The notes: generated by a model not told the origin, from the letters alone. Positions 1 through 64,000 are shown, numbered from the stretch's first letter. The stretch is 64,000 bases of DNA from an uncultured Gemmatimonadaceae bacterium (GCA_963781585.1 CAWAGQ010000011.1:192001-256000); one strand, 5' to 3'. Numbers and translations: made by a program.

Positions 1-967
1 CGCCCGCGGCGAGTACCGCCACGCCAACGCAACCACCAGTCAGGCCGAAGCGGAGGCCGCTTCGGCCGGTGAGCGCGTCGCCGCCATCGCCGCCGCGGCC
101 TACATCCGGGTTCTCCACGCCCAGGCGCGGATGTTCGGCGCCACCATGGATTCTGCGACCGCCGACGAACTGCTCGCGATCGCGAAAGACCAACTCGCCG
201 CCGGCATTGGCGTGGCACTCGATGTCACCCGCGCCCAGACCCAGGCCGCCGAGTTTCGCCTGCGCCTCATCTCCGTGCGCAACGAGCGCGATCGCGCCCG
301 GCTGGACCTGCTCCGCGCGGTCGGGCTCCCGCTCGACGCCGACGTCGCCCTGACCGATTCGTTAGGCGCGCCGCTGCCCGGAGAGAGCGCGCCGGGTGAC
401 TCGACGGCGGTCGCAAGGGCGCTGGAGCGCCGCCCGGTCATACGCGCCGCCGCGGCGGCCGTTGAAGCGGCACGCCGCGACCGCGCCACCGACCGGGCGT
501 ACCGGCTCCCCTCGATTGCCGCCTTCGCCGACAAGGGAGTCACCAGCAATGCCTACGGCAATCTGCTCGGCACCTACAACTACGGCGTCCAGCTCTCGGT
601 GCCGGTCTTCGACGGATTCAAGACCCGCGCACGGGTCCAGGAAGCGGATGCCGTCCTGGAGGCCGCCGAAGCGCGGGAACGCGACGTGCGCCAGCAGGTA
701 ACGCTGGAGGTGCGACGCGCCCTCGTGGACCAGGAGGCGGCGCGGCAACAGGTGAGCGCGGCACAGGAACACCTCCAGCTCGCGCAGCAGGAACTCGATC
801 AGGCCCGCGAGCGTTTCCGCGTCGGCATTGCCGGGAACGCCGACGTGATCAGCGCGCAGCTCGCTCTCGGGTCGTCACGCGGCGCGCTGGCCGACGCCCT
901 GGCCGCACACCTGAATGCCCGCGTCGCCCTCGCGGCGGCTGAGGGCGAACTCACCACGCTACCGTAA
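1..967 (+). CDS. TolC-family outer membrane efflux protein (5'-truncated by window edge)
   Basis: Frame open from position 2; C-terminal 'QARERFRVGIAGNADVISAQ' and 'GVQLSVPVFDG' are typical of OEP/TolC; lies upstream of an MFP and an MFS gene. Confidence 0.9.
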   Translation, partial: ARGEYRHANATTSQAEAEAASAGERVAAIAAAAYIRVLHAQARMFGATMDSATADELLAIAKDQLAAGIGVALDVTRAQTQAAEFRLRLISVRNERDRARLDLLRAVGLPLDADVALTDSLGAPLPGESAPGDSTAVARALERRPVIRAAAAAVEAARRDRATDRAYRLPSIAAFADKGVTSNAYGNLLGTYNYGVQLSVPVFDGFKTRARVQEADAVLEAAEARERDVRQQVTLEVRRALVDQEAARQQVSAAQEHLQLAQQELDQARERFRVGIAGNADVISAQLALGSSRGALADALAAHLNARVALAAAEGELTTLP

Positions 968-1033
968 CGCACGCCATTCCCGGTGCGCGGCGCACCAAAC
1001 CGGAAGCCCGTCCAGCACCCGTCCCCGCCATCC

Positions 1034-2158
1034 ATGGCCACGACTGTCGAGAACCAACCAGCTACTGCTGCACATCCACCGAGCCCCGTGTCACCGCGTG
1101 ACCCGCGAGCGCGAATTCGACGGGCCGTCATCGTCATCGCCGTCCTGATCGCGGCGGTGGTGGCCGGCACGTGGGGGTATCGAGCCTGGCGCTACTCCCG
1201 GAGCCACGAGTCCACGGAGAACGCGCAGGTCGATGGACACATCGTTCCGGTGCTCGCCAAGGTGGGGGGCTTCGTCAGCGAGGTCCGGGTCGCCGAAAAC
1301 GATACCGTCCGGTCCGGGGACACACTCGTTATGCTCGGCGACGAGGAGTACCGCGTGAAGCTGGCGCAGGCTGACGCCGACCTGGCTGCCGCTGCCGCCA
1401 TGGCTGGTGCTGGCGCCGGTGCGGCGACCGGACAGGCCCAGGCGCAGGTGGGCACCGCCACGGGACAACAGTCGGCCATCGACGCGCAGATCGTGGCCGA
1501 GCGCGCCGTCGCGGCGAGGGCGAAATCCGACCTCGCGCGTTATGAAACACTGGCGACCCGCCAGATTGTCTCGCAGGCCCAGCTCGACCAGGCGCGGTCC
1601 GCGGCGCAGGAGGCGGACGCGCGGGTGCAGGCGCTGGAACAACAGGCGGCCGCCGCCGGAGCCACGGTGACGAGTGCCGAAGCCGGCGTCAGGCTGGCTC
1701 ATGCCCGACTGTTGGCCGCCCGGGCGGCGCGCGCGAATGCGGCCCTGCAGCTCGAGTACACGCGGGTGCTCGCCCCCGAGGGGGGCGTGATCGCCCGCAA
1801 GCAGGTCGAGAAGGGGCAGCTCGTGCAGGCGGGTCAGCCGCTCATGGCCATCGTGGCCGACACCGGCGTCTGGATCACCGCGAACTTCAAGGAGACCCAG
1901 CTCGCCACGGTGCACGTGGGCCAGCTGGTGGAGATCGATGTCGACGCGTACCAGGGATGTACGGTCGAGGGCCGGGTACAGAGCATCAGCTCCGCGACCG
2001 GCGCGCGCTTCGCTCTGCTGCCGCCCGACAACGCCACCGGCAACTTCACGAAGGTGGTGCAGCACGTTCCGGTCCGCATCGACGTCACGCGCGGCTGCGG
2101 ACCCGACCGGCCGCTCCGCCCCGGCATGTCCGCGGTGGCCCATGTGCGCGTCCGATAG
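1034..2158 (+). CDS. HlyD/EmrA-family membrane fusion protein
   Basis: N-terminal TM, 'STENAQVDG', 'ANFKETQL', 'FALLPPDNATGNFTKVVQ' EmrA signature; ATG at 1034 preferred over GTG at 983. Confidence 0.93.
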   Translation: MATTVENQPATAAHPPSPVSPRDPRARIRRAVIVIAVLIAAVVAGTWGYRAWRYSRSHESTENAQVDGHIVPVLAKVGGFVSEVRVAENDTVRSGDTLVMLGDEEYRVKLAQADADLAAAAAMAGAGAGAATGQAQAQVGTATGQQSAIDAQIVAERAVAARAKSDLARYETLATRQIVSQAQLDQARSAAQEADARVQALEQQAAAAGATVTSAEAGVRLAHARLLAARAARANAALQLEYTRVLAPEGGVIARKQVEKGQLVQAGQPLMAIVADTGVWITANFKETQLATVHVGQLVEIDVDAYQGCTVEGRVQSISSATGARFALLPPDNATGNFTKVVQHVPVRIDVTRGCGPDRPLRPGMSAVAHVRVR

Positions 2159-2248
2159 ATCGCAGGAAACGCGATCGACGACCTCCCCTGCGCGTTCCGG
2201 GTCGATCCGCGCGGGTCGGCCGGAGCCGCTCACCCCGGTGCCTGACGA

Positions 2249-3868
2249 GTGACATCGGTTCCGGGAGCGCTCACGGGGAGGCACGGTCCAGCCGGCGTGG
2301 CCGCGCGGCCGGTCCCTCGCGATCGCGGCGAGCCGCACAAGTACCTCATCGCGCTCGCGGTCGTGCTCGCGTCGCTGATGCAGGTGATCGACACTTCGAT
2401 CGTCAACGTGGCCATCCCGCACATGATGGGCGAACTCGGCGCCAGCATCGACGAGATCGCCTGGGTGTCCACCGGCTACATCCTCGCCAGCGTCATCGTC
2501 ATCCCCATGACCGGCTGGCTGGCGGCGTTCTTCGGTCGCAAGCGGTACTTCACCACCTCGATCATCATCTTCACGATCGCGTCGTTCTTCTGCGGCGCGT
2601 CGGGTTCACTCGGCACCCTGATCTTCTGGCGGATCGTGCAGGGCATCGGCGGAGGCGCCCTCCTCGCCACATCCCAGGCGGTGCTGTACGAGGCGTTCCC
2701 AAGGGACGAAATCGGCACCGCGATGGCACTGTTCGGGGTGGGCGTGATGATTGGCCCAACGATCGGTCCCACGTTAGGCGGGTGGCTCACCGACAACTAC
2801 AGCTGGCCGTGGATCTTCTTCATCAACGTGCCGATCGGGATCGCGGCCGCGTCGATGGTGGTCGCCTACGTCCACGACACGGCATACCAGATCAAGGCGA
2901 AGACGGTCGACTACCTCGGGATCGTCCTGCTCGCGGTCTCGGTCTCGTCGCTCCAGTATCTGCTGGAGCATGGCCAGCGGGAAGGCTGGTTCGAATCATC
3001 GCTCATCCTGGCGCTGGCCGTGGTCGGGATTGTGGCCGGCTGCGCGCTGGTGTGGCGTGAACTCACGGTCGACGAGCCGGTGGTGGACTTCCGCATCCTC
3101 CGACACCGCGACGTCACCATCGGCATCGTGATCGGGGTGGTCTTCGGGGTCGGACTCTTCGGCTCGGTGTTCGTCCTCCCGATCTTTCTCCAGGGCATGC
3201 TGCACATGTCCGCCTGGCAGACCGGGTGGGTGATCTTCCCCGGCGCGGTGGCGACCGCCATCTCCATGGCAATCGTCGGCCGCATCACCAACTACGTCGA
3301 TGCCCGACTGTTACTGACGGTGGGAACGTCGCTCTTCTTCTATTCGATGTGGGGGCTCGCCCACATGACCGCGACGGCGGGTGCCCAGGACTTCTTCCTG
3401 CCGCTCGTCTGGCGCGGCCTCGGGTTGGGGATGATGTTCGTTCCCCTCACCAACATCACGCTCGCCGACCTCAGCCTGCGCGAGCTGGCGCAGGGGACGG
3501 CCTTGTCGAACTTCCTGCGCCAATTGGGTGGCTCGTTCGGCATCGCCACCATGGCCTCGCTGCTCACCCGGTTCACCAGCCAGGCGAAGAATGTTCTGGT
3601 TGAACACGTGTCGGCGTACGACCCGGCCACGCTGGAGCGACTCTCGATGTTCACGCGCGGGTTCATGGCACGCGGCATGGATCCCGAGACGGCGCGCCGG
3701 ATGGCCCTGACCGCCATCGACAACCAGGTGCTGGGGCAGGCCAACGTGATCGCCTTCGGCAAGGTGTATTTCCTCAGCGGTCTGCTCCTGCTTTCGACAC
3801 TGCCGCTGCTGCTCTTCGTCAAGAAGACGTTGCCCACCGACGAAGGCCCGCGCGCGCACGCCGAGTAG
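2249..3868 (+). CDS. DHA2 (EmrB/QacA) MFS efflux transporter
   Basis: 'MQVIDTSIVNVAIP', 'WVSTGY', 'WPWIFFINVPIG' motifs; many TM helices; follows the EmrA-like gene. Confidence 0.93.
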   Translation: MTSVPGALTGRHGPAGVAARPVPRDRGEPHKYLIALAVVLASLMQVIDTSIVNVAIPHMMGELGASIDEIAWVSTGYILASVIVIPMTGWLAAFFGRKRYFTTSIIIFTIASFFCGASGSLGTLIFWRIVQGIGGGALLATSQAVLYEAFPRDEIGTAMALFGVGVMIGPTIGPTLGGWLTDNYSWPWIFFINVPIGIAAASMVVAYVHDTAYQIKAKTVDYLGIVLLAVSVSSLQYLLEHGQREGWFESSLILALAVVGIVAGCALVWRELTVDEPVVDFRILRHRDVTIGIVIGVVFGVGLFGSVFVLPIFLQGMLHMSAWQTGWVIFPGAVATAISMAIVGRITNYVDARLLLTVGTSLFFYSMWGLAHMTATAGAQDFFLPLVWRGLGLGMMFVPLTNITLADLSLRELAQGTALSNFLRQLGGSFGIATMASLLTRFTSQAKNVLVEHVSAYDPATLERLSMFTRGFMARGMDPETARRMALTAIDNQVLGQANVIAFGKVYFLSGLLLLSTLPLLLFVKKTLPTDEGPRAHAE

Positions 3869-3995
3869 CCCGGCTGCGCCGAGCGCACGGGCTCTGTTCG
3901 CGGATTGCCTCTGGCCAACGCGAACGGCGTCCGCCATATCATATGAAGGAGCAGCGGTCAGCCATCAGCCATCGTCAGCGATCGGAGGCATCCCC

Positions 3996-4469
3996 ATGCC
4001 GCTACAGAAGCTGAGGGAGTTCCTCGATCGGCACAGCGCGAAGTATGTGACCGTATCGCACTCACTGGCCTACACGGCCCAGGAGATCGCGGCGTCGGCG
4101 CACGTGTCGGGCAGGGAAATGGCGAAGACGCTCATGGTGAAGCTGGACGGCCGGCTCGTGATGGTCGTGCTGCCGGCGTCCGAGAAGCTCGACTTCGATC
4201 TGCTGAGAGACGCCACCGGCGCGCGCACCGCGGAGCTCGCGACCGAGAACGAGTTCGCCGGACTGTTCGTGGGTTGTGAGCTGGGTGCGATGCCGCCGTT
4301 CGGCAATCTCTATGGTGTGGACGTGTACGTGTCCAGCGGACTCGCCCGGGACGAAGAGATCGCGTTCAACGCCGGATCGCATACGGAGCTGGTTCGGATG
4401 TCGTACGCCGACTTCGAGCGCCTCGTGAAACCGACGAAGATCGTCTCGATCGCCCAGCGCCCGCGGTAG
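3996..4469 (+). CDS. YbaK/EbsC-family aminoacyl-tRNA deacylase
   Basis: 'AKTLMV', 'GCELGAMPPFG', 'FNAGSH' motifs; GGAGG RBS upstream. Confidence 0.9.
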   Translation: MPLQKLREFLDRHSAKYVTVSHSLAYTAQEIAASAHVSGREMAKTLMVKLDGRLVMVVLPASEKLDFDLLRDATGARTAELATENEFAGLFVGCELGAMPPFGNLYGVDVYVSSGLARDEEIAFNAGSHTELVRMSYADFERLVKPTKIVSIAQRPR

Positions 4470-4727
4470 TAACGTAGAGAAAGGCTCTCCCGTGGGCTGA
4501 TCCAGGACGCGGATCTCGCCGGCGACCAGGCTCAATTCCGGAGCTGTGGGCTCTGCGACCTCTGTGCTCTCCGTGGTTCAGACGACTCGTTCCTGTTCAC
4601 AGCGAGCATCACAAACGCAGAAGGCGGCGCTGGCGCATGTGGCGACCCACGAGCCTCTTCACGCTGCGGCTCGAGCGATTGGCTGCGGAAAGAGCTGCCC
4701 GTGAATCCTCCGCGTGCTCCGCGGTGT

Positions 4728-7184
4728 TCAGCTTTCGCGCAGTACCCGCATCGGCTCCACCCGCGCCGCGCGCCGTGCCGGCACGTAGCTGGCCACCAGC
4801 GCCACCCCCATCAGCAGCAGCGCCACGCCAACGAACGAAAGCGGATCCGTGGCGGCGACCCCGAACAGGAAACGCGTCAGCAGGCCGGTGAGCGCAAAGG
4901 CGATTGCCGCGCCCACCACCACCCCGATTCCCGCCAGGAGCCCGCCCTCGCCCAGCACCATCCGCACTACATCGCCGGTCCGAGCGCCTAACGCCACGCG
5001 CACGCCGATCTCCCGTGTGCGCTGGGTCACCAGGAACGCGATCACGCTGTACACCCCCAGCGTTGCCAGCACCAGGGCCGCGCCGCCGAACACGCCCACC
5101 AGCACGAGCAGAAACCGCCGGTCGGCCAGCGAGCTCGCCACGATGGTCTCGATCGTCCGGAATCGCGGCGGCACGTCGGGACGCAGCGTGCGCACGATGC
5201 GCTGCACCGGCCCAATGACGGTAGCCGGCGCCGTTGATCGAATAACGACGTTGATCGAGCTCACCGCGTTCGGTCGCTGGCGGTAGAACGCGTAAAACGT
5301 CGGGCGGGGATCAGCCGCCAGACTGGCCTCGTGCACGTCTCCAACCACGCCCACGATCGTGAAGGGCGTGATGTCGCCATCCATGTTGCCGAACTCGATG
5401 ACCTTGCCGATCGGATCCACACCGGGCCAGCGCGTCTTCGCCAGCGATTCGCTGATCAGCGCAACATGGGGCGCGTCGGGCGCGTCGCGATCCTCGAACA
5501 GCCGGCCGCGCAGCAGCGGGATCCCCATCGTCGGGAAATAGCCCGCGCTGGCCACCCGGAACTCCGCGTACCCGGTCCGCGTGGAGTCGTGCATCAGTGC
5601 TTCCATGTTCGACCGATCCAGAGGCTCGTTCACGCTGCGCATGATGAGAAACGTGCCATTGCCGGCGCTCGACTCCGTGAGCGGGAATGCGCTCACTCCC
5701 CCGACTCCGGTCACGCCGGGCAGCTGTCCGATCTGCGACAGCAGGTCGTCGTAGAACCGAACCAGCTCCCGCCTCGCCCCTTCATTGCCCGGGTACGGGA
5801 GCGCCACGTCGAGCACCGTCGCCCGGGTCGTGCGAAACCCGGGGTTCACGTCAACCAGGTGGAGAAAGCTCCGGCCCAGTAGCCCCGCGCCAACCAGCAA
5901 CACGAGCGTCAACGCAATCTGCGACACCACCAGCGTCGAGCGGATCCGGACGCCCGACCCCACGCCCGACTGCGTGCGCTGCGATTCGGCCAGCGCTTCG
6001 CGCAGCTCGCCGCGCGTCCCCCGCCAGGCGGTCAGCAGCCCCAGCGCCACCGCCGCCAGCACCGAGACGCCTAACGCGAATCCGAGCACCGGCAGATCCA
6101 CCCGCACTTCGCCCACCCGCGGCAACTTCCCGGGATCGAGAACGAGCAGCGCTTTCACCCCCTCCCACGCCAGAAGAACACCAAGGAGTCCACCCATCAG
6201 GCTCAACACCAGGGATTCGGCGAGGAACTGCCGCGCCAGACGCCCGCGTCCCGCTCCCAGCGCCAGCCGCAACGCCACCTCGCCGCGCCGCGCCGACAAG
6301 CGCGCCACCAGGAGGTTCACCACGTTGGCGCACGCGATCGCCAGCAGCAGGATCGCGGCACCGAGCAGTACCAGCAGCGCGGGCCGCACGTCGCCCGTCA
6401 TCTGCTCGCGCAGTGGAACGACGGCGGCGTCGGTGAGATTGACGAAGTCGCCGTATTGCGACTTGAGCCGTCGCGAGATGGCGGTCATCTCGCGACGGGC
6501 CGTCTCCAGGGAGACACCGTCCCGAAGCCGCCCCAGCACCCGCCAGTTGTGCGCCGTGCGGCTCGGATACCGCTGACTGAGCTCGCGCGGCATCCACAGA
6601 TCGACCCCCACGGGGAAATCGACCTGCGGCGGCATCACGCCCACCACCGTGTAGGTCGCCCCCTCCATGGCGAGCGTCGCCGAGCCGACGGCCGACGGAT
6701 TGGCGCCGAGGTAGCTCCGCCAGAATGCGTCGCTCACGACAACGGTCCCCGGCCCACCAAACGTCTGCTCGTCGCGAGAGAAGAGACGACCCCGCGAGGG
6801 ATGCACCCCGAGCGCCGGAAAGAAGTCGGCCGAGACACTCGCCGCGCGGACGCGCGCCGGCTCCGATCCGCCGGACACCGACACCACGCTTCCGCCGGTG
6901 AACTCCGCGAGGGCGGCAAAGCTATGGCTCTGCGATCTCCAATCCTCGAAATTCGGATCCGCCGCATTCATCTGATGGCCGCTCGCACCCACCTCCCAGA
7001 CCTGCACGATCCGGTCGGCGCCGGGATACGGAAGTGGGCGCAGCAGCACGCCGTTGATGACCGAGAAGATGGCGGTCGTGGCACCGACGCCAAGTCCGAG
7101 CGTCAGAACCGTGACGCCGAAGAAACCGGGTGTGCGCAACAACGCGCGGGTCACATAGCGAATGTCGCGGAGGAAGGAATCCAT
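4728..7184 (-). CDS. ADOP-type duplicated ABC transporter permease (MacB_PCD/FtsX x2)
   Basis: 'TLGLGVGATTAIFSV', 'IACANVVNL', 'RTREIGVRVALGA', C-terminal 'PARRAARVEPM'. Confidence 0.92.
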   Translation of the reverse strand: MDSFLRDIRYVTRALLRTPGFFGVTVLTLGLGVGATTAIFSVINGVLLRPLPYPGADRIVQVWEVGASGHQMNAADPNFEDWRSQSHSFAALAEFTGGSVVSVSGGSEPARVRAASVSADFFPALGVHPSRGRLFSRDEQTFGGPGTVVVSDAFWRSYLGANPSAVGSATLAMEGATYTVVGVMPPQVDFPVGVDLWMPRELSQRYPSRTAHNWRVLGRLRDGVSLETARREMTAISRRLKSQYGDFVNLTDAAVVPLREQMTGDVRPALLVLLGAAILLLAIACANVVNLLVARLSARRGEVALRLALGAGRGRLARQFLAESLVLSLMGGLLGVLLAWEGVKALLVLDPGKLPRVGEVRVDLPVLGFALGVSVLAAVALGLLTAWRGTRGELREALAESQRTQSGVGSGVRIRSTLVVSQIALTLVLLVGAGLLGRSFLHLVDVNPGFRTTRATVLDVALPYPGNEGARRELVRFYDDLLSQIGQLPGVTGVGGVSAFPLTESSAGNGTFLIMRSVNEPLDRSNMEALMHDSTRTGYAEFRVASAGYFPTMGIPLLRGRLFEDRDAPDAPHVALISESLAKTRWPGVDPIGKVIEFGNMDGDITPFTIVGVVGDVHEASLAADPRPTFYAFYRQRPNAVSSINVVIRSTAPATVIGPVQRIVRTLRPDVPPRFRTIETIVASSLADRRFLLVLVGVFGGAALVLATLGVYSVIAFLVTQRTREIGVRVALGARTGDVVRMVLGEGGLLAGIGVVVGAAIAFALTGLLTRFLFGVAATDPLSFVGVALLLMGVALVASYVPARRAARVEPMRVLRES

Positions 7185-7478
7185 GGTGTCCCCTGTGGAT
7201 CGAGGGCGGCGACGTACGGTTGTCGGCTGCCTGCTAACTCGAAGGAATCGCGCGAGGTCGATCCGGGTCGACTACGGAACGCACCCCTGTCCGGATTCGA
7301 CAGTGCAAGGCGCCGAACAGGTTTCGGTCGCGCGCCGGGTCCATCACGCCCCGTTCGGCCACGGCAGGCACATAGAGTACGTTGCCGGCGACTGACTGAG
7401 AAGCCCCGGGAATCCGCTCGCTGGTAGCCGCTCCAGTCACGGCGCCCTACATTTGCGCGGTCGTTCAGCTCAGGACGC

Positions 7479-10400
7479 GTGACCACAGACATCAGGACGC
7501 AACTTCAGGCGACACTCGGCGCTGCCTACACCCTCGAGCGTGAACTCGGGGGCGGCGGCATGTCGCGTGTGTTCGTGGCCAACGAGACCGCGCTCAACCG
7601 CAAGGTGGTCGTGAAGGTCCTGCCCCCCGACCTCGCGGCTTCGGTCAGCGTCGACCGCTTCAAGCGCGAGATCCAGGTCGCCGCAGCCCTCCAGCACCCC
7701 CACATCGTTCCCGTGCTGGCCAGCGGCGAAGTGGAAGGCCTGCCCTTCTACACCATGCCGTTCGTCGATGGAGCGAGCCTGCGCGCGCGACTCGCGGGCG
7801 GCCCCCTTCCCATCCCCGAGATCACGGCCATCCTGCGCGACGTGGCCAAGGCATTGGCGTTCGCGCACGATCGCGGCGTCATTCACAGGGACGTGAAGCC
7901 GGACAATGTGCTGCTCACAGGCGGCAGCGCGACGGTCACCGACTTCGGCATCGCCAAAGCGCTGAGCGCATCACGCCTCGAAGGGGTCGCGGCAGCCACG
8001 CTTACCCAACTCGGCACGTCGCTCGGCACACCGGCGTACATGGCGCCCGAACAGGCGGCGGGCGACCCGTCGGCCGATCATCGTGCCGACATCTATTCAT
8101 TTGGCGCCATGGCGTACGAGCTGCTGACCGGCCAGCCGCCGTTTCACGGACTGTCGCCGCAGAAGCTCCTCGCGGCGCAAATGGGAGAGCGCCCCGTACC
8201 GGTGTCCGACCTTCGTCCCGACACGCCGCCGGTGCTGGCCGAGCTGGTGATGCGCTGCCTCGAAAAAGAGGCGCAAGCACGGCCACAGCGCGCCGCCGAT
8301 ATCCTGGCCGCGCTCGACTCCTCAACCAGCGCCGGGTCGCAAGCCGCGATGCCCGCCGTGCTGCTGGGAGGGCGTGGGGCGCTGAGGAAGGCGCTTGCCA
8401 TCTACGCCGGCGCCTTCATCGTCGTGGCCGTGCTGACCAGGGCGGCGATCGTCGGCATCGGGCTTCCCGATTGGGTCTTTCCCGGCGCGCTGATCGTCAT
8501 GGCGCTCGGACTCCCGATTATCCTCTTTACGGCCTACGTGCATCGCGCCACGCAGCGGGCGCTCACCGCCACCCCGACGCTGACCCCCGGCGGTTCGGCG
8601 GCGCCGGCCTCGACCATGGCCACCCTCGCCATCAAGGCCGCGCCGATGATGAGCTGGCGTCGCACCACGATGGGCGGCGTGTATGCGGTGGGCGGCTTCA
8701 TTGTCCTGGTCGGTGCCTGGATGCTGATGCGCGCGTTAGGCATCGGACCGGCCGCGTCGCTCATGGCGGCCGGCAAGCTCGACGCGCGGGAACGCGTCAT
8801 CCTCGCGGATTTCAAGGGTCAGTCCGAGGATTCCACGCTGCGCCTGACGGTTACCGAGGCGTTCCGCGCAGACCTCGCGCAATCCAACGCACTCACGGTG
8901 ATGTCCGCCAACTCCGTTCGCGAGACGCTCCGTCGGATGCAGCGCCCGATCACCACCCCGGTGGACTATCCCGTGGCCCGGGAGATCGCCACCCGCGAAG
9001 GCATCAAGGCCGTCATCGAAGGCGAGGTCCTGAGCCTCGGCGGTCGCTACGTGCTGTCGGCGCGCCTGGTGGCCGCCCAGACGGGCGACGAGCTCGCGAG
9101 CTTCAGCGAGAATGCCAGCGACGCCAACGACATCATTCCCGCCATCAGCCGGCTGTCGAAGAAGCTGCGCGCCAGGACCGGCGAATCGCTCCGGAATATC
9201 CAGAACGCACGGACGCTGGAGAAAGTGACAACCCCGTCCCTCGACGCACTGGAGAAGTACATGTCGGCCATCCGGGCGATGGAGATCGACGGGGATTTCG
9301 CACGGGGCCGCGAGCTCCTCGAGCAGGCGATCGCCATTGACACCGGATTCGCCATGGCCTACCGCAAGCTCGCGGTCGAATTGAACAACCGCGGGCTGGA
9401 GCCGGCGCGCGTCTCCGAAGCCATCCAGCAGGCGTACGATCACCGCGAGCGGCTCAGCGAATCGGAGCGATACCTGACGGAGGCGATCTACTACTCGTAC
9501 GGACCCCATCCGGACGCATCCAAGGTGACATCCGCGTACGAGACACTCCTGCAGCGCGATCCGGAAAACACCACCGCCCTGAACAACCTCGCCATCGTGT
9601 ACATGTTCCGGCGCCAGTTCGCGCGCGCGGAAACGCTGCTGGTACGCGGGGTCGGGCTCCAGAACGCCGCGGCCGTATATCACGTGAACCTGATCGAAGC
9701 GCAGCTGGAGCAGGGGAAGCTCGCCGAGGCCGAGGCGACTGTGACACGGGCGGTGACCAGCCTGCCTCGGAATCCCGGCATCGCCATGTACGTGCGGGGC
9801 CAGTACGAGCTCGCGCGCGGGAAGTTCGACGACGTCGCGCGGTTTGTCGACAGCATTCGCGCCGACCGCGGTGGAGATCTGTCCACGCAGCGGGACGCGG
9901 ACCTCATGCTGGCCACGCTGTCTGCCGTCCGGGGCAAGTTACAGGACGCCGTCCGCTGGAGGCGCACGTCGCGGGACGCCGCGCTGCAGATCGGGGCGCC
10001 GCAGGCGAAGCTCCGAACCACGCTCGATGAAGCGGTCGTCGACATGTGGTATCGCGACCGGAAGGACGAAGCTGTCAGGGGTGTTGACACAGCACTTCGT
10101 CAGGGCGCCCTGGATTCCTTGCGGGCGGACCTGCGCCCCTACGAAAACCTGACATGGTTCTACGCTCGAGCGGGTCAGGTGGCACGAGCCAGAGCCATGC
10201 TGGCTGGTTATGACAGCACCCGGTCCGCACAGGAACCCGAGCAATTCGCCGCGGCCCAGCATCGCATGCAGGGGGACATCGCGCTCGCCGAAAGCCGATG
10301 GGATGACGCAGCACGCGAACTGCGCGCCGGACAAACCGGCGAGTGCACCACCTGCACCCTTCCCGACCTCGCCCGTGCCTACGACCTCGCCGGCAATGCC

Positions 10401-10652
10401 GACTCCGCCATCGCCGTCCTGTCGCGCTACCAGAGCGCCGGATATCGAGATTTGGCCACCGATGCTGTAAACCTCGCCGGCTCGCACAAGCGGCTCGCCG
10501 AACTGTACGACGCCAGGAACGATCGCCAGAACGCGATGTCCCAGTACGCGCAGTTCATCGAACTCTGGAAGAACGCCGATCCGGAGCTGCAACCCCTGGT
10601 GAAGCAGGCGCGCGACCGCCTCGCGACGCTCCAGCGCGCCGAGCGCAAGTGA
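7479..10652 (+). CDS. Ser/Thr protein kinase with TM helices and C-terminal TPR-like domain
   Basis: GGGGMS, VVVK, HRDVKPDN, DFG and APE Hanks motifs; TM block; C-terminal 'ELWKNADPELQP'. Confidence 0.92.
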   Translation: MTTDIRTQLQATLGAAYTLERELGGGGMSRVFVANETALNRKVVVKVLPPDLAASVSVDRFKREIQVAAALQHPHIVPVLASGEVEGLPFYTMPFVDGASLRARLAGGPLPIPEITAILRDVAKALAFAHDRGVIHRDVKPDNVLLTGGSATVTDFGIAKALSASRLEGVAAATLTQLGTSLGTPAYMAPEQAAGDPSADHRADIYSFGAMAYELLTGQPPFHGLSPQKLLAAQMGERPVPVSDLRPDTPPVLAELVMRCLEKEAQARPQRAADILAALDSSTSAGSQAAMPAVLLGGRGALRKALAIYAGAFIVVAVLTRAAIVGIGLPDWVFPGALIVMALGLPIILFTAYVHRATQRALTATPTLTPGGSAAPASTMATLAIKAAPMMSWRRTTMGGVYAVGGFIVLVGAWMLMRALGIGPAASLMAAGKLDARERVILADFKGQSEDSTLRLTVTEAFRADLAQSNALTVMSANSVRETLRRMQRPITTPVDYPVAREIATREGIKAVIEGEVLSLGGRYVLSARLVAAQTGDELASFSENASDANDIIPAISRLSKKLRARTGESLRNIQNARTLEKVTTPSLDALEKYMSAIRAMEIDGDFARGRELLEQAIAIDTGFAMAYRKLAVELNNRGLEPARVSEAIQQAYDHRERLSESERYLTEAIYYSYGPHPDASKVTSAYETLLQRDPENTTALNNLAIVYMFRRQFARAETLLVRGVGLQNAAAVYHVNLIEAQLEQGKLAEAEATVTRAVTSLPRNPGIAMYVRGQYELARGKFDDVARFVDSIRADRGGDLSTQRDADLMLATLSAVRGKLQDAVRWRRTSRDAALQIGAPQAKLRTTLDEAVVDMWYRDRKDEAVRGVDTALRQGALDSLRADLRPYENLTWFYARAGQVARARAMLAGYDSTRSAQEPEQFAAAQHRMQGDIALAESRWDDAARELRAGQTGECTTCTLPDLARAYDLAGNADSAIAVLSRYQSAGYRDLATDAVNLAGSHKRLAELYDARNDRQNAMSQYAQFIELWKNADPELQPLVKQARDRLATLQRAERK

Positions 10653-11830
10653 GCCCCGACCTCGCCGCGCGCACCTCGCTGCTCGCCGGCGAGGGTGCGC
10701 TGGATGTCTTCGCGCGCGCGCGGGCCCTCGAGCGCGAGGGCAGGGAAGTCATCCATCTGGAGCTGGGCGCCCCCGATGTGAGTGCCCCACCGCATGCGAC
10801 CGAGGCGGCGATCCGGGCGCTCCGCGAGGGCGACGCGCGCTACGTCGCCCCGGAGGGGATTCCGGAACTCCGGGCAGCGATCGCCGCGGATGCCCGCTCC
10901 CGCGGCATCGACGCCTCCGCCGAGAACGTGCTCGTCACCCCGAGTGCCAAGACCGCGGTGTTCTATTGCCTGCTGGCCACGGTGGAGGCGGGATGCGAGG
11001 TCCTGGTTCCCGACCCGGGCTTCCCGATCTACCCCTCGGTCGCCCGGTTCGCCGGCGCGACTCCAGTGGGCTATTCGGTGGATGCCCGGAACGCTCCGGA
11101 CGTGGATGACATCGTGGCGCGCCTCACGCCCCGCACTCGGGTCCTGTGCCTCAACTCACCCAACAACCCCACGGGTGGCGCGCTGTGCGCAAGCGCCCTG
11201 GAGCGGCTGGCCGGCCTGGTTGAGCGGCATGACCTCATTGTTGTGGCCGATGACATCTACTCGCGGCTGGTCTTCGAGGGTGCCCGGGCGCCCTGCATCG
11301 CGGCCTTCTCCCAGGCGGCCTCGCGCTCCCTCATAGTGGACGGATTCTCGAAGACATACGCCATGACCGGATACCGGTTGGGATACGTGGTCGCACCGCG
11401 CCGGTGGATCCCGGCCCTGACCACGCTCGCGGTGAACGGACACACCTGCGTGGCGCCGTTCATCCAGCGAGCCGGCGTCGCTGCCTTGACCGGACCACAG
11501 GACGCGGTCAAGTCGCAGGTGGTGGCCTATCGCTCCAGGCGCGACCAGCTCGTTCGCGCCCTGAACGAGATCCCCGGAATCGACTGCCCGCTTCCGTCCG
11601 GGGCCTTCTACGCCTTCCCGAGCCTCAGCCGGATACTGGCGCGACATGGGCTGTCATCGCGTCAGTTTGCCGACATCCTCCTCGAGGACCATGGCGTTGC
11701 GACGATCGACGGCGCCGCATTCGGCAGCCGAGGTGAGGGGTGTCTTCGACTCTCGTTCGCGTCGGCTCAGGTCGATCTAGACACCGCCGCATGCCGCATC
11801 CGGGACGCCGTCTCGGGGATCGAGAAGTAG
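10649..11830 (+). CDS. PLP-dependent class I/II aminotransferase
   Basis: 'LNSPNNPTG', 'DDIY', 'GFSKTYAMTGYRLG'; GTG start overlaps the kinase TGA (GTGA). Confidence 0.92.
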   Translation: MSPDLAARTSLLAGEGALDVFARARALEREGREVIHLELGAPDVSAPPHATEAAIRALREGDARYVAPEGIPELRAAIAADARSRGIDASAENVLVTPSAKTAVFYCLLATVEAGCEVLVPDPGFPIYPSVARFAGATPVGYSVDARNAPDVDDIVARLTPRTRVLCLNSPNNPTGGALCASALERLAGLVERHDLIVVADDIYSRLVFEGARAPCIAAFSQAASRSLIVDGFSKTYAMTGYRLGYVVAPRRWIPALTTLAVNGHTCVAPFIQRAGVAALTGPQDAVKSQVVAYRSRRDQLVRALNEIPGIDCPLPSGAFYAFPSLSRILARHGLSSRQFADILLEDHGVATIDGAAFGSRGEGCLRLSFASAQVDLDTAACRIRDAVSGIEK

Positions 11831-12082
11831 AGTATTCGGCTGTCCAACACAGCGAATGCGCCAGTGGCCCCACACATCATGCAACGAGTGATGTGAGTCT
11901 GCTAATATAATGTAAATCCTGCTGTTATATGCATCGCTGACTCATCCGTTCCATCGCGCTGATTATCTAGTGCGATTGTACTGTCGCCTCGCTGTCGAAT
12001 TCCACGGTTCGCTGCTAGTTGAGCGCAATCTGCGCGGATCTGTCTTCCTAAGGCTGGAAAGGAAGAACGCCGCTCTGCTGGC

Positions 12083-12122
12083 TTGCAATTCAGGAGCTGT
12101 GCTGTATTATTCATCCATGAAT
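12083..12122 (+). promoter_or_regulatory. Putative leaderless sigma70 promoter and MarR operator
   Basis: TTGCAA-N16-TATTAT, then ATG 6 nt later; perfect palindrome ATTCAT-CC-ATGAAT (12109-12122) over the start codon. Confidence 0.6.
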
Positions 12123-12575
12123 CAAATCCCTGATTCGGTTGACGTACCGCCGGCCGGTGAATCGAGCGTAGCAAGCGACATCGTCCTTTCGCTCCTCATG
12201 GCAGCACACAGTCTCGAGGATCGGATCGAAAAAGAACTCGACGCCATGGGGCTCTCGCTCGCAAAGCTGAACGTTCTGAATCGGATGGCAGAAGCGGGGG
12301 AGCCACTGGCTCTCAGCGAGATCGCCGCACGGTTGAACTGCGTTCGCTCCAACGTCACGCAGCTCATCGATCGACTTGAAGGGGACGGATTGGTTCGCCG
12401 CGAGGCCGACGCCGGCGACCGCCGGAGCATCCGAGCGGTACTGACCGTCGAAGGCAGGACCCGCCAGAGTGCTGGCGCGACGACACTGGCGAAGATGAAA
12501 ACCGAACTCACGGCGTCCCTGCCGGCGGCTGATCGCTCGGCGCTCGAGCGCGCGCTCGGGCTACTGACTCCGTAG
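12117..12575 (+). CDS. MarR-family transcriptional regulator
   Basis: 'RSNVTQLIDRLEGDGLVRR...DRRS...LT' wHTH signature. Confidence 0.9.
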   Translation: MNQIPDSVDVPPAGESSVASDIVLSLLMAAHSLEDRIEKELDAMGLSLAKLNVLNRMAEAGEPLALSEIAARLNCVRSNVTQLIDRLEGDGLVRREADAGDRRSIRAVLTVEGRTRQSAGATTLAKMKTELTASLPAADRSALERALGLLTP

Positions 12576-12623
12576 ACCGACAACTACCAGGAGACAACCA
12601 GGGCCATTCAAAGCGATCCTGTG

Positions 12624-12643
12624 ATTCATAGATGAAGTATACA
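12624..12643 (+). promoter_or_regulatory. Second MarR-type operator upstream of the YceI gene
   Basis: ATTCAT-AG-ATGAAG, a near copy of the palindrome at 12109, adjacent to -10-like TATACA. Confidence 0.5.
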
Positions 12644-12711
12644 GCAGCGAATTGTGCATTACTGAGCAAACACCAGAAGCCAACAGCATCCGAAAGGAGC
12701 AAGGAATCACG

Positions 12712-13302
12712 ATGACCACAGCTACCGTTCCCAACCCGACCGACGCGATGTCGCTCGCCGGCACTCGCTGGGCGATCGATCCCGTCCACACAACCGTCGA
12801 ATTCGCGGTGAGGCACATGATGATCACCACCGTCCGTGGCCGCTTCGACAAGTTCACGGGCAGTGCGTACGTCGATCCGAACCATCCCGACACGCCGCAG
12901 GTCGAAGTGACCATCGATGCCGCGAGCATCGACACGCGTGAAACCCGCCGGGACGAACACCTCCGTTCACCTGACTTCCTGAACGCGGCCGAGCATCCCA
13001 CCATCACGTTCAGGGGTCGCCGTGTGGAAGGCGACATCGCGAGTGCGTTCCGGCTTGTCGGGGACCTGACCATTCGCGGCGTCACCCATGAGGTCGCCCT
13101 GAAGGCGAAGTTCGAGGGGCGCACGAAGGACCCCTGGGGCGGCGATCGCGCGGGCTTCAGCGCTACCGCGAAGCTCAACCGTCACGACTTCGACCTCCGT
13201 TGGAACGTGGCCCTGGAGACCGGAGGCGTGCTGGTCGGAGACGAAGTGAAGCTCTCGATCGACGCGCAGTTGGTGATGCAGGCGGAAGCGAAGGCGGCGT
13301 AA
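12712..13302 (+). CDS. YceI-family protein
   Basis: 'WAIDPVHTTVEFAVRHMM', 'RDEHLRSPDF', 'GDLTIRGVT', 'DPWG'; AAGGA RBS. Confidence 0.93.
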   Translation: MTTATVPNPTDAMSLAGTRWAIDPVHTTVEFAVRHMMITTVRGRFDKFTGSAYVDPNHPDTPQVEVTIDAASIDTRETRRDEHLRSPDFLNAAEHPTITFRGRRVEGDIASAFRLVGDLTIRGVTHEVALKAKFEGRTKDPWGGDRAGFSATAKLNRHDFDLRWNVALETGGVLVGDEVKLSIDAQLVMQAEAKAA

Positions 13303-13330
13303 CGGACTGCCGGGCTGACGCTGGAGGCGA

Positions 13331-13359
13331 GGACGGGGAGAGGATCACTTCTCCCCGCC
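13331..13359. terminator. Hairpin between convergent YceI and peptidase genes
   Basis: CGGGGAGAGG-ATCA-CTTCTCCCCG stem-loop; weak U tract. Confidence 0.45.
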
Positions 13360-13432
13360 TTGTGCTTCTCCGGTCGGTCCATGGTGTCGCCACATTGACC
13401 GACGGTTCCTGCGCCAGGGGATCGCTTCGCAC

Positions 13433-15505
13433 TTACCGCGCGATCGCCACGGCCGTCACCAGTCTGACGAGCGCATCCAGATCGCGGAGGTCCAGCACTT
13501 CGGCCGGACCATGTGAATAGCGCCCCGGCCACGACAGCCCGATGTTCGGCGGGCCCCACTGCTGAATCGACGAGCCGTCGGTGCCGCCGAACGTGGTGCC
13601 GATCTGCAGCGGAATCGTATTGGCCCGGGCGATGCGGACGATGCGGTCGCGCTCCGGACGCGGCACCAGGCTGGCGTTGTCGAGGGCCCGGAGCACCGGT
13701 CCGGCGCCTAACGGAGCGTACGCGAAATGCGGGGACTCGAGGGGCGTATCGCTCGTGACGAAGGTGTCGATGCTGTACACCCGCCGGAGCGAGGTTCCGT
13801 GTCGCTCACCGAAATAGCGGGCGCCATTGAGCCCGCCCTCCTCCTGTACCGACCATACGAAGATGACCTTGTGCGAAAGCGAGTCGGGCTTGAGACGCCG
13901 AATGGCGAACAGGAGCGCGGTATCACCCGAGCGGTCGTCGCTCGCGCGGCCAGTCATTCGCGTCCCGGCCAGCGGCTGCGCCCGCTTGTACGCCGTCACG
14001 CTCAGCCCGGGGTGCACGCCGCGCGCGACCAGCTGCCCCGAGTCGAGCCCGAACCATGCGGTGAGCGCGCCGGGCGACTTCACTCTCGCCGCATCACGTG
14101 GAACGAACACGCCGCGCAGGGATTCCGGGGCGGCACCGCCTGGGTCCGCGTCGAAATGGAGGTACGCCGGCACGCCTTCCCACGACGTGATCACGGCGCC
14201 CCCGCGCGTACGCAGGGTAGCGCGTCCGTCGGGCAGGATGCCCGTTACCTCGAACCCGACCTCGTCGGTGTGCGCGAGGAACGCCACCGAATCGCGGTCG
14301 GGACCCATCGCGACGATGATGTTTCCCATCGAGTCCACCACCGCGATGCGCCGCGCCCAGTCGGGCAGCGCCGCCAGCACCGCCGCCCGCACGCGCCATT
14401 CATGCCCGGACACGCCGGGCAGATCGGCAAGCGCCATCCACTGGCGCGCGAGATCGGCGTATCGGTCGGCGTGAGGCGCCGCGCGCGAGCTGTTGAGTGG
14501 CGGAGCGACCCACGCGTCGCCCGTGAGCCGGACGTTCGCCGCATCCGCCACAGCTCCCTTCAGTCTGCGCGCATCGTCGGCGGAGATGGACTCCACAAGC
14601 GACCCTCCCCATCTCACGCGCGGCCCGATCACGCGCACGGAGTCGATGTCGATCACGCGTGACGCTGCGCGAAACTCCTGACCCAGCCGACTCCGTGTCG
14701 AGACGGCGTCGTAGGCCGTGTTGCGTCCCTCGCTGACGATGGTGAGCGCATCGTAACTGCCCAGGTGCGCGAGAAGGGCGCCCAGCCCCACCCATCCCAG
14801 CGGCGCCTGTGTCGAGAGCACGAAGATGGTCTCTCCCGATTGCACCTGGCCGCTCGATGCGGTCGCGACGGCAGCGCATCCGGCGCGCTGTCCCGCGCCC
14901 GGGCCGGCGGTAAATCCCTCGTAGGTCCACGGCGGCCGGTCCACCGTGACCGGATCCAGGAGCGCGATGCCGAGCGCGCGCACGTCCGCAGCAGTGGCGG
15001 CGCCGACGTCGATCCAGAGGTCGTCCACGCCAACCACGGTTGTGTCGCCGCGATGCTGTGCGGCAAAGTGCCCGTTCGCCACGGCCACGACGCCGGGCAC
15101 CGGGCCGCGCGCCGAGAAGACCTTGATCTGCTGCGCCTCGTGGAACTGATCCCACAGCGGATGCGGCGGCTGGCCACCCACCCGGCGCAGACGCAGATAT
15201 GCCTGGTCGGTGATCTGGCTGACCACGTAGCCGGAATAATCCAGCGCGCACGCCACCACGCGGCGCGGCGAGCCGCTGCCGGAATGCCTGACGAGATTTC
15301 CCCAGACGTCGGCCGTCCATCCGGGGAGTGTCGCCGCGAGGCGCGTGGTGGCCACCACCGGATCGCCGGGCGGTGCGTCGAGCGCGGTCCAGGCCGCGAC
15401 GGCGTCGACCACCTGCCGGTTCGGATCAGGGGCCTGCGCTCCGAGGCAGGCGGGGACGGCCGTCAGGATCGCAGCGGCCCGAAGAGACTTGGCGAGGTCC
15501 GGCAT
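13433..15505 (-). CDS. Secreted M42/M20-clan metallo-aminopeptidase with two tandem M42-like domains
   Basis: Signal peptide; C-terminal domain has AHTDEVG, SDDRSG, QEEGGL, GGTDG, RYSHGP; N-terminal domain has a similar layout but lacks these ligands. Confidence 0.85.
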   Translation of the reverse strand: MPDLAKSLRAAAILTAVPACLGAQAPDPNRQVVDAVAAWTALDAPPGDPVVATTRLAATLPGWTADVWGNLVRHSGSGSPRRVVACALDYSGYVVSQITDQAYLRLRRVGGQPPHPLWDQFHEAQQIKVFSARGPVPGVVAVANGHFAAQHRGDTTVVGVDDLWIDVGAATAADVRALGIALLDPVTVDRPPWTYEGFTAGPGAGQRAGCAAVATASSGQVQSGETIFVLSTQAPLGWVGLGALLAHLGSYDALTIVSEGRNTAYDAVSTRSRLGQEFRAASRVIDIDSVRVIGPRVRWGGSLVESISADDARRLKGAVADAANVRLTGDAWVAPPLNSSRAAPHADRYADLARQWMALADLPGVSGHEWRVRAAVLAALPDWARRIAVVDSMGNIIVAMGPDRDSVAFLAHTDEVGFEVTGILPDGRATLRTRGGAVITSWEGVPAYLHFDADPGGAAPESLRGVFVPRDAARVKSPGALTAWFGLDSGQLVARGVHPGLSVTAYKRAQPLAGTRMTGRASDDRSGDTALLFAIRRLKPDSLSHKVIFVWSVQEEGGLNGARYFGERHGTSLRRVYSIDTFVTSDTPLESPHFAYAPLGAGPVLRALDNASLVPRPERDRIVRIARANTIPLQIGTTFGGTDGSSIQQWGPPNIGLSWPGRYSHGPAEVLDLRDLDALVRLVTAVAIAR

Positions 15506-15625
15506 GACGGGAGGGCGAGAGGGAAGGGGAGTCTGCGGTCGCGCGCGGTCTCCGGCAACCGCCGCTGCGGCGTTGGCTTGCCGTCAGCGTCTTGTGCTAA
15601 TATGCATTTGTTTTAGATTCGGTTC

Positions 15626-16372
15626 ATGTCCACTCGCCGTCTCCCCGATGCGGTCGACGATATCGCCGTGCTCGCCGATCCGGTGCGGCGCCGGCTCTAC
15701 TCTCACGTCTGCAACCGGCCGGACGCGGTCAGCCGGGACGACGCAGCCCGCGCGGTGGGAATCTCCCGGGCTCTGGCGGCGTTTCATCTCGACAAGCTCG
15801 TCGCCGCGGGACTCCTCGTCCACGAGTACCGTCGCCTGACGCGGCGACGCGGCCCGGGTGCGGGCCGTCCGTCCAAGCTCTACCGGCGGGCGATGCGGGA
15901 CATCAGCGTCAGCCTGCCGCCCCGCGATTACCAGTTGGCGGCCCATGTACTGGCGCAGGCGGCCAGCGCTGGGAATACCGCGCGGGCGCGCAGAACGGCG
16001 GCCGGCGCGGTGGAAGAAGCAGCACGACGACACGGTATCGCGATGGGACAGGAGACCGGGAGACAATCGCCGTCCGGCCGCGGAGGCCGCGCCGCGGTCG
16101 AAGGCGCGCTCCGGAACGGCGGATACGAGCCGACTCGCGTGTCGTCAGGCGACATCCGCTTGCGCAACTGTCCATTCGATGCCCTGGCTGGAGACTACCG
16201 CGAGCTCGTCTGCCGGATGAACCTCGCGCTCCTGCGGGGGATGCTGGACGGGCTGGGCGCTACGACGCTGCAGGCGGCGCTCGATCCGCAGCCCGGGGTG
16301 TGTTGCGTCGTTCTGCGATCGTCGGCCAGGCCTGACGCCGGACCGTCGAAGAGAGAGGGTGGAGATGAGTGA
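15626..16372 (+). CDS. HTH transcriptional regulator with Cys-rich C-terminus (ArsR/SufR-like)
   Basis: 'LADPVRRRLY', 'AFHLDKLV', 'GAGRPSKLY', 'LRNCPF', 'LVC', 'CCV'; upstream CTAA-N12-TTAG dyad at about 15597-15616. Confidence 0.8.
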   Translation: MSTRRLPDAVDDIAVLADPVRRRLYSHVCNRPDAVSRDDAARAVGISRALAAFHLDKLVAAGLLVHEYRRLTRRRGPGAGRPSKLYRRAMRDISVSLPPRDYQLAAHVLAQAASAGNTARARRTAAGAVEEAARRHGIAMGQETGRQSPSGRGGRAAVEGALRNGGYEPTRVSSGDIRLRNCPFDALAGDYRELVCRMNLALLRGMLDGLGATTLQAALDPQPGVCCVVLRSSARPDAGPSKREGGDE

Positions 16373-17903
16373 GCACGACGCGGACCTCACCGGACCGGAC
16401 CTGTCTCGCGGCGTATCCCTCCGCGACGTTCCCGAAGGGGGGATGCTGGTGGGGCACGCAAAGGGGAAGCCCGTCCTGCTGGCCAGAACAGGTGGCGAGT
16501 TCCACGCCGTGGGTGCCACGTGCACGCATTACGGCGCGTCGCTCGGCGACGGACTGCTGGTGGGCGACACCGTGCGCTGTCCCTGGCATCACGCGTGCTT
16601 CAATCTGCGCACCGGTGAAGCGGTTCGTGCGCCGGCCCTCGACCCGCTCCCGCAGTGGACGATTTTGCGGAAAGGCGACCGCATCGTGGTCACCGACGAG
16701 ATCGTCGTGCCGGACGGAGCGACAGCTGCGCAGGGTCGGGAGCCTATCGCGTCTCCACCGTCGTCGGTGGTGATCGTCGGGGCAGGTGCTGCCGGCAACG
16801 CCGCCGCCGAAACGTTTCGTCGGGAGGGATTCGAAGGTCCGGTGATCTTGATCGGCGCCGATCACGATCCGCCATACGATCGTCCCAATCTCTCGAAGGA
16901 CTATCTCGCCGGCACCGCACCCGAAGAGTGGATTCCGCTTCGGCCGCCGGAGTTCTACGGCGAGCACGGGATCGATCTCCTGCGCGCACGCCGCGTCGCG
17001 TCGATACGCGTGGCGGCGAAGGAACTGCGGCTCGACGACGGCCGCCAGATCACGTTCGATCGACTCCTGCTGGCGACCGGAGCGGATCCGATTCGCCTGC
17101 CGATTCCCGGCGCCGACCTCCCCCACGTGCACTACCTCAGGACGCTCGCCGACAGCCGCGCGATCGTCGCGCGCGCGACGGACTCGGGAAGGGCGGTGGT
17201 CATCGGAGCGAGCTTCATCGGGCTCGAGGTGGCGGCATCGCTGCGGCACCGCGGCCTGGAGGTGCACGTAGTTGCGCCGGAGTCGGTGCCCCTGGAACGC
17301 GTGATGGGGCGCGAGCTCGGGATGTTCATCAGGGGCCTCCACGAGGCGCACGAGGTCGTCTTTCATCTCGACGACGTGGCGGTCGGGATCGACGCCGGCC
17401 GGGTTACGCTGCGCAGTGGTGTCACGCTTGCGGCCGACCTGGTGGTCATCGGCGCGGGCGTGCGTCCTGCCATCGAGCTCGCACAGGGCGCGGGTCTGAC
17501 CACCGATCGCGGCATCGAAGTGGATGGGTATCTGGAGACGAGCGCCAAGGGGATCTTCGCCGCTGGGGACATCGCGCGCTGGCCCGATGTGCACACTGGT
17601 GAGCGCATTCGCGTGGAGCACTGGGTGGTAGCCGAGCGGCAGGGCCAGACCGCGGCGCGCAACATCCTTGGGCGGCGGGAACGCTTCGACGCGGCTCCGT
17701 TCTTCTGGAGTGCGCACTACGAGACGACCATTCGCTACGTGGGGCACGCCGAACGATGGGACGAGGCGATTGTGGAGGGAGCGCTGTCGGAAGGCTCCGC
17801 GGCGGTCCGTTTTCGTCGCGACGGCCGAACACTCGCGGTGGCGACCCTCGGGCGGGACATCGACAGTCTGCGCGCCGAGGTCACGATGGAAGGAGGAAAC
17901 TGA
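16365..17903 (+). CDS. Rieske [2Fe-2S] domain fused to FAD/NAD-dependent oxidoreductase
   Basis: CTH...CPWH Rieske motif, [30 protein letters not shown]. Confidence 0.92.
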
Positions 17904-18547
17904 TGCACGAGAATGGGCGAGGAGGAACGGGCGGGGCCATCGCGGGCGGCTCATTGATGGCGCTCGAGGGCGCGCCGGGTGAGGAAGAACTCGAGGCGCT
18001 GGTTGCCCGCCAGCTCGAGCTGCTGGGCGAGGATCCCGAGCGTGCCGGTCTGGCCCGCACACCGTACCGGGTGGCGCGCTCGCTGCGCTGGCTCACGCGT
18101 GGCTACGAGATGACCGTCGAGGACGCGATAGCCGGCGCGCTGTTCGCGGAAGATCACGAGAACATGGTGATGGTGCGGGACATCGAGCTGTACTCGTTAT
18201 GCGAGCACCACCTGCTGCCGTTCTTCGGCAAGGCGCACGTGGCCTACATTCCGGACGGTCGGATCGTGGGCTTGAGCAAGTTGCCGCGTATCGTGGACGT
18301 CTTCGCGCGCCGGCTGCAGGTGCAGGAGCGCCTGACGGAGCAGATTGCGCAGGCCATCGACGACGTGCTCGCGCCGAAGGGCGTCGGCGTGGTCATCGAA
18401 GCGGCACACCTGTGCATGATGATGCGCGGCGTGGAAAAGCAGAATTCGCGGACGATCACCAGCGCGCTGCGCGGCAAATTCCGCGACTGTCCGATGACGC
18501 GGCAAGAGTTCCTGCGCCTCGCCCACGGCGCGCCGATCGCGCTGTAG
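17903..18547 (+). CDS. folE: GTP cyclohydrolase I
   Basis: '[12 protein letters not shown]', 'GLSKL', '[10 protein letters not shown]', 'HLCMMMRGV'; start could also be the ATG at about 17957. Confidence 0.95.
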
Positions 18548-18564
18548 TCACTGGCCCATGTCCC

Positions 18565-19713
18565 CTATGGCCTCTTGTCATCCAGACTCACCACCGGCGT
18601 GCCGTACGGCCGGAACCCGGCCCCGTCGCCAACGCCAATCACTTCCAGGGACAGCTCATCCCCGTCCACGTGCACCACGACGAAGTGATACGGGTTCTCG
18701 ATCAGCGTTTTCGATGGAGTCACCACGCGAACCACCTTGACGGAATCCGCCGCGCCGTCCCGAAGGTATCTGGATACGTCGGGATCACCCCGGTACGCGT
18801 ACGGGGGGGCGCCTCCGCCGGCGGTCACGATCTGGTCGATGCGATGTTCGCCTGTCTCGTCGTGATAGTGCTCCACCCAGTGTTCGTACAGATGGTCGTG
18901 GCCCGCAAACAGCAGTCGCACATGTTCACGACGGAACAGCGGCATCCATTTGGTGCGGAGCGCGGCGGTGGGCGGCTCCACGCGGGCGGACCCATGGGGC
19001 CCCGATGAAAACACCGGATGGTGAAAGAAGACGACCACATTCGTGTACCGCCGGCGATCGAGCCCCTCCAGCTGCTTTTTCACCCATTCGAACTGCCCGC
19101 GGTCGTCCGCAATGTCCGTGTCGAAGGTGATGACGAACGTGTTGCCATAGCCGAAGGCATACGCCGGGGCGTGGGCGAGCCGCCGAGGATCACCATCCGG
19201 GGGGATCAGATGCGCCATCGCCGCGTAGTAGTTGGCCACCCCGGCGCGTCGCTGAGGCCCGTTGAAGCCGTAGGGGCCGGGCACATCGTGGTTCCCGAGC
19301 GTCAGGAAGTAGGGCACGTTCGCGTCCTGCGTCAGGAGATCGATCAGCGGCACGAACGACACGTTCCACTGCCGCGCATCAGTGCCGTCGCTCACGGCAT
19401 CGCCGCTCTGGAGCACGAAGCGGATCGGATCCGGGCTGCTCCGGCGGCTGACGATGGAGTCGATCATCACGTGCAGGACGACGGAATGCTCGAACTGCAG
19501 GTCGACACCGTCGTTGCCGCTTCGGGTGTCGCCGTACACGACGAACGAGAAGTGCGTGCTGTCCGCGGTCTGGGCCTCCGGGGGAATCCGTACGGCTGGC
19601 GGGGTGATGGCTTCAACGCCGCCGCGTGGAGTCTGGGCCGCTGCTGGAGCCATCGCGCCGACCAGGAAGCCGATACTGATGACGACTGGTGCGACCGTGC
19701 GAGCAAGAGTCAT
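18565..19713 (-). CDS. Secreted calcineurin-like metallophosphoesterase
   Basis: GD, GD, GNHD, HHP, GHDH motifs; signal peptide after ATG 19713. Confidence 0.88.
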   Translation of the reverse strand: MTLARTVAPVVISIGFLVGAMAPAAAQTPRGGVEAITPPAVRIPPEAQTADSTHFSFVVYGDTRSGNDGVDLQFEHSVVLHVMIDSIVSRRSSPDPIRFVLQSGDAVSDGTDARQWNVSFVPLIDLLTQDANVPYFLTLGNHDVPGPYGFNGPQRRAGVANYYAAMAHLIPPDGDPRRLAHAPAYAFGYGNTFVITFDTDIADDRGQFEWVKKQLEGLDRRRYTNVVVFFHHPVFSSGPHGSARVEPPTAALRTKWMPLFRREHVRLLFAGHDHLYEHWVEHYHDETGEHRIDQIVTAGGGAPPYAYRGDPDVSRYLRDGAADSVKVVRVVTPSKTLIENPYHFVVVHVDGDELSLEVIGVGDGAGFRPYGTPVVSLDDKRP

Positions 19714-19985
19714 GGAATCGGTCGGTGGAATGCGCATCCGGACAACTCGGCGACCTGCAAGGATCCACGGTGCAGCCGGGAACGCTTGAGCGGAAGGGTG
19801 CGCTGGGGGCGAACCCCGCATCAGACGATAATTGGGGTCAGACTCGAATTTCGTTCGAAATTCGAGTCTGACCCCATTTTCTCCAATCTCCATTCTGTCT
19901 GAGCTCCAGGGGCCCGTTCGCCGGGCGGCCGGGACCTTTCCCACGGATCCTGGATTCGTCAGATGAACGCCATACGGAAGGAAGA

Positions 19986-20552
19986 GTGACTGCGCAACTC
20001 GAACAGGCTACGCTGGGCGGCGGGTGCTTCTGGTGCCTCGAAGCCGTCTACCAGGAACTCGACGGAGTGACGAGCGTGGTGTCCGGCTACGCCGGGGGCG
20101 GCACCGACAGCCCCACCTATGAAGAAGTGTGCTCCGGAACCACCGGCCACGCGGAAGTGGTGCAGGTGACCTTTGACCCGAGTCGAGTGACGTATCGTGA
20201 GATCCTCGAGGTTCTTTTCGCGATCCACGATCCCACCACCAGGGACCGGCAGGGAAACGATCACGGGCCGCAGTATCGCTCCATCATCCTCTGGCACGAC
20301 GAGAATCAGAAGCGAACGGCCGAGGAACTGATCGCCGAGCTCACGGCGGAACGTGTGTACTCGTCGATGATCGTCACCGAGATCGCACCGCTGGACCTGT
20401 TCCACTCGGCCGAGGCGTACCATCAGAACTACTATCGACAGCACCGCATGCAGCCGTACTGCGCCTTCGTGATTTCCCCCAAGCTGGGCAAGTTCCGGAA
20501 GAAGTTCGCCGAGCGCACGAAGGCAGCCGTGGCGAATCGCGCCTCCGGGTAG
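19986..20552 (+). CDS. msrA: Peptide-methionine (S)-S-oxide reductase
   Basis: GGGCFWC, 'GYAGG', 'RQGND.GPQYRS', 'AEAYHQNYY'. Confidence 0.96.
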   Translation: MTAQLEQATLGGGCFWCLEAVYQELDGVTSVVSGYAGGGTDSPTYEEVCSGTTGHAEVVQVTFDPSRVTYREILEVLFAIHDPTTRDRQGNDHGPQYRSIILWHDENQKRTAEELIAELTAERVYSSMIVTEIAPLDLFHSAEAYHQNYYRQHRMQPYCAFVISPKLGKFRKKFAERTKAAVANRASG

Positions 20553-20727
20553 CGCTGGCAGAGACGACGGGCATATTGCGGGGCCGCGGGCACATGCTCG
20601 CGGCCCCCGCGGCGCTTCCGGGCAACGTCCGTTTCATTCCATGCGTTGTCCGAGCATTGTGTCCACGAGCCGGTGCGTAGCGTGCACCGGGCCGATCGGC
20701 GCCTTCATCCCTCTACCGTCGTCTCGC

Positions 20728-21294
20728 ATGCACACTGCCTTCTGGCGCAGGTGGCACAGATGGATCGGGGTCCCAGCCGTGTTGTTTCTCTGCTTCGCCG
20801 CAGTGACGGGCGTGATGGTGGCGGTTACGGAATTCTTCGGCGCCGATGAGGCGCTGCGCGAGGCCACCCGCGATCTGATCAGCCCCGTGACCGTGGCGTC
20901 GCCTGCGGCAGCCTGGTCCGAGCCGATCCAGAAGGCATTCGCCGACGCGCACACGCGCTTCCCGAATGCACCGGTGGACAAGGTGGAGCTGCAGTTCAAG
21001 GGCGAGCACCCCACGGTGACCATTTTCACGGGAAAGCCGACCGGTGGCGAGGACCGCAAGCTCGTGTTCGAGGCAAAGACGGGAGATCTGGTGGCGAACG
21101 AAACCTACGCCGACAAGCCGTTCCTGTATCGGCTGCACAGCGGTGAAGCATTTGGCGATGGCGGACTGGTGGTGGCGATGTTCTGGGGAACCGCGTTGGC
21201 GCTGATGGGAGTCAGTGGAGGACTCATCTATTGGCACATGTATACCAGGATGAGGATTCGCCACGAGTCGGGGATCCGGCGCATCTTCTGGTAG
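20728..21294 (+). CDS. PepSY-associated TM-helix protein
   Basis: 'WHRWIG', 'YRLHSG', two TM segments around a periplasmic loop. Confidence 0.8.
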   Translation: MHTAFWRRWHRWIGVPAVLFLCFAAVTGVMVAVTEFFGADEALREATRDLISPVTVASPAAAWSEPIQKAFADAHTRFPNAPVDKVELQFKGEHPTVTIFTGKPTGGEDRKLVFEAKTGDLVANETYADKPFLYRLHSGEAFGDGGLVVAMFWGTALALMGVSGGLIYWHMYTRMRIRHESGIRRIFW

Positions 21295-21383
21295 GAGCGG
21301 CGGCAGGCGCCGCGGTTGCTGGCGAGAGAGTGGCGGGGGCCGTAGGCTTCGAAGCGTAGAACACTCACGTCTATTGCGGAGGG

Positions 21384-22295
21384 ATGATGCGTTGTGCAAT
21401 GCGGCGTAGTTGGGGGGCAGCGCGCGTCCTGCCATTCGTGCTCGGGATTCTCGTCACGCCGGGCGCCCGCGGTCTGGCGCAAGGATCGGGGAACGCGCCG
21501 TGGGATGCCGTTGGTCGGATCCTCAAGTCTCCGCCCGCGCCCGCGGCAGGATACGTCCGGTTCAACTTCCCCCGCCGCGACATCACGCTGAGGATCGGCG
21601 ACGTCACGGTGGCGACCGCGATGGCGTCAGGCACCTGGGCGGGATTCAGCGGCGATCCTGCCAACGCCACGATGATGGGCGACCTGGTGCTGCTCGCCGG
21701 GGAGCTCAAGCCGGTGCTCGCGGAGCTGGCCAATCAGCACATCGCAGTCATGGCTATCCACAATCATCTGGCGGGCGAGTCTCCGCCGCTCCTGTACGTC
21801 CACTATCACGCGGATGGACGCGCCGCCGACCTGGCCCAGCGACTGGATCGTGTGCTCGTCCATACCGCAACGCCACGCCCGGTCACGGTTGCCGCCCCGG
21901 CGCCGGCCACGATCGACACCGCCCTGATCTTCGCCACGTTAGGCCTTCACGGGCGCGCCCAGGGAAACGTGGCCCAGGCGTCGGCGATGCTGGTGAGCGG
22001 TCAGGTGACAATGGATGGCCAGGTGGTCAACCCCGCCATGGGCTACGGCACGCCGATCAACATCCAGATGGTGAGCGCCACCCGTGCGGTGGCCACCGGT
22101 GACTTCTCGGTGCTCGCCCCGAAGGCGGCGGATGTGGTGCGCGCATTGTCCATGAACGGCGTGACCGCCACCGCGATGCACACCCATCTGGTGGGAGAGC
22201 AGCCGCAGATCCGCTATATCCACTTCTGGGCCGATGGGCCGCTGGCCGACGTGCTGCGCGGGCTCAGGGCCGCGCTGGACGCGGCGCGCCCCTGA
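21384..22295 (+). CDS. DUF1259 (LppY/LpqO-like) duplicated-domain secreted protein
   Basis: 'MMGDLVL', 'AIHNHL..ESP.L.YVHY' and second copy 'AMHTHL..EQP.I.YIHFW'; start uncertain. Confidence 0.8.
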   Translation: MMRCAMRRSWGAARVLPFVLGILVTPGARGLAQGSGNAPWDAVGRILKSPPAPAAGYVRFNFPRRDITLRIGDVTVATAMASGTWAGFSGDPANATMMGDLVLLAGELKPVLAELANQHIAVMAIHNHLAGESPPLLYVHYHADGRAADLAQRLDRVLVHTATPRPVTVAAPAPATIDTALIFATLGLHGRAQGNVAQASAMLVSGQVTMDGQVVNPAMGYGTPINIQMVSATRAVATGDFSVLAPKAADVVRALSMNGVTATAMHTHLVGEQPQIRYIHFWADGPLADVLRGLRAALDAARP

Positions 22296-22387
22296 TCGCC
22301 GGCCAACCACCCGCCGCGGCCGTGTCGCACGGCCTGCCGGATGCCGGCCCGGCCGGGCGAATCGGCCGGGCTCTGGTCGCCTGATGC

Positions 22388-23008
22388 CTAACGACTCGCG
22401 GCTTCGATCACCTTGCGGAACAGGTCGAACGGAATGGCGCCGGGAATGACCTGACCATTCACGAAGAACGTGGGCGTGCCGCGGATGTTGAGCGTGGTGG
22501 CCAGCAGCGTGTTGTGCTCGATGTGCCGGGCGGCGGTGATTCCCCGGGCGCAGGTCGAGAATCGCGACGCGTCGAGCTTGAGATCCCGGACGTAGCGCGC
22601 TATCACGACCTGCACATCCGATGCCCCCATCCATTCCGTCCGGTGCGAATACAGCAGATCGTGCATCTTCCAGAACGCGTCCTGTTCGGCGGCGCACTCG
22701 GCGGCCACGGAAACCTCCCGTGAATGCCTGAAGTTTCCCGTCACGAACGGAACGAACTTCCACTTCACGATGCCGGTCCGGATGTAGGCGGAATCGATCT
22801 GCGGGTACGTCTCGGCGACGAACTTCGCACAGTAGCCGCAGCCGAAGTCACCGAACTCGATGACATAGACGCGCGCGTGGTCGCCGCCGCGGTCGTGCCC
22901 GACGCCGGCGAGGTCAATGCCGGCCCCCCCCTGCGCACGAGCGAATCCCGGCACCGCGAGTGCGATGAGGGTACTCGCCAGGAGAGCCGCAAACCGCGCG
23001 GCCCGCAT
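22388..23008 (-). CDS. DsbA-family thioredoxin-fold protein
   Basis: 'EFGDFGCGYC', 'GTPTFFVNG'; signal peptide; start uncertain. Confidence 0.88.
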   Translation of the reverse strand: MRAARFAALLASTLIALAVPGFARAQGGAGIDLAGVGHDRGGDHARVYVIEFGDFGCGYCAKFVAETYPQIDSAYIRTGIVKWKFVPFVTGNFRHSREVSVAAECAAEQDAFWKMHDLLYSHRTEWMGASDVQVVIARYVRDLKLDASRFSTCARGITAARHIEHNTLLATTLNIRGTPTFFVNGQVIPGAIPFDLFRKVIEAASR

Positions 23009-23062
23009 AGGCCTTGAGACTGGCAGGGTGGGTGGCATGCGCATCCTATATGTATGTAATGA

Positions 23063-23141
23063 GGGCCAAAGGCCAAGGCCAAAGGCCATTGGGAGGGCCA
23101 AAGGTCCATGGTCATAGGCCAAAGGTCATGGGCCTATGGCC
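23063..23141. repeat. Imperfect heptamer tandem array (GGCCAAA/GGTCATA-like)
   Basis: About 11 units read directly between the DsbA and sigma genes. Confidence 0.8.
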
Positions 23142-23191
23142 GTACACCCCCAACTCTTTTCGCCGAGCCCGTGTCGAAGGGTGTGGAGAAG

Positions 23192-23770
23192 ATGACGCAC
23201 GCCGCGATCGTGAACGATGCCTCAGCCGGCGAAAGCGAGGATCTCCTGATCGCCCGTGCTACGCGCGGAGATCGGGAAGCCGCGCGCGCGCTCTACGACG
23301 CGCACGCGCGCCGTGTCCACCGGCTCGCCTATCGGCTGTGCGGCGACGAGGAGATGGCACAGGACTTCACGCAGGACACGTTCGTGCGGGTGTTTCAGAA
23401 GCTCGAGACGTTTCGCGGCGACGCAGCGTTCGGGACCTGGGTGCATCGCATCGCCGTCACGGTCACGCTCAACGGACTTCGCAAGGAGCGCCGGCTGGCC
23501 CGGCGGTCGGACAATCTGGATGCGGTCGCCGACATGGCCTCGGCTCCAGCGAGCGCCATCGAACCCGATCTCCGGGCGAAACTGGCGGCGGCGATCGAGG
23601 CGCTCCCCGAGAGCTGCCGCACGTCGGTGGTGCTGCACGATCTGGAAGGCTACACGCACGGGGAGATTGCGGCGATGCTCGGGATCGCCGAGGGCACGAG
23701 CAAGGCGCGGTTGTTCGACGCGCGAAACAGGTTGCGCAAGACTCTCTCGCAGTTCTCGCAGGAGCGGTAA
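23192..23770 (+). CDS. ECF RNA polymerase sigma-70 factor
   Basis: 'AQDFTQDTF', 'FGTWVHRIA', 'EGYTHGEIAAMLGIAEGTSKARL'. Confidence 0.93.
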   Translation: MTHAAIVNDASAGESEDLLIARATRGDREAARALYDAHARRVHRLAYRLCGDEEMAQDFTQDTFVRVFQKLETFRGDAAFGTWVHRIAVTVTLNGLRKERRLARRSDNLDAVADMASAPASAIEPDLRAKLAAAIEALPESCRTSVVLHDLEGYTHGEIAAMLGIAEGTSKARLFDARNRLRKTLSQFSQER

Positions 23771-23774
23771 CACC

Positions 23775-24395
23775 ATGACGGACGAACGACTTCAGGAACT
23801 TCTCGACGACGCGGCGCGCACCTGGCGCGTCCTGCCGGAGCCCGACGTCGCAGGAATATGGTCGCGCGTGGAGCATGCGGTGTTCGACGGAGCAGGCAAG
23901 CGTCGCCGCTGGATGAAGGCGCCCGGATGGCGCGTGCTGGGGCTGGCGATGGCGGCTTCCCTCGTGATCGGGGTGGCGCTCGGGCGGATCGTATCGCGTC
24001 CGGCCTCCACCACGCCGCTGGCGACGACGCCGGACACGGCGCGCAGGGTTGCGTCGGCGTACGACCAGGCGGCGACGGATCTCCTCGGCCGCTCGGCGGT
24101 GCTGCTGACCGCGCTCCCGGCGGAGGTGCGCCGCGGGGGGGCGAACGAGCGCTTCACGTCGCAGGCGAGCGAGCTGCTCACCACCACCCGCCTCCTCCTC
24201 GACTCGCCGGCGGCGTCCGATCGCCGGTTCAAGGAACTGCTCGAGGACCTGGAGCTGGTGCTGGCGCAGGTGGCCCGGATGAAGCCGGCGCGGGGACACG
24301 AAGAGATGGATCTGATCACCGATGCACTTGAAGAGCGCGACGTGGTACCGCGGATCCGTTCCGAGGTGGCGCGTCTGTCGTTAGGCGACGGATAA
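23775..24395 (+). CDS. Single-TM protein, putative anti-sigma factor
   Basis: Starts 4 nt after the sigma stop; 'LAMAASLVIGVALG' TM; function inferred from position. Confidence 0.7.
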   Translation: MTDERLQELLDDAARTWRVLPEPDVAGIWSRVEHAVFDGAGKRRRWMKAPGWRVLGLAMAASLVIGVALGRIVSRPASTTPLATTPDTARRVASAYDQAATDLLGRSAVLLTALPAEVRRGGANERFTSQASELLTTTRLLLDSPAASDRRFKELLEDLELVLAQVARMKPARGHEEMDLITDALEERDVVPRIRSEVARLSLGDG

Positions 24396-24409
24396 GGGAG
24401 ACGACGAGA

Positions 24410-26205
24410 ATGAGAACGACATGGATGGCGCTCGTGGCGCTGGCCGCGGCGGGCGCAGTGGGAGCCCAGCAGCGCCCGGTGACGCCGCCCCGTCCCGACA
24501 CGGGGCGCGTGGCGCCCCGGACCGGGGCGGGGACTGGTGCGCCGCGCCCATTTGACCGAGGCCAGCGCGGGATGGAACTCCTCCCTCCGATTGGCTGGGT
24601 AGGGTCTGACTTCGGCGGTCTGGGCGATCTGGCGGCTCCCGGACACGACTTTGGCCTCGCAGCGTGGGGATTACAGGGGGGTCAGGGTGTTCAGGGAGGT
24701 GGCTGGGCCCAAGGCACCTCGGATGCGCTGCAGGCTCTCCGCAACCGGTTGGAGGACATGCGACTGCAGCAGTTCGACCTGCAGCAGGGTCTGCAGCAGG
24801 ATCTGCAGCTCGACGCCCTCAATCAACGACTGCAGAATCTCGACCTGGAGCAGGGACTGCGGCTCGACGCGCTCAATCAACGAGTGCAGAGTCTCGATCT
24901 GCAGCACAACCTGGCGTGGGGACTCTCCAGCAGCGGCACGGTGCTGAGCGAACGCATGCCGGCACCGTACGCCCAGGGCGACGTCGCCGACTCCGTGTAC
25001 CGGAGCGCGCGCGAGATGGTGAATCGGGGCGACTGGCGCATGGCGGCGCAGACCCTGCGTGCCCTGCCGCAACGGTATCCCAATTCGGCCTATGTGGCCG
25101 ACGCCCTCTACTGGCAGGCATTCTCGCTCTATCGCATCGGCACCACGACCGACCTCCGGCAGGCGCTGACCGCCCTCGATGCGCTGCGTGACAAGTATCC
25201 CAACGCCCGTACCCAGGCCGATGCGTCGACGCTCTCGATGCGCATCATGGGCGCGCTGGCGGACCGGGGCGATGCGCAGGCGCGGGCCGACCTGGCGCGC
25301 GCCGCCGCCCAGAATCCGCAAGGGTGCGACAAGGATCAGCAGGCCGTGCAGATCGAGGCGATGAACGCCCTCAGCCACACCGATCCGGAGAACATGAGCG
25401 CGCCTGCTGGACAAGGTGCTCGCGCGAACGGATGCGTGCTCGGTGCCGCTTCGCCGCGGTGCGGTCTTCCTGATCGGGAACAAGCGCGACGCCGGCTCGG
25501 TCGCGCTGCTGGCGCGTGTCGCGAAGAACGATCCCAGCGCCGACGTGCGCGTGGCGGCCATCGACTGGCTGGGGCGCATCCCGTCCGAGGATGGGCTGAA
25601 CACGCTCGAAGAGCTCACGCGCTCGAGCGACAGCGAGAACGTGCAGCGGGCCGCGATACGCGCGCTCGTCGCACATCCCAGCGCGCGCGCACGCCAGCTG
25701 GTCCGTTCGATCGTCGAGCGCGAAGACGTGCCGGAGCGACTTGCGCGCGGAAGCGCTGTCCGCGTTCGACCGCGATGGAACGTCCACCGATGACGTCGCG
25801 TGGCTGCGCAGCGTCTACGCGAAACTCACCAACTCGCGGCTCAAGCAGCGGGCGCTCTCGGCCATCACGCGCGTCGGCGGAAGCGACGTGGATCAGTGGC
25901 TGGCCGGGATCGTGCGCAACGAAGACGAATCGAGCGAGCTGCGAGCGATCGCGCTGCGGCGGATCGGCAAGTCGATGTCGGTGGCCGACCTCGGGAAACT
26001 CTACGACGATGCGTCGGCGCGGATCGTCCGCGAGCAGCTCATCAGCATCTTCGGCGACCGCAAGGAACCGGAAGCGACCGACAAGCTGATCGACATCGTG
26101 AAGAAGGGGACCGATCCCAATCTGCAGAGGCGGGCCATCAGTGCCCTTTCCTCCAAGAACGATCCCAGGACTACGGCCCTGCTGCTGGAGATCATCAACA
26201 AATGA
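24410..26205 (+). CDS. Secreted TPR/HEAT-repeat protein, split by two +1 frameshifts (about 25402 and 25740)
   Basis: Signal peptide; 'YPNSAYVADALYW' TPR-like segment; HEAT repeats continue in ORFs 25416-25793 and 25741-26205; removing one C at each junction restores one frame. Confidence 0.8.
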
Positions 26206-27491
26206 CGACGACGATGCGCGCCGCAGGCTGGGCGGGGGCGATGGCGATCCTGGTGGTCGCCGCGCTGCCGGCCTGCGCGCAGACGGTGGAGCGCCGGGTG
26301 AACGGCGCCCCGACGGGCAACGTGACGTTCCACTTCGCGGCGCGTGCCAACGTGTGCGGCGATGGCCAGAACTATCTCAGGTCGGACTACGGTAGCTGGT
26401 ACGGGAGCAACTACGATATGTCCCGAACGCTGTCGTGCGACGCGGGTCCGGTGCGCGTGCTGCTGGTGCGTGACGGGCGCGATCTCCTGCGGATTCAGGC
26501 CTTCGCAGGTCCGCTGGCGACGGAGCCGAACGCGACGGATCTCGGTGCGGTCCCGGCCGCTGAGGCGGCGTCGTATCTGCTGGGTCTCGCGAAGACCGTG
26601 GATGGGCGTCCCGGGCGCGACGCGCTCCTGCCGGCGATGCTGGCCGACAGCACGCTGGTGACGCGCGACCTGCTGGCGCTGGCCAAGGACGGCCAGCGCA
26701 GTCGCGAAGTTCGACGGAGCGCGCTCTCATACCTGGTGCGGCGGCGTGGCGATCGCGGGGAACTCTCGGCCGACGAAGTGAGCCGAGCGTTGACCACGAT
26801 TGCGCGCGACGAGTCCGAGACGCGGACGGTGCGTGATCAGGCGATGGGCTCGCTGGCGCGCGTCGAGAGCGGGGAAGGGCTGACGGCGATGGTCGCGATG
26901 ACCGAGGATGCGTCTGATTCGTGGATGGCGCGGCGCGCGGTGGAGCTGCTGGCCAGCTCCGGCGATCCTCGCGCGCGTCCGTATCTGCGGACCGCCGCCG
27001 AGCGGACGGAGCTGACCGAGGAGGCGCGGGTGGCGGCGATCAACGGGATCGCCGGTGACTACGCCACCTCGAAGGACGGGGAGTTCCTGCGGGGGCTTTA
27101 CGGCCGGCTCAACTCCGACCGGCTGCGCGAGGCTGCGCTGAGCGGCGTCGCCAACATCGGAGGCGCCGACAGCCGCCAGTGGATCATGGGCATCGCGCGC
27201 GATTCGAGTCAGGACATCCGCCAGCGGAGGCGGGCGGTGGAGCTGTCGGACCGGATCGGCGTCACGGCGTCGGACCTGAGCCGGATGTACGACGCGGTGG
27301 GCAACGACGAGGTGCGGTCGTCGATCATCAGCGAGCTGGCGCAGCTGGGAACGCGGGCGGCGTCGGACAAGCTGATCGCGATCGCGAAGAGCGACACGTC
27401 GGTGAGCAACCGCCGCCGCGCGATTCAGGCGTTAGGCAGGTTCGACGATCCGAAGGTCCGGGAGGCGTTGCGGGAGATAGTGGGGAGGTAG
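26202..27491 (+). CDS. Secreted HEAT-repeat protein
   Basis: ATG overlaps upstream stop (ATGA); signal peptide; repeated 'VRRSAL', 'VRDQAM', 'NRRRAIQALG'. Confidence 0.85.
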   Translation: MTTTMRAAGWAGAMAILVVAALPACAQTVERRVNGAPTGNVTFHFAARANVCGDGQNYLRSDYGSWYGSNYDMSRTLSCDAGPVRVLLVRDGRDLLRIQAFAGPLATEPNATDLGAVPAAEAASYLLGLAKTVDGRPGRDALLPAMLADSTLVTRDLLALAKDGQRSREVRRSALSYLVRRRGDRGELSADEVSRALTTIARDESETRTVRDQAMGSLARVESGEGLTAMVAMTEDASDSWMARRAVELLASSGDPRARPYLRTAAERTELTEEARVAAINGIAGDYATSKDGEFLRGLYGRLNSDRLREAALSGVANIGGADSRQWIMGIARDSSQDIRQRRRAVELSDRIGVTASDLSRMYDAVGNDEVRSSIISELAQLGTRAASDKLIAIAKSDTSVSNRRRAIQALGRFDDPKVREALREIVGR

Positions 27492-27580
27492 TCCATAGGC
27501 TATAGGTCATGGGCCATCGGTCATGGGCCATCGGTCATGGGTCCCATGAGCTATGACCTATGGCCTCTGGCCTCTGGCCT
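27491..27580. repeat. Heptamer array GG(T/C)CAT(A/G/C) followed by reverse-complement-like units
   Basis: GGTCATG/GGCCATC units, then TATGACC, TATGGCC, TCTGGCC; same family as 23063-23141. Confidence 0.8.
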
Positions 27581-27636
27581 GCTCCAAGTCTAGCCCCCCT
27601 CCTCTCCGCCGGTAGATTCTCCGCACACCCGGAATC

Positions 27637-30600
27637 GTGCGGAGCGCATTGGCCGACATCCGAGAGCAACTCCAGTCATCGCTGGGCGAGATGTACACCA
27701 TCGAGCGCGAGCTCGGTGGCGGGGGGATGTCGCGCACCTACGTCGCTATGGAGCGGGCGCTCTCGCGCCGGGTGGTGGTGAAGATCCTGTCGCCCGAACT
27801 GGCGGCCGGGGTGTCGGTGGAGCGGTTCAAGCGCGAGATCCTGCTGGCCGCCCAGATGCAGCACCCGCACGTGGTCCCGGTTCTCTCGTCGGGCGACGCG
27901 GGCGGCCTCCCCTGGTTCACCATGCCCTACGTGGAGGGCGAGTCGTTGCGCGTGCGGCTGGCGCGGGGGCCGCTGGCGATCGGGGAAGCAGTCAGCGTCC
28001 TGCGCGACGTCGCGCGGGCGCTGGCGTTCGCGCACTCGCACGGCGTGGTGCATCGCGACATCAAGCCCGACAACGTGCTCCTCTCGCAGGGAAGCGCGAC
28101 GGTCACCGACTTCGGTATCGCCAAGGCCATCAGCGCGGCCCGCGCCGCGGCCCCGGGCGCGACCCTCACCATGGCCGGCACGTCGATCGGGACGCCGGCG
28201 TACATGGCGCCGGAGCAGGCGGCGGGCGATCCGAACATCGACCACCGCTCCGACATCTATGCGTTCGGCGCGATGGCGTACGAGGTGCTGGCCGGGCGGC
28301 CTCCGTTCGAGGGCTCGTCACCCGCCAAACTGCTCGGCGCCCATCTGGCCGAGAAGCCGAGGGACGTGCGGGAGTTGCGCGGGGACATACCCGAGCCACT
28401 GGCCGCGCTCGTCATGCAGTGCCTGGAGAAGGATCCGGCGGCGCGGCCTCAGGAGGCGAGGGACCTCGCCAGAGTGCTCGACAGCGTGACGTCCAGCGGC
28501 GCGGCAACCGCCGCTCCAGGGGTGCTCGCGGGCCGGATCAGGGTGGGTCGCGCGCTCGCAGTCTGGGCCGGCGCGACCGCGCTGGTGGCGCTCACCGCCT
28601 GGGCAGCCACGGTGGTGATCGGGCTCCCCGACTGGGTGCTTCCCGGATCGCTGGGCGTGATGCTCGCCGGATTGCCGGCTATCGGATTCACGGCGTGGGT
28701 GCAGCGCGCCACCCGCCGCGCCTACACGGCCACGCCGACGTTCACGCCCGGCGGTACGCTGTCGGCGGCGCAGGGGACGCTGGCCACGCTCGCCATCAAG
28801 GCCAGTCCCCACGTGTCGTGGCGGCGGACGTGGATGGGTGGGATGGTGGCGGTCGGGGCATTCGTGGCGCTGGTGGTCGGGTTCATGGTCCTCCGTGCGT
28901 TAGGCATCGGGCCGGCGGGATCGCTGATCGGTTCCGGGAAGCTCGGCGCCAACGACCAGATCATCATCACCGACTTCAGGAGCCCCGCCAGCGACTCCAC
29001 GCTCGGCGTGACCGTGACCGAGGCGTTGCGAGCGGACCTCGCCCAGTCGGCGACGCTGCGGGTCATGCCGCGGCTGGCGATCGTCGACATCCTGCGGCTC
29101 ATGCAGCGGCCCGCCGACTCGCGCGTCGACTTCGACCTCGCGCGGTCCATTGCCAGCCGTGAAGGGGTGAAGGCGGTGCTCGATGGCGACATCGTGTCGC
29201 TGGGCGGCCGGTACGTGCTCTCCACCCGGCTCATCTCGGCCCAGGACGGTGGACAGCTGGCCGCGTTCAAGGAGGAGGCCGAGACCCAGAACGATCTGAT
29301 CCCGGCGATCGGGCGGCTGGCGAAGCAACTGCGCTCGAAGGTGGGGGAGTCGCTCAAGCTGGTACGCGAGGCGTCGGCGTTGGATCGCGTCACGACCGGT
29401 TCGCTCGAGGCGCTCCGCAAGTATGTCGCCGCCAACGTGCGGCAGAGCGAAACGAGCGACTACTCGCAGGTGAATCCGCTGCTGGAAGAGGCCGTCGCCA
29501 CCGATTCGACATTCGCGATGGCGTGGCGCCGGCTGGCGATGAACTACAACAACAACGGGCAGCCGGAGAAGGCGCAGGCCGCGGTGGTCCAGGCGTACAA
29601 GTTCCGGGACCGGTTGAGCGAGGTGGAACGACAGCTCACCGTTGGCACCTACTATGAACTCGGCCCGGAGATCGACGACGAGAAGGCGCTCGCCGCCTAC
29701 CAGGCCGCGCTGAGTCGCGACTCGCTCAACTACATCGCGCTCAACGACGCCGCGAACATTCTTCGCGCGCAGCGTGAGAACGAGAAGGCACTCAGCTACT
29801 ACCTCCGAGCCGTCGCGCAGTCGTCAACAAGGACGCCGATCACCTGGAACAATGCCATCTCCGCGGCGACTCTCCTGGGTCGCTGGGATCTGGCCGATAG
29901 CCTCGGGTCGGAGTTCGCCAAGCGGATGCCGGGGAATCCCCAGGCGCTCGCGTTGCCAGGACTCCGTGCTGCCGTCCGGGGAGACTTTGACGAGGCCGAG
30001 CGCGTCCTCGAGTTGGTTCGGCCGCGGATCTCAGGGAGCCGGACTTCGACGGCAACCCTTCTCGGGCAACTCGCGAATGTCATCCAGACTCGAGGACGTC
30101 TGCGCGAGGCCCTCCAGCTCCGGAGCCAGCAGCATGAGCCGCAGATTGAGCAGGGAAGTCACGCGGCGCTGCTGGCCGCGGGGCTCGATTCGGTAGCGGT
30201 GGCCGCGGTCGCGCTGGACGATCCTGTGCGGGCGCGGGCTCTGCTGGCGCGGGCGCTGAAGCGGTCGCCGGTGGACTCGATTCCGCCGCTCCAGCGCGAC
30301 TACGATACCTACCTCGTGGTGGCCATGCTGAGCGGGGACACCGCACGCGCGCGGGAGTGGCATGCGGAGGCGCGGAAGGCGTGGGAGGAACTTGGCAAGG
30401 CTATCGTGCGCCCGGCATGGGAGTCGGTCGATGACGCGGCGCTCGCGGTGTCGGAAGGACGGCTGAGCGACGCGCTGGCGAAGATCGACGAAGCCGACCG
30501 ACGACTGCTCCCGCGCACCGACGTCATCGCATCGATGCGCTTCACCATTCTGGACCGCATGCAGCGCGTGGACTCGGCGATCGCCACGGGCGAGGCGTAC

Positions 30601-30831
30601 CTGTCGAACACCAACCCCAGCCGCCTGGGCTCGGATCCGTTTTTCCGGCCGGACATCGAGCAACGGCTGGGCGAGATGTACGAGGCGAAGGGGGATCTGC
30701 AGAAAGCGCTGGATCACTACCAGGCCTTCGTGGATCTCTGGAAGGACGCCGATGCGGAACTGCAGCCGCGGGTGCGTGATGTGCGGGCGCGGGTTGCGCG
30801 GCTGCAGGCGCGGCTGGGGAAGAAGGGGTGA
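27637..30831 (+). CDS. Ser/Thr protein kinase with TM helices and TPR-like domain (paralog of 7479-10652)
   Basis: HRDIKPDN, DFG, APE; same architecture; ends 'LWKDADAELQP'. Confidence 0.92.
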   Translation: MRSALADIREQLQSSLGEMYTIERELGGGGMSRTYVAMERALSRRVVVKILSPELAAGVSVERFKREILLAAQMQHPHVVPVLSSGDAGGLPWFTMPYVEGESLRVRLARGPLAIGEAVSVLRDVARALAFAHSHGVVHRDIKPDNVLLSQGSATVTDFGIAKAISAARAAAPGATLTMAGTSIGTPAYMAPEQAAGDPNIDHRSDIYAFGAMAYEVLAGRPPFEGSSPAKLLGAHLAEKPRDVRELRGDIPEPLAALVMQCLEKDPAARPQEARDLARVLDSVTSSGAATAAPGVLAGRIRVGRALAVWAGATALVALTAWAATVVIGLPDWVLPGSLGVMLAGLPAIGFTAWVQRATRRAYTATPTFTPGGTLSAAQGTLATLAIKASPHVSWRRTWMGGMVAVGAFVALVVGFMVLRALGIGPAGSLIGSGKLGANDQIIITDFRSPASDSTLGVTVTEALRADLAQSATLRVMPRLAIVDILRLMQRPADSRVDFDLARSIASREGVKAVLDGDIVSLGGRYVLSTRLISAQDGGQLAAFKEEAETQNDLIPAIGRLAKQLRSKVGESLKLVREASALDRVTTGSLEALRKYVAANVRQSETSDYSQVNPLLEEAVATDSTFAMAWRRLAMNYNNNGQPEKAQAAVVQAYKFRDRLSEVERQLTVGTYYELGPEIDDEKALAAYQAALSRDSLNYIALNDAANILRAQRENEKALSYYLRAVAQSSTRTPITWNNAISAATLLGRWDLADSLGSEFAKRMPGNPQALALPGLRAAVRGDFDEAERVLELVRPRISGSRTSTATLLGQLANVIQTRGRLREALQLRSQQHEPQIEQGSHAALLAAGLDSVAVAAVALDDPVRARALLARALKRSPVDSIPPLQRDYDTYLVVAMLSGDTARAREWHAEARKAWEELGKAIVRPAWESVDDAALAVSEGRLSDALAKIDEADRRLLPRTDVIASMRFTILDRMQRVDSAIATGEAYLSNTNPSRLGSDPFFRPDIEQRLGEMYEAKGDLQKALDHYQAFVDLWKDADAELQPRVRDVRARVARLQARLGKKG

Positions 30832-30864
30832 GGGGGGCCTCTGGCCCTTTCACCCTGGATACGC

Positions 30865-31308
30865 TCAAAACAGCGCGACGAATTTCTCCATGCACCCCGT
30901 CCATCCTTCCAGATGCCGCTGGCGCGAGTCCTCGTCAGGCAGGCGTTCGTGGCGGAGGATCACCTCGGTCGACTGGCCGCGGGCCGCGAACTCCACGGTG
31001 ACGATCGAGTTGCGCGCCATGCCGTTCTCCCAGTTCCAGGTGTAGACCAGTCTCGCTGGCGGAGTGACTTCGCGATACTCGCCGGTGGCGATGTGGCGCG
31101 CGCCGTCGGGCGCGACCATCTCGATACGGTACTGGCCGCCCACGCGGAGGTCGACTTCCGCGACAGGCACGGTCATCGGGCCGGGTGCGGCCCACTTCTT
31201 CACTTCTTCCGGTCGCGTCCATGCCTGGAAGACGCGCTCGCGCGGCGCCGCGATCGTGCGGCGGATTTCGAGCGACGTGCCGGTCTGTGCCTGCGCGGTC
31301 TGTGCCAT
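30865..31308 (-). CDS. SRPBCC (AHSA1/START-like) domain protein
   Basis: 'APRERVFQAWT', 'DLRVGGQY', 'RLVYTW', 'GWTG'. Confidence 0.88.
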   Translation of the reverse strand: MAQTAQAQTGTSLEIRRTIAAPRERVFQAWTRPEEVKKWAAPGPMTVPVAEVDLRVGGQYRIEMVAPDGARHIATGEYREVTPPARLVYTWNWENGMARNSIVTVEFAARGQSTEVILRHERLPDEDSRQRHLEGWTGCMEKFVALF

Positions 31309-31649
31309 GCGGAGTTCTCCTCTGCGGTCGGGCGTTCGAGGTATCGGGCGAGCAAGTCGAGCTGGTGCTCCCAGAAGCGCCGGTAGTGGTCGATCCACTT
31401 GGCGGCGTCGCGCATCGGTTCGGCGATCAGAGTGGCGCGGCGCACGCGGCCGTCGCGGCGGATGGTGGTGAGGCCGGCACGCTGGAGGACGCGGATGTGC
31501 TTCGATACGGCGGGGAGCGACATGTCGAAGCGGGACGCCAGTTCGCCGATGGTGGCTTCGCCGTCGGTGAGCCGGGTGAGGATGGTGCGGCGGGTAGGGT
31601 CGGCGAGGGCGCCGAAGGTCGAGTCGAGCGCTTCTGAAAGGTAAACCAT
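31200..31649 (-). CDS. ArsR/SmtB-family regulator
   Basis: 'ALADPTRR.IL', 'SLPAVSKHIRVL', 'YRRFWE'; tail overlaps the SRPBCC start. Confidence 0.9.
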   Translation of the reverse strand: MVYLSEALDSTFGALADPTRRTILTRLTDGEATIGELASRFDMSLPAVSKHIRVLQRAGLTTIRRDGRVRRATLIAEPMRDAAKWIDHYRRFWEHQLDLLARYLERPTAEENSAWHRPRRHRPARRSKSAARSRRRASASSRHGRDRKK

Positions 31650-31684
31650 ACGGTTTAGTATAGGAGCCGGGAGGCCGCTGTCAA
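31642..31684 (-). promoter_or_regulatory. Leaderless sigma70 promoter and ArsR operator
   Basis: TTGACA(31684-31679)-N16-TATACT(31662-31657), ATG 7 nt later; TAAACC-N4-GGTTTA palindrome at 31642-31657. Confidence 0.75.
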
Positions 31685-32291
31685 GTCAGGCCAGCCCGGT
31701 ACAGCGTCTCCCTGAAGCATGACTTTCTATACATGTTTATAATTCGACTCTAGCCAGGGGGTGCGTTGCGCTATCTCCAAATCTCCCGCAGGCTATCCGA
31801 GAGGCGAGGGCCTCGAACGGAGCCCCTATATCTCACCATCAGTTCCCGCCCCCCCAAGTCGATGCGCGGGCCCGGGGATCGACACCGGTGGCCGCGCGAC
31901 AAAGACCGCTGTGAACCTCTCCCCCCCTCAAACCCCTGACAGACACGGGTTTCCCCCGCACGAAAAAGTCGGCGCTCTCCCCCACCCCCTAGGTATCAAC
32001 CGTCTACAAAGCGGGGGGAGAGGGGGCGCCACGGCCGAGCACAAAAGAAAGAGAGAGAGGGAGTGGCCTCGTCCGCTTGGCGCTGGCCCGCCCCGGTGTA
32101 TGCTGCGGCGCGGGTGCATGATGCCGAGCTTTGGACGCAGGACGCCGACTTCGAGGGCAAGCCGCACGTGAAGTATCGCGCGAAGCGGGCGGCGCGGTGA
32201 AGAGTGGCCGCCTGGAGTTGCCTGCAGAGAGGCGTTTCGGGCAGATTGCGGGAGCCGGTCTTCGTGCGCGGTGCGAGGGCCGCTTTGTATT

Positions 32292-32364
32292 TGGGGCGTA
32301 GCTTAGCTGGCAGAGCGCCTGACTGTTAATCAGGAGGTCGGTGGTTCGAATCCACCCGCCCCAG
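32292..32364 (+). tRNA. tRNA-Asn (GTT), CCA not encoded
   Basis: Acceptor TGGGGCG/CGCCCCA, anticodon arm CCTGA-CTGTTAA-TCAGG, T-loop TTCGAAT. Confidence 0.96.
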
Positions 32365-32580
32365 TTCATGGGTAAAAGCGCATAGAGTATTACAGGATCT
32401 GCGCGCGCTCGATGTCCCGGAACATCGCACAGCTGAATGTCGCGTCGCAGTCGCCGGCGTTGTTGCACGAGTGTTGGGTCGGAGAGAGAGACGTTATTCT
32501 CACCGTCGCACTTGGTCGGCCGGGAACGTCTGATGCGTCACTGCGGTATTCGGTATTGCTCGGCTGAAGGGAGCTTCCCG

Positions 32581-33718
32581 ATGACACACGTCGCGAAGGC
32601 GGGATCACATGGACGACCGCCGACACTTAGGGGTGGTGTCCCCCGTGGTCTCATCGTCGCAACTCTCCTGGCCGCCGCACGGCTCCCCGCACAACAGATC
32701 ACTCCGGGTACAGTGGCGGGCATGGTTCGCGACCAGTCTGGCCGCCCGATCACGGCTGCGTTGGTCGTACTGGACCCGGGTGGGGCCCGTGTCATCGTGC
32801 GCACCGACTCGACTGGGAAGGTCGCCGTCGAGCATGTTCGGGAAGGCACGTACGAGCTGTCCACAATGGCGATCGCCTACCGCACGGACATCCGCAGCAT
32901 TCTGGTGCCGCCGGCTGGACTGGACGTTGACATCGAGCTGCGCATCAATTCGTCGATCCTCGACACGATGCACATTCTCGCGCGCCGCACGGGGGTGCAC
33001 GGCGTGGTGATTACAAAGGATCTCCATCCGCTGGCTGGGGCCAAAGTGCAGATGATCGGACCACGCGGTGTCACCTCGAAAACCGACCCTCAGGGTCGCT
33101 TTGACATGCCCGAGGTGTCGCACGGTGCGTACGTGGCGTACGTCACGCACGCGGGCCATGTCTCACGGCTGCTCTCGATCGTCGTCCCGAGAGATAGCGC
33201 GCTGGACTTGGCGATCGCGCTCGATGCCGGGACCAGTGGATCGGGAAAGCTCCTGGCCATGCCTCTGAGCGAGTTCGATCGGCGAACGCGGTGGATGGTG
33301 GGCGGCAACCGGCGCTCATACCCCGTCAGGAACTGGCCGCGCATCAAGGCCAGGTCCTCTGGGATGCTCTGCGATACTCGATGACTATCTGATCAAGAAC
33401 CTGCGGCTGGACGAGGGCGCGTGCATGTACCTGAATGGCATCTTTCAGCCCGGGATGACGGCGAAGGACTATTTCGTGGCGGACATCGAAGCGGTCGAAG
33501 TCTACGGCTCCGGGGCCGACTGGACGGGTACGGTGACGAGCCAGGGCGGCCATCGGCCCACGCGATTACCGCCTCACGCCGAGTGCGGTTCGAGCGTTGC
33601 CTCGCAGTCGTTGTCCACCGCGACACCGTTTGACCAGCGGGTCACGAATCCTGGCTTGCTGAAGAACGCCGTGCATACTGCCCGGGTGGAGGCAATCGTC
33701 ATTTGGTTGAAGCAGTAG
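32581..33718 (+). pseudogene. Carboxypeptidase-regulatory-like (two Ig-like domains) secreted protein with plug-like C-terminus; two frameshifts (about 33310 and 33387)
   Basis: 'GMVRDQSGRPI', 'TDSTG', 'TDPQGRF'; continuation 'ALIPRQEL...LIKNLRL...CMYLNG...IEAVEVY...IVIWLKQ' in shifted frames. Confidence 0.7.
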
Positions 33719-33779
33719 AGGATCGGATCGCTGGACTCGGTTGCGCTACGGAACAGCGGTCACTATTTGCTCCGCATTG

Positions 33780-34500
33780 GTGCGACGCCTTGGGACACTC
33801 GAATTCGCCTCAATAGGACGTCTCGCAACGGAGGCTGGTCTCGCTAACGATTCTCCAGGGTGACACGATCCTGATCTTCGATGGTCCAACGCGGCGCGTG
33901 TCTGTCTTGTCGCCGGTGTTGCAGTTCGTGAATTCCGAACCATTGGCAGCGAACGTGGAGCGTGCTACGCTCTTTCCGATGGCACGATTGGCGTGGTTGC
34001 GAAGATCGGCGCTGGGGATGCCATCGGGTTCCCGGTGCATCGCTTGGGTCGCGATGGAAAACGGCTGAACTCCTTTGGAGTGGATTCACCCTTTGTGATG
34101 CCGGGTCGGTATCCGGCGGGTCCGCAACTGGCAGCGGCTCGAAACGGCAATGACACACGGGTCAGCCGCCAAATCCCGGACGACCGTCACGAGCATGGTG
34201 AACTCGACCTGACGAGTCACTTTCACTCGGCGCTCTGAGTGTCGGGAAACATTGGTGGGGTTCGGTTGCTTCGTCGGCCACCCCTGTCGACCCTGTGTCG
34301 TGAGGCGACGGGCGCAGCCCGGTCGTCACCTTTGCGGTCGCGCGGGACGCTGCGGACGACGAATCTACCACGGCGAGCCTTCCACTGCTTGTCGCGCGGG
34401 CCACATTCGACAATACTGGTCATGGTCGCGGTCGAGGCGATACGGGTTTCCGTTCGCAGACTGGAAACTCGCGGCAGCGCGAGCGCCGACGTACGCTGCA
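33780..34500 (+). pseudogene. Decayed beta-propeller-like gene
   Basis: Fragments such as 'GDTILIFDGPTRRVSVLSP' and 'VHRLGRDGKRLNSFG' resemble 46102-47235; multiple stops and shifts. Confidence 0.45.
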
Positions 34501-34536
34501 CGGGCCGATCCGCGCGCGACGTAATTCACTGCAGAT

Positions 34537-36399
34537 ATGCGAAATAGTTACCAAACGGGTTGCGCTCTTGCGCTCGCAGCTGCCACGGTGTTGGCCAGTC
34601 CCCTCGCCGGCCAGAATCCGCTCACCCGCCCGGCGGATGCCATCGAGGCGCGGTTCTCCATGTCGCAGCCGGTGGTCAACTATGCACTGACCATCACCGC
34701 AAACGACACGACCGGCTTCGACGTGACAATCCGAGTGCGCAACGCACCGGATACCTTCCGACTGGCGATGCCGCGGCATCCGGAGTACGACGAGCGCTAC
34801 TGGCGGTACGTCGCGAATATTGGGGTCGACTCGCCTCGCGGCACGGCGAACGTGACACGCGCCGACAGCGCTCTCTGGCGCGTGACCGCCCCGGGCGGCG
34901 AAGCGGTGATTCACTACCGAATCGACGTGCCGCTGCCGCCGTCACAGTATCGCGGCGCGTGGCGACCGTTCCTCTCGTCCGAGGGCGCGCTGGTCGGCGG
35001 ACCGTACGGCGTCATGTACGTCGTCGGCGCGGAACTCGCGCCGTCGCACATCCGGATCGACGTGCCGGACGGCTGGACGATCGCGACCGGTCTCGAGCCG
35101 ACCTCCGATCCGAGCTTCTACTTCGCGCCGAGCGTCATGATCCTCAACGACTCACCGCTTCTGGTGGGCCCGCTGCGCAACTGGCGCTTCGACGTCGACG
35201 GCGTGCCGCATCGGCTCGCGTACCTGCCGATTGCGTCAGCAACGCCGTTCGACACCACCGGGTTCGTCGATCGCCTTCGTCGCATGGTATCGCAGGCCGT
35301 GGCGCTCTTCGGCCGCGCGCCCTACCGAGAATTCACGTTTCTGGTGCAGGACGGTGCATACGGCGCCCTCGAGCATCTCAATTCGGTCACGTTAGGCATA
35401 CCGAGCGCCGACCTGGCCCGGAACGTCGACGAGCCGTTGGAAGAGATCGCCCACGAGTACTTCCACGCGTGGAATATCATGCGGATCCGGCCGGCGGAAT
35501 ACCCGGCGGTGACGTGGGACGCGTTCCCGGCGGCCTCCGGGCTCTGGTGGAGCGAGGGGCTGACGATGTTCTACGCCGATCTGCTGCTCCGGCGGGCAGG
35601 AATCCCGGTCGCGCACGAAACGCGTACCGCACACCTCGAGTCGCTGATCGCGCGGTATCTCTCGGAGCCGGGAGATTCGCATCTCTCGCCCGAGCGCGTG
35701 AGTCGTGGCGCCTACGGCGCACCCGACGCCCTCGGCGACTATCAGGCCTCGACCCACCTGCAAGGCGAGTTGCTGGGCGCGATGCTCGATCTCATGGTGC
35801 GAAGTGCCACGCGCGGCACGCGGACCATCGACGACGTGATGCGTCTGATGATGCGCCGATACGGCGGCGCGGTGGGATTCCACAGTGGGGACATCGCTGG
35901 CGTGGTGGCGGCGGTCTGCGGGTGCGAGATGAAGACTTTCTTCGACACCTACGTGCGCGGCGCCGCGCCGATCGACTTCAACCGGTTCCTCGCCCTGGTC
36001 GGACTGCGGGTCGACATCACCAGGAGACCGGCGGTGGACGAGCGTGGGCAGCCGGTGCCGAACCGGCGGATCTATGTGTTCAATCCGGCGACGGACGCGT
36101 CGACGCGTCTGCTGCTGAGCGATCCGGAGAGCGAGTGGGGGAGAGCCGGATTGCACAGCGGCGACGTCATCATATCGATGAACGGGGCGAGTGTGCCGAG
36201 CTTCGCGGCGTTTCGCCAGATGGTGGCAGGCTGGCGCGTGGGCGACAGCGTGCGCGTCGTGGTGTCACGGCCCACCGGTCGATATTCGGCGACCGTGGTC
36301 ATCGGGCAGGCGCAGCAGGTCACCGCGCGGATCAGCGAGATCGACGGGGCGAGTGCGGCGGAGCGCAAGCTGAGGGTGGAGTGGGAGGCGGGGCGGTGA
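34537..36399 (+). CDS. M61-family (glycyl aminopeptidase-like) metallopeptidase with C-terminal PDZ
   Basis: 'GALEH', 'AHEYFHAWN..RIRP', 'WWSEG.T.FY', PDZ 'AGLHSGDVI'. Confidence 0.9.
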   Translation: MRNSYQTGCALALAAATVLASPLAGQNPLTRPADAIEARFSMSQPVVNYALTITANDTTGFDVTIRVRNAPDTFRLAMPRHPEYDERYWRYVANIGVDSPRGTANVTRADSALWRVTAPGGEAVIHYRIDVPLPPSQYRGAWRPFLSSEGALVGGPYGVMYVVGAELAPSHIRIDVPDGWTIATGLEPTSDPSFYFAPSVMILNDSPLLVGPLRNWRFDVDGVPHRLAYLPIASATPFDTTGFVDRLRRMVSQAVALFGRAPYREFTFLVQDGAYGALEHLNSVTLGIPSADLARNVDEPLEEIAHEYFHAWNIMRIRPAEYPAVTWDAFPAASGLWWSEGLTMFYADLLLRRAGIPVAHETRTAHLESLIARYLSEPGDSHLSPERVSRGAYGAPDALGDYQASTHLQGELLGAMLDLMVRSATRGTRTIDDVMRLMMRRYGGAVGFHSGDIAGVVAAVCGCEMKTFFDTYVRGAAPIDFNRFLALVGLRVDITRRPAVDERGQPVPNRRIYVFNPATDASTRLLLSDPESEWGRAGLHSGDVIISMNGASVPSFAAFRQMVAGWRVGDSVRVVVSRPTGRYSATVVIGQAQQVTARISEIDGASAAERKLRVEWEAGR

Positions 36400-36449
36400 C
36401 GCCGATGCCGCTCGGCCTACCTCTGCGTGCCAAGCGCCTGGCGGTCGGA

Positions 36450-37819
<1,370 letters not shown>

Positions 37820-37894
37820 ATACCTTACCGAAGATGGGGAACACTCCCTACGGCATTGCAGGATTCATGAGCATTCTTCAGCCAGGAGTCAACC

Positions 37895-38344
37895 ATGCGT
37901 TGTCGCGGCTACCCTGCCGAAACCAGAATTACAGCGGGACGCCAAGACAGAACCCTGCGACGTTTGCGCCTTTGCATCGGCATTGCACCGTTCTTTCTTC
38001 TGCTGAGCGCATGCCGTGGCTGGCTGTCACCGTGCGATCTGGTCGGACATGATTCGGTGCGCGTGACAGTATCGGATTCCGTGACGGGAGGTCGGCCAGC
38101 AGCCGAGCTTCTGCTAATCCTCTCGGACGGCGTAGTAGCTGATACCGTGAAGTACCCACCGGGAAGTGGGCCCGCGGTAAGCATCGGCGTCGGGTTGGAT
38201 CGGAAGGGAACATTTACGCTGACGGTGTGGGCGGACGGCTACCTCCCGTGGATAAGGCATAACGTCGTGGTTCCCTACGATCCCCGATGTGACCATGACC
38301 AAGCTAAAACGCAGACATTGCGGGTGCTGTTAGTACCTGAGTAG
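37895..38344 (+). CDS. Hypothetical lipoprotein with carboxypeptidase-regulatory-like fold
   Basis: Lipobox 'LLLSAC'; 'VTVSDSVTG', 'GTFTLTVWADGYLPW'. Confidence 0.55.
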   Translation: MRCRGYPAETRITAGRQDRTLRRLRLCIGIAPFFLLLSACRGWLSPCDLVGHDSVRVTVSDSVTGGRPAAELLLILSDGVVADTVKYPPGSGPAVSIGVGLDRKGTFTLTVWADGYLPWIRHNVVVPYDPRCDHDQAKTQTLRVLLVPE

Positions 38345-39043
38345 ACGTCTCGCGAAAGCGATGCAGAAGTGTTGGACGCCCGGCGGATCCTCGTGAGTTC
38401 GTCGAAGCGCCCCGAACCCACGGGGCGGGATCGGTGCCCGGCGCGTTGGCTCGGCTGGCCCCGGCCATCGAATCAGTGGGACTGCTGTTCGCCGCGCTGG
38501 CTCGCAGGGGACATCGTCGGGGATAATAGGAGTCCTGGCGACGATAGGCACTTACTCGTTGCCCTTTGAGGGGATAGCTCAAGATATAGGCCACGGAGAA
38601 GAACGATGCGTGGGGAATCACTTGCTTGCCGCCGTCGGTTCATGCGAACCCGCTGGAGCGTGCCAATACTGACCTTTGCTCTTCTGGGGTGCGTCGACCC
38701 GCCGGTGGAGCCCACACCTCATGGCGGCCCAGGCGATGTTATCTCACTCGACGTTGGTGTCCCGGCGTCCGTGCGTCCTGGAGAAGAGTCGTTCGCGGCT
38801 CTGGCAACAACCTCACCGAGCAGTGCTGGCTTCTACTTCGATCCCCAAGGTGTCTTGGTTGTCCGCGTCCGGGACCAGAATGATGACGAGTTGGCGGTCA
38901 CGGCCGCAAGAACCCTTGGACGCAATGGCCATGCGCCGTCACGCGACGGAAGGACGGAGGCGGTGTCAGCACGAGTTCAGCGCGCCCAATACACGTTTAG
39001 GCAGTTGGCTGAGTGGCGCGACTTGGCTCTTGCGAAGGTCTAG

Positions 39044-40388
39044 CAGGATGATGAAAAACGGCAGGGAAGTGACGATTTCTGTTGTGGCTGCGCGTGCGAT
39101 GCGGCCGTCGGCAGTTCAGGGAGCGTCCCTTTGCGCGATCGCGGCGGCGATTCCGCGCGCTGGTCGACGTTAGGGGCATACGCGGGCCCGGATCAGGGTG
39201 CGGATCCGCACCAGATTGTAGGTGGCATTGGTGAACGTGAAGATCCAGCCGACCTTCTCGCGACCGCGATGCCGGAGTTTGCGCAGCAAGCCCACGGTTT
39301 TGTCCCAGCCAAAGCCTTGCTCCACCAGTTTCCGTTTGCGCTGACTGATCTCGTAGCCCGAGTGGCGGGTCGTCCGCGCGTCAATGGCGCTGCGAAGCCG
39401 GCGGGGGTGAATGTTCTGACTGACATGGGGCGTCACCCCCGCGTCCCGCGCCCGGTGACGAACGATTCGGTATCGTAGCCCTTGTCGGCCCCGAGGGTCC
39501 GGTGCGGCCGGTGGCTTTCCAGCGTGGTCAGCATCTCGAGCCCGGCCTCCTCCTCCGCATGCCCGCCCGGCGCGCGCACATCGGTCGCCACCACCAAGCC
39601 GTGGCGATTATCGATGATCACACTCGCCAGGTAGCCGAGAATCGCGGCGGTGTTTCGGCTCTTCCGGGCCAGCCGCGCGTCGGGATCCGTCCTCGACCGA
39701 TGCGTCGCATTCGACCGCTTCTCCCCCGGAAATTCACCGTCGGATTCTTCGGCCGACTCGCGGCATCCGCCTCCGCCGGTGGGGTGGGCCCCTGGGGTCC
39801 GTCGCCCCCCTCGGTGATCGGGCGAAAGCTCTTCTGGCTCGCCCAAGCTTCGAGGAGCGTGCCATCCACCGTGAAGTGCTCGTGCGAGAGCAACTGCCGC
39901 ACCTCGGCCTGCCGCTGGACCGCCGCGAAGAACGCGTGCGCGATGTCCCCCTCCAGGAGCCGCTCCCGGTTCTTCGTGAACACGGTCGGCACCCACACGG
40001 GCTCGTCGGGATTCAGTCCCACGAACCAGCGATAGAGGAGATTGTAGTCGAGTTCCTCCATGAGGCGCCGTTCGCTCCGGAGCGTGTACAGCACCTGGAG
40101 GAGGAGCGCCCGCAGCAAGTGCTCCGGCGGAATCGACGGCCGCCCGATCTTGGCGTACAGCACGTCAAATTGGGGGGACAGCTCGCGCAGCACGGGTTCC
40201 ACGAGCTGGCGGATCACGCGCAAGGGGTGGTCGACCGGGATCCGGTCCTCGACCGAGCGATAGCTGAACAGAATCGTCTGCTGGGGGCTCTCGCCGCGCA
40301 TACCGGGGACTCTCCATTGGGGTCGCGCCACGTTAGGCATCGCTCTCCCGTTCTGCAACAGCAAGTTTTCCACCCTTTTTCAGACCTG
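39044..40388 (-). mobile_element. IS5-family element; frameshifted transposase 40301-39170; flanking CTAG repeats
   Basis: 'MRGESPQQTILFSY..EDRIPVDHPLR', 'VDGTL', 'GADKGYD', 'KLVEQGFGW'; ends CAGG..TGAAAAA inverted; CTAG at 39040-39043 and 40389-40392. Confidence 0.9.
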
Positions 40389-41184
40389 CTAGGTTCGGTG
40401 TCAGGTGTAGTCTCATTGGACCTAGACGAAGTGCGGAATCGTGTCGCTCTAGGCCTGTTACCATCGCAATTTACAGCAGCCCGGGACGCTGCGCATCGGA
40501 TCTTGGCCGCGCAGGGGGTGGACACGGCAGCGCTCGTGTATGACTCGACCGGCGCTCCCAAAATGGATTCCGCTCCACCAACACTGACCAGCGAGACAAC
40601 CGATCCCCTGGCTGGGGGATTGTGGATGATAACCTACGACGGTGATTCGTTCTATGGCAACTGTACGCTCGGATTTGTAGCGCGGCGGAACGATACGTTA
40701 GGCTTCGTTTCCGATTCTCACTGCACGACGAGCTTTTTTGGAATCGGGCAGAGCTTAGGCGATTGGGTGCATCAGCTGGCGACGCGTGTTGTCGCCCGGG
40801 AAGCCGTCGATCCCGACGGCTACATCTGCGGCATTCTCTTGTTTGAATGCAGAGCCAGTGATGCCGCCTTCTTCTCGCAGTATCAGACTCAGCCGATGAC
40901 GGTCGGGTTGATATTAAGAACGCAGGCACCTACCGCTGATGGGTGGTCAGCAGGGCAAGGTTCAATTGCGGTGAACAGCACCCACCCCTACTTCTTCGTC
41001 ACTCGGGAAGAGAACGAGGACGTCTACACCGGCCAGGAGGTTCACAAGATAGGCGCGTATGGCGGCTGGACTAGCGGGGAAATAACTGGCACGTGTGTCG
41101 ACTACACGCCGGCGTACCCCCAGGAGATTCGTTGCATGTACAAGGCCACCTATTGGTCCACGGGAGGTGACAGCGGGGGCCCGG

Positions 41185-42388
41185 GGTAAGCTTCCCCGTC
41201 AAGGAGACCATTCGTACTCAGACGCTGCGGGGGCAGTGGGCCTCGGGAGAAAGGTGAGCGGCGGCACCCGCCCGAGGCTGTCGTGGGGCCGCTGCGTGTT
41301 GTAGGTCGTGAGCCACTGCGCGGTGAGGTCGCGCACTTCCGCGATGGACGTGAAGACGTAGGCATCCAGCACTTCGGTGCGATAGGTCCGGTTGAAGCGT
41401 TCGATATACGCGTTCTGCTGCGGCTTCCCCGGCTGGATGTAGAGCAGCGCGATGCCGCGCTGGGCGCACCACCGGGTGATCGCGATTGAGGTCAGCTCCG
41501 GGCCGTTGTCGAGACGCAGGCCACTGGGCTGGCCGTGGACCGCGACGAGATCATCGAGCACCCCGATGACCCGAATGCTCGGGAGCGAGCGCGCCACCTC
41601 GATGGCGAGGCCTTCCCGATTCCCCTCATCCAGGATGTTGCACGTCCGAAAGCTGCGGCCGTCGTAGAGGGCATCCGTCATGAAGTCGAGCGCCCAGATG
41701 TGATTGAGCTGGGCTGGGGCCGCCAAGGGATGCGGCACCCGCTTCGGACGCCGACGCCGCGTGCGCCGCGGCAGATTGAGGCGGAGCGCGCAGTACACGC
41801 GGTGGACGCGCTTGTGATTCCAGGCGTGGCCGGTGTTCCGCAACCGATCAAAGCACTTCCAGAATCCCCAGCGGCTATTCACGGCGACCACCGCCTGCAA
41901 CGCGTCGATCACCGGCGCGTCGTGGAGCACGCGCTCTGTGGGCGGGCGGTAGTAGGCCGCCCGCGCCAGTCGGACCAGCCGGCAGGCACCCCGCACGGAG
42001 AGGCCGTGCGTGCCGGCGAGGATCTCGACTGCCTCCCGCTTCGCGGACGGCGTCACAACTTTCGGCTCAGGACGTCTTTGATCGCCGCATTCTCCAGCGC
42101 GAGCTCGGCGTACATGCGTTTGAGCTTCGCGTTCTCCTGCTCCAGTTCCTTGAGGCGAGCCAGATCCTTCACGCTGGCCCCACCGTACTTCGACTTCCAC
42201 AGAAAGTAGGTCGGTCGGCTGATGCCGTGCTTCCGCACAATCTCCGGCACCGGAACGCCGGCCTCGCCTTCCTTCAGAATCGCGACGATCTGCGACTCCG
42301 TGAATCGGGACTTCCGCATGGATGATGCCTCCTGTAGGCACCCCGGAAAGTCCAACTACGAACGGTCTGCGCGGAAGGGGAGCTTACC
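41185..42388 (-). mobile_element. IS3-family (IS407-group-like) element, orfA 42319-42053 and orfB ending 41199, CCGG target duplication
   Basis: 'MRKSRFTESQI'; DDE motifs 'WALDFM', 'DNGPE', 'YIERFN'; IRs GGTAAGCTTCCCC/GGGGAGCTTACC; CCGG at 41181-41184 and 42389-42392. Confidence 0.94.
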
Positions 42389-43104
42389 CCGGTATTCATG
42401 TATGACTACGGTGGGTGCGCAATCGACAGCGTCATGGAATGCGTCGAGCTGCTGGGGCTACACGAAGCGCACTACAACAACGAGTCGATGTTCAGCAAGC
42501 TATCCCGCATCAAATCAGACTTGGGCGGAACGTGGTCCATAGTTTTTACGCCCGGCCTCGACACTCCCAACGTTAGCGGCACGGACGTCAATGGACATCC
42601 ATCTCTCAGTTGGAGCGGTGTTTCGGGAGCGTCATCATACGAAATCAGTGTCGGGTCCGGAAATCGTTGGCACTATCTTACCACAACAACCGCTACGTCT
42701 GCGAACTTTCCTGACGTGGACGTGGCTGAAGTCGGTGGCGCTGGGCCGTGGGTCACATACCACGTTGTTGCGCGGGGAGTGAGCAACTACTCTCAGGCCA
42801 GCAGCACGATCTATTTCACGCTCGAATCCGGAGGATCTCCGCTGTCAGTAAGCATGGATGGTCCGAGTTCCATCGATCCCAATGCCCAATGTACATGGAC
42901 TTCGTATGCGAGCGGCGGAGTGGGCAGCTATTCGTATCAGTGGTACCTGAATAGCCAGCCGATTCAGGGAGAATCGGGCGAGTCTCTCTCCTATAGCGGA
43001 TCGAATGCGCCCTATACGATTTCGGTGCGCGTTATTGACGAAGCCTCACACACGCAGACGGCGGACTTGTATGTGGCGTCACAGGTCGATGCGTGGTGCA
43101 ACTA

Positions 43105-43410
43105 GAAGTGGCCCCGGTCTTTTGAACAGGTGAGATAGCTGGACCGGCTGGCTCCACGAGCGAGATTTCGCTCATCCTCAGGCGACCGCACAAATGGCCC
43201 GACGTCCTCGCCGCAATCATGCTCCGGCCTTCAAGGCCAAGGTCGCCCTCGCCGCGCCCTCGGCAAGGCCGGCCTGCTCAGCGCCAAGCGATGATCGACC
43301 GGACGCATGCCTTGCCGATCACGCGTCAGGCGGCGGCGCTGGGAATCAGTCGCGGGGCGGTCTACTACACCCCCAGTTCGAACTCGGTCTTCGAACTCGC
43401 CCTGATGCGG
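43105..43410 (+). mobile_element. Internally deleted IS3-family remnant
   Basis: GAAGTGGCCCC end-like sequence; orfA start 'RRNHAPAFKAKVALAA' joined to orfB-like 'MIDRTHALPITRQAAALGISRGAVYY'. Confidence 0.75.
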
Positions 43411-43513
43411 TTGGAGCATGTTCGCGGCACTCTGATCGCTGGATTCCACCCAGATAGCACGAATGAAGCCGAGCAGTGGCGGGGCGTATCGTTGATCCAA
43501 TTCCCGCCACGCC

Positions 43514-44925
43514 GGTCAAGTGCAGAGGTGTGTGTAGAAACGGATCTTCTGGGTTGAGGGTCGTTAGGCAGTCTTCTGCATGAGCGACTGGGGATCAGGA
43601 ATGCGTTGGAGTTCTGCAGGATCGAGGTAACGTCGTTCCATCCACTGTTCGTTGCGTTCGATCGCGAGCGCCGTGCCGAGGCGCAGGAGGCTCGCATCGT
43701 TGGGGAAGATCCGCACCACCTTCGTGCGCCGTTGCATCTCCCCGTGTTCATGCTCGATCGAATTCGTCGTGCGGAGCTTCCGGCGGAGATCGCCGTCCGG
43801 CAAGAGATACACCGCCAACGTTTCGTGCGCGGTCGCCTCGAGCCACTCGGCCAGGGCGGGGAGCGGCTTCCGAAGACTCGTGATCAGGCGCGTCAGGCGC
43901 TCCTCGGCCATCTCGCGGGTGGGCGCCGCCCAGACATCGCGCAGCGCGGCGACGAGTTGCTGCTGCCGGCGCTCACCACTGACTTTCGCGAGAGCGTTCC
44001 GGAGGTAGTGCACCTGACAGCGTTGATGGACCGCGTTCGGGAAATACCGGTGCAGCGTGGTCGAGGCCCTGGTGTTCATCCGACACCACGTACTGGACGC
44101 CCGTGATCCCACGCTGCGTGAGCTGGGCGAAGACCTGGCCCCAGCTCTCGGCACTCTCGCTCACGCCAAGCCAGCAGCCGAGGTGTTCCCGATGGCCATC
44201 GGCCGTGATCCCAATGACCCAGAGCCTGGCCGTCGAGCGCACGTGCCCATCCCGCCGCACCTGCTCGTGGTGCGCATCGATAATGAGGATCGGGTACGTC
44301 GTCGCATCCAGCGCCCGACTGCGCCAGGCGGCGAGCTCCACGTCGAGCTTCTTCGCCAGGGCGCTCACCTCGGAGGCGGAGATCGTCGTGCCGCAGAGCT
44401 GCTCGACGATGGCACTCACCTTCCGGGTCGAAACCGCCTGCACGTACATCTCTTGGAGCGCAAGGACCAACGCCTTCTCACTCCGCTGGTAGCGCTGGAA
44501 GAGCGAGGGCTGGAAGCGGCCACTGCGATCGCGGGGAATCTGGAGCGTGAGCGGGCCGACCCGCGTCACCCACCGCCGCGTGCGATACCCGTTCCGCCAG
44601 CCCGTGCGCTGCGGCGTGCGCTCGAAGGCTTCCGCCCCGAGGAACGCGGTAAACTCGCGGTCGATCACGTCGTGGACAATGGTCGTCAGCATCTGGCGGA
44701 GCGCGTCGTCGGGGGCGGGCTCTTGTTCTCCCACCACGGTAAGACTACTCTTTCGATCGAAGGCCATCGTTGATCTGCTGGGTGTTGCGGGCGCGAACCC
44801 GCGGTGAAGGACTCTTCACCCCAGAAGATGAGCGGTGGTCTTTCTCTTTCAAGGCCCTTCGACTGCCTAACGGCAATCAAAGGCTCGACGCACCGCCGAT
44901 TCTACACAAACTTATGCACGCTCCC
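43514..44925 (-). mobile_element. IS256-family element; transposase 44767-43564 with one frameshift (about 44060); 8-bp target duplication GCCACGCC
   Basis: 'RNGYR', 'IPRDRSG.FQP', 'VSTRKV', 'QRCQVH..RN', 'RTTNSIE'; IRs GG....GTGCA.A.GT.TGTGTAGAA; GCCACGCC at 43506-43513 and 44926-44933. Confidence 0.93.
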
Positions 44926-44941
44926 GCCACGCCTCGACCCA

Positions 44942-45998
44942 GGTGCAGGACGGTGCATACGGCGCCCTCGAGCATCTCAATTCGGTCACGTTAGGCATAC
45001 CGAGCGCCGACCTGGCCCGGAACGTCGACGAGCCGCTGGAAGAGATCGCCCACGAGTACTTCCACGCGTGGAATATCATGCGGATCCGGCCGGCGGAATA
45101 CCCGGCGGTGACGTGGGACGCGTTCCCGGCGGCCTCCGGGCTCTGGTGGAGCGAGGGGCTGACGATGTTCTACGCCGATCTGCTGCTCCGGCGGGCAGGA
45201 ATCCCGGTCGCACACCCCTCGCGTACCGCACACCTCGAGTCGCTGATCGCGCGGTATCTCTCGGAGCCGGGAGATTCGCATCTCTCGCCCGAGCGCGTGA
45301 GTCGTGGCGCCTACGGCGCACCCGACGCCCTCGGCGACTATCAGGCCTCGACCCACCTGCAAGGCGAGTTGCTGGGCGCGATGCTCGATCTCATGGTGCG
45401 AAGTGCCACGCGCGGCACGCGGACCATCGACGACGTGATGCGTCTGATGATGCGCCGATACGGCGGCGCGGTGGGATTCCACAGTGGGGACATCGCTGGC
45501 GTGGTGGCGGCGGTCTGCGGGTGCGAGATGAAGACTTTCTTCGACACCTACGTGCGCGGCGCCGCGCCGATCGACTTCAACCGGTTCCTCGCCCTGGTCG
45601 GACTGCGGGTCGACATCACCAGGAGACCGGCGGTGGACGAGCGTGGGCAGCCGGTGCCGAACCGGCGGATCTATGTGTTCAATCCGGCGACGGACGCGTC
45701 GACGCGTCTGCTGCTGAGCGATCCCGAGAGCGAGTGGGGGAGAGCCGGATTGCACAGCGGCGACGTCATCATATCGATGAACGGGGCGAGTGTGCCGAGC
45801 TTCGCGGCGTTTCGCCAGATGGTGGCAGGCTGGCGCGTGGGCGACAGCGTGCGCGTCGTGGTGTCACGGCCCACCGGTCGATATTCGGCGACCGTGGTCA
45901 TCGGGCAGGCGCAGCAGGTCACCGCGCGGATCAGCGAGATCGACGGGGCCAGCGCGGCGGCGCGCAAGCTGAGGGTGGAGTGGGAGGCGGGGCGGTGA
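44942..45998 (+). pseudogene. 5'-truncated duplicate of the M61 peptidase 3' half (copy of 35343-36399)
   Basis: About 1057 bp near-identical to 35343-36399 with a few substitutions; no signal peptide or N-terminal domain. Confidence 0.92.
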
Positions 45999-46101
45999 GG
46001 CGGCTGGCGCGGCGCTGACCGGCAGTCATATAGTAGTGCTGGGCGGGCGTTAGCAGCCAAGCCCAATCAAGGGCCGTGACAACAGGGATGGCTGAAGACT
46101 G

Positions 46102-47235
46102 ATGATCACGACACGCCCGGCAATTCCACACGCGGCGTTCTCGGCGTTGTTGCTGTTGTCGGCGCCTGGAGGGAGCGCGGCACAGCCGAGTCGCGTCATC
46201 CGGATTCCTGACGAGCCGTCGTGCGCACGGTGCACCATCACAAGCCGCACCGTCGTCACGATGGGAGCAGACGCCGGCCCGGGCGCGTTGAACTTCGGTC
46301 CCGCGCTGGTTCGCGTGGATGGACGCGGCCGGTATTGGGTCAGAGTCGGTACGGACCCGCCTCGCCTGTTCGACAGCGCGGGACGATTTCTTCGCATGGC
46401 GGGGCGATCCGGCCAGGGGCCGGGCGAGTTCTTTCACCCATACTTCTTTCTCGCCCTCCCCGGTGACTCGATGCTGGTGGTGGACGAGGGATTCGCGACC
46501 GTCTTCGACGCCGACTTGCTGGATGATCGCCGCATCACGACGCGCGCGACGCTCTATCCGACGATCATACTGTCCTGGCCTGGCGACATCATCGCGGTCG
46601 GCAACCGCCCCGGGCCGACGTGGGGAGTGAATCGCGTGCATCGCGTGTCCCTCGCCGGCCGGGACCTGCAGTTCCTCGAATCACTTCCACGCGACTCCTC
46701 TCCTCCGCTGCGCCAGCCGTACCCACCCAACCTGCTCCAGGTTCTTGCGGTGAGCGGACCGAATTCATTCTGGACGGCCGACCGCACTCTCTACGACGTA
46801 CTCAGATGGACGAGGGACAGCGGCTTCGTTCAGGTCTTGCAGCGTCGCCCGCGCTGGTTTGCCGATCGCTCGAAGTTCGGAATTGGGAATCCCAGGGAAG
46901 CACCGCAGCCGCACCTGGTCGCCTTGCATCAGGACGAAGCCGGACGCCTGTGGGTCTACTCGAAGATTGCCGCCGACAGCTGGCGATCAGCCTGGGATCG
47001 AGTCCCGCCGGGGGCCGTTGAAGTACCCGCGACGCAGATCGACCAGGAGAAACTGTTCACGCCCGTTGTCGAGGTGATTGACCCTGTCTCGGCGACCGTG
47101 ATTGCCCGGCAGTTTCTGGGCAGGGATCTGTCCGATGTTCTGCCTTCCGGCCGGGTCGCGTCCTACGAGGTGGATGCGAATGGTGTTGGACGCCTGACGA
47201 TCATGGAGCTCATCATTTCGGGGACTGGAAAGTAG
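46102..47235 (+). CDS. Secreted 6-bladed beta-propeller-like protein
   Basis: Signal peptide; 'FDSAGRFLRMAGRSGQGPGEF', 'PGDSMLVVD', 'QDEAGRLWV'. Confidence 0.75.
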   Translation: MITTRPAIPHAAFSALLLLSAPGGSAAQPSRVIRIPDEPSCARCTITSRTVVTMGADAGPGALNFGPALVRVDGRGRYWVRVGTDPPRLFDSAGRFLRMAGRSGQGPGEFFHPYFFLALPGDSMLVVDEGFATVFDADLLDDRRITTRATLYPTIILSWPGDIIAVGNRPGPTWGVNRVHRVSLAGRDLQFLESLPRDSSPPLRQPYPPNLLQVLAVSGPNSFWTADRTLYDVLRWTRDSGFVQVLQRRPRWFADRSKFGIGNPREAPQPHLVALHQDEAGRLWVYSKIAADSWRSAWDRVPPGAVEVPATQIDQEKLFTPVVEVIDPVSATVIARQFLGRDLSDVLPSGRVASYEVDANGVGRLTIMELIISGTGK

Positions 47236-47372
47236 TCACACTCCGGCGAGGGTTGGCCGAGACGCCGACGAATGAGCATGCAAGGGGAACACTGGCATCC
47301 CCAGCGGGTGACCTGGCCCCGTTTCTTCATGAACGGAGGGGAAGCGGAGGTCGCGCGCCAGACGATGGCCGA

Positions 47373-50072
47373 CTACTCGGCGCGGATCGCTGCGATCGGA
47401 TCGGTGCGGGCCGCCCGGATCGCCGGCAGCAACGCGGCGATGACTCCAACCCCGAACAGGAGCGCGATCCCCGTTCCCAGGGCCATCGGATCGTGCGGCG
47501 AGAGGCCGTACACGAGACTCCGCGTCAGCCGCAGCAGCGGGAACCAGAGGACGAAGCCCGCCACGAGTCCCCCGGCGATTGTCCGCAGTGAATCGCGCAA
47601 CACGACCCACGACACCGCCGCCGGCGAGGCGCCTAACGCAAGCCGCACGCCCATCTCGTTCGTCCGCCGGGTCACCGAGTAGCTGATCACCCCGTACAAC
47701 CCGATCGCCGCGAGCAGCAGCGCCAGCACACCGAAGCTCCCCGCCAACCGCGCCACCATCCGCTCGGTCGTCAATCCCCGCTCGAGCAGTTGCTCGACCA
47801 CCATCACGTCGCGCACGGGAAGGTTGGGATCCACCGACGCGAGCGCCGTCCGGATTCCGGAGATCGCGGCCTGCGGCGCACCGGTCGTACGCGCCTCGAC
47901 GCTGGTGATGTATTCCTGCGGGCGCTGCGCCAGCGGGTGGAACACCAGGGACGCCGGCGCCTCGCGCAGGCTGTTGACGCGGACATCGCGCACCACGCCC
48001 ACCACCTCGAGCTCCGGCGGCGTGTCATATCCGAAGTGCTTCCCGACCACCGTGTCCGTGCCGAAGAATCGTCGCGCTGCGGTCTGGCTGATCACCACAA
48101 CCTGAGGGGCGTCCCTGGTGTCGCGATCGGTGAAGGCTCGGCCGCGGACCAGGGGGACGCCGACCGTCTGGAAATAGTCCGGCGTCACGAAATCCTCCTG
48201 CCCGGGTTTGGTCCCGGTCGCTTGTTCGCGGCCGGGCACGGTGAATCCGCTGGTTCGCCGCGATCCGGTCCCGAGCGCGTGGTCCGACAGACTCGCCGAC
48301 CGCACGCCGGGCACCGCCCGCACCGACGCCAGCAACCGGTCGTACAGCGCCGGCAGTTGCTCGAAGGTGTAGCCGGCGGCGCGCAGGTCGAGCTGCGCGG
48401 TCACCAGCCGCTCGCGCTCGAACCCGGGGTCGATGCTCAGCAGGTTCCGGAATGTGCGCACGAACACGCCTGCCGAGGTCACGAGCACCAGCGAGAGCGC
48501 GATCTGCGCCATGACGAGCAGACGTCCGAGCGGCAGCCGATGCGATTGGGGTGCGGAAACCACTCGCGTTCCGCCCTTGAAGCTGTCGTGCAGATCGGTA
48601 CGGGCCACGCGCAGCGCGGGCGCCAGGCCGAAGAGCAAACCGGCGACGATCGTCACGCCGAACGCGAACGCGAGGACGCGTCCGTCGAGCGACGCGTCGA
48701 GCGGAATGGCCCGGGAGCCCGTGGATGCCAGACGCAGCAGCGCCCGCGTCGCCCACTGGGCGACGCCGAGCCCGAGCAGTCCGCCGATGATCGCGAGCGT
48801 GAGGCTCTCGGTCAGCGTCTGGCGGACGAGTCGTCCGGGCCTGGCGCCGAGGGACACGCGCACCGCCATCTCGTGCGAGCGTGCGGCTCCCCGCGCGAGC
48901 AGCAGCCCGGCGAGATTCGCGCAGGCGATGAGCAGGATGAGACCCACGCTCGCCATCAGGGCACGCAACGGATCACCGAATTCCTCGCGCAGCGGCGAGA
49001 ATCCACGGCTGATCGGTTGCAGCAAGACGTGCGCACGCGACCAATGCGCCCGGGTCGCCGAGTCGCTATTGGCCAGCTCGGCGTCGAGGTTCGCGCGGAA
49101 CGGCAGGTCGAGACGTGCCGCGATGGCGCGTGCCTGCGCCGGATCGACCCGCGCGACCAGGGTCAGCCAGCTCATGCCGCTCTGCGGAAGCCACGGTTGA
49201 CCGGGGTCCGCGTTCGACGCGCCGAAGTTCGAGATCCAGTGCAGGTTGTGCTGCATAACGAGCGGCACGAACAGGTCCATCGTCTGACCAACCGTGAGTC
49301 CACGGAACCCGACCTGGGCGACGCCGATGATCGTGAGCGGTACGCCGTTGACGCGCATCGTGCGGCCTATGACCGACGGATCGCGTCCGAAGCGCCGGTC
49401 CCAGAAGCTCTCCGTGATCACGGCCACCGGCCCGCCGCCTAACGTGCGGTCGTCGTCGGGACCGATGAGGCGGCCGGCCAGGGCGCGAACGCCGAGCATG
49501 GAGAAGAATCTCCCGGAGACCAGCTGCGCGGCGACCGCCTCCGGCCGGTCGCCGATCGTGGCGTAGAGCCGCGACACCGAGGTCATGGCGCCGATGCGGA
49601 GGGTATCCGGCAGCGCCTGCTGGTACCGGAGCATCAACGGGTGCGACACCAGGTCATTGTCGTCGTCGATGCCCGTTCTCGTGATCGTGTGCAGCTGTTC
49701 GGGACGCGCAACGGGCAGGGCCCGGCGCATCAGCGCGTCGAGGATGCTCCAGACCGACGTGTTGGCGCCGACGCCGATGGCGAGTGTCAGCGCGGCGGCG
49801 ACGCTGAAGCCGGGCGACCGCGCCATGGCGCGCAGTGCATAACGCGTGTCGTGCCACCAGTCCTCGATCCACCGCGTACCGCGCGCATCGCGGGTGCTCT
49901 CCTTCACCTGCTCCAGGCCGCCCAGGTCGACGCGGGCCCGCCGGCGCGCTTCGGCGCGCGAGACTCCGAGGCGCTCGAGGTCATCGGCGGCGGTGTCGAG
50001 GTGGAACTGGAGCTCCTTCTCCAGCTCACGCTCCAGTGCCCGGCGCCGGACGAGACGGGTGATCCACGACAT
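47373..50072 (-). CDS. ADOP-type duplicated ABC transporter permease
   Basis: 'ELEKELQFHL...ARRRAR..LGGLEQVKE' permease prefix; 'IACANLAGLL'; '[13 protein letters not shown]'. Confidence 0.93.
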   Translation of the reverse strand: MSWITRLVRRRALERELEKELQFHLDTAADDLERLGVSRAEARRRARVDLGGLEQVKESTRDARGTRWIEDWWHDTRYALRAMARSPGFSVAAALTLAIGVGANTSVWSILDALMRRALPVARPEQLHTITRTGIDDDNDLVSHPLMLRYQQALPDTLRIGAMTSVSRLYATIGDRPEAVAAQLVSGRFFSMLGVRALAGRLIGPDDDRTLGGGPVAVITESFWDRRFGRDPSVIGRTMRVNGVPLTIIGVAQVGFRGLTVGQTMDLFVPLVMQHNLHWISNFGASNADPGQPWLPQSGMSWLTLVARVDPAQARAIAARLDLPFRANLDAELANSDSATRAHWSRAHVLLQPISRGFSPLREEFGDPLRALMASVGLILLIACANLAGLLLARGAARSHEMAVRVSLGARPGRLVRQTLTESLTLAIIGGLLGLGVAQWATRALLRLASTGSRAIPLDASLDGRVLAFAFGVTIVAGLLFGLAPALRVARTDLHDSFKGGTRVVSAPQSHRLPLGRLLVMAQIALSLVLVTSAGVFVRTFRNLLSIDPGFERERLVTAQLDLRAAGYTFEQLPALYDRLLASVRAVPGVRSASLSDHALGTGSRRTSGFTVPGREQATGTKPGQEDFVTPDYFQTVGVPLVRGRAFTDRDTRDAPQVVVISQTAARRFFGTDTVVGKHFGYDTPPELEVVGVVRDVRVNSLREAPASLVFHPLAQRPQEYITSVEARTTGAPQAAISGIRTALASVDPNLPVRDVMVVEQLLERGLTTERMVARLAGSFGVLALLLAAIGLYGVISYSVTRRTNEMGVRLALGASPAAVSWVVLRDSLRTIAGGLVAGFVLWFPLLRLTRSLVYGLSPHDPMALGTGIALLFGVGVIAALLPAIRAARTDPIAAIRAE

Positions 50073-50081
50073 GGGAGCGGA

Positions 50082-50414
50082 TCAGGAGATGCCGAGGACG
50101 AGCGCGATCGCTCTGGACAGCTCGATCCACTCGGCGACTTCGATGTCGAGCCGGCGTTTGCCCTTCGCGCTCAGGCGATAGAACTTCGCTTCGCGTCCGG
50201 TGGCGGTGGCGCGCCACTCCGCCTTGAGCAGGCCCTGGTTCTCGAGTCGATGGAGGGCCGGATAGAGGGAGCCCTGCGGGACGGTGAGGCGGCCGCCGGA
50301 GATGAGCTTGAGGCGGTGGACCAGCGCGTAGCCGTGGAGCGGCTCGTCGGCGACGGCGCGCAGGACGAGCATGTCGAGGGTGCCCTGGAGGAGGTCGGCT
50401 CTGGCGGTCGCCAT
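50082..50414 (-). CDS. PadR-family transcriptional regulator (acidobacterial type)
   Basis: 'LLQGTLDMLVL', 'LHGY', 'QGSLYPALHRLE', 'REAKFY'. Confidence 0.93.
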   Translation of the reverse strand: MATARADLLQGTLDMLVLRAVADEPLHGYALVHRLKLISGGRLTVPQGSLYPALHRLENQGLLKAEWRATATGREAKFYRLSAKGKRRLDIEVAEWIELSRAIALVLGIS

Positions 50415-50415
50415 A

Positions 50416-50453
50416 TCGAGACATTCTAGGCATCAACGCCGAGGATGTCTAGG
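50416..50453. promoter_or_regulatory. Two tandem imperfect palindromes, putative PadR operators
   Basis: TCGAGA-CAT-TCTAGG (50416-50430) and CCGAGG-ATG-TCTAGG (50439-50453) directly before the PadR start. Confidence 0.55.
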
Positions 50454-50547
50454 TGTGTGGTGCCAGGCCGTCGCCCCATCCCGTCACGGGGGATTCGAGC
50501 AGGAGGCCGAACCGGACAGTGACTGCCTGCGCCGAGGAACTCGCGTC

Positions 50548-50584
50548 TTCACGATGCGCGGCATATCGAGTATGATCCGATATG
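50548..50584 (+). promoter_or_regulatory. Leaderless promoter with inverted-repeat operator for the RHH gene
   Basis: TTCACG-N17-TATGAT, ATG 5 nt later; CATATCG-N9-CGATATG spans the -10 and start codon. Confidence 0.65.
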
Positions 50585-50944
50585 TCGAAGACCCCATCGT
50601 TCGCCCGGATCGCCATCACGTTGCCCCGGCAAGTCCTCGCCGCCGCCGACCGGGCGGCCAGCGCGCTCGACCGATCCCGGAGCTGGGTGATCGCGGAGGC
50701 GGTGCGCCGCTTCACCGTCGAGCCCCCCACACCGCCGTCCTCGTCGACGCCAGGCGTCGGTTCATCGCGACGGGCGCAGCTCGCGGCCGACCTCCGCCTG
50801 TCACCGGAGGAACGCGTGCGTGAGGCTGAGGAGACCATGCGGACGTCCCGGCTCGCCCACGGTGCCGGGCGCCACGGCATCGTGGCATTCGACCGGTACG
50901 AAGACTACCTCGAGTGGAAGCGCGTGCAGGACGTCGCCCTGTGA
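50582..50944 (+). CDS. Ribbon-helix-helix (CopG-like) protein, putative antitoxin
   Basis: 'RIAITLP...ADRAA....RSRSWVIAEAV' RHH pattern; C-terminal 'LSPEERVR'. Confidence 0.75.
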   Translation: MSKTPSFARIAITLPRQVLAAADRAASALDRSRSWVIAEAVRRFTVEPPTPPSSSTPGVGSSRRAQLAADLRLSPEERVREAEETMRTSRLAHGAGRHGIVAFDRYEDYLEWKRVQDVAL

Positions 50945-50952
50945 GACGGGCT

Positions 50953-51414
50953 GTGAAACCGGAGCGCACGCGTCTGGCGCGCGTGTGTGGCGCGCTCGAG
51001 GCGGAAGGCGCGCGTTACGTGCTGGTCGGCGCGAGCGCGATGCAGCTCTGGGGAACGACCCGGGCGACGCGGGACGTCGACATCCTCATCGAGGCGACCG
51101 TGGCCAACGCGCGACGTGTGCTCCGCGCGCTTTCGTCACTGGGATTCGGATTCGCGAAGGAGCTGCTCGCGGAGGAGGTGGCGAAACGGGCGGTCACCAT
51201 CGTCGGCGACATGCCAGGCGTGGACATTCTCACAATCGCGTGGACGGTGCGCTACGCGGACGCTCGGCGCGATGCGACGGTGTTCGAGCTGGAAGGGGTG
51301 AAGATCCCGACGGCGTCGATCGAACACCTGATCGCATCGAAGCGCACGGGGCGATTGCAGGATGCCGCGGACATCGAGATCCTCCAGGAGATCCGACGGC
51401 TGCGAGGCTCCTGA
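50953..51414 (+). CDS. Nucleotidyltransferase-fold protein, putative toxin
   Basis: 'VLVGASAMQLWG..RATRDVDIL' (G..A...R.T.D.D) and 'LIASK..GR.QD..DI'. Confidence 0.75.
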   Translation: MKPERTRLARVCGALEAEGARYVLVGASAMQLWGTTRATRDVDILIEATVANARRVLRALSSLGFGFAKELLAEEVAKRAVTIVGDMPGVDILTIAWTVRYADARRDATVFELEGVKIPTASIEHLIASKRTGRLQDAADIEILQEIRRLRGS

Positions 51415-51535
51415 GATCGCCCTGACCGCGCCCTGCGCTCTGGCGTCCCCACCGCGCCCGTGCATATTCGTTTCGGGAGGGCTGCAGGAAGAACGAGCGG
51501 GCGATTCCACCATGCCTAATGCAAGGAGGGCCATC

Positions 51536-52039
51536 ATGAAGCGGACACTGATCCTGTTGTGTGCCGCAGCGGCCGTCGGCGCGTGCGCGCCGGTTGGTGG
51601 CGGCGGTGCGATGCCCAGAGTGAATGATCCGGCCGACCTCGCGGCGGTCGGGCAGGTGCGCTCCGACTTCCAGGCGGCGTTCAACGCCGGGGACAGCGCA
51701 AAGATCGCGTCGCTGTACACCGACGACGCGCGGTCGATGGGCAACGGATTGTCCACGGGCGTGGGTGGTGCGGCGGCGGCTGCCGCCAACATGATGGGGC
51801 GCGAGAACGCGCAGTCGATGAGCGTCGAGATCGCCCCGGCGCGGACGGAGGTGGTGGGTGACATGGCGTACGACCAGGGGACGTTCAAGGTGTCGATCAC
51901 ACCGAAGACGGGCGCCGCGATGACCCAGGAGGGGCGGTATCTCGTCGTGTTGCGTCGTCAGGCAGACAGCTCGTGGAAGCTGGTGGCGGATATGGGAAAC
52001 ACGGCGACGCCGCCGGCGCCGCCTCCGGGGAAGAAGTAG
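51536..52039 (+). CDS. SnoaL/NTF2-like (DUF4440/YybH) lipoprotein
   Basis: AAGGAGG RBS; lipobox VGAC; 'AFNAGD...ASLYTDDA', 'GRYLVVLRRQADSSWK'. Confidence 0.85.
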   Translation: MKRTLILLCAAAAVGACAPVGGGGAMPRVNDPADLAAVGQVRSDFQAAFNAGDSAKIASLYTDDARSMGNGLSTGVGGAAAAAANMMGRENAQSMSVEIAPARTEVVGDMAYDQGTFKVSITPKTGAAMTQEGRYLVVLRRQADSSWKLVADMGNTATPPAPPPGKK

Positions 52040-52061
52040 GATTGCGTGCGGAATCATGGAG

Positions 52062-52092
52062 ACGGGCGCCGCGGACTGCGGCGCCCGTTTTT
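52062..52092 (+). terminator. Rho-independent terminator
   Basis: ACGGGCGCCGC-GGACT-GCGGCGCCCGT followed by TTTT. Confidence 0.85.
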
Positions 52093-52132
52093 GCATGGGC
52101 GAGACCACGGGGGGTCGCGGCCAAGGGGAAGC

Positions 52133-52289
52133 CTATCGCAAGCGACGGCCCACGGTCGTGCTCCAGCACGGCGTACTGGCTCTGAAAGTCGTAGTGGGCG
52201 TTGATCAGCGCGGAGCTCTCGTGCTCGAACTGCTCGCGCGACGTGGTGACGTCGAAGATCGAAACCGATCCCAGACGATATCGCTCGGC
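52133..52289 (-). pseudogene. Orphan 3' end of a TolC-family gene
   Basis: Hand translation 'AERYRLGSVSIFDVTTSREQFEHESSALINAHYDFQSQYAVLEH', then 'TVGRRLR*' after a 1-nt shift. Confidence 0.6.
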
Positions 52290-52412
52290 GTCCAGGCCAA
52301 GGAGGGGAAGCGGGAAGTCGGAGGTCGCGTGAAGTCAGGGGACGGTGTAGCGTAAGGGGAACCGCCCCACGGTCAGCCGCGTACGGTGGCGCAAGGTCGA
52401 CGGAGAAGGAGC

Positions 52413-54827
52413 ATGTGGCTCGATCTGAAGTGTGTGGCCCGACGCCTTGGTCGACGTCGACTCTATTCTGCGATCTGTGTGGTCTGCATCGGCGTTGCGG
52501 TGGCGGCCTCCTGCGTGGCCTATTCGCTCCTTGACGCGACGCTTCTGGCCCCTCCAGCGGACGTGCGAGTGCCCGCGGAGCTGTTCCGCGCGACGGTCTC
52601 GGTAACCATCGGCACTACGCGCGCCGTGCCGCTTCCAGCCGTCTCTTTTCCGCAGTACGAAGCAATGCGTGCGAGCCTCCGCGGGCGTGCTTCCCTCGGT
52701 GCGTACATCACGCAGCCGGTGACCCTGGGCGATCCAGCGTCGGCCATCGTGGGCGGGGCATTCCTCACCTCGCACGAGATGCTCGAAATACTGGACCTGC
52801 GACCCACCTTCGGGCGCTCCCTCACTGCCCAGGACGATGCGCCCGCTGGCGAGCCGGTGGCCATGATCGGAGTCTCCTTCTGGAATCGCGAGTTCGGCAG
52901 GCGACCGGACATCGTGGGTCAAACGGTGCGGGTGAACGGGCATCCATTCACGATCGTCGGGGTTCTTCCGCCGCTCTTCGATGGACTGAACCGGCGCCGC
53001 ATCGATGTGGCGCTACCGCTGCGGGCCGTTGCGGCGGAGATGCTTGCAGATCCTCGTGCCCTCACCGACCGCCGGTATTTCTCATATTCGGTGGTCGGTC
53101 GTTCCAGTCACCTACCCGACGACCTGACCTGGTTGGCCTCGCAACTCACCGCCGCCTTCCGGCGTAACGCGGTCGACGGTCCGGAGCTCGACCCGCACGC
53201 GCTGCTACGCGTGACTCCCGTGATGCGGGAGGCCATTCCCCGTCTCGAACGCGTTTCGCAACTCAGCGTATGGGTAACAGCCCTGACCGCTGCGATGCTG
53301 CTGCTTGGCTGTTTCAACGTCGCCGGTCTGGTGGCCGCGGATACGATGGCTCGCCGGCAGGAGGTGTACATCCGTCGCGCGCTCGGGGCATCATCCCGGG
53401 CAATTCTTCGACTGCTTGTACTGGAAGCGTCCGTGCTCGGGATCATCGGCCTTGGTGCCGCGTTATTGCTGACCGCAGTGGCGCAACGGGCGATCTATCG
53501 GAGCGCGCTCGCGCATCTGCAGATGGACCCGCTGAGAGTCTCAGCAGGTCTCATCCTCTTCGCTCAACTCGTCGCCGGCGGTGTGATCGTCGTGGTGTCG
53601 ACCCTGGCCGCCATCACGGTGACACGGGCGTTGCGTGGCGAGACGAACCTGGCGATCGAGTTGCATCGGTTTCGGAGATTCCGGTTCGCGGAACGGCTGA
53701 TTCCATCGATTCAGGTCGGGCTGGCGGTGCTCCTCCTGATTGCAGCGAACCAGTTCATCGCGGTCATGGTTCGGGCCCGTCGCGCTGACCTCGGTCTCGA
53801 CGTGGAGCATCTCGTGAGTGTTGATATTCCGGGAAGCACACCGGGGCTCGCCGACCGGTTGCGGGAGGAACTGGCCGGCGAAGCCGGCGTTCGCGGAACG
53901 GCGGTGCTCTCCGCGGTTCCGTTCGGGCGGCGGATGATCGATGTGGTCCAGGTCGATCCGCCCGGACGCGCCCCCGCGTCGATCGAGTCCGCGGCGAGTG
54001 TGGTAGGCGTCACGGCGGGATTCGAGCAGGTTCTGGGACTGTCGGTTGTGCGTGGACGTCCCCTGCTGAGCAGTGATGGTAGCGAGTCCCCCAACGTGGC
54101 GGTGGTGAGCAGAAGGATGGCAGAGATCTACTGGCCCGGGACGGACCCGATTGGCGAGTGCCTTCGCCTGGGCGGCCCGACCCAGCCGTGCGTCCGCGTG
54201 GTCGGGATCGTCTCCGACTATCGGACTGACCTCTTCGAGCCGGCGGCGCCACAGTTCTATATCCCGCTCGATCAGACGAATCGAGCATCGGGAAGGGCAG
54301 TTCTCGTACGGACGGTGGCGGGCGGCCGATCGATGAAGGGGATGGTCGCGCAGGCGTTTTCACGCATTGCCCCGTCCAGTGGCTCGCCCCGAGTCGAGGC
54401 GATTGGTGAGTCCTTTGACCGGGTGTTGGCACCGTGGGGTGTCGCATCGTGGACGCTTGTCGCGTTGGCAGGGGTTGCATTGTTGATCGCCCTGCTGGGG
54501 GAGTTGGCGTCGACGAGATTGGAACTTCAGAGAGAACGTACCAACATCGCGGTTCGTGCGGCTCTTGGCGGCTCGTCGCGGCAGGTGATGCGAGAGTTGA
54601 TGACGAACCAGTTGGTTCCATTCCTACTCGGCACGACCGCGGGCGTGGTGACCTTCATCCTCGTCCGGAATCTGTTGGCGAAACTGACTACGCTGCGCGT
54701 TCCCGTCGCCCCGCTTGGCATCGTGCTCGCCGTTCTGGTTTTCGTGCTGGGATCGTCAGCGGGGAGAATCGTGCCGATTCGTCGTGAGCTTCGCCGTCCC
54801 CTGCGCGAACTACTGGAGGCGAGCTGA
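52413..54827 (+). CDS. Divergent duplicated ABC transporter permease (MacB/FtsX-like)
   Basis: 'LGCFNVAGL', 'RRALGAS', 'GRSLTAQDD', 'VRAALGG'; AAGGAG RBS. Confidence 0.85.
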   Translation: MWLDLKCVARRLGRRRLYSAICVVCIGVAVAASCVAYSLLDATLLAPPADVRVPAELFRATVSVTIGTTRAVPLPAVSFPQYEAMRASLRGRASLGAYITQPVTLGDPASAIVGGAFLTSHEMLEILDLRPTFGRSLTAQDDAPAGEPVAMIGVSFWNREFGRRPDIVGQTVRVNGHPFTIVGVLPPLFDGLNRRRIDVALPLRAVAAEMLADPRALTDRRYFSYSVVGRSSHLPDDLTWLASQLTAAFRRNAVDGPELDPHALLRVTPVMREAIPRLERVSQLSVWVTALTAAMLLLGCFNVAGLVAADTMARRQEVYIRRALGASSRAILRLLVLEASVLGIIGLGAALLLTAVAQRAIYRSALAHLQMDPLRVSAGLILFAQLVAGGVIVVVSTLAAITVTRALRGETNLAIELHRFRRFRFAERLIPSIQVGLAVLLLIAANQFIAVMVRARRADLGLDVEHLVSVDIPGSTPGLADRLREELAGEAGVRGTAVLSAVPFGRRMIDVVQVDPPGRAPASIESAASVVGVTAGFEQVLGLSVVRGRPLLSSDGSESPNVAVVSRRMAEIYWPGTDPIGECLRLGGPTQPCVRVVGIVSDYRTDLFEPAAPQFYIPLDQTNRASGRAVLVRTVAGGRSMKGMVAQAFSRIAPSSGSPRVEAIGESFDRVLAPWGVASWTLVALAGVALLIALLGELASTRLELQRERTNIAVRAALGGSSRQVMRELMTNQLVPFLLGTTAGVVTFILVRNLLAKLTTLRVPVAPLGIVLAVLVFVLGSSAGRIVPIRRELRRPLRELLEAS

Positions 54828-55047
54828 TGCGGCTTCGATTGCTACTCTTCGTCAGCTGGCTCTCGTCGTCATGGACGGTGCCGGTTCCGGGTCAAGCGTC
54901 AGGGGGCATAGGTGCGGTGATTCACGCAGACATCGTGGTCACCGCAGAGGCGGACAGTGACTCCGGAGCCAGGCGATGCGGCTCACTCCAGAGTCTCTAT
55001 CGGTGACGGAAGGCCAATGATACGCGGCCATTTTTCAGCGGACGAAG

Positions 55048-55908
55048 ATGCTACGCGACGACACAATTCTGCTCCGGGACGGACGGACGCTGGCGTACTC
55101 CGCGTGGGGTGATCCACGCGGGCAACCCGTTCTACGGATGCATGGAACGCCGGGATCGCGATTTGGCAGGAATCCGGATGCCGGACTCTATGCGCGTGTC
55201 CCCGTGCACGTGGTGACATTCGATCGCCCGGGCTACGGCGGGTCATCGACACATCGCGACCGCACGATCGTGTCCGTTGCCGAGGACGCGCTGGAACTCG
55301 TTGACGCGCTCGGGTGGGCGAAGTTCAGCGTGTTGGGCGGCAGCGGCGGAGTCCCTCACGCGCTCGCGCTGGCCCGGCGCGCTCCCGAGCGGATTATCAG
55401 CCTTGGTCTGGTTGGCGGCACGGCGCCCAAGGAGTTCATCGATGACGCGGATCTGATGGAATTGAATCGGGAGGGATGGCGGCGGGCGCGACAAGGTCGG
55501 ATGAGTCTCGAAGCATTCATGGCGGAGCCGGCGAAACAAATCATGGCGGACCCGGTCGGAATGATCGCGGCGTCGATGAGGGACGCCTCGGCCATTGATC
55601 GCCGCATGCTCGAGCGACCCGAGGTCCAGGCCGCGCTGGTCGAGCAGCTTCGCGAGGGATTCCGGCAGGGACCAACAGGATGGTTCGACGACGCATGGGT
55701 GCTCATGCAGCCGTGGGGATTCGACCTCGACGAGGTACGCGTACCGGTCTGGATGTGGCACGGCGAGCTGGACCGCAATTGTTCAGTGTCATCCGGTCGC
55801 AGGATGGCGGAGCACCTTCGCGTTCAGTCGTTCACGGTATTTCCCGGGCAGGGCCATCTCTGCATGATCACTGAGGAGGAAACCATGCTGAGAACGTTGG
55901 TCGCGTAG
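55048..55908 (+). CDS. Alpha/beta hydrolase
   Basis: 'HGTPGSR', 'DRPGYGGS', GGSGG nucleophile elbow, 'WHGELD', 'GH'. Confidence 0.9.
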   Translation: MLRDDTILLRDGRTLAYSAWGDPRGQPVLRMHGTPGSRFGRNPDAGLYARVPVHVVTFDRPGYGGSSTHRDRTIVSVAEDALELVDALGWAKFSVLGGSGGVPHALALARRAPERIISLGLVGGTAPKEFIDDADLMELNREGWRRARQGRMSLEAFMAEPAKQIMADPVGMIAASMRDASAIDRRMLERPEVQAALVEQLREGFRQGPTGWFDDAWVLMQPWGFDLDEVRVPVWMWHGELDRNCSVSSGRRMAEHLRVQSFTVFPGQGHLCMITEEETMLRTLVA

Positions 55909-55954
55909 CCGATCGTGACTGGGTCAGGGGAGATTCAGGGGGCACGGACGAATC

Positions 55955-56192
55955 GTGCCTTCTTCTTCTCACGGTAGGTTCAGTGTGCAGCACGACAGAG
56001 CGCATCGGCGCGGTACGGCGCGCCTGACGGCACCGAGCAAGCTTCTTCGAGCGGGAGTGACGGCCGGCTGTTGCGCAGCGTCGTTGGTGTTGTCGTCGCC
56101 GCTTACGCTCGCCGCCCAGGAGACTCGGCCTCATGCCCGCCCGGACTCCACCGCTCCGGCCGACTCGATCTGGCGTGGCCGCCTGATCGGGA
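55955..56192 (+). pseudogene. 5'-only remnant of a secreted carboxypeptidase-regulatory-like gene
   Basis: Signal-like segment, then 'WRGRLIG' (cf. 'LGRVIGVFD' in 57530-58369); breaks off at the convergent PIN gene. Confidence 0.4.
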
Positions 56193-56207
56193 TCCCGCGT
56201 CCCTCCG

Positions 56208-56570
56208 TCAGGGAGCAGTCGTCCTCGCCGACCGGACACGCACGCGCGTCCGCTCCACCGTCACGAGCGCGCCCGCCTCCAACTCAGCGCCGTACTGTGC
56301 CAGCGCGCTCACACAAATGGCACCCTGCTCCTGGGCCCGGAAACCGACAATCCGCACGATTCCGGTATGGGGGATACCGCGGACGATCGTCAGTTCGCCG
56401 AAATCCTTGTCGAGGGTCAGGACGACTGCCGACTCACGCACGGCGTGTGCAAGAACCTCTTCGTCGCCCGGGTCAGCCGGCCAGTCTCCCACGCAGTCGA
56501 CTTCGTGACCAGCGCCAACGAGTACTTCCCGCGCACCGGACCACATGCAACTGTCGAGCAGGAGCCTCAC
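56208..56570 (-). CDS. DUF5615 PIN-like toxin (VapC45-like)
   Basis: 'MRLLLDSC', 'DEEVL', 'VLTLDKDFG', 'H.GIV'. Confidence 0.88.
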   Translation of the reverse strand: MRLLLDSCMWSGAREVLVGAGHEVDCVGDWPADPGDEEVLAHAVRESAVVLTLDKDFGELTIVRGIPHTGIVRIVGFRAQEQGAICVSALAQYGAELEAGALVTVERTRVRVRSARTTAP

Positions 56571-56827
56571 GCCGCGGAATCGATGAGCGGCGGTTCCACC
56601 CGTTCGTGGGCGACCAGGCGGTGCGCGTAGCTCAGGCAGGCACGGATGTCATCCTGCTCCAGCCAGGCATAGCCGGCAAGAATCGTCTCCGGTGTGTCAC
56701 CCGCTGCCAGCATGCCGAGGACGTGCTCAACAGCCAAGCGGCGGCCCCGAATGATCGGCTTGCCACCAAAGATCCTCGGATTGACGGTGATCCGGAGAAG
56801 AAGCCCGTCTTCGTCTTGATCGGTCAC
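56567..56827 (-). CDS. DUF433 antitoxin
   Basis: 'RITVNP.IFGGKPIIRGRRL.V', 'LEQDDIRACL.YA'; overlaps the toxin start. Confidence 0.9.
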   Translation of the reverse strand: MTDQDEDGLLLRITVNPRIFGGKPIIRGRRLAVEHVLGMLAAGDTPETILAGYAWLEQDDIRACLSYAHRLVAHERVEPPLIDSAA

Positions 56828-56953
56828 TGCTGTCCTCCCTGGCGCGTGATCCAGCCGCCCCTCTCGGGAAAGGTCGATGGTCGGGCGATTGGTTGCAAGC
56901 CCGGACGCGCGCCGCCGATAACCGCACCGACGGCCGTGTCGCTCAGGGCGCCC

Positions 56954-57487
56954 TCACGGCTTCAGCGGCGGCGCCGGCGGCACATCGTCCCAGTTGATGA
57001 TCGCGTTGAACACCATGTTGAACTCTCCATGGTTCTGCCACCGGTAAATCGGATGGTTCGCGAACAGCAGCACGCGCCCCTTCCCGTTATGCGCCTGCGG
57101 CACGTCGACCACAAACGCCCGCCCCTTGATGTTGTCGGGTTCGCCTTTCCTGCCGGCGTATCCGACGTACTTGCCGTGTTCGTCGTAATGCCGGACTGTC
57201 AGCGAGCCGTCATTCGCCACCGCCAGTCGCCCGTCAGTGAGCCGTACGACGCCGTTTACCCGCAGCAACTCATAGAGCGAGTCGCCGACCAGGCCAGGAT
57301 CCAGCGCACTACCGATTTGCAGGATTGGCGTTGGCGACAGTCGCCAGGCGCGAGCACCGCTCATGGCCGGCTGCGCATTCTCGACAACGCGAACCCCAGC
57401 GCTGTCTCGCGAGGTTTGCGCCAGGGTCCCGGGCGAGACGATCAAGAATCCGCCCAGTATCAGGGCACAGAGTCTGACGCCGTGCAT
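56954..57487 (-). CDS. Chimeric ORF: beta-propeller N-terminus fused to a copy of the M14 peptidase C-terminus
   Basis: 'DSAGVRVVEN...WRLS..P.LQIG...RLTDGRLAVA', then the last about 60 aa match 59993-60177. Confidence 0.75.
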   Translation of the reverse strand: MHGVRLCALILGGFLIVSPGTLAQTSRDSAGVRVVENAQPAMSGARAWRLSPTPILQIGSALDPGLVGDSLYELLRVNGVVRLTDGRLAVANDGSLTVRHYDEHGKYVGYAGRKGEPDNIKGRAFVVDVPQAHNGKGRVLLFANHPIYRWQNHGEFNMVFNAIINWDDVPPAPPLKP

Positions 57488-57529
57488 CTCAACGACCCGT
57501 TTGTCATGGTGGCTTGCGACCTCCGAGCA

Positions 57530-58369
57530 CTACCGCGTCCAGACCAGCGTCGCGCCACACAACCGGCCCCGACGCGTTGGATTGTATTGAGCGGGAACCT
57601 CCGAGACCCGGTACATCTCTACCGCTAGGACCTCCCTGGGAAGGAAGAGCACGTCCAGTCCGTTCCGATACGGCTGCGACACCTCCGCGCGCTTCTGCGA
57701 CTGTCCCGGAAAGGGCGCCAGGAGGTCCGGGACATCGACCTTGATGCCGTTGATGTACAGATTGGTGGTGCACACTTCCCGGCCGGTGAGCGTAATCAGG
57801 TCCTTCAACAGAGAGAGCTTCTCGATCCTCTCGCTCGTCACGAATGCGCGCGCCGGCGCACCGGTCGTCATCTGCCGTTCATAAAAACCGTTCAGCTGCA
57901 GCGCACGAATGGTATCGCCCGGGTGTCGAGGTGTGGTTGCACGCGTGAGAACCGTGGGTAGCGTCTGGGTCTGGCGCTTGAGCAGTATGGTGATTGGAAC
58001 GGTGTCCCGACTGGAATTGGCCGCGTAGAACATCTGGGGGGCGTACCCGATCTTCCGGACCTGGATCAGCGAACCGAGCGTATCCACGAACGACAAGGCG
58101 ATCAGCCCGGCCCTGTTGGTTGTCGCCGATCTCCTGGTACGCATGTCGGTCACCTGCGCCTCATCGACGGGTTCACCGCTCTCGAAGTCGAAGACGCCGA
58201 TGACGCGACCGAGACGTGGTTGCTGCGGCGGCACCGCGAGGAGACTGCTCTGCGCGAAAGCGGGAAATGGAGCGAGGGCGTGTGCCAGACCGCACGCGAC
58301 AAGAAGCACTACAGGCACCACCGAGCGAACGGTTCGCATCGATCCCGGAGGCGTCAGTTCTTCAGCCAT
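57530..58369 (-). CDS. Secreted carboxypeptidase-regulatory-like protein with plug-like C-terminus
   Basis: 'GVFDFESGEPV', 'VRKIGYAP', 'GFYER', 'VLAVEMY...VPAQY...CGATLVWTR'. Confidence 0.75.
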   Translation of the reverse strand: MAEELTPPGSMRTVRSVVPVVLLVACGLAHALAPFPAFAQSSLLAVPPQQPRLGRVIGVFDFESGEPVDEAQVTDMRTRRSATTNRAGLIALSFVDTLGSLIQVRKIGYAPQMFYAANSSRDTVPITILLKRQTQTLPTVLTRATTPRHPGDTIRALQLNGFYERQMTTGAPARAFVTSERIEKLSLLKDLITLTGREVCTTNLYINGIKVDVPDLLAPFPGQSQKRAEVSQPYRNGLDVLFLPREVLAVEMYRVSEVPAQYNPTRRGRLCGATLVWTR

Positions 58370-59001
58370 ACCACGACGGAGCCGATCATGAGTCGCGGAT
58401 TGACCTCCCGGATCGGCGGGGCGATGTTGTGCGCCGTCTGCGCCTGCGCGTCACGACGGGGTTGCGGCAGCTCGTCGGTGGGCGACGCGTTCGCCCGGAA
58501 CTGTCCGCAGGGCGGCTGGCCCGAGACTGGGCGAACGTCGCCCCGTCTGTTCTTCAGGCTGCGATCCTGCGGCGTGTTCAAGCCATAGATCTCGATTACC
58601 ACCATATCATCCACGCTGATCGCGTCGAGCGACCACCCGTGCGGCATCTCGTGTCCATTTACCCAGATGCAGGGATACGCCTTATCCATGGGGTTGCTGA
58701 GCGCCGCCGGATGGAACCGCAGGTCCTTGATGATCAGGGAGCGCGCGTGAAGCATCGTCGTCAGGATGCTGGCCCTTGGATTCGACCCCAGTTCACTCGG
58801 TGGCACCAGGACGCTGGCGTAGCCGTCGGCGTGCACTCGCGAATCGAAGTCCTCCCACAATTTGTCCTGACGATGCGACTGGTGCGCTGAGCGCTCGAGC
58901 CGAGTGCGCAGATATTGCGGGAGCTTCTCGTACTGGTCGCTCCGAAGCAACGACACTACCGCCGGCAATGCTCGCGCCACCGCTGCCTCCGTGACCAGCA
59001 T
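58354..59001 (-). pseudogene. 3' part of a protein homologous to 32581-33718, probably 5'-truncated
   Basis: 'FDSR', 'CIWVNG', 'IEIYG', 'VVVWLKN' align by eye with the C-terminus of 32581-33718; no signal peptide. Confidence 0.55.
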
Positions 59002-59229
59002 TCGCCGCGGCTACCTCACCCACCGTCCCGCGACGGTTTCATGACCTCAGGCCTGGAATCAGAGAAGTTGGGCGCTTCGTGAATACGCGTCAACGCGCCA
59101 TCGCGGAACCGTTGGTGGCCTTCCTCACCCCCGGGGTAGACGACGGTCCCGGGCGAAAGGCGTTGGCGGGGTGCAGGCGCCTTCCACCCAGGCCTTGCCC
59201 GTTAATGCCATAGATAGCATATTCCCTCT

Positions 59230-59589
59230 ATGGCATGGGAGGTGGAATACACGAACGAGTTCGGGTTGTGGTGGACCATCCTTACGGCCGACGAACAAGA
59301 ATCGGTCAGCGCGGCAGTTGGACTGATCGAGTCGCTCGGCCCCCATATCCCGTTCCCATACGGCTCGGGGGTGGAAGGGTCTCGCCATGGACGAATGCGG
59401 GAGTTGCGAGTGCAGGATGAGGGGCGGCCCTACCGTGTGTTCCATGCATTTGATCCACGCCGCATGGCGATTCTGCTGATCGGTGGTGACAAGACCGGTG
59501 ACAAACTGTTCCATGAACGTATGGTGCCGATGGCTGACCGGCTGTACGACGAACACCTGGAGACTCTGCGAGGAGAGGGACCACTCTAA
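59230..59589 (+). CDS. RelE/ParE-superfamily (HigB-like) toxin
   Basis: 'MAWEVEYT.EF..W', 'GSRHGRMRELR', 'AFDPRR.AILLIGGDK'. Confidence 0.9.
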   Translation: MAWEVEYTNEFGLWWTILTADEQESVSAAVGLIESLGPHIPFPYGSGVEGSRHGRMRELRVQDEGRPYRVFHAFDPRRMAILLIGGDKTGDKLFHERMVPMADRLYDEHLETLRGEGPL

Positions 59590-59912
59590 TGGCAAACAAG
59601 TTCGGCGACTTGCGGAAGAAGATGGCGCCTGACCATCAGGCGCGCGCCGGGGCACGGACCAAAGCCATGCTGGACGGGATGGCATTGGCTGAACTCCGCC
59701 GCGCCCGTGAGCAGTCGCAGGAATCGCTGGCTGCGGCGATGAAGGTATCGCAGCCCGAAATCTCGAAGCTCGAGAAACGTGCAGACACCTACATCAGCAC
59801 GCTGCGCAAGTACATCGAAGCGTTAGGCGGATCGCTGGAGATTGTGGCGCATTTCCGGGAGGGCGACGTGCGGATTACGCAGTTTGGTGAGCTCGAGGAC
59901 GCGCACGCCTGA
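59589..59912 (+). CDS. XRE-family HTH antitoxin (HigA-like)
   Basis: 'LAELRRA...SQ..LA....VSQ..ISKLEKR.D..ISTLR.YIEALGG.L'. Confidence 0.9.
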   Translation: MANKFGDLRKKMAPDHQARAGARTKAMLDGMALAELRRAREQSQESLAAAMKVSQPEISKLEKRADTYISTLRKYIEALGGSLEIVAHFREGDVRITQFGELEDAHA

Positions 59913-59992
59913 CGGAACGGACGGCATCCATGGCAGAGTTTTTCAGCAGGCTGCTGCTCGTGCCACTCCAGACTGACTCCCCACAGTTTCAT

Positions 59993-62900
59993 TCACGGCT
60001 TCATCGGCGGCGCCGGCGGCACATCGTCCCAGTTGATGATCGCGTTGAACACCATGTTGAACTCCCCATGGTTCTGCCACCGGTAAATCGGATTGTTCGC
60101 GAACAGCAGCACGCGCCCCTTCCCGTTGTGCGCCTGCGGCACGTCGACCGCGAACGCCCGCCCCTTGATGTTGTCGGCGCCCACCATCAGCCCGCTCAGC
60201 ACCGACGCATCGCCGCCCACGTACTCGGCCAGCACGTTGGCCTGATCGGCCACCCCCACCCGGAAGACCTGCGACCCCTGCCCGTACTTGATCGGGAAGA
60301 TCTTGCTGGCATATCCATAGAACACCGGGTGCTCGGGACGCGTGATCTCCGCCTGGATGAGCGGCTTCTGCGCGTTCACCCCCTGCGGTGACTCGAGATC
60401 GATCGACCGGGCGAGGCCGAAGTCGATGGGATAGCGCACCGCCTGCAGCGTGGTGATGAGCGTGCCGCCGGCGTCGAGGAACTTGCTCGATCGCCTTCAC
60501 CCCGGCCTCACCGAACCCGCCGCTCATGTCGTCGGTGGATCCGTACATGCCGAGGAACTGGTACTTGTCGCTGTGCTGATAGGGCTGCGGCCGCGCGGCC
60601 GGCGACGCGAGCACCGCGGCGCGGTTGATGTTCTGCGCCGCCATCACGATCACGTCGTAGTCCTTCTCCAGATTCCCCTGGGCGACGCGTTCCTTGAAGA
60701 TCAGATCGTACGGGATGCCGAACTTGTCGAACGTGAACCGGTACCACCCCAGCTCCTGCGTCCCGCTCCACTGCGAGTAGATCGCCACCCTCGGCACGTC
60801 GGCATTGTGCGAGGGCACCGCCGGCACGGTCGACAGCGCCGCCGCGGTCAGGCCTAACGACTCGGCCGCCGAGCGCGCCGTCTGGAGATCGGCCGCGGAG
60901 CCGGTCACGATGAACGACCCGGCGCGGAAACGTGTCGTTCGCGGCCACGAACTGCTGCTCCGCAACCTGCATCGGGACGTTCTTCAGCCGGTAGCGGAAC
61001 GTGATCATGTTGTTCGACCCGTAGTGCGCCACCGCGAGACCGGCCGTACCGGATCCCGCCACCGTCCCGTGCACGACCACCGTGTCCACCGGCGTCACCT
61101 TCGCGTCGAGCACCGCCTTGTCGTCGATCTGCTTGACGTCGACGTTGAACGCGTACCCCATCGACCAGCCGCTGTCGTCGTACGTGGAGAGGTTGGGGTC
61201 GGGATAGTCCTGGCGCTCGAGGAAGTTCTTCGCGAGCCGGCCATACGGCTGGTTCAGCTTGATGACATACGACCCCGCCGGATAGGCGACGCTGTCGAGC
61301 GTGACCGGCCCGGTGAGTCGCCCGATCTCGATCCCCTGCGCGCGCAGGATGTTGAGCAGCGTCGCGACCCTGGTCATGTCGCGCTGCACGGGGAAGACGT
61401 AGCCGTAGGGCGCCCTGGTCTTGCCGTCGTTGATCGAGTTGCGGGTCTTCACGTAGAAGTTCTCGACCACCAGGTTCGGGAACATCGACGTGAGCTGGAG
61501 CGCCGAGAGCACTCCGGTCTCCATGTAGTTGGTATTGTTGCGGCGCGAGAAGGTCTGCACCGCGTTAGGCGGAATCGGGATGCCGCGATACCACTCGCGC
61601 GGCTGGCCGCCGCCGCGCCCCGTGGGGGCGCCGCCCCTTCCGCCGAACCCGCCACGCCCTCCGCCAGCGCCTCCACGTCCGAATGGCGTCTCGGCGGTCC
61701 CGCCCGCGGTGGAATCCGCGACGGCACCCCGGCCGCCGCGTCCGCCCCCGCCCCCGCCCCCGGCCCCGCCCCCGCCGGCTCTGCCTCCACGACCACCACG
61801 ACCGCCACCAGCCCGGCCGCCACCGCCCGCCGCTGTCGTGTCAGTCGCGCCGCGGCCACCCCGGCCACCCCGGCCACCCCCCGCACCGCGACCGCCGCTC
61901 GCGACCGTGGTGCCGCCCTCGGGCGCGTCAACGCCCGACTGCGTCTCGTACATCTTCATCATGCCGTTATGATTGTATGCCACCGAGCCGAGGTAGCCGG
62001 GCGACCAGCCGTCCATGAACGCGTGGGTGTACACGCCCGGCATCCCCCACTTGGTCATCTGCGCCAGCTCCCAGTTGGAAAAGAACGGTAGCTCGGCGAA
62101 GAGCAGCGGATCGAGATTGGGATTCTGCGGAGGCCCGCCGCTGTACGTGTACATCAGGGCCTGCGCCTCGTGCAGGTCGTGCATGATCGGCGGATGCGCC
62201 GTGAAGTACCAGTCGGTGATCGCGCGCATCGACATCTGCGAGAGGTTGATGTCGCGATTGTTGTCGTGATAGACGTACTTGCCCCAGTAGGGAAGTCCGC
62301 CGATCAGCCCGCCGCGACCACCGCCTCGTCCGCCTGCGCCAGCTCCACCGGCCCCGCGGCCACCACGTCCCGCGGCGGTGGTGTCGCGTCCCGCGGCCGC
62401 GGTATCGCGTCCCGCGGCGGTGGTGTCGCGTCCCGCGGCAGTGGTGTCGCGTCCCGCGGCGCTGTCGCGCGCCACCTGTGCCGCGACCTCGAGGCCGCGA
62501 TAGAACCAGTCCACATTACGGTCGCGCCCGTCAGGCTCGGCGGCCGGCGTGACCGAGACGTAGACGTTGTCGCGGATCTGGGTGATGAGGGGTGACGTCT
62601 CCGTCGCGAGCCGGTAGACCAGCTCCATCAGCATCTCCGACGGCCCCGTCTCGCCGCTGTGCAATCCACCGATGAGGTGATAGTGCGGCTTGGTGGTGGC
62701 GATCAGCTCGCGAATCTGCGCGTCGGAAAGCCCGCGCGGGTCGGCGATCTTCGCGAGGTTGGCGCGATTGTGGGCGAGATTCCGGATGTTCTCTTCCGAC
62801 GAGACCCAGACGACGACGAGCTCGCGTCCCTCATCGGAGCGGCCAATGGTCTCGACCTTGACGCGCGGCGTCGCCTTCTCGAGGGCGCGGTAGTACTTCA

Positions 62901-63198
62901 GGATGTCGGCGTAGTAGGTGAGCTTGCGCGGCGCGCCGATGTAGTAGCCGAGGATGTCCTTCGGCGTGGGGATGCCGGCGACCTTCGGGAGATGGTCCAC
63001 CAGCGGGCTGCCGTATCGCGGCTCGGTGGTCCACGCGGCGTAGTCCTTTGCGAACTGCGCGTCCTGCGTCTGCTTCGGATCGCGCGTCTCGGTCACCATC
63101 TGCTGCGCGGGGAGCGCAGAGGCGGCGGCGAGGAAGAAGAGCGAGGCGCCGTGTACGAGCTTCACCGAGCGGCGTGGGATCATTCGTCCGACATTCAT
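59993..63198 (-). CDS. Secreted M14-family zinc carboxypeptidase with Gly/Arg-rich inserts; two +1 frameshifts (about 60925 and 60485)
   Basis: 'IGRSDEGR', 'HSGE', 'PDG', 'DNNRD', 'HDLHE'; frames 60508-63198, 59943-60965 and 59993-60439 join by removing one C at each junction; AAGGAG RBS. Confidence 0.85.
62366..62469 (-). repeat. 21-nt coding tandem repeat (RDTTAAG, about 5 units)
   Basis: GGTGTCGCGTCCCGCGGCG-like units read directly. Confidence 0.85.
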
Positions 63199-63505
63199 TG
63201 AATGTGACTCCTTCGATGTGTCGCGCAGGGGGCGGAGAATGGGCGCGCGGAGCGCAGACGGAACTCACTCCCCCGGTCGGTGAAGCCCGGCGTTGCGGGG
63301 CTTCGACCGACGGACTGGTCCGTCCGCCGCTCGTTAGCTTACTCGGCGGTGCAGCGAGCGGCCAGACGGAATGGGCTATGGGGATTTCCGTCGGGATTGC
63401 GCCGGCACATGACGACAGAACTCAGGCTCGCCGGGTAGCCTCGACGGGACCAAAAGCCCACGCGCCGCATCCGCGTGTGGGCCAGGATCGAGTATTTTCG
63501 GCGCG

Positions 63506-64000
63506 CTACTCGGATCTGATCGCGATGACCGGATCAATCGCCGCGGCGCGCCGCGCGGGGATCCAGCTGGCCGCGAGCGCCGCGGCCGCAAGGAGCCCGG
63601 CGGCGGCGCCGAACGCCACGATGTCGGTCGCCGGAATGCCGTAGAGCAGACTGGCCAGCAAACGCGTGATGGCGATCGCGCCAGCCGCTCCAACGGCAAC
63701 ACCGATGCCCGCGAGCACGGCGCCCTGACGAAGGACGAGGCCCAGCACCTGGCCGCGCTGGGCACCGAGGGCGACGCGCACGCCGATCTCGCGTGTGCGT
63801 TGCGCCACGCTGAACGCCACGACGCCATAGATCCCGAGCAGCGCGAGCAGCAGTGCGACCGAGCCGAGTGTGGCGGCGACCCAGAGTGCGATGCGCTGCG
63901 GGAAGAGCGACGTCGCGATCTGGTCCTCCATGGTGCGCTGATCGAGGATCGGGAGCGCGGGATCGAGCTCGCCCACCAGGCGCTTGATCGCTCCGGCGAT
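63506..64000 (-). CDS. ADOP-type ABC permease, 3' part (truncated by window edge)
   Basis: 'GIYGVVAFSVAQRTREIGVRVALGA', 'PARRAAAIDP'. Confidence 0.9.
   Translation of the reverse strand: MAGAIKRLVGELDPALPILDQRTMEDQIATSLFPQRIALWVAATLGSVALLLALLGIYGVVAFSVAQRTREIGVRVALGAQRGQVLGLVLRQGAVLAGIGVAVGAAGAIAITRLLASLLYGIPATDIVAFGAAAGLLAAAALAASWIPARRAAAIDPVIAIRSE

Follow-up and report, generated by a model that had tools for sequence, protein, structure and literature searches.

A highly iterated non-palindromic octamer in Gemmatimonadaceae genomes, a candidate uptake-type self-DNA signal

Introduction

What keeps a single octamer, CGTTAGGC, repeated along 64,000 nucleotides of DNA from an uncultured Gemmatimonadaceae bacterium (hereafter the window, i.e., the whole stretch analysed) is the question addressed in this work. 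An initial annotation had regarded the word as either a DNA-uptake signal or a genome-wide protein-binding site; in the literature searched, no previous description of it as an iterated word was found. We know of no genetic tools for Gemmatimonadota. These bacteria are abundant in soil, and the literature, including the Gemmatirosa methylome paper, describes them as rarely cultivated.

Results

Copy number and limits of the octamer

The window harbors 23 exact copies of CGTTAGGC when both strands are counted (14 +, 9 -; 0.36 per kb), all of them at the positions first reported (Table 1). The 2-3 copies originally thought to be expected by chance were an overestimate, as the expectation was 1.10 in dinucleotide shuffles of the window (sd 1.0, largest 5; 0 of 100 reached 23), 0.56 and 0.74 under Markov models of order 2 and 3, respectively, and 0.45 under a Markov model with a motif-masked background. 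The enrichment held in the Markov comparison, with CGTTAGGC ranking first among window 8-mers at both orders. Its edges are sharp (GTTAGG, n=24; GTTAGGC, n=23), 20 of the 23 copies are followed by A or G, and the longer consensus is YGTTAGGCR; information is confined to positions -1 to +8, the flanks carrying none. Most one-mismatch neighbours at positions 2-8 occur at or below expectation, and the neighbours are not as frequent as CGTTAGGC itself.

Table 1. Position, strand, reading register and context of the CGTTAGGC copies in the window
Position	Strand	Register	Context
360..367	+	sense TCG-TTA-GGC	outer-membrane efflux (OEP) gene
2772..2779	+	sense ACG-TTA-GGC	MFS transporter gene
4986..4993	-	sense GCG-TTA-GGC	MacB/FtsX duplicated permease ('ADOP'), invariant R-x-A-L-G site
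6069..6076	-	sense GCG-TTA-GGC	same permease as 4986..4993
8734..8741	+	sense GCG-TTA-GGC	Ser/Thr kinase-TPR gene 1
13706..13713	-	sense CCG-TTA-GGC	M42 peptidase gene
21937..21944	+	sense ACG-TTA-GGC	DUF1259 gene
22386..22393	-	CGT-TAG-GC across stop codon	DsbA-like gene (from coordinates)
24379..24386	+	TCG-TTA-GGC by 3' end	ORF 23256-24395 (doubtful gene call)
27430..27437	+	sense GCG-TTA-GGC	HEAT-repeat gene
28898..28905	+	sense GCG-TTA-GGC	Ser/Thr kinase-TPR gene 2; codon equivalent to 8734
35390..35397	+	sense ACG-TTA-GGC	M61 peptidase gene
36708..36715	-	sense GCG-TTA-GGC	truncated permease copy, R-x-A-L-G site
40331..40338	+	antisense CCT-AAC	first codons of DUF772 transposase ORF, or non-coding
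40696..40703	+		IS cluster; doubtful ORF or non-coding
43562..43569	+	GCC-TAA-CG on - strand	across IS256-type transposase stop
44865..44872	-		non-coding, interval from IS256 to duplicated M61 fragment
44989..44996	+		duplicate of 35390 (segment 98.7% identical)
47631..47638	-		full-length permease, R-x-A-L-G site; duplicate of 36708 (segment 86.8% identical)
49437..49444	-	sense ACG-TTA-GGC	same full-length permease as 47631..47638
59821..59828	+		non-coding
60852..60859	-	sense C-GTT-AGG-C	M14 peptidase gene
61563..61570	+	antisense G-CCT-AAC-G	M14 peptidase gene

Two caveats raised at the outset were borne out: two copies (44989 and 47631) derive from a local duplication, which therefore leaves 21 independent copies, and those at 8734 and 28898 occupy equivalent codons in a pair of kinase paralogs (67% identical). 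In duplicated segments the partner retains the motif in 41.5% of cases, versus 20% for all 8-mers, and the losses are synonymous alternatives, e.g., CGCTCGGC or GCCCAACG. Paralog comparisons display point substitutions at the motif, mostly without indels; it has accumulated at the DNA level through point substitution. A dispersed element of the REP/MITE type was ruled out, given the lack of flank information beyond -1 to +8 and the point substitutions between paralogs.

Spread across Gemmatimonadaceae

The enrichment extends to related genomes. CGTTAGGC is the top 8-mer in L001 and L074, unrelated contigs from two Gemmatimonadaceae MAGs, which share no nucleotide similarity with each other and contain 32 and 30 copies, respectively, in 22.6 kb each (1.3-1.4 per kb; 62 together versus 0.66 expected). 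For the cultured Gemmatirosa kalamazoonensis, all figures refer to its two megaplasmids (plasmid 2 complete and part of the other); the whole of plasmid 2 (1.04 Mb) carries 701 copies, again as top 8-mer (0.67 per kb, with 20-44 in each 50-kb bin), and 550 kb of Gemmatirosa contain 338 copies versus 2.35 expected under the motif-masked Markov model. Including two additional loci (L004 and L005), six sources are enriched, and the remaining 75 loci (~1.28 Mb) hold 11 copies together; the 66 loci from other phyla total 11, and no exact copy was found in 8 other Gemmatimonadota loci. A further locus, L002, also has no exact copy and displays CGTTAGG[G/T] at 8 of 9 GTTAGG sites.

Secondary variants differ from lineage to lineage: the C-to-T variant TGTTAGGC in Gemmatirosa (53 versus 0.5 expected), CGTTAGGT in L001 and L074 (13 versus 0.4), and CGTTATGC in the window (6 versus 0.4). 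CGTTAGGC itself is unchanged across genomes of 62-73% GC, and 5-kb bins poor in the motif have lower GC (rho +0.25, p 0.009). These results confirm that the word exceeds chance by tens of times in this genome and in several related soil Gemmatimonadaceae, an abundance comparable to that of the uptake signals of Neisseria and Haemophilus. Copies are found throughout the window, along one complete replicon and part of another, and in unrelated contigs; the motif is restricted, with variants, to this lineage.

Reading registers and codon usage

Synonymous-codon shuffles of the window, with proteins and codon usage kept, yielded a mean of 0.33 copies in 300 runs (largest 3), versus the 17 copies located within conservatively called genes; in three samples, the window being the first, 0.33, 0.43 and 2.98 copies were expected and 17, 24 and 103 were seen, so the enrichment persists when codons are preserved. 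NCG-TTA-GGC is indeed the main register, with 14 of 23 copies under conservative gene calls; a longer ORF list, two doubtful ORFs included, raises this to 17 of 23. The scarcity of TTA outside the motif was likewise corroborated, as the called genes of the window contain 18 TTA codons, 14 of them inside it; the figure for Gemmatirosa is 123 of 172 (72%), and there 12 of 25 TAA and 11 of 68 TAG stops also lie within the motif. Only 14 of the 53 [S/T/P/A]-L-G peptides of the window use the word; therefore, the protein sequence does not demand it, as had been argued. The share of such sites with the motif is 23% in Gemmatirosa, 26% in the window and 52% in L001. The invariant R-x-A-L-G of the permeases is encoded with GCG-TTA-GGC at 7 of the 13 sites from the window, L001, L074, L004 and L005 and at 5 of 17 in Gemmatirosa, but at none of the 205 found in the remaining loci. 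Furthermore, 47% of the permissive P-N sites in Gemmatirosa carry the motif, and P-N dipeptides are in excess there (O/E 1.52, versus 1.12 for N-P); the extra Pro-Asn dipeptides are apparently attributable to it.

The motif occurs in all six reading registers, stop codons included, and the four open registers are all used. The copies over the dsbA stop (22386) and the IS256 stop (43562), as well as the antisense CCT-AAC at 61563, are as the initial annotation described them, and the copy at 60852 is in the sense GTT-AGG register; of two copies described as non-coding, that at 44865 is so, whereas that at 40331 may overlap the initial codons of a transposase ORF. Density is about twice as high in non-coding (1.09 per kb) as in coding DNA (0.53 per kb). 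The motif acts at the DNA level, not the protein level, and this force overrides codon choice, accounting for most TTA codons and, in Gemmatirosa, about half of the TAA stops. The IS elements of the window contain the motif (40331 and 43562), so there is no evident depletion in its mobile DNA.

Orientation, distribution and methylation

On plasmid 2, 335 copies lie on the + strand and 366 on the - strand. The best half-split gives 54.8% co-oriented copies, equalled by 76 of 500 permutations (not significant), a value explained by the 61% co-orientation of genes together with the sense preference of the motif. The origin was placed at ~650 kb from the GC-skew flip and ParA/ParB; the bins around the inferred ori (31 and 37 copies, 600-700 kb) and ter (33 and 34 copies, 100-200 kb) resemble those elsewhere. 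Copies per 5-kb bin (mean 3.06, variance 2.76) are even and near-Poisson along the whole replicon, with spacing slightly more regular than random. No strand skew flipping at ori and dif was detected, the + fraction per bin scattering around 0.5, which rules out a KOPS/AIMS identity. The complete replicon thus displays no replichore polarity, and the motif, independent of orientation and replichore, is therefore not Chi- or KOPS-like. Few adjacent copies form inverted pairs of the terminator kind (11 of 700 pairs at <=60 bp, 3 of them tight hairpins).

SMRT sequencing is insensitive to m5C. The Gemmatirosa methylome paper therefore does not exclude this modification; RGATCY, ATGCAC and CCAGN7TCA are the only motifs it lists, and CGTTAGGC is absent from these m6A motifs, m5C being outside that listing. 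The word also differs from its own reverse complement and, being non-palindromic and outside the reported m6A motifs, is not HIP1-like.

Discussion

The outcomes on which the initial annotation had staked its claim (shuffles, one-mismatch neighbours, locality and polarity) all favoured a real signal, and its view of a lineage-wide feature acting on DNA stands. Between an uptake signal and a genome-wide binding site, both of which fit, we infer rather than observe, since in the literature searched we found no uptake or transformation experiment, nor any report of competence, for any Gemmatimonadota. By analogy with known uptake sequences, we tentatively propose that CGTTAGGC is a DUS/USS-like self-DNA tag of a Gemmatimonadaceae group, spread by biased transfer, a reading that we consider the best of those weighed here and plausible, though short of probable. 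A DNA-import receptor, at the surface or in the periplasm, would bind the double-stranded word in either orientation; fragments of relatives carrying it would be imported and recombined more often than those without it, alleles with the motif would displace alleles lacking it, and over time the word would occupy all places that coding tolerates. The biased import, its receptor and the competence of these bacteria are what we infer from the pattern. PMC7305173 reports both ComEC homologs and homologous recombination in soil Gemmatimonadetes populations, in agreement with this reading; its supplement table 3, however, gives the ComEC homologs of 5 populations as 'two domain' (n=4) or fragment (n=1), none of those listed having neighbouring recombination genes. 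Against the uptake reading stand, besides this, the rarity of inverted terminator-type pairs, the lack of an extended USS-type flank and the presence of the motif in IS elements of the window.

In very large populations, the same statistics could also arise from weak selection on a binding site. If it were not an uptake sequence, CGTTAGGC might represent another kind of genome-wide tag, the fourth after Chi, uptake sequences and HIP1. It would then be a 'self' mark independent of orientation and with no m6A detected, which a nucleoid, repair or immunity protein recognises on duplex DNA or which sequence-directed conversion writes, and strong enough to reshape codon, stop-codon and dipeptide usage across genera of 62-73% GC; we grant this a minor but real chance. 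A site bound by an abundant chromosome protein with sequence specificity, such as a nucleoid organiser or a factor for segregation or occlusion, with thousands of copies kept by weak selection, is an unlikely alternative. The exact asymmetric word of 8-9 bp in either orientation, its even near-Poisson density over the whole replicon, its higher density in non-coding DNA and its constancy across the GC range would all fit such a protein; however, the cost in TTA codons, TAA stops and P-N excess is high, no candidate protein was identified, and known sites of the occlusion or macrodomain type are either kept away from ori or ter or serve to mark them, whereas here these regions resemble the rest of plasmid 2.

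Less probable still is a Chi-like signal that would switch a helicase-nuclease (RecBCD, AddAB or AdnAB type) from degradation to RecA loading and mark self DNA. The non-palindromic 8-mer is over-represented on every sampled replicon and contig of the lineage, and one copy per ~1.5-2.8 kb falls in the known Chi density range, but known Chi sites are enriched few-fold, not ~50-140 fold on the rarest codons, and neither the enrichment of non-coding DNA nor the lack of replication-linked polarity agrees with this function.

We give only a slim chance to a functionless by-product of sequence-directed repair or conversion bias (very-short-patch-like or nickase-linked, possibly tied to m5C). Such a bias would agree with one-mismatch neighbours being mostly at or below expectation and with the very high saturation of permissive sites, and m5C is compatible with the Gemmatirosa methylome paper; nevertheless, that paper lists its three motifs only, no process is known that would restore an asymmetric word at each of its eight positions, and the C-to-T variant TGTTAGGC is enriched instead of removed. 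Similarly slim is the prospect of a biased export or packaging signal (gene-transfer-agent, phage-like packaging, conjugative or secreted DNA) with the same drive, which all transmission-bias statistics fit equally; against it, no packaging or secretion genes are linked to the motif, and its abundance contrasts with known pac and cos sites, which number few per genome. Lastly, an artefact, whether it stems from codon usage, from a conserved protein motif, from a dispersed mobile element or from local duplication, suggested by the copies at equivalent paralog positions and the two duplicated ones, has a negligible probability, being refuted by the codon-preserving shuffles, the uninformative flanks, the use of all registers and non-coding DNA, and the 205 permease sites of other lineages that encode the same peptide without the word.

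Whatever its function, CGTTAGGC clearly illustrates how a force at the DNA level can override the choice of codons, and it provides a sensitive marker to assign contigs to the lineage and to spot foreign DNA within it. Should it prove to be an uptake signal, this phylum would gain its first one, and DUS/USS-like sequences would, to our knowledge, be documented for the first time beyond Proteobacteria; the phylum would then be expected to undergo natural transformation and to recognise kin DNA in doing so, and the addition of the word to donor DNA suggests itself as a way to make these bacteria tractable. Whichever role it has, the word is directly testable in the cultured, non-pathogenic strain G. 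kalamazoonensis KBS708, whose genome is finished.

Among known systems, Chi and KOPS/AIMS are likewise asymmetric words (5-8-mers) over-represented genome-wide; they are co-oriented with replication, Chi with the leading strand, unlike CGTTAGGC, whose enrichment is also far stronger. The USS of Pasteurellaceae lies within reading frames, where codon and amino-acid usage bear the cost, as they do here in TTA codons and P-N excess, and its core of 8-9 bases and density of ~1 per kb are alike; its sequence is unrelated, and its AT-rich flanking tracts have no counterpart around CGTTAGGC, where no extended USS-type flank was found. HIP1 of cyanobacteria (GCGATCGC) is an octamer iterated lineage-wide to a similar degree, and has been proposed as an uptake signal in a 2026 paper; it is palindromic and methylated by dedicated methyltransferases (2026 paper; Elhai, 2015), whereas our word is asymmetric and outside the reported Gemmatirosa m6A motifs. 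The Neisseriaceae DUS, which the minor pilin ComP recognises, differs in its unrelated sequence, its length (10-12 bp versus 8-9 bp), its phylum, its common inverted terminator pairs, and its known receptor, that of CGTTAGGC being putative. Both are nonetheless short asymmetric words used in both orientations, enriched between genes and with lineage variants that differ by one base, and Frye et al. (2013) describe for DUS an occupancy of ~1% of the genome (~0.3-1.1% of the DNA here), permissive sites and dialects, a description that the permissive-site saturation, genome share and lineage variants of CGTTAGGC match. With DUS and USS, the word thus shares a density far above chance, both orientations, permissive sites with non-coding enrichment, and lineage dialects.

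Results

The word is strongly over-represented in the window

Recounting over the 64 kb of the window gave 23 copies of the octamer CGTTAGGC, of which 14 are on the plus and 9 on the minus strand, in agreement with the initial annotation in both number and position. Dinucleotide-preserving shuffles of the window yielded 1.10 copies on average (sd 1.0, maximum 5, 0/100 reaching 23), and Markov models of order 1, 2 and 3 predicted 1.05, 0.56 and 0.74 copies, or 0.45 under order 2 once the motif was masked from the background; by orders 2 and 3, the word ranks first among the 8-mers of the window. Its borders are abrupt (GTTAGG, n = 24; GTTAGGC, n = 23), and the base on its 3' side is A or G in 20/23 copies, other flanking positions carrying no information. 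A local duplication accounts for two of the copies, as the initial annotation had cautioned, which leaves 21 independent ones.

Placement follows the DNA rather than the protein

By Pfam, the window genes form an ordinary set, including efflux components, two Ser/Thr kinase-TPR genes, peptidases, an IS cluster and five MacB/FtsX duplicated permeases, for which we take "ADOP" to be the label. The register NCG-TTA-GGC (X-Leu-Gly), to which most copies had been assigned, holds 14 of the 23 by conservative gene calls and 17 by a longer ORF list; the remainder comprise one sense GTT-AGG, two antisense CCT-AAC, two over stop codons (CGT-TAG of a DsbA-like gene and GCC-TAA of an IS256 transposase, both as annotated) and non-coding copies. 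The motif supplies most TTA codons of the called genes (14/18), and the proteins do not demand it, since it is used at just 14 of the 53 [S/T/P/A]-Leu-Gly sites in the window. Synonymous shuffles keeping proteins and codon usage gave a mean of 0.33 copies (maximum 3 in 300) vs 17 observed in the same genes. A further caveat, that some copies occupy equivalent positions in paralogs, holds for both kinase-TPR genes, which carry the motif at a matching codon (aa 419-421 vs 421-423).

In the invariant permease peptide R-x-A-L-G-A, A-L-G is written GCG-TTA-GGC at 7/13 sites in the window and the comparison loci L001, L074, L004 and L005, and at 5/17 sites in Gemmatirosa kalamazoonensis, vs 0/205 sites in all other loci, where TTA was used three times; this different coding of one peptide is thus confined to this lineage. 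A sense-strand or RNA-level reading, prompted by the 14-17 of 23 window copies in the sense X-L-G register, was rejected in view of 85 antisense vs 135 sense coding copies in Gemmatirosa and of the use of all four registers in L001.

The word extends to related genomes

Species-representative genomes were scanned by permease alignment, a general pattern with at least 615 matching stretches, from which 79 loci (1.35 Mb; counts refer to listed matches) were taken, the majority from Acidobacteriota and 13 from Gemmatimonadota; the top permease match among those listed was 41% identical to that of the window, whose own genome is thus not among them. Gemmatirosa was reached by megablast of the window against plasmids, and its sample consists of the entire plasmid 2 (21 stretches) and 50 kb of plasmid 1, with the chromosome and a 21-kb high-copy element lying outside it. 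The same word is abundant in the Gemmatirosa plasmids, L001 and L074, so the enrichment reaches past the window. Plasmid 2 (1,040,503 bp, 72.8% GC) contains 701 copies, 20-44 in each 50-kb bin, and the word is its top 8-mer by a wide margin; plasmid 1 has 30 copies in the 50 kb sampled, and over 550 kb of Gemmatirosa 338 copies were observed vs 2.35 expected. No nucleotide similarity was found among L001, L074, L004, L005 and L002 in the 7 of 10 pairs compared, and these loci were therefore considered independent samples. All samples share a consensus of C (82-100%, otherwise mainly T) followed by GTTAGGC and A or G.

Copies of the word by locus and by reading register
Sample	Extent	Register	Copies
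L001, Gemmatimonadaceae MAG	22.6 kb		32
L074, second Gemmatimonadaceae MAG	22.6 kb		30
L004	8.7 kb		6
L005	17.7 kb		4
Remaining 75 loci pooled	about 1.28 Mb		11
Gemmatirosa plasmid 2	500 kb	NCG-TTA-GGC, sense	123
Gemmatirosa plasmid 2	500 kb	G-CCT-AAC-G, antisense	71
Gemmatirosa plasmid 2	500 kb	GC-CTA-ACG, antisense	14
Gemmatirosa plasmid 2	500 kb	C-GTT-AGG-C, sense	12
Gemmatirosa plasmid 2	500 kb	non-coding	88

Most one-base variants occur at or below expectation, so that, as the single-mismatch comparison had been framed, neighbours are not equally frequent. Those enriched depend on the lineage: TGTTAGGC in Gemmatirosa (53 vs 0.5 expected), CGTTAGGT in L001 and L074 together (13 vs 0.4) and CGTTATGC in the window (6 vs 0.4). 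L002 has no exact copy and carries CGTTAGG[G/T] at 8/9 GTTAGG sites, which makes it a dialect of the word. Eight further Gemmatimonadota loci showed neither the word nor traces of variants. Other abundant words were rejected as sister signals: nearly every copy of TACGGCGT in L064, L068 and L072 encodes an L-Y-G-V peptide of tandem permease genes, on a single strand with one exception, and the top words of L077 and L028 form tandem arrays.

Anatomy of the word in Gemmatirosa

Over 500 kb of plasmid 2, non-coding DNA carries the word at 1.09 per kb and coding sequence at 0.53 per kb, and the motif contributes 123 of the 172 TTA codons; among stops, it embeds 12/25 TAA and 11/68 TAG in Gemmatirosa. 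Synonymously permissive peptide sites are filled at 23% for [STPA]-L-G and 47% for x-P-N-[DEGVA], and the four registers of L001 at 52, 24, 67 and 40%. Pro-Asn is over-represented in Gemmatirosa (O/E 1.52 vs 1.12 for Asn-Pro), which suggests that the effect of the word reaches amino-acid sequences too.

Copy spacing is near-exponential with short gaps scarce (<300 bp, 10.7% vs 17.6% expected), and binning at 5 kb shows mild under-dispersion of the counts. Despite the word being AT-rich for this genome, motif count correlates positively with local GC (rho +0.25, p 0.009). Where the motif is missing for 6 kb or more, the DNA carries ordinary genes (SusC/D, glycosidases, kinases, ParA/ParB) and no obvious mobile elements, so that support for an absence from foreign DNA comes down to the GC correlation.

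At thresholds of 45% identity and 60% of protein length, the Gemmatimonadota loci yielded matches to only two window proteins, and intragenomic duplicates were hence taken in place of between-species site conservation. In 82 intragenomic alignments (70-97% identity), the motif was kept in the partner in 41.5% of cases vs 20% for all 8-mers; where the partner lacks it, a synonymous spelling such as CGCTCGGC or GCCCAACG stands in its place, indicating gain and loss by point substitution.

Other features of the window and comparison sequences
Sequence	Position	Feature	Remarks
Window	4728-7184; 36450-37316; 47373-50072; 52386-54827; 63506-64000	MacB/FtsX duplicated-permease genes or fragments	mutually 27-37% identical, recent duplicate excepted
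Window	7479-10652; 27637-30831	Ser/Thr kinase-TPR paralogs	67% identity over 1.7 kb
Window	~14000-17000	GC-skew change	negative to positive near 16 kb; replication genes absent nearby
Window	32291-32365	tRNA-Asn (GTT)	sole RNA gene by ARAGORN and Rfam
Window	35343-48263	IS cluster flanked by two copies of an M61-peptidase/permease segment	IstB-like ORF, DUF772 transposase, rve integrase, IS256-type transposase; duplicated halves unequally diverged
Window	35343-36411; 44942-46010	duplicated segment, one half	98.7% over 1069 bp
Window	36448-37340; 47371-48263	duplicated segment, other half	86.8% over 895 bp
Window	43564-44767 (-)	IS256-type (Transposase_mut) gene	overlapping ORFs 43973-44767 (profile 20-240) and 43564-44154 (profile 240-378); apparently either frameshifted or broken
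Window	49.4-59.8 kb	lower-GC stretch without motif	spans first 185-bp repeat copy, stops just short of second
Window	56954-57138; 59993-60177	185-bp direct repeat	96.8% identity
Plasmid 2	108118-108173; 697547-697599	small tandem arrays of the word itself	12-bp and 15-bp units
Plasmid 2	220550; 445821; 755113	few tight inverted motif pairs	potential hairpins
Plasmid 2		motif-unrelated tandem arrays around GGACTGAAG	~11-bp unit, 76 hits
Plasmid 2		motif-unrelated tandem arrays around CAGAGGAC/CGCAGAGG	~9 bp, 99 hits; same kind in Gemmatimonadaceae locus L077
L028 (Blastocatellia)	9883-15185	similar arrays of TACCGTCT	near 9.9, 12.6 and 15.1 kb

Discussion

No earlier description of the word was found in the full-text literature searched (subscription journals and bioRxiv supplements aside), consistent with the initial annotation, which knew of none. 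Searching with the octamer itself matched only primers and nematode telomere repeats, and the Gemmatirosa genome and methylome paper does not mention it in its whole text. Term searches of main texts found no mention of Gemmatimonadota in the oligomer papers PMC2843746 and PMC4390886 or in PMC1939737, nor of the word's core in the first two.

Three classes of hyper-abundant words are named by Elhai (2015), namely Chi, uptake sequences and HIP1, and the statistics of the present word match the uptake-sequence class alone. These statistics, together with the DUS-like features considered below, favour a tentative reading of the word as a DUS/USS-like signal, possibly spread by biased import and recombination: import preferring word-bearing fragments, followed by recombination, would spread it. 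Context in favour of this reading is slight: soil Gemmatimonadetes populations recombine and carry ComEC homologs, five of which are listed, four as "two domain" and one as a fragment (PMC7305173). Alternatively, a chromosome protein may bind the word across the genome, or the word may mark self DNA in a Chi-like but non-polar way, arise from repair or conversion bias, or signal biased export or packaging.

GC skew on plasmid 2 flips at ~650 kb, adjoining ParA/ParB genes, and 61% of genes are co-oriented with the implied replichores. The replichore polarity that had been expected of a Chi- or KOPS-like role is absent (335 plus and 366 minus copies; best half-split 54.8% co-oriented, matched by 76/500 permutations); by our estimate, gene orientation and sense preference account for about all of the slight co-orientation excess of the word. 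The inferred ori and ter regions are as rich in copies as the rest, and the absent polarity and ordinary density on plasmid 2 disfavour Chi, KOPS/AIMS and sites of macrodomain type. By SMRT sequencing, the methylated motifs reported for Gemmatirosa are only RGATCY, ATGCAC and CCAGN7TCA; the word is not among them and is not its own reverse complement, which excludes a HIP1-like methylated palindrome, and m5C at the word may be compatible with these data. A mobile-element origin was rejected given the random flanks and in-frame copies.

Considered as a DUS/USS-like signal, the word is asymmetric and orientation-free, occupies about 0.3-1.1% of the DNA, lies at permissive sites and is commoner between genes, and it is lineage-specific with one-base dialects; DUS are described in the same terms (Frye et al., 2013). 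It differs from DUS and USS in the scarcity of inverted terminator pairs (11/700 adjacent pairs) and in the lack of an extended flank.
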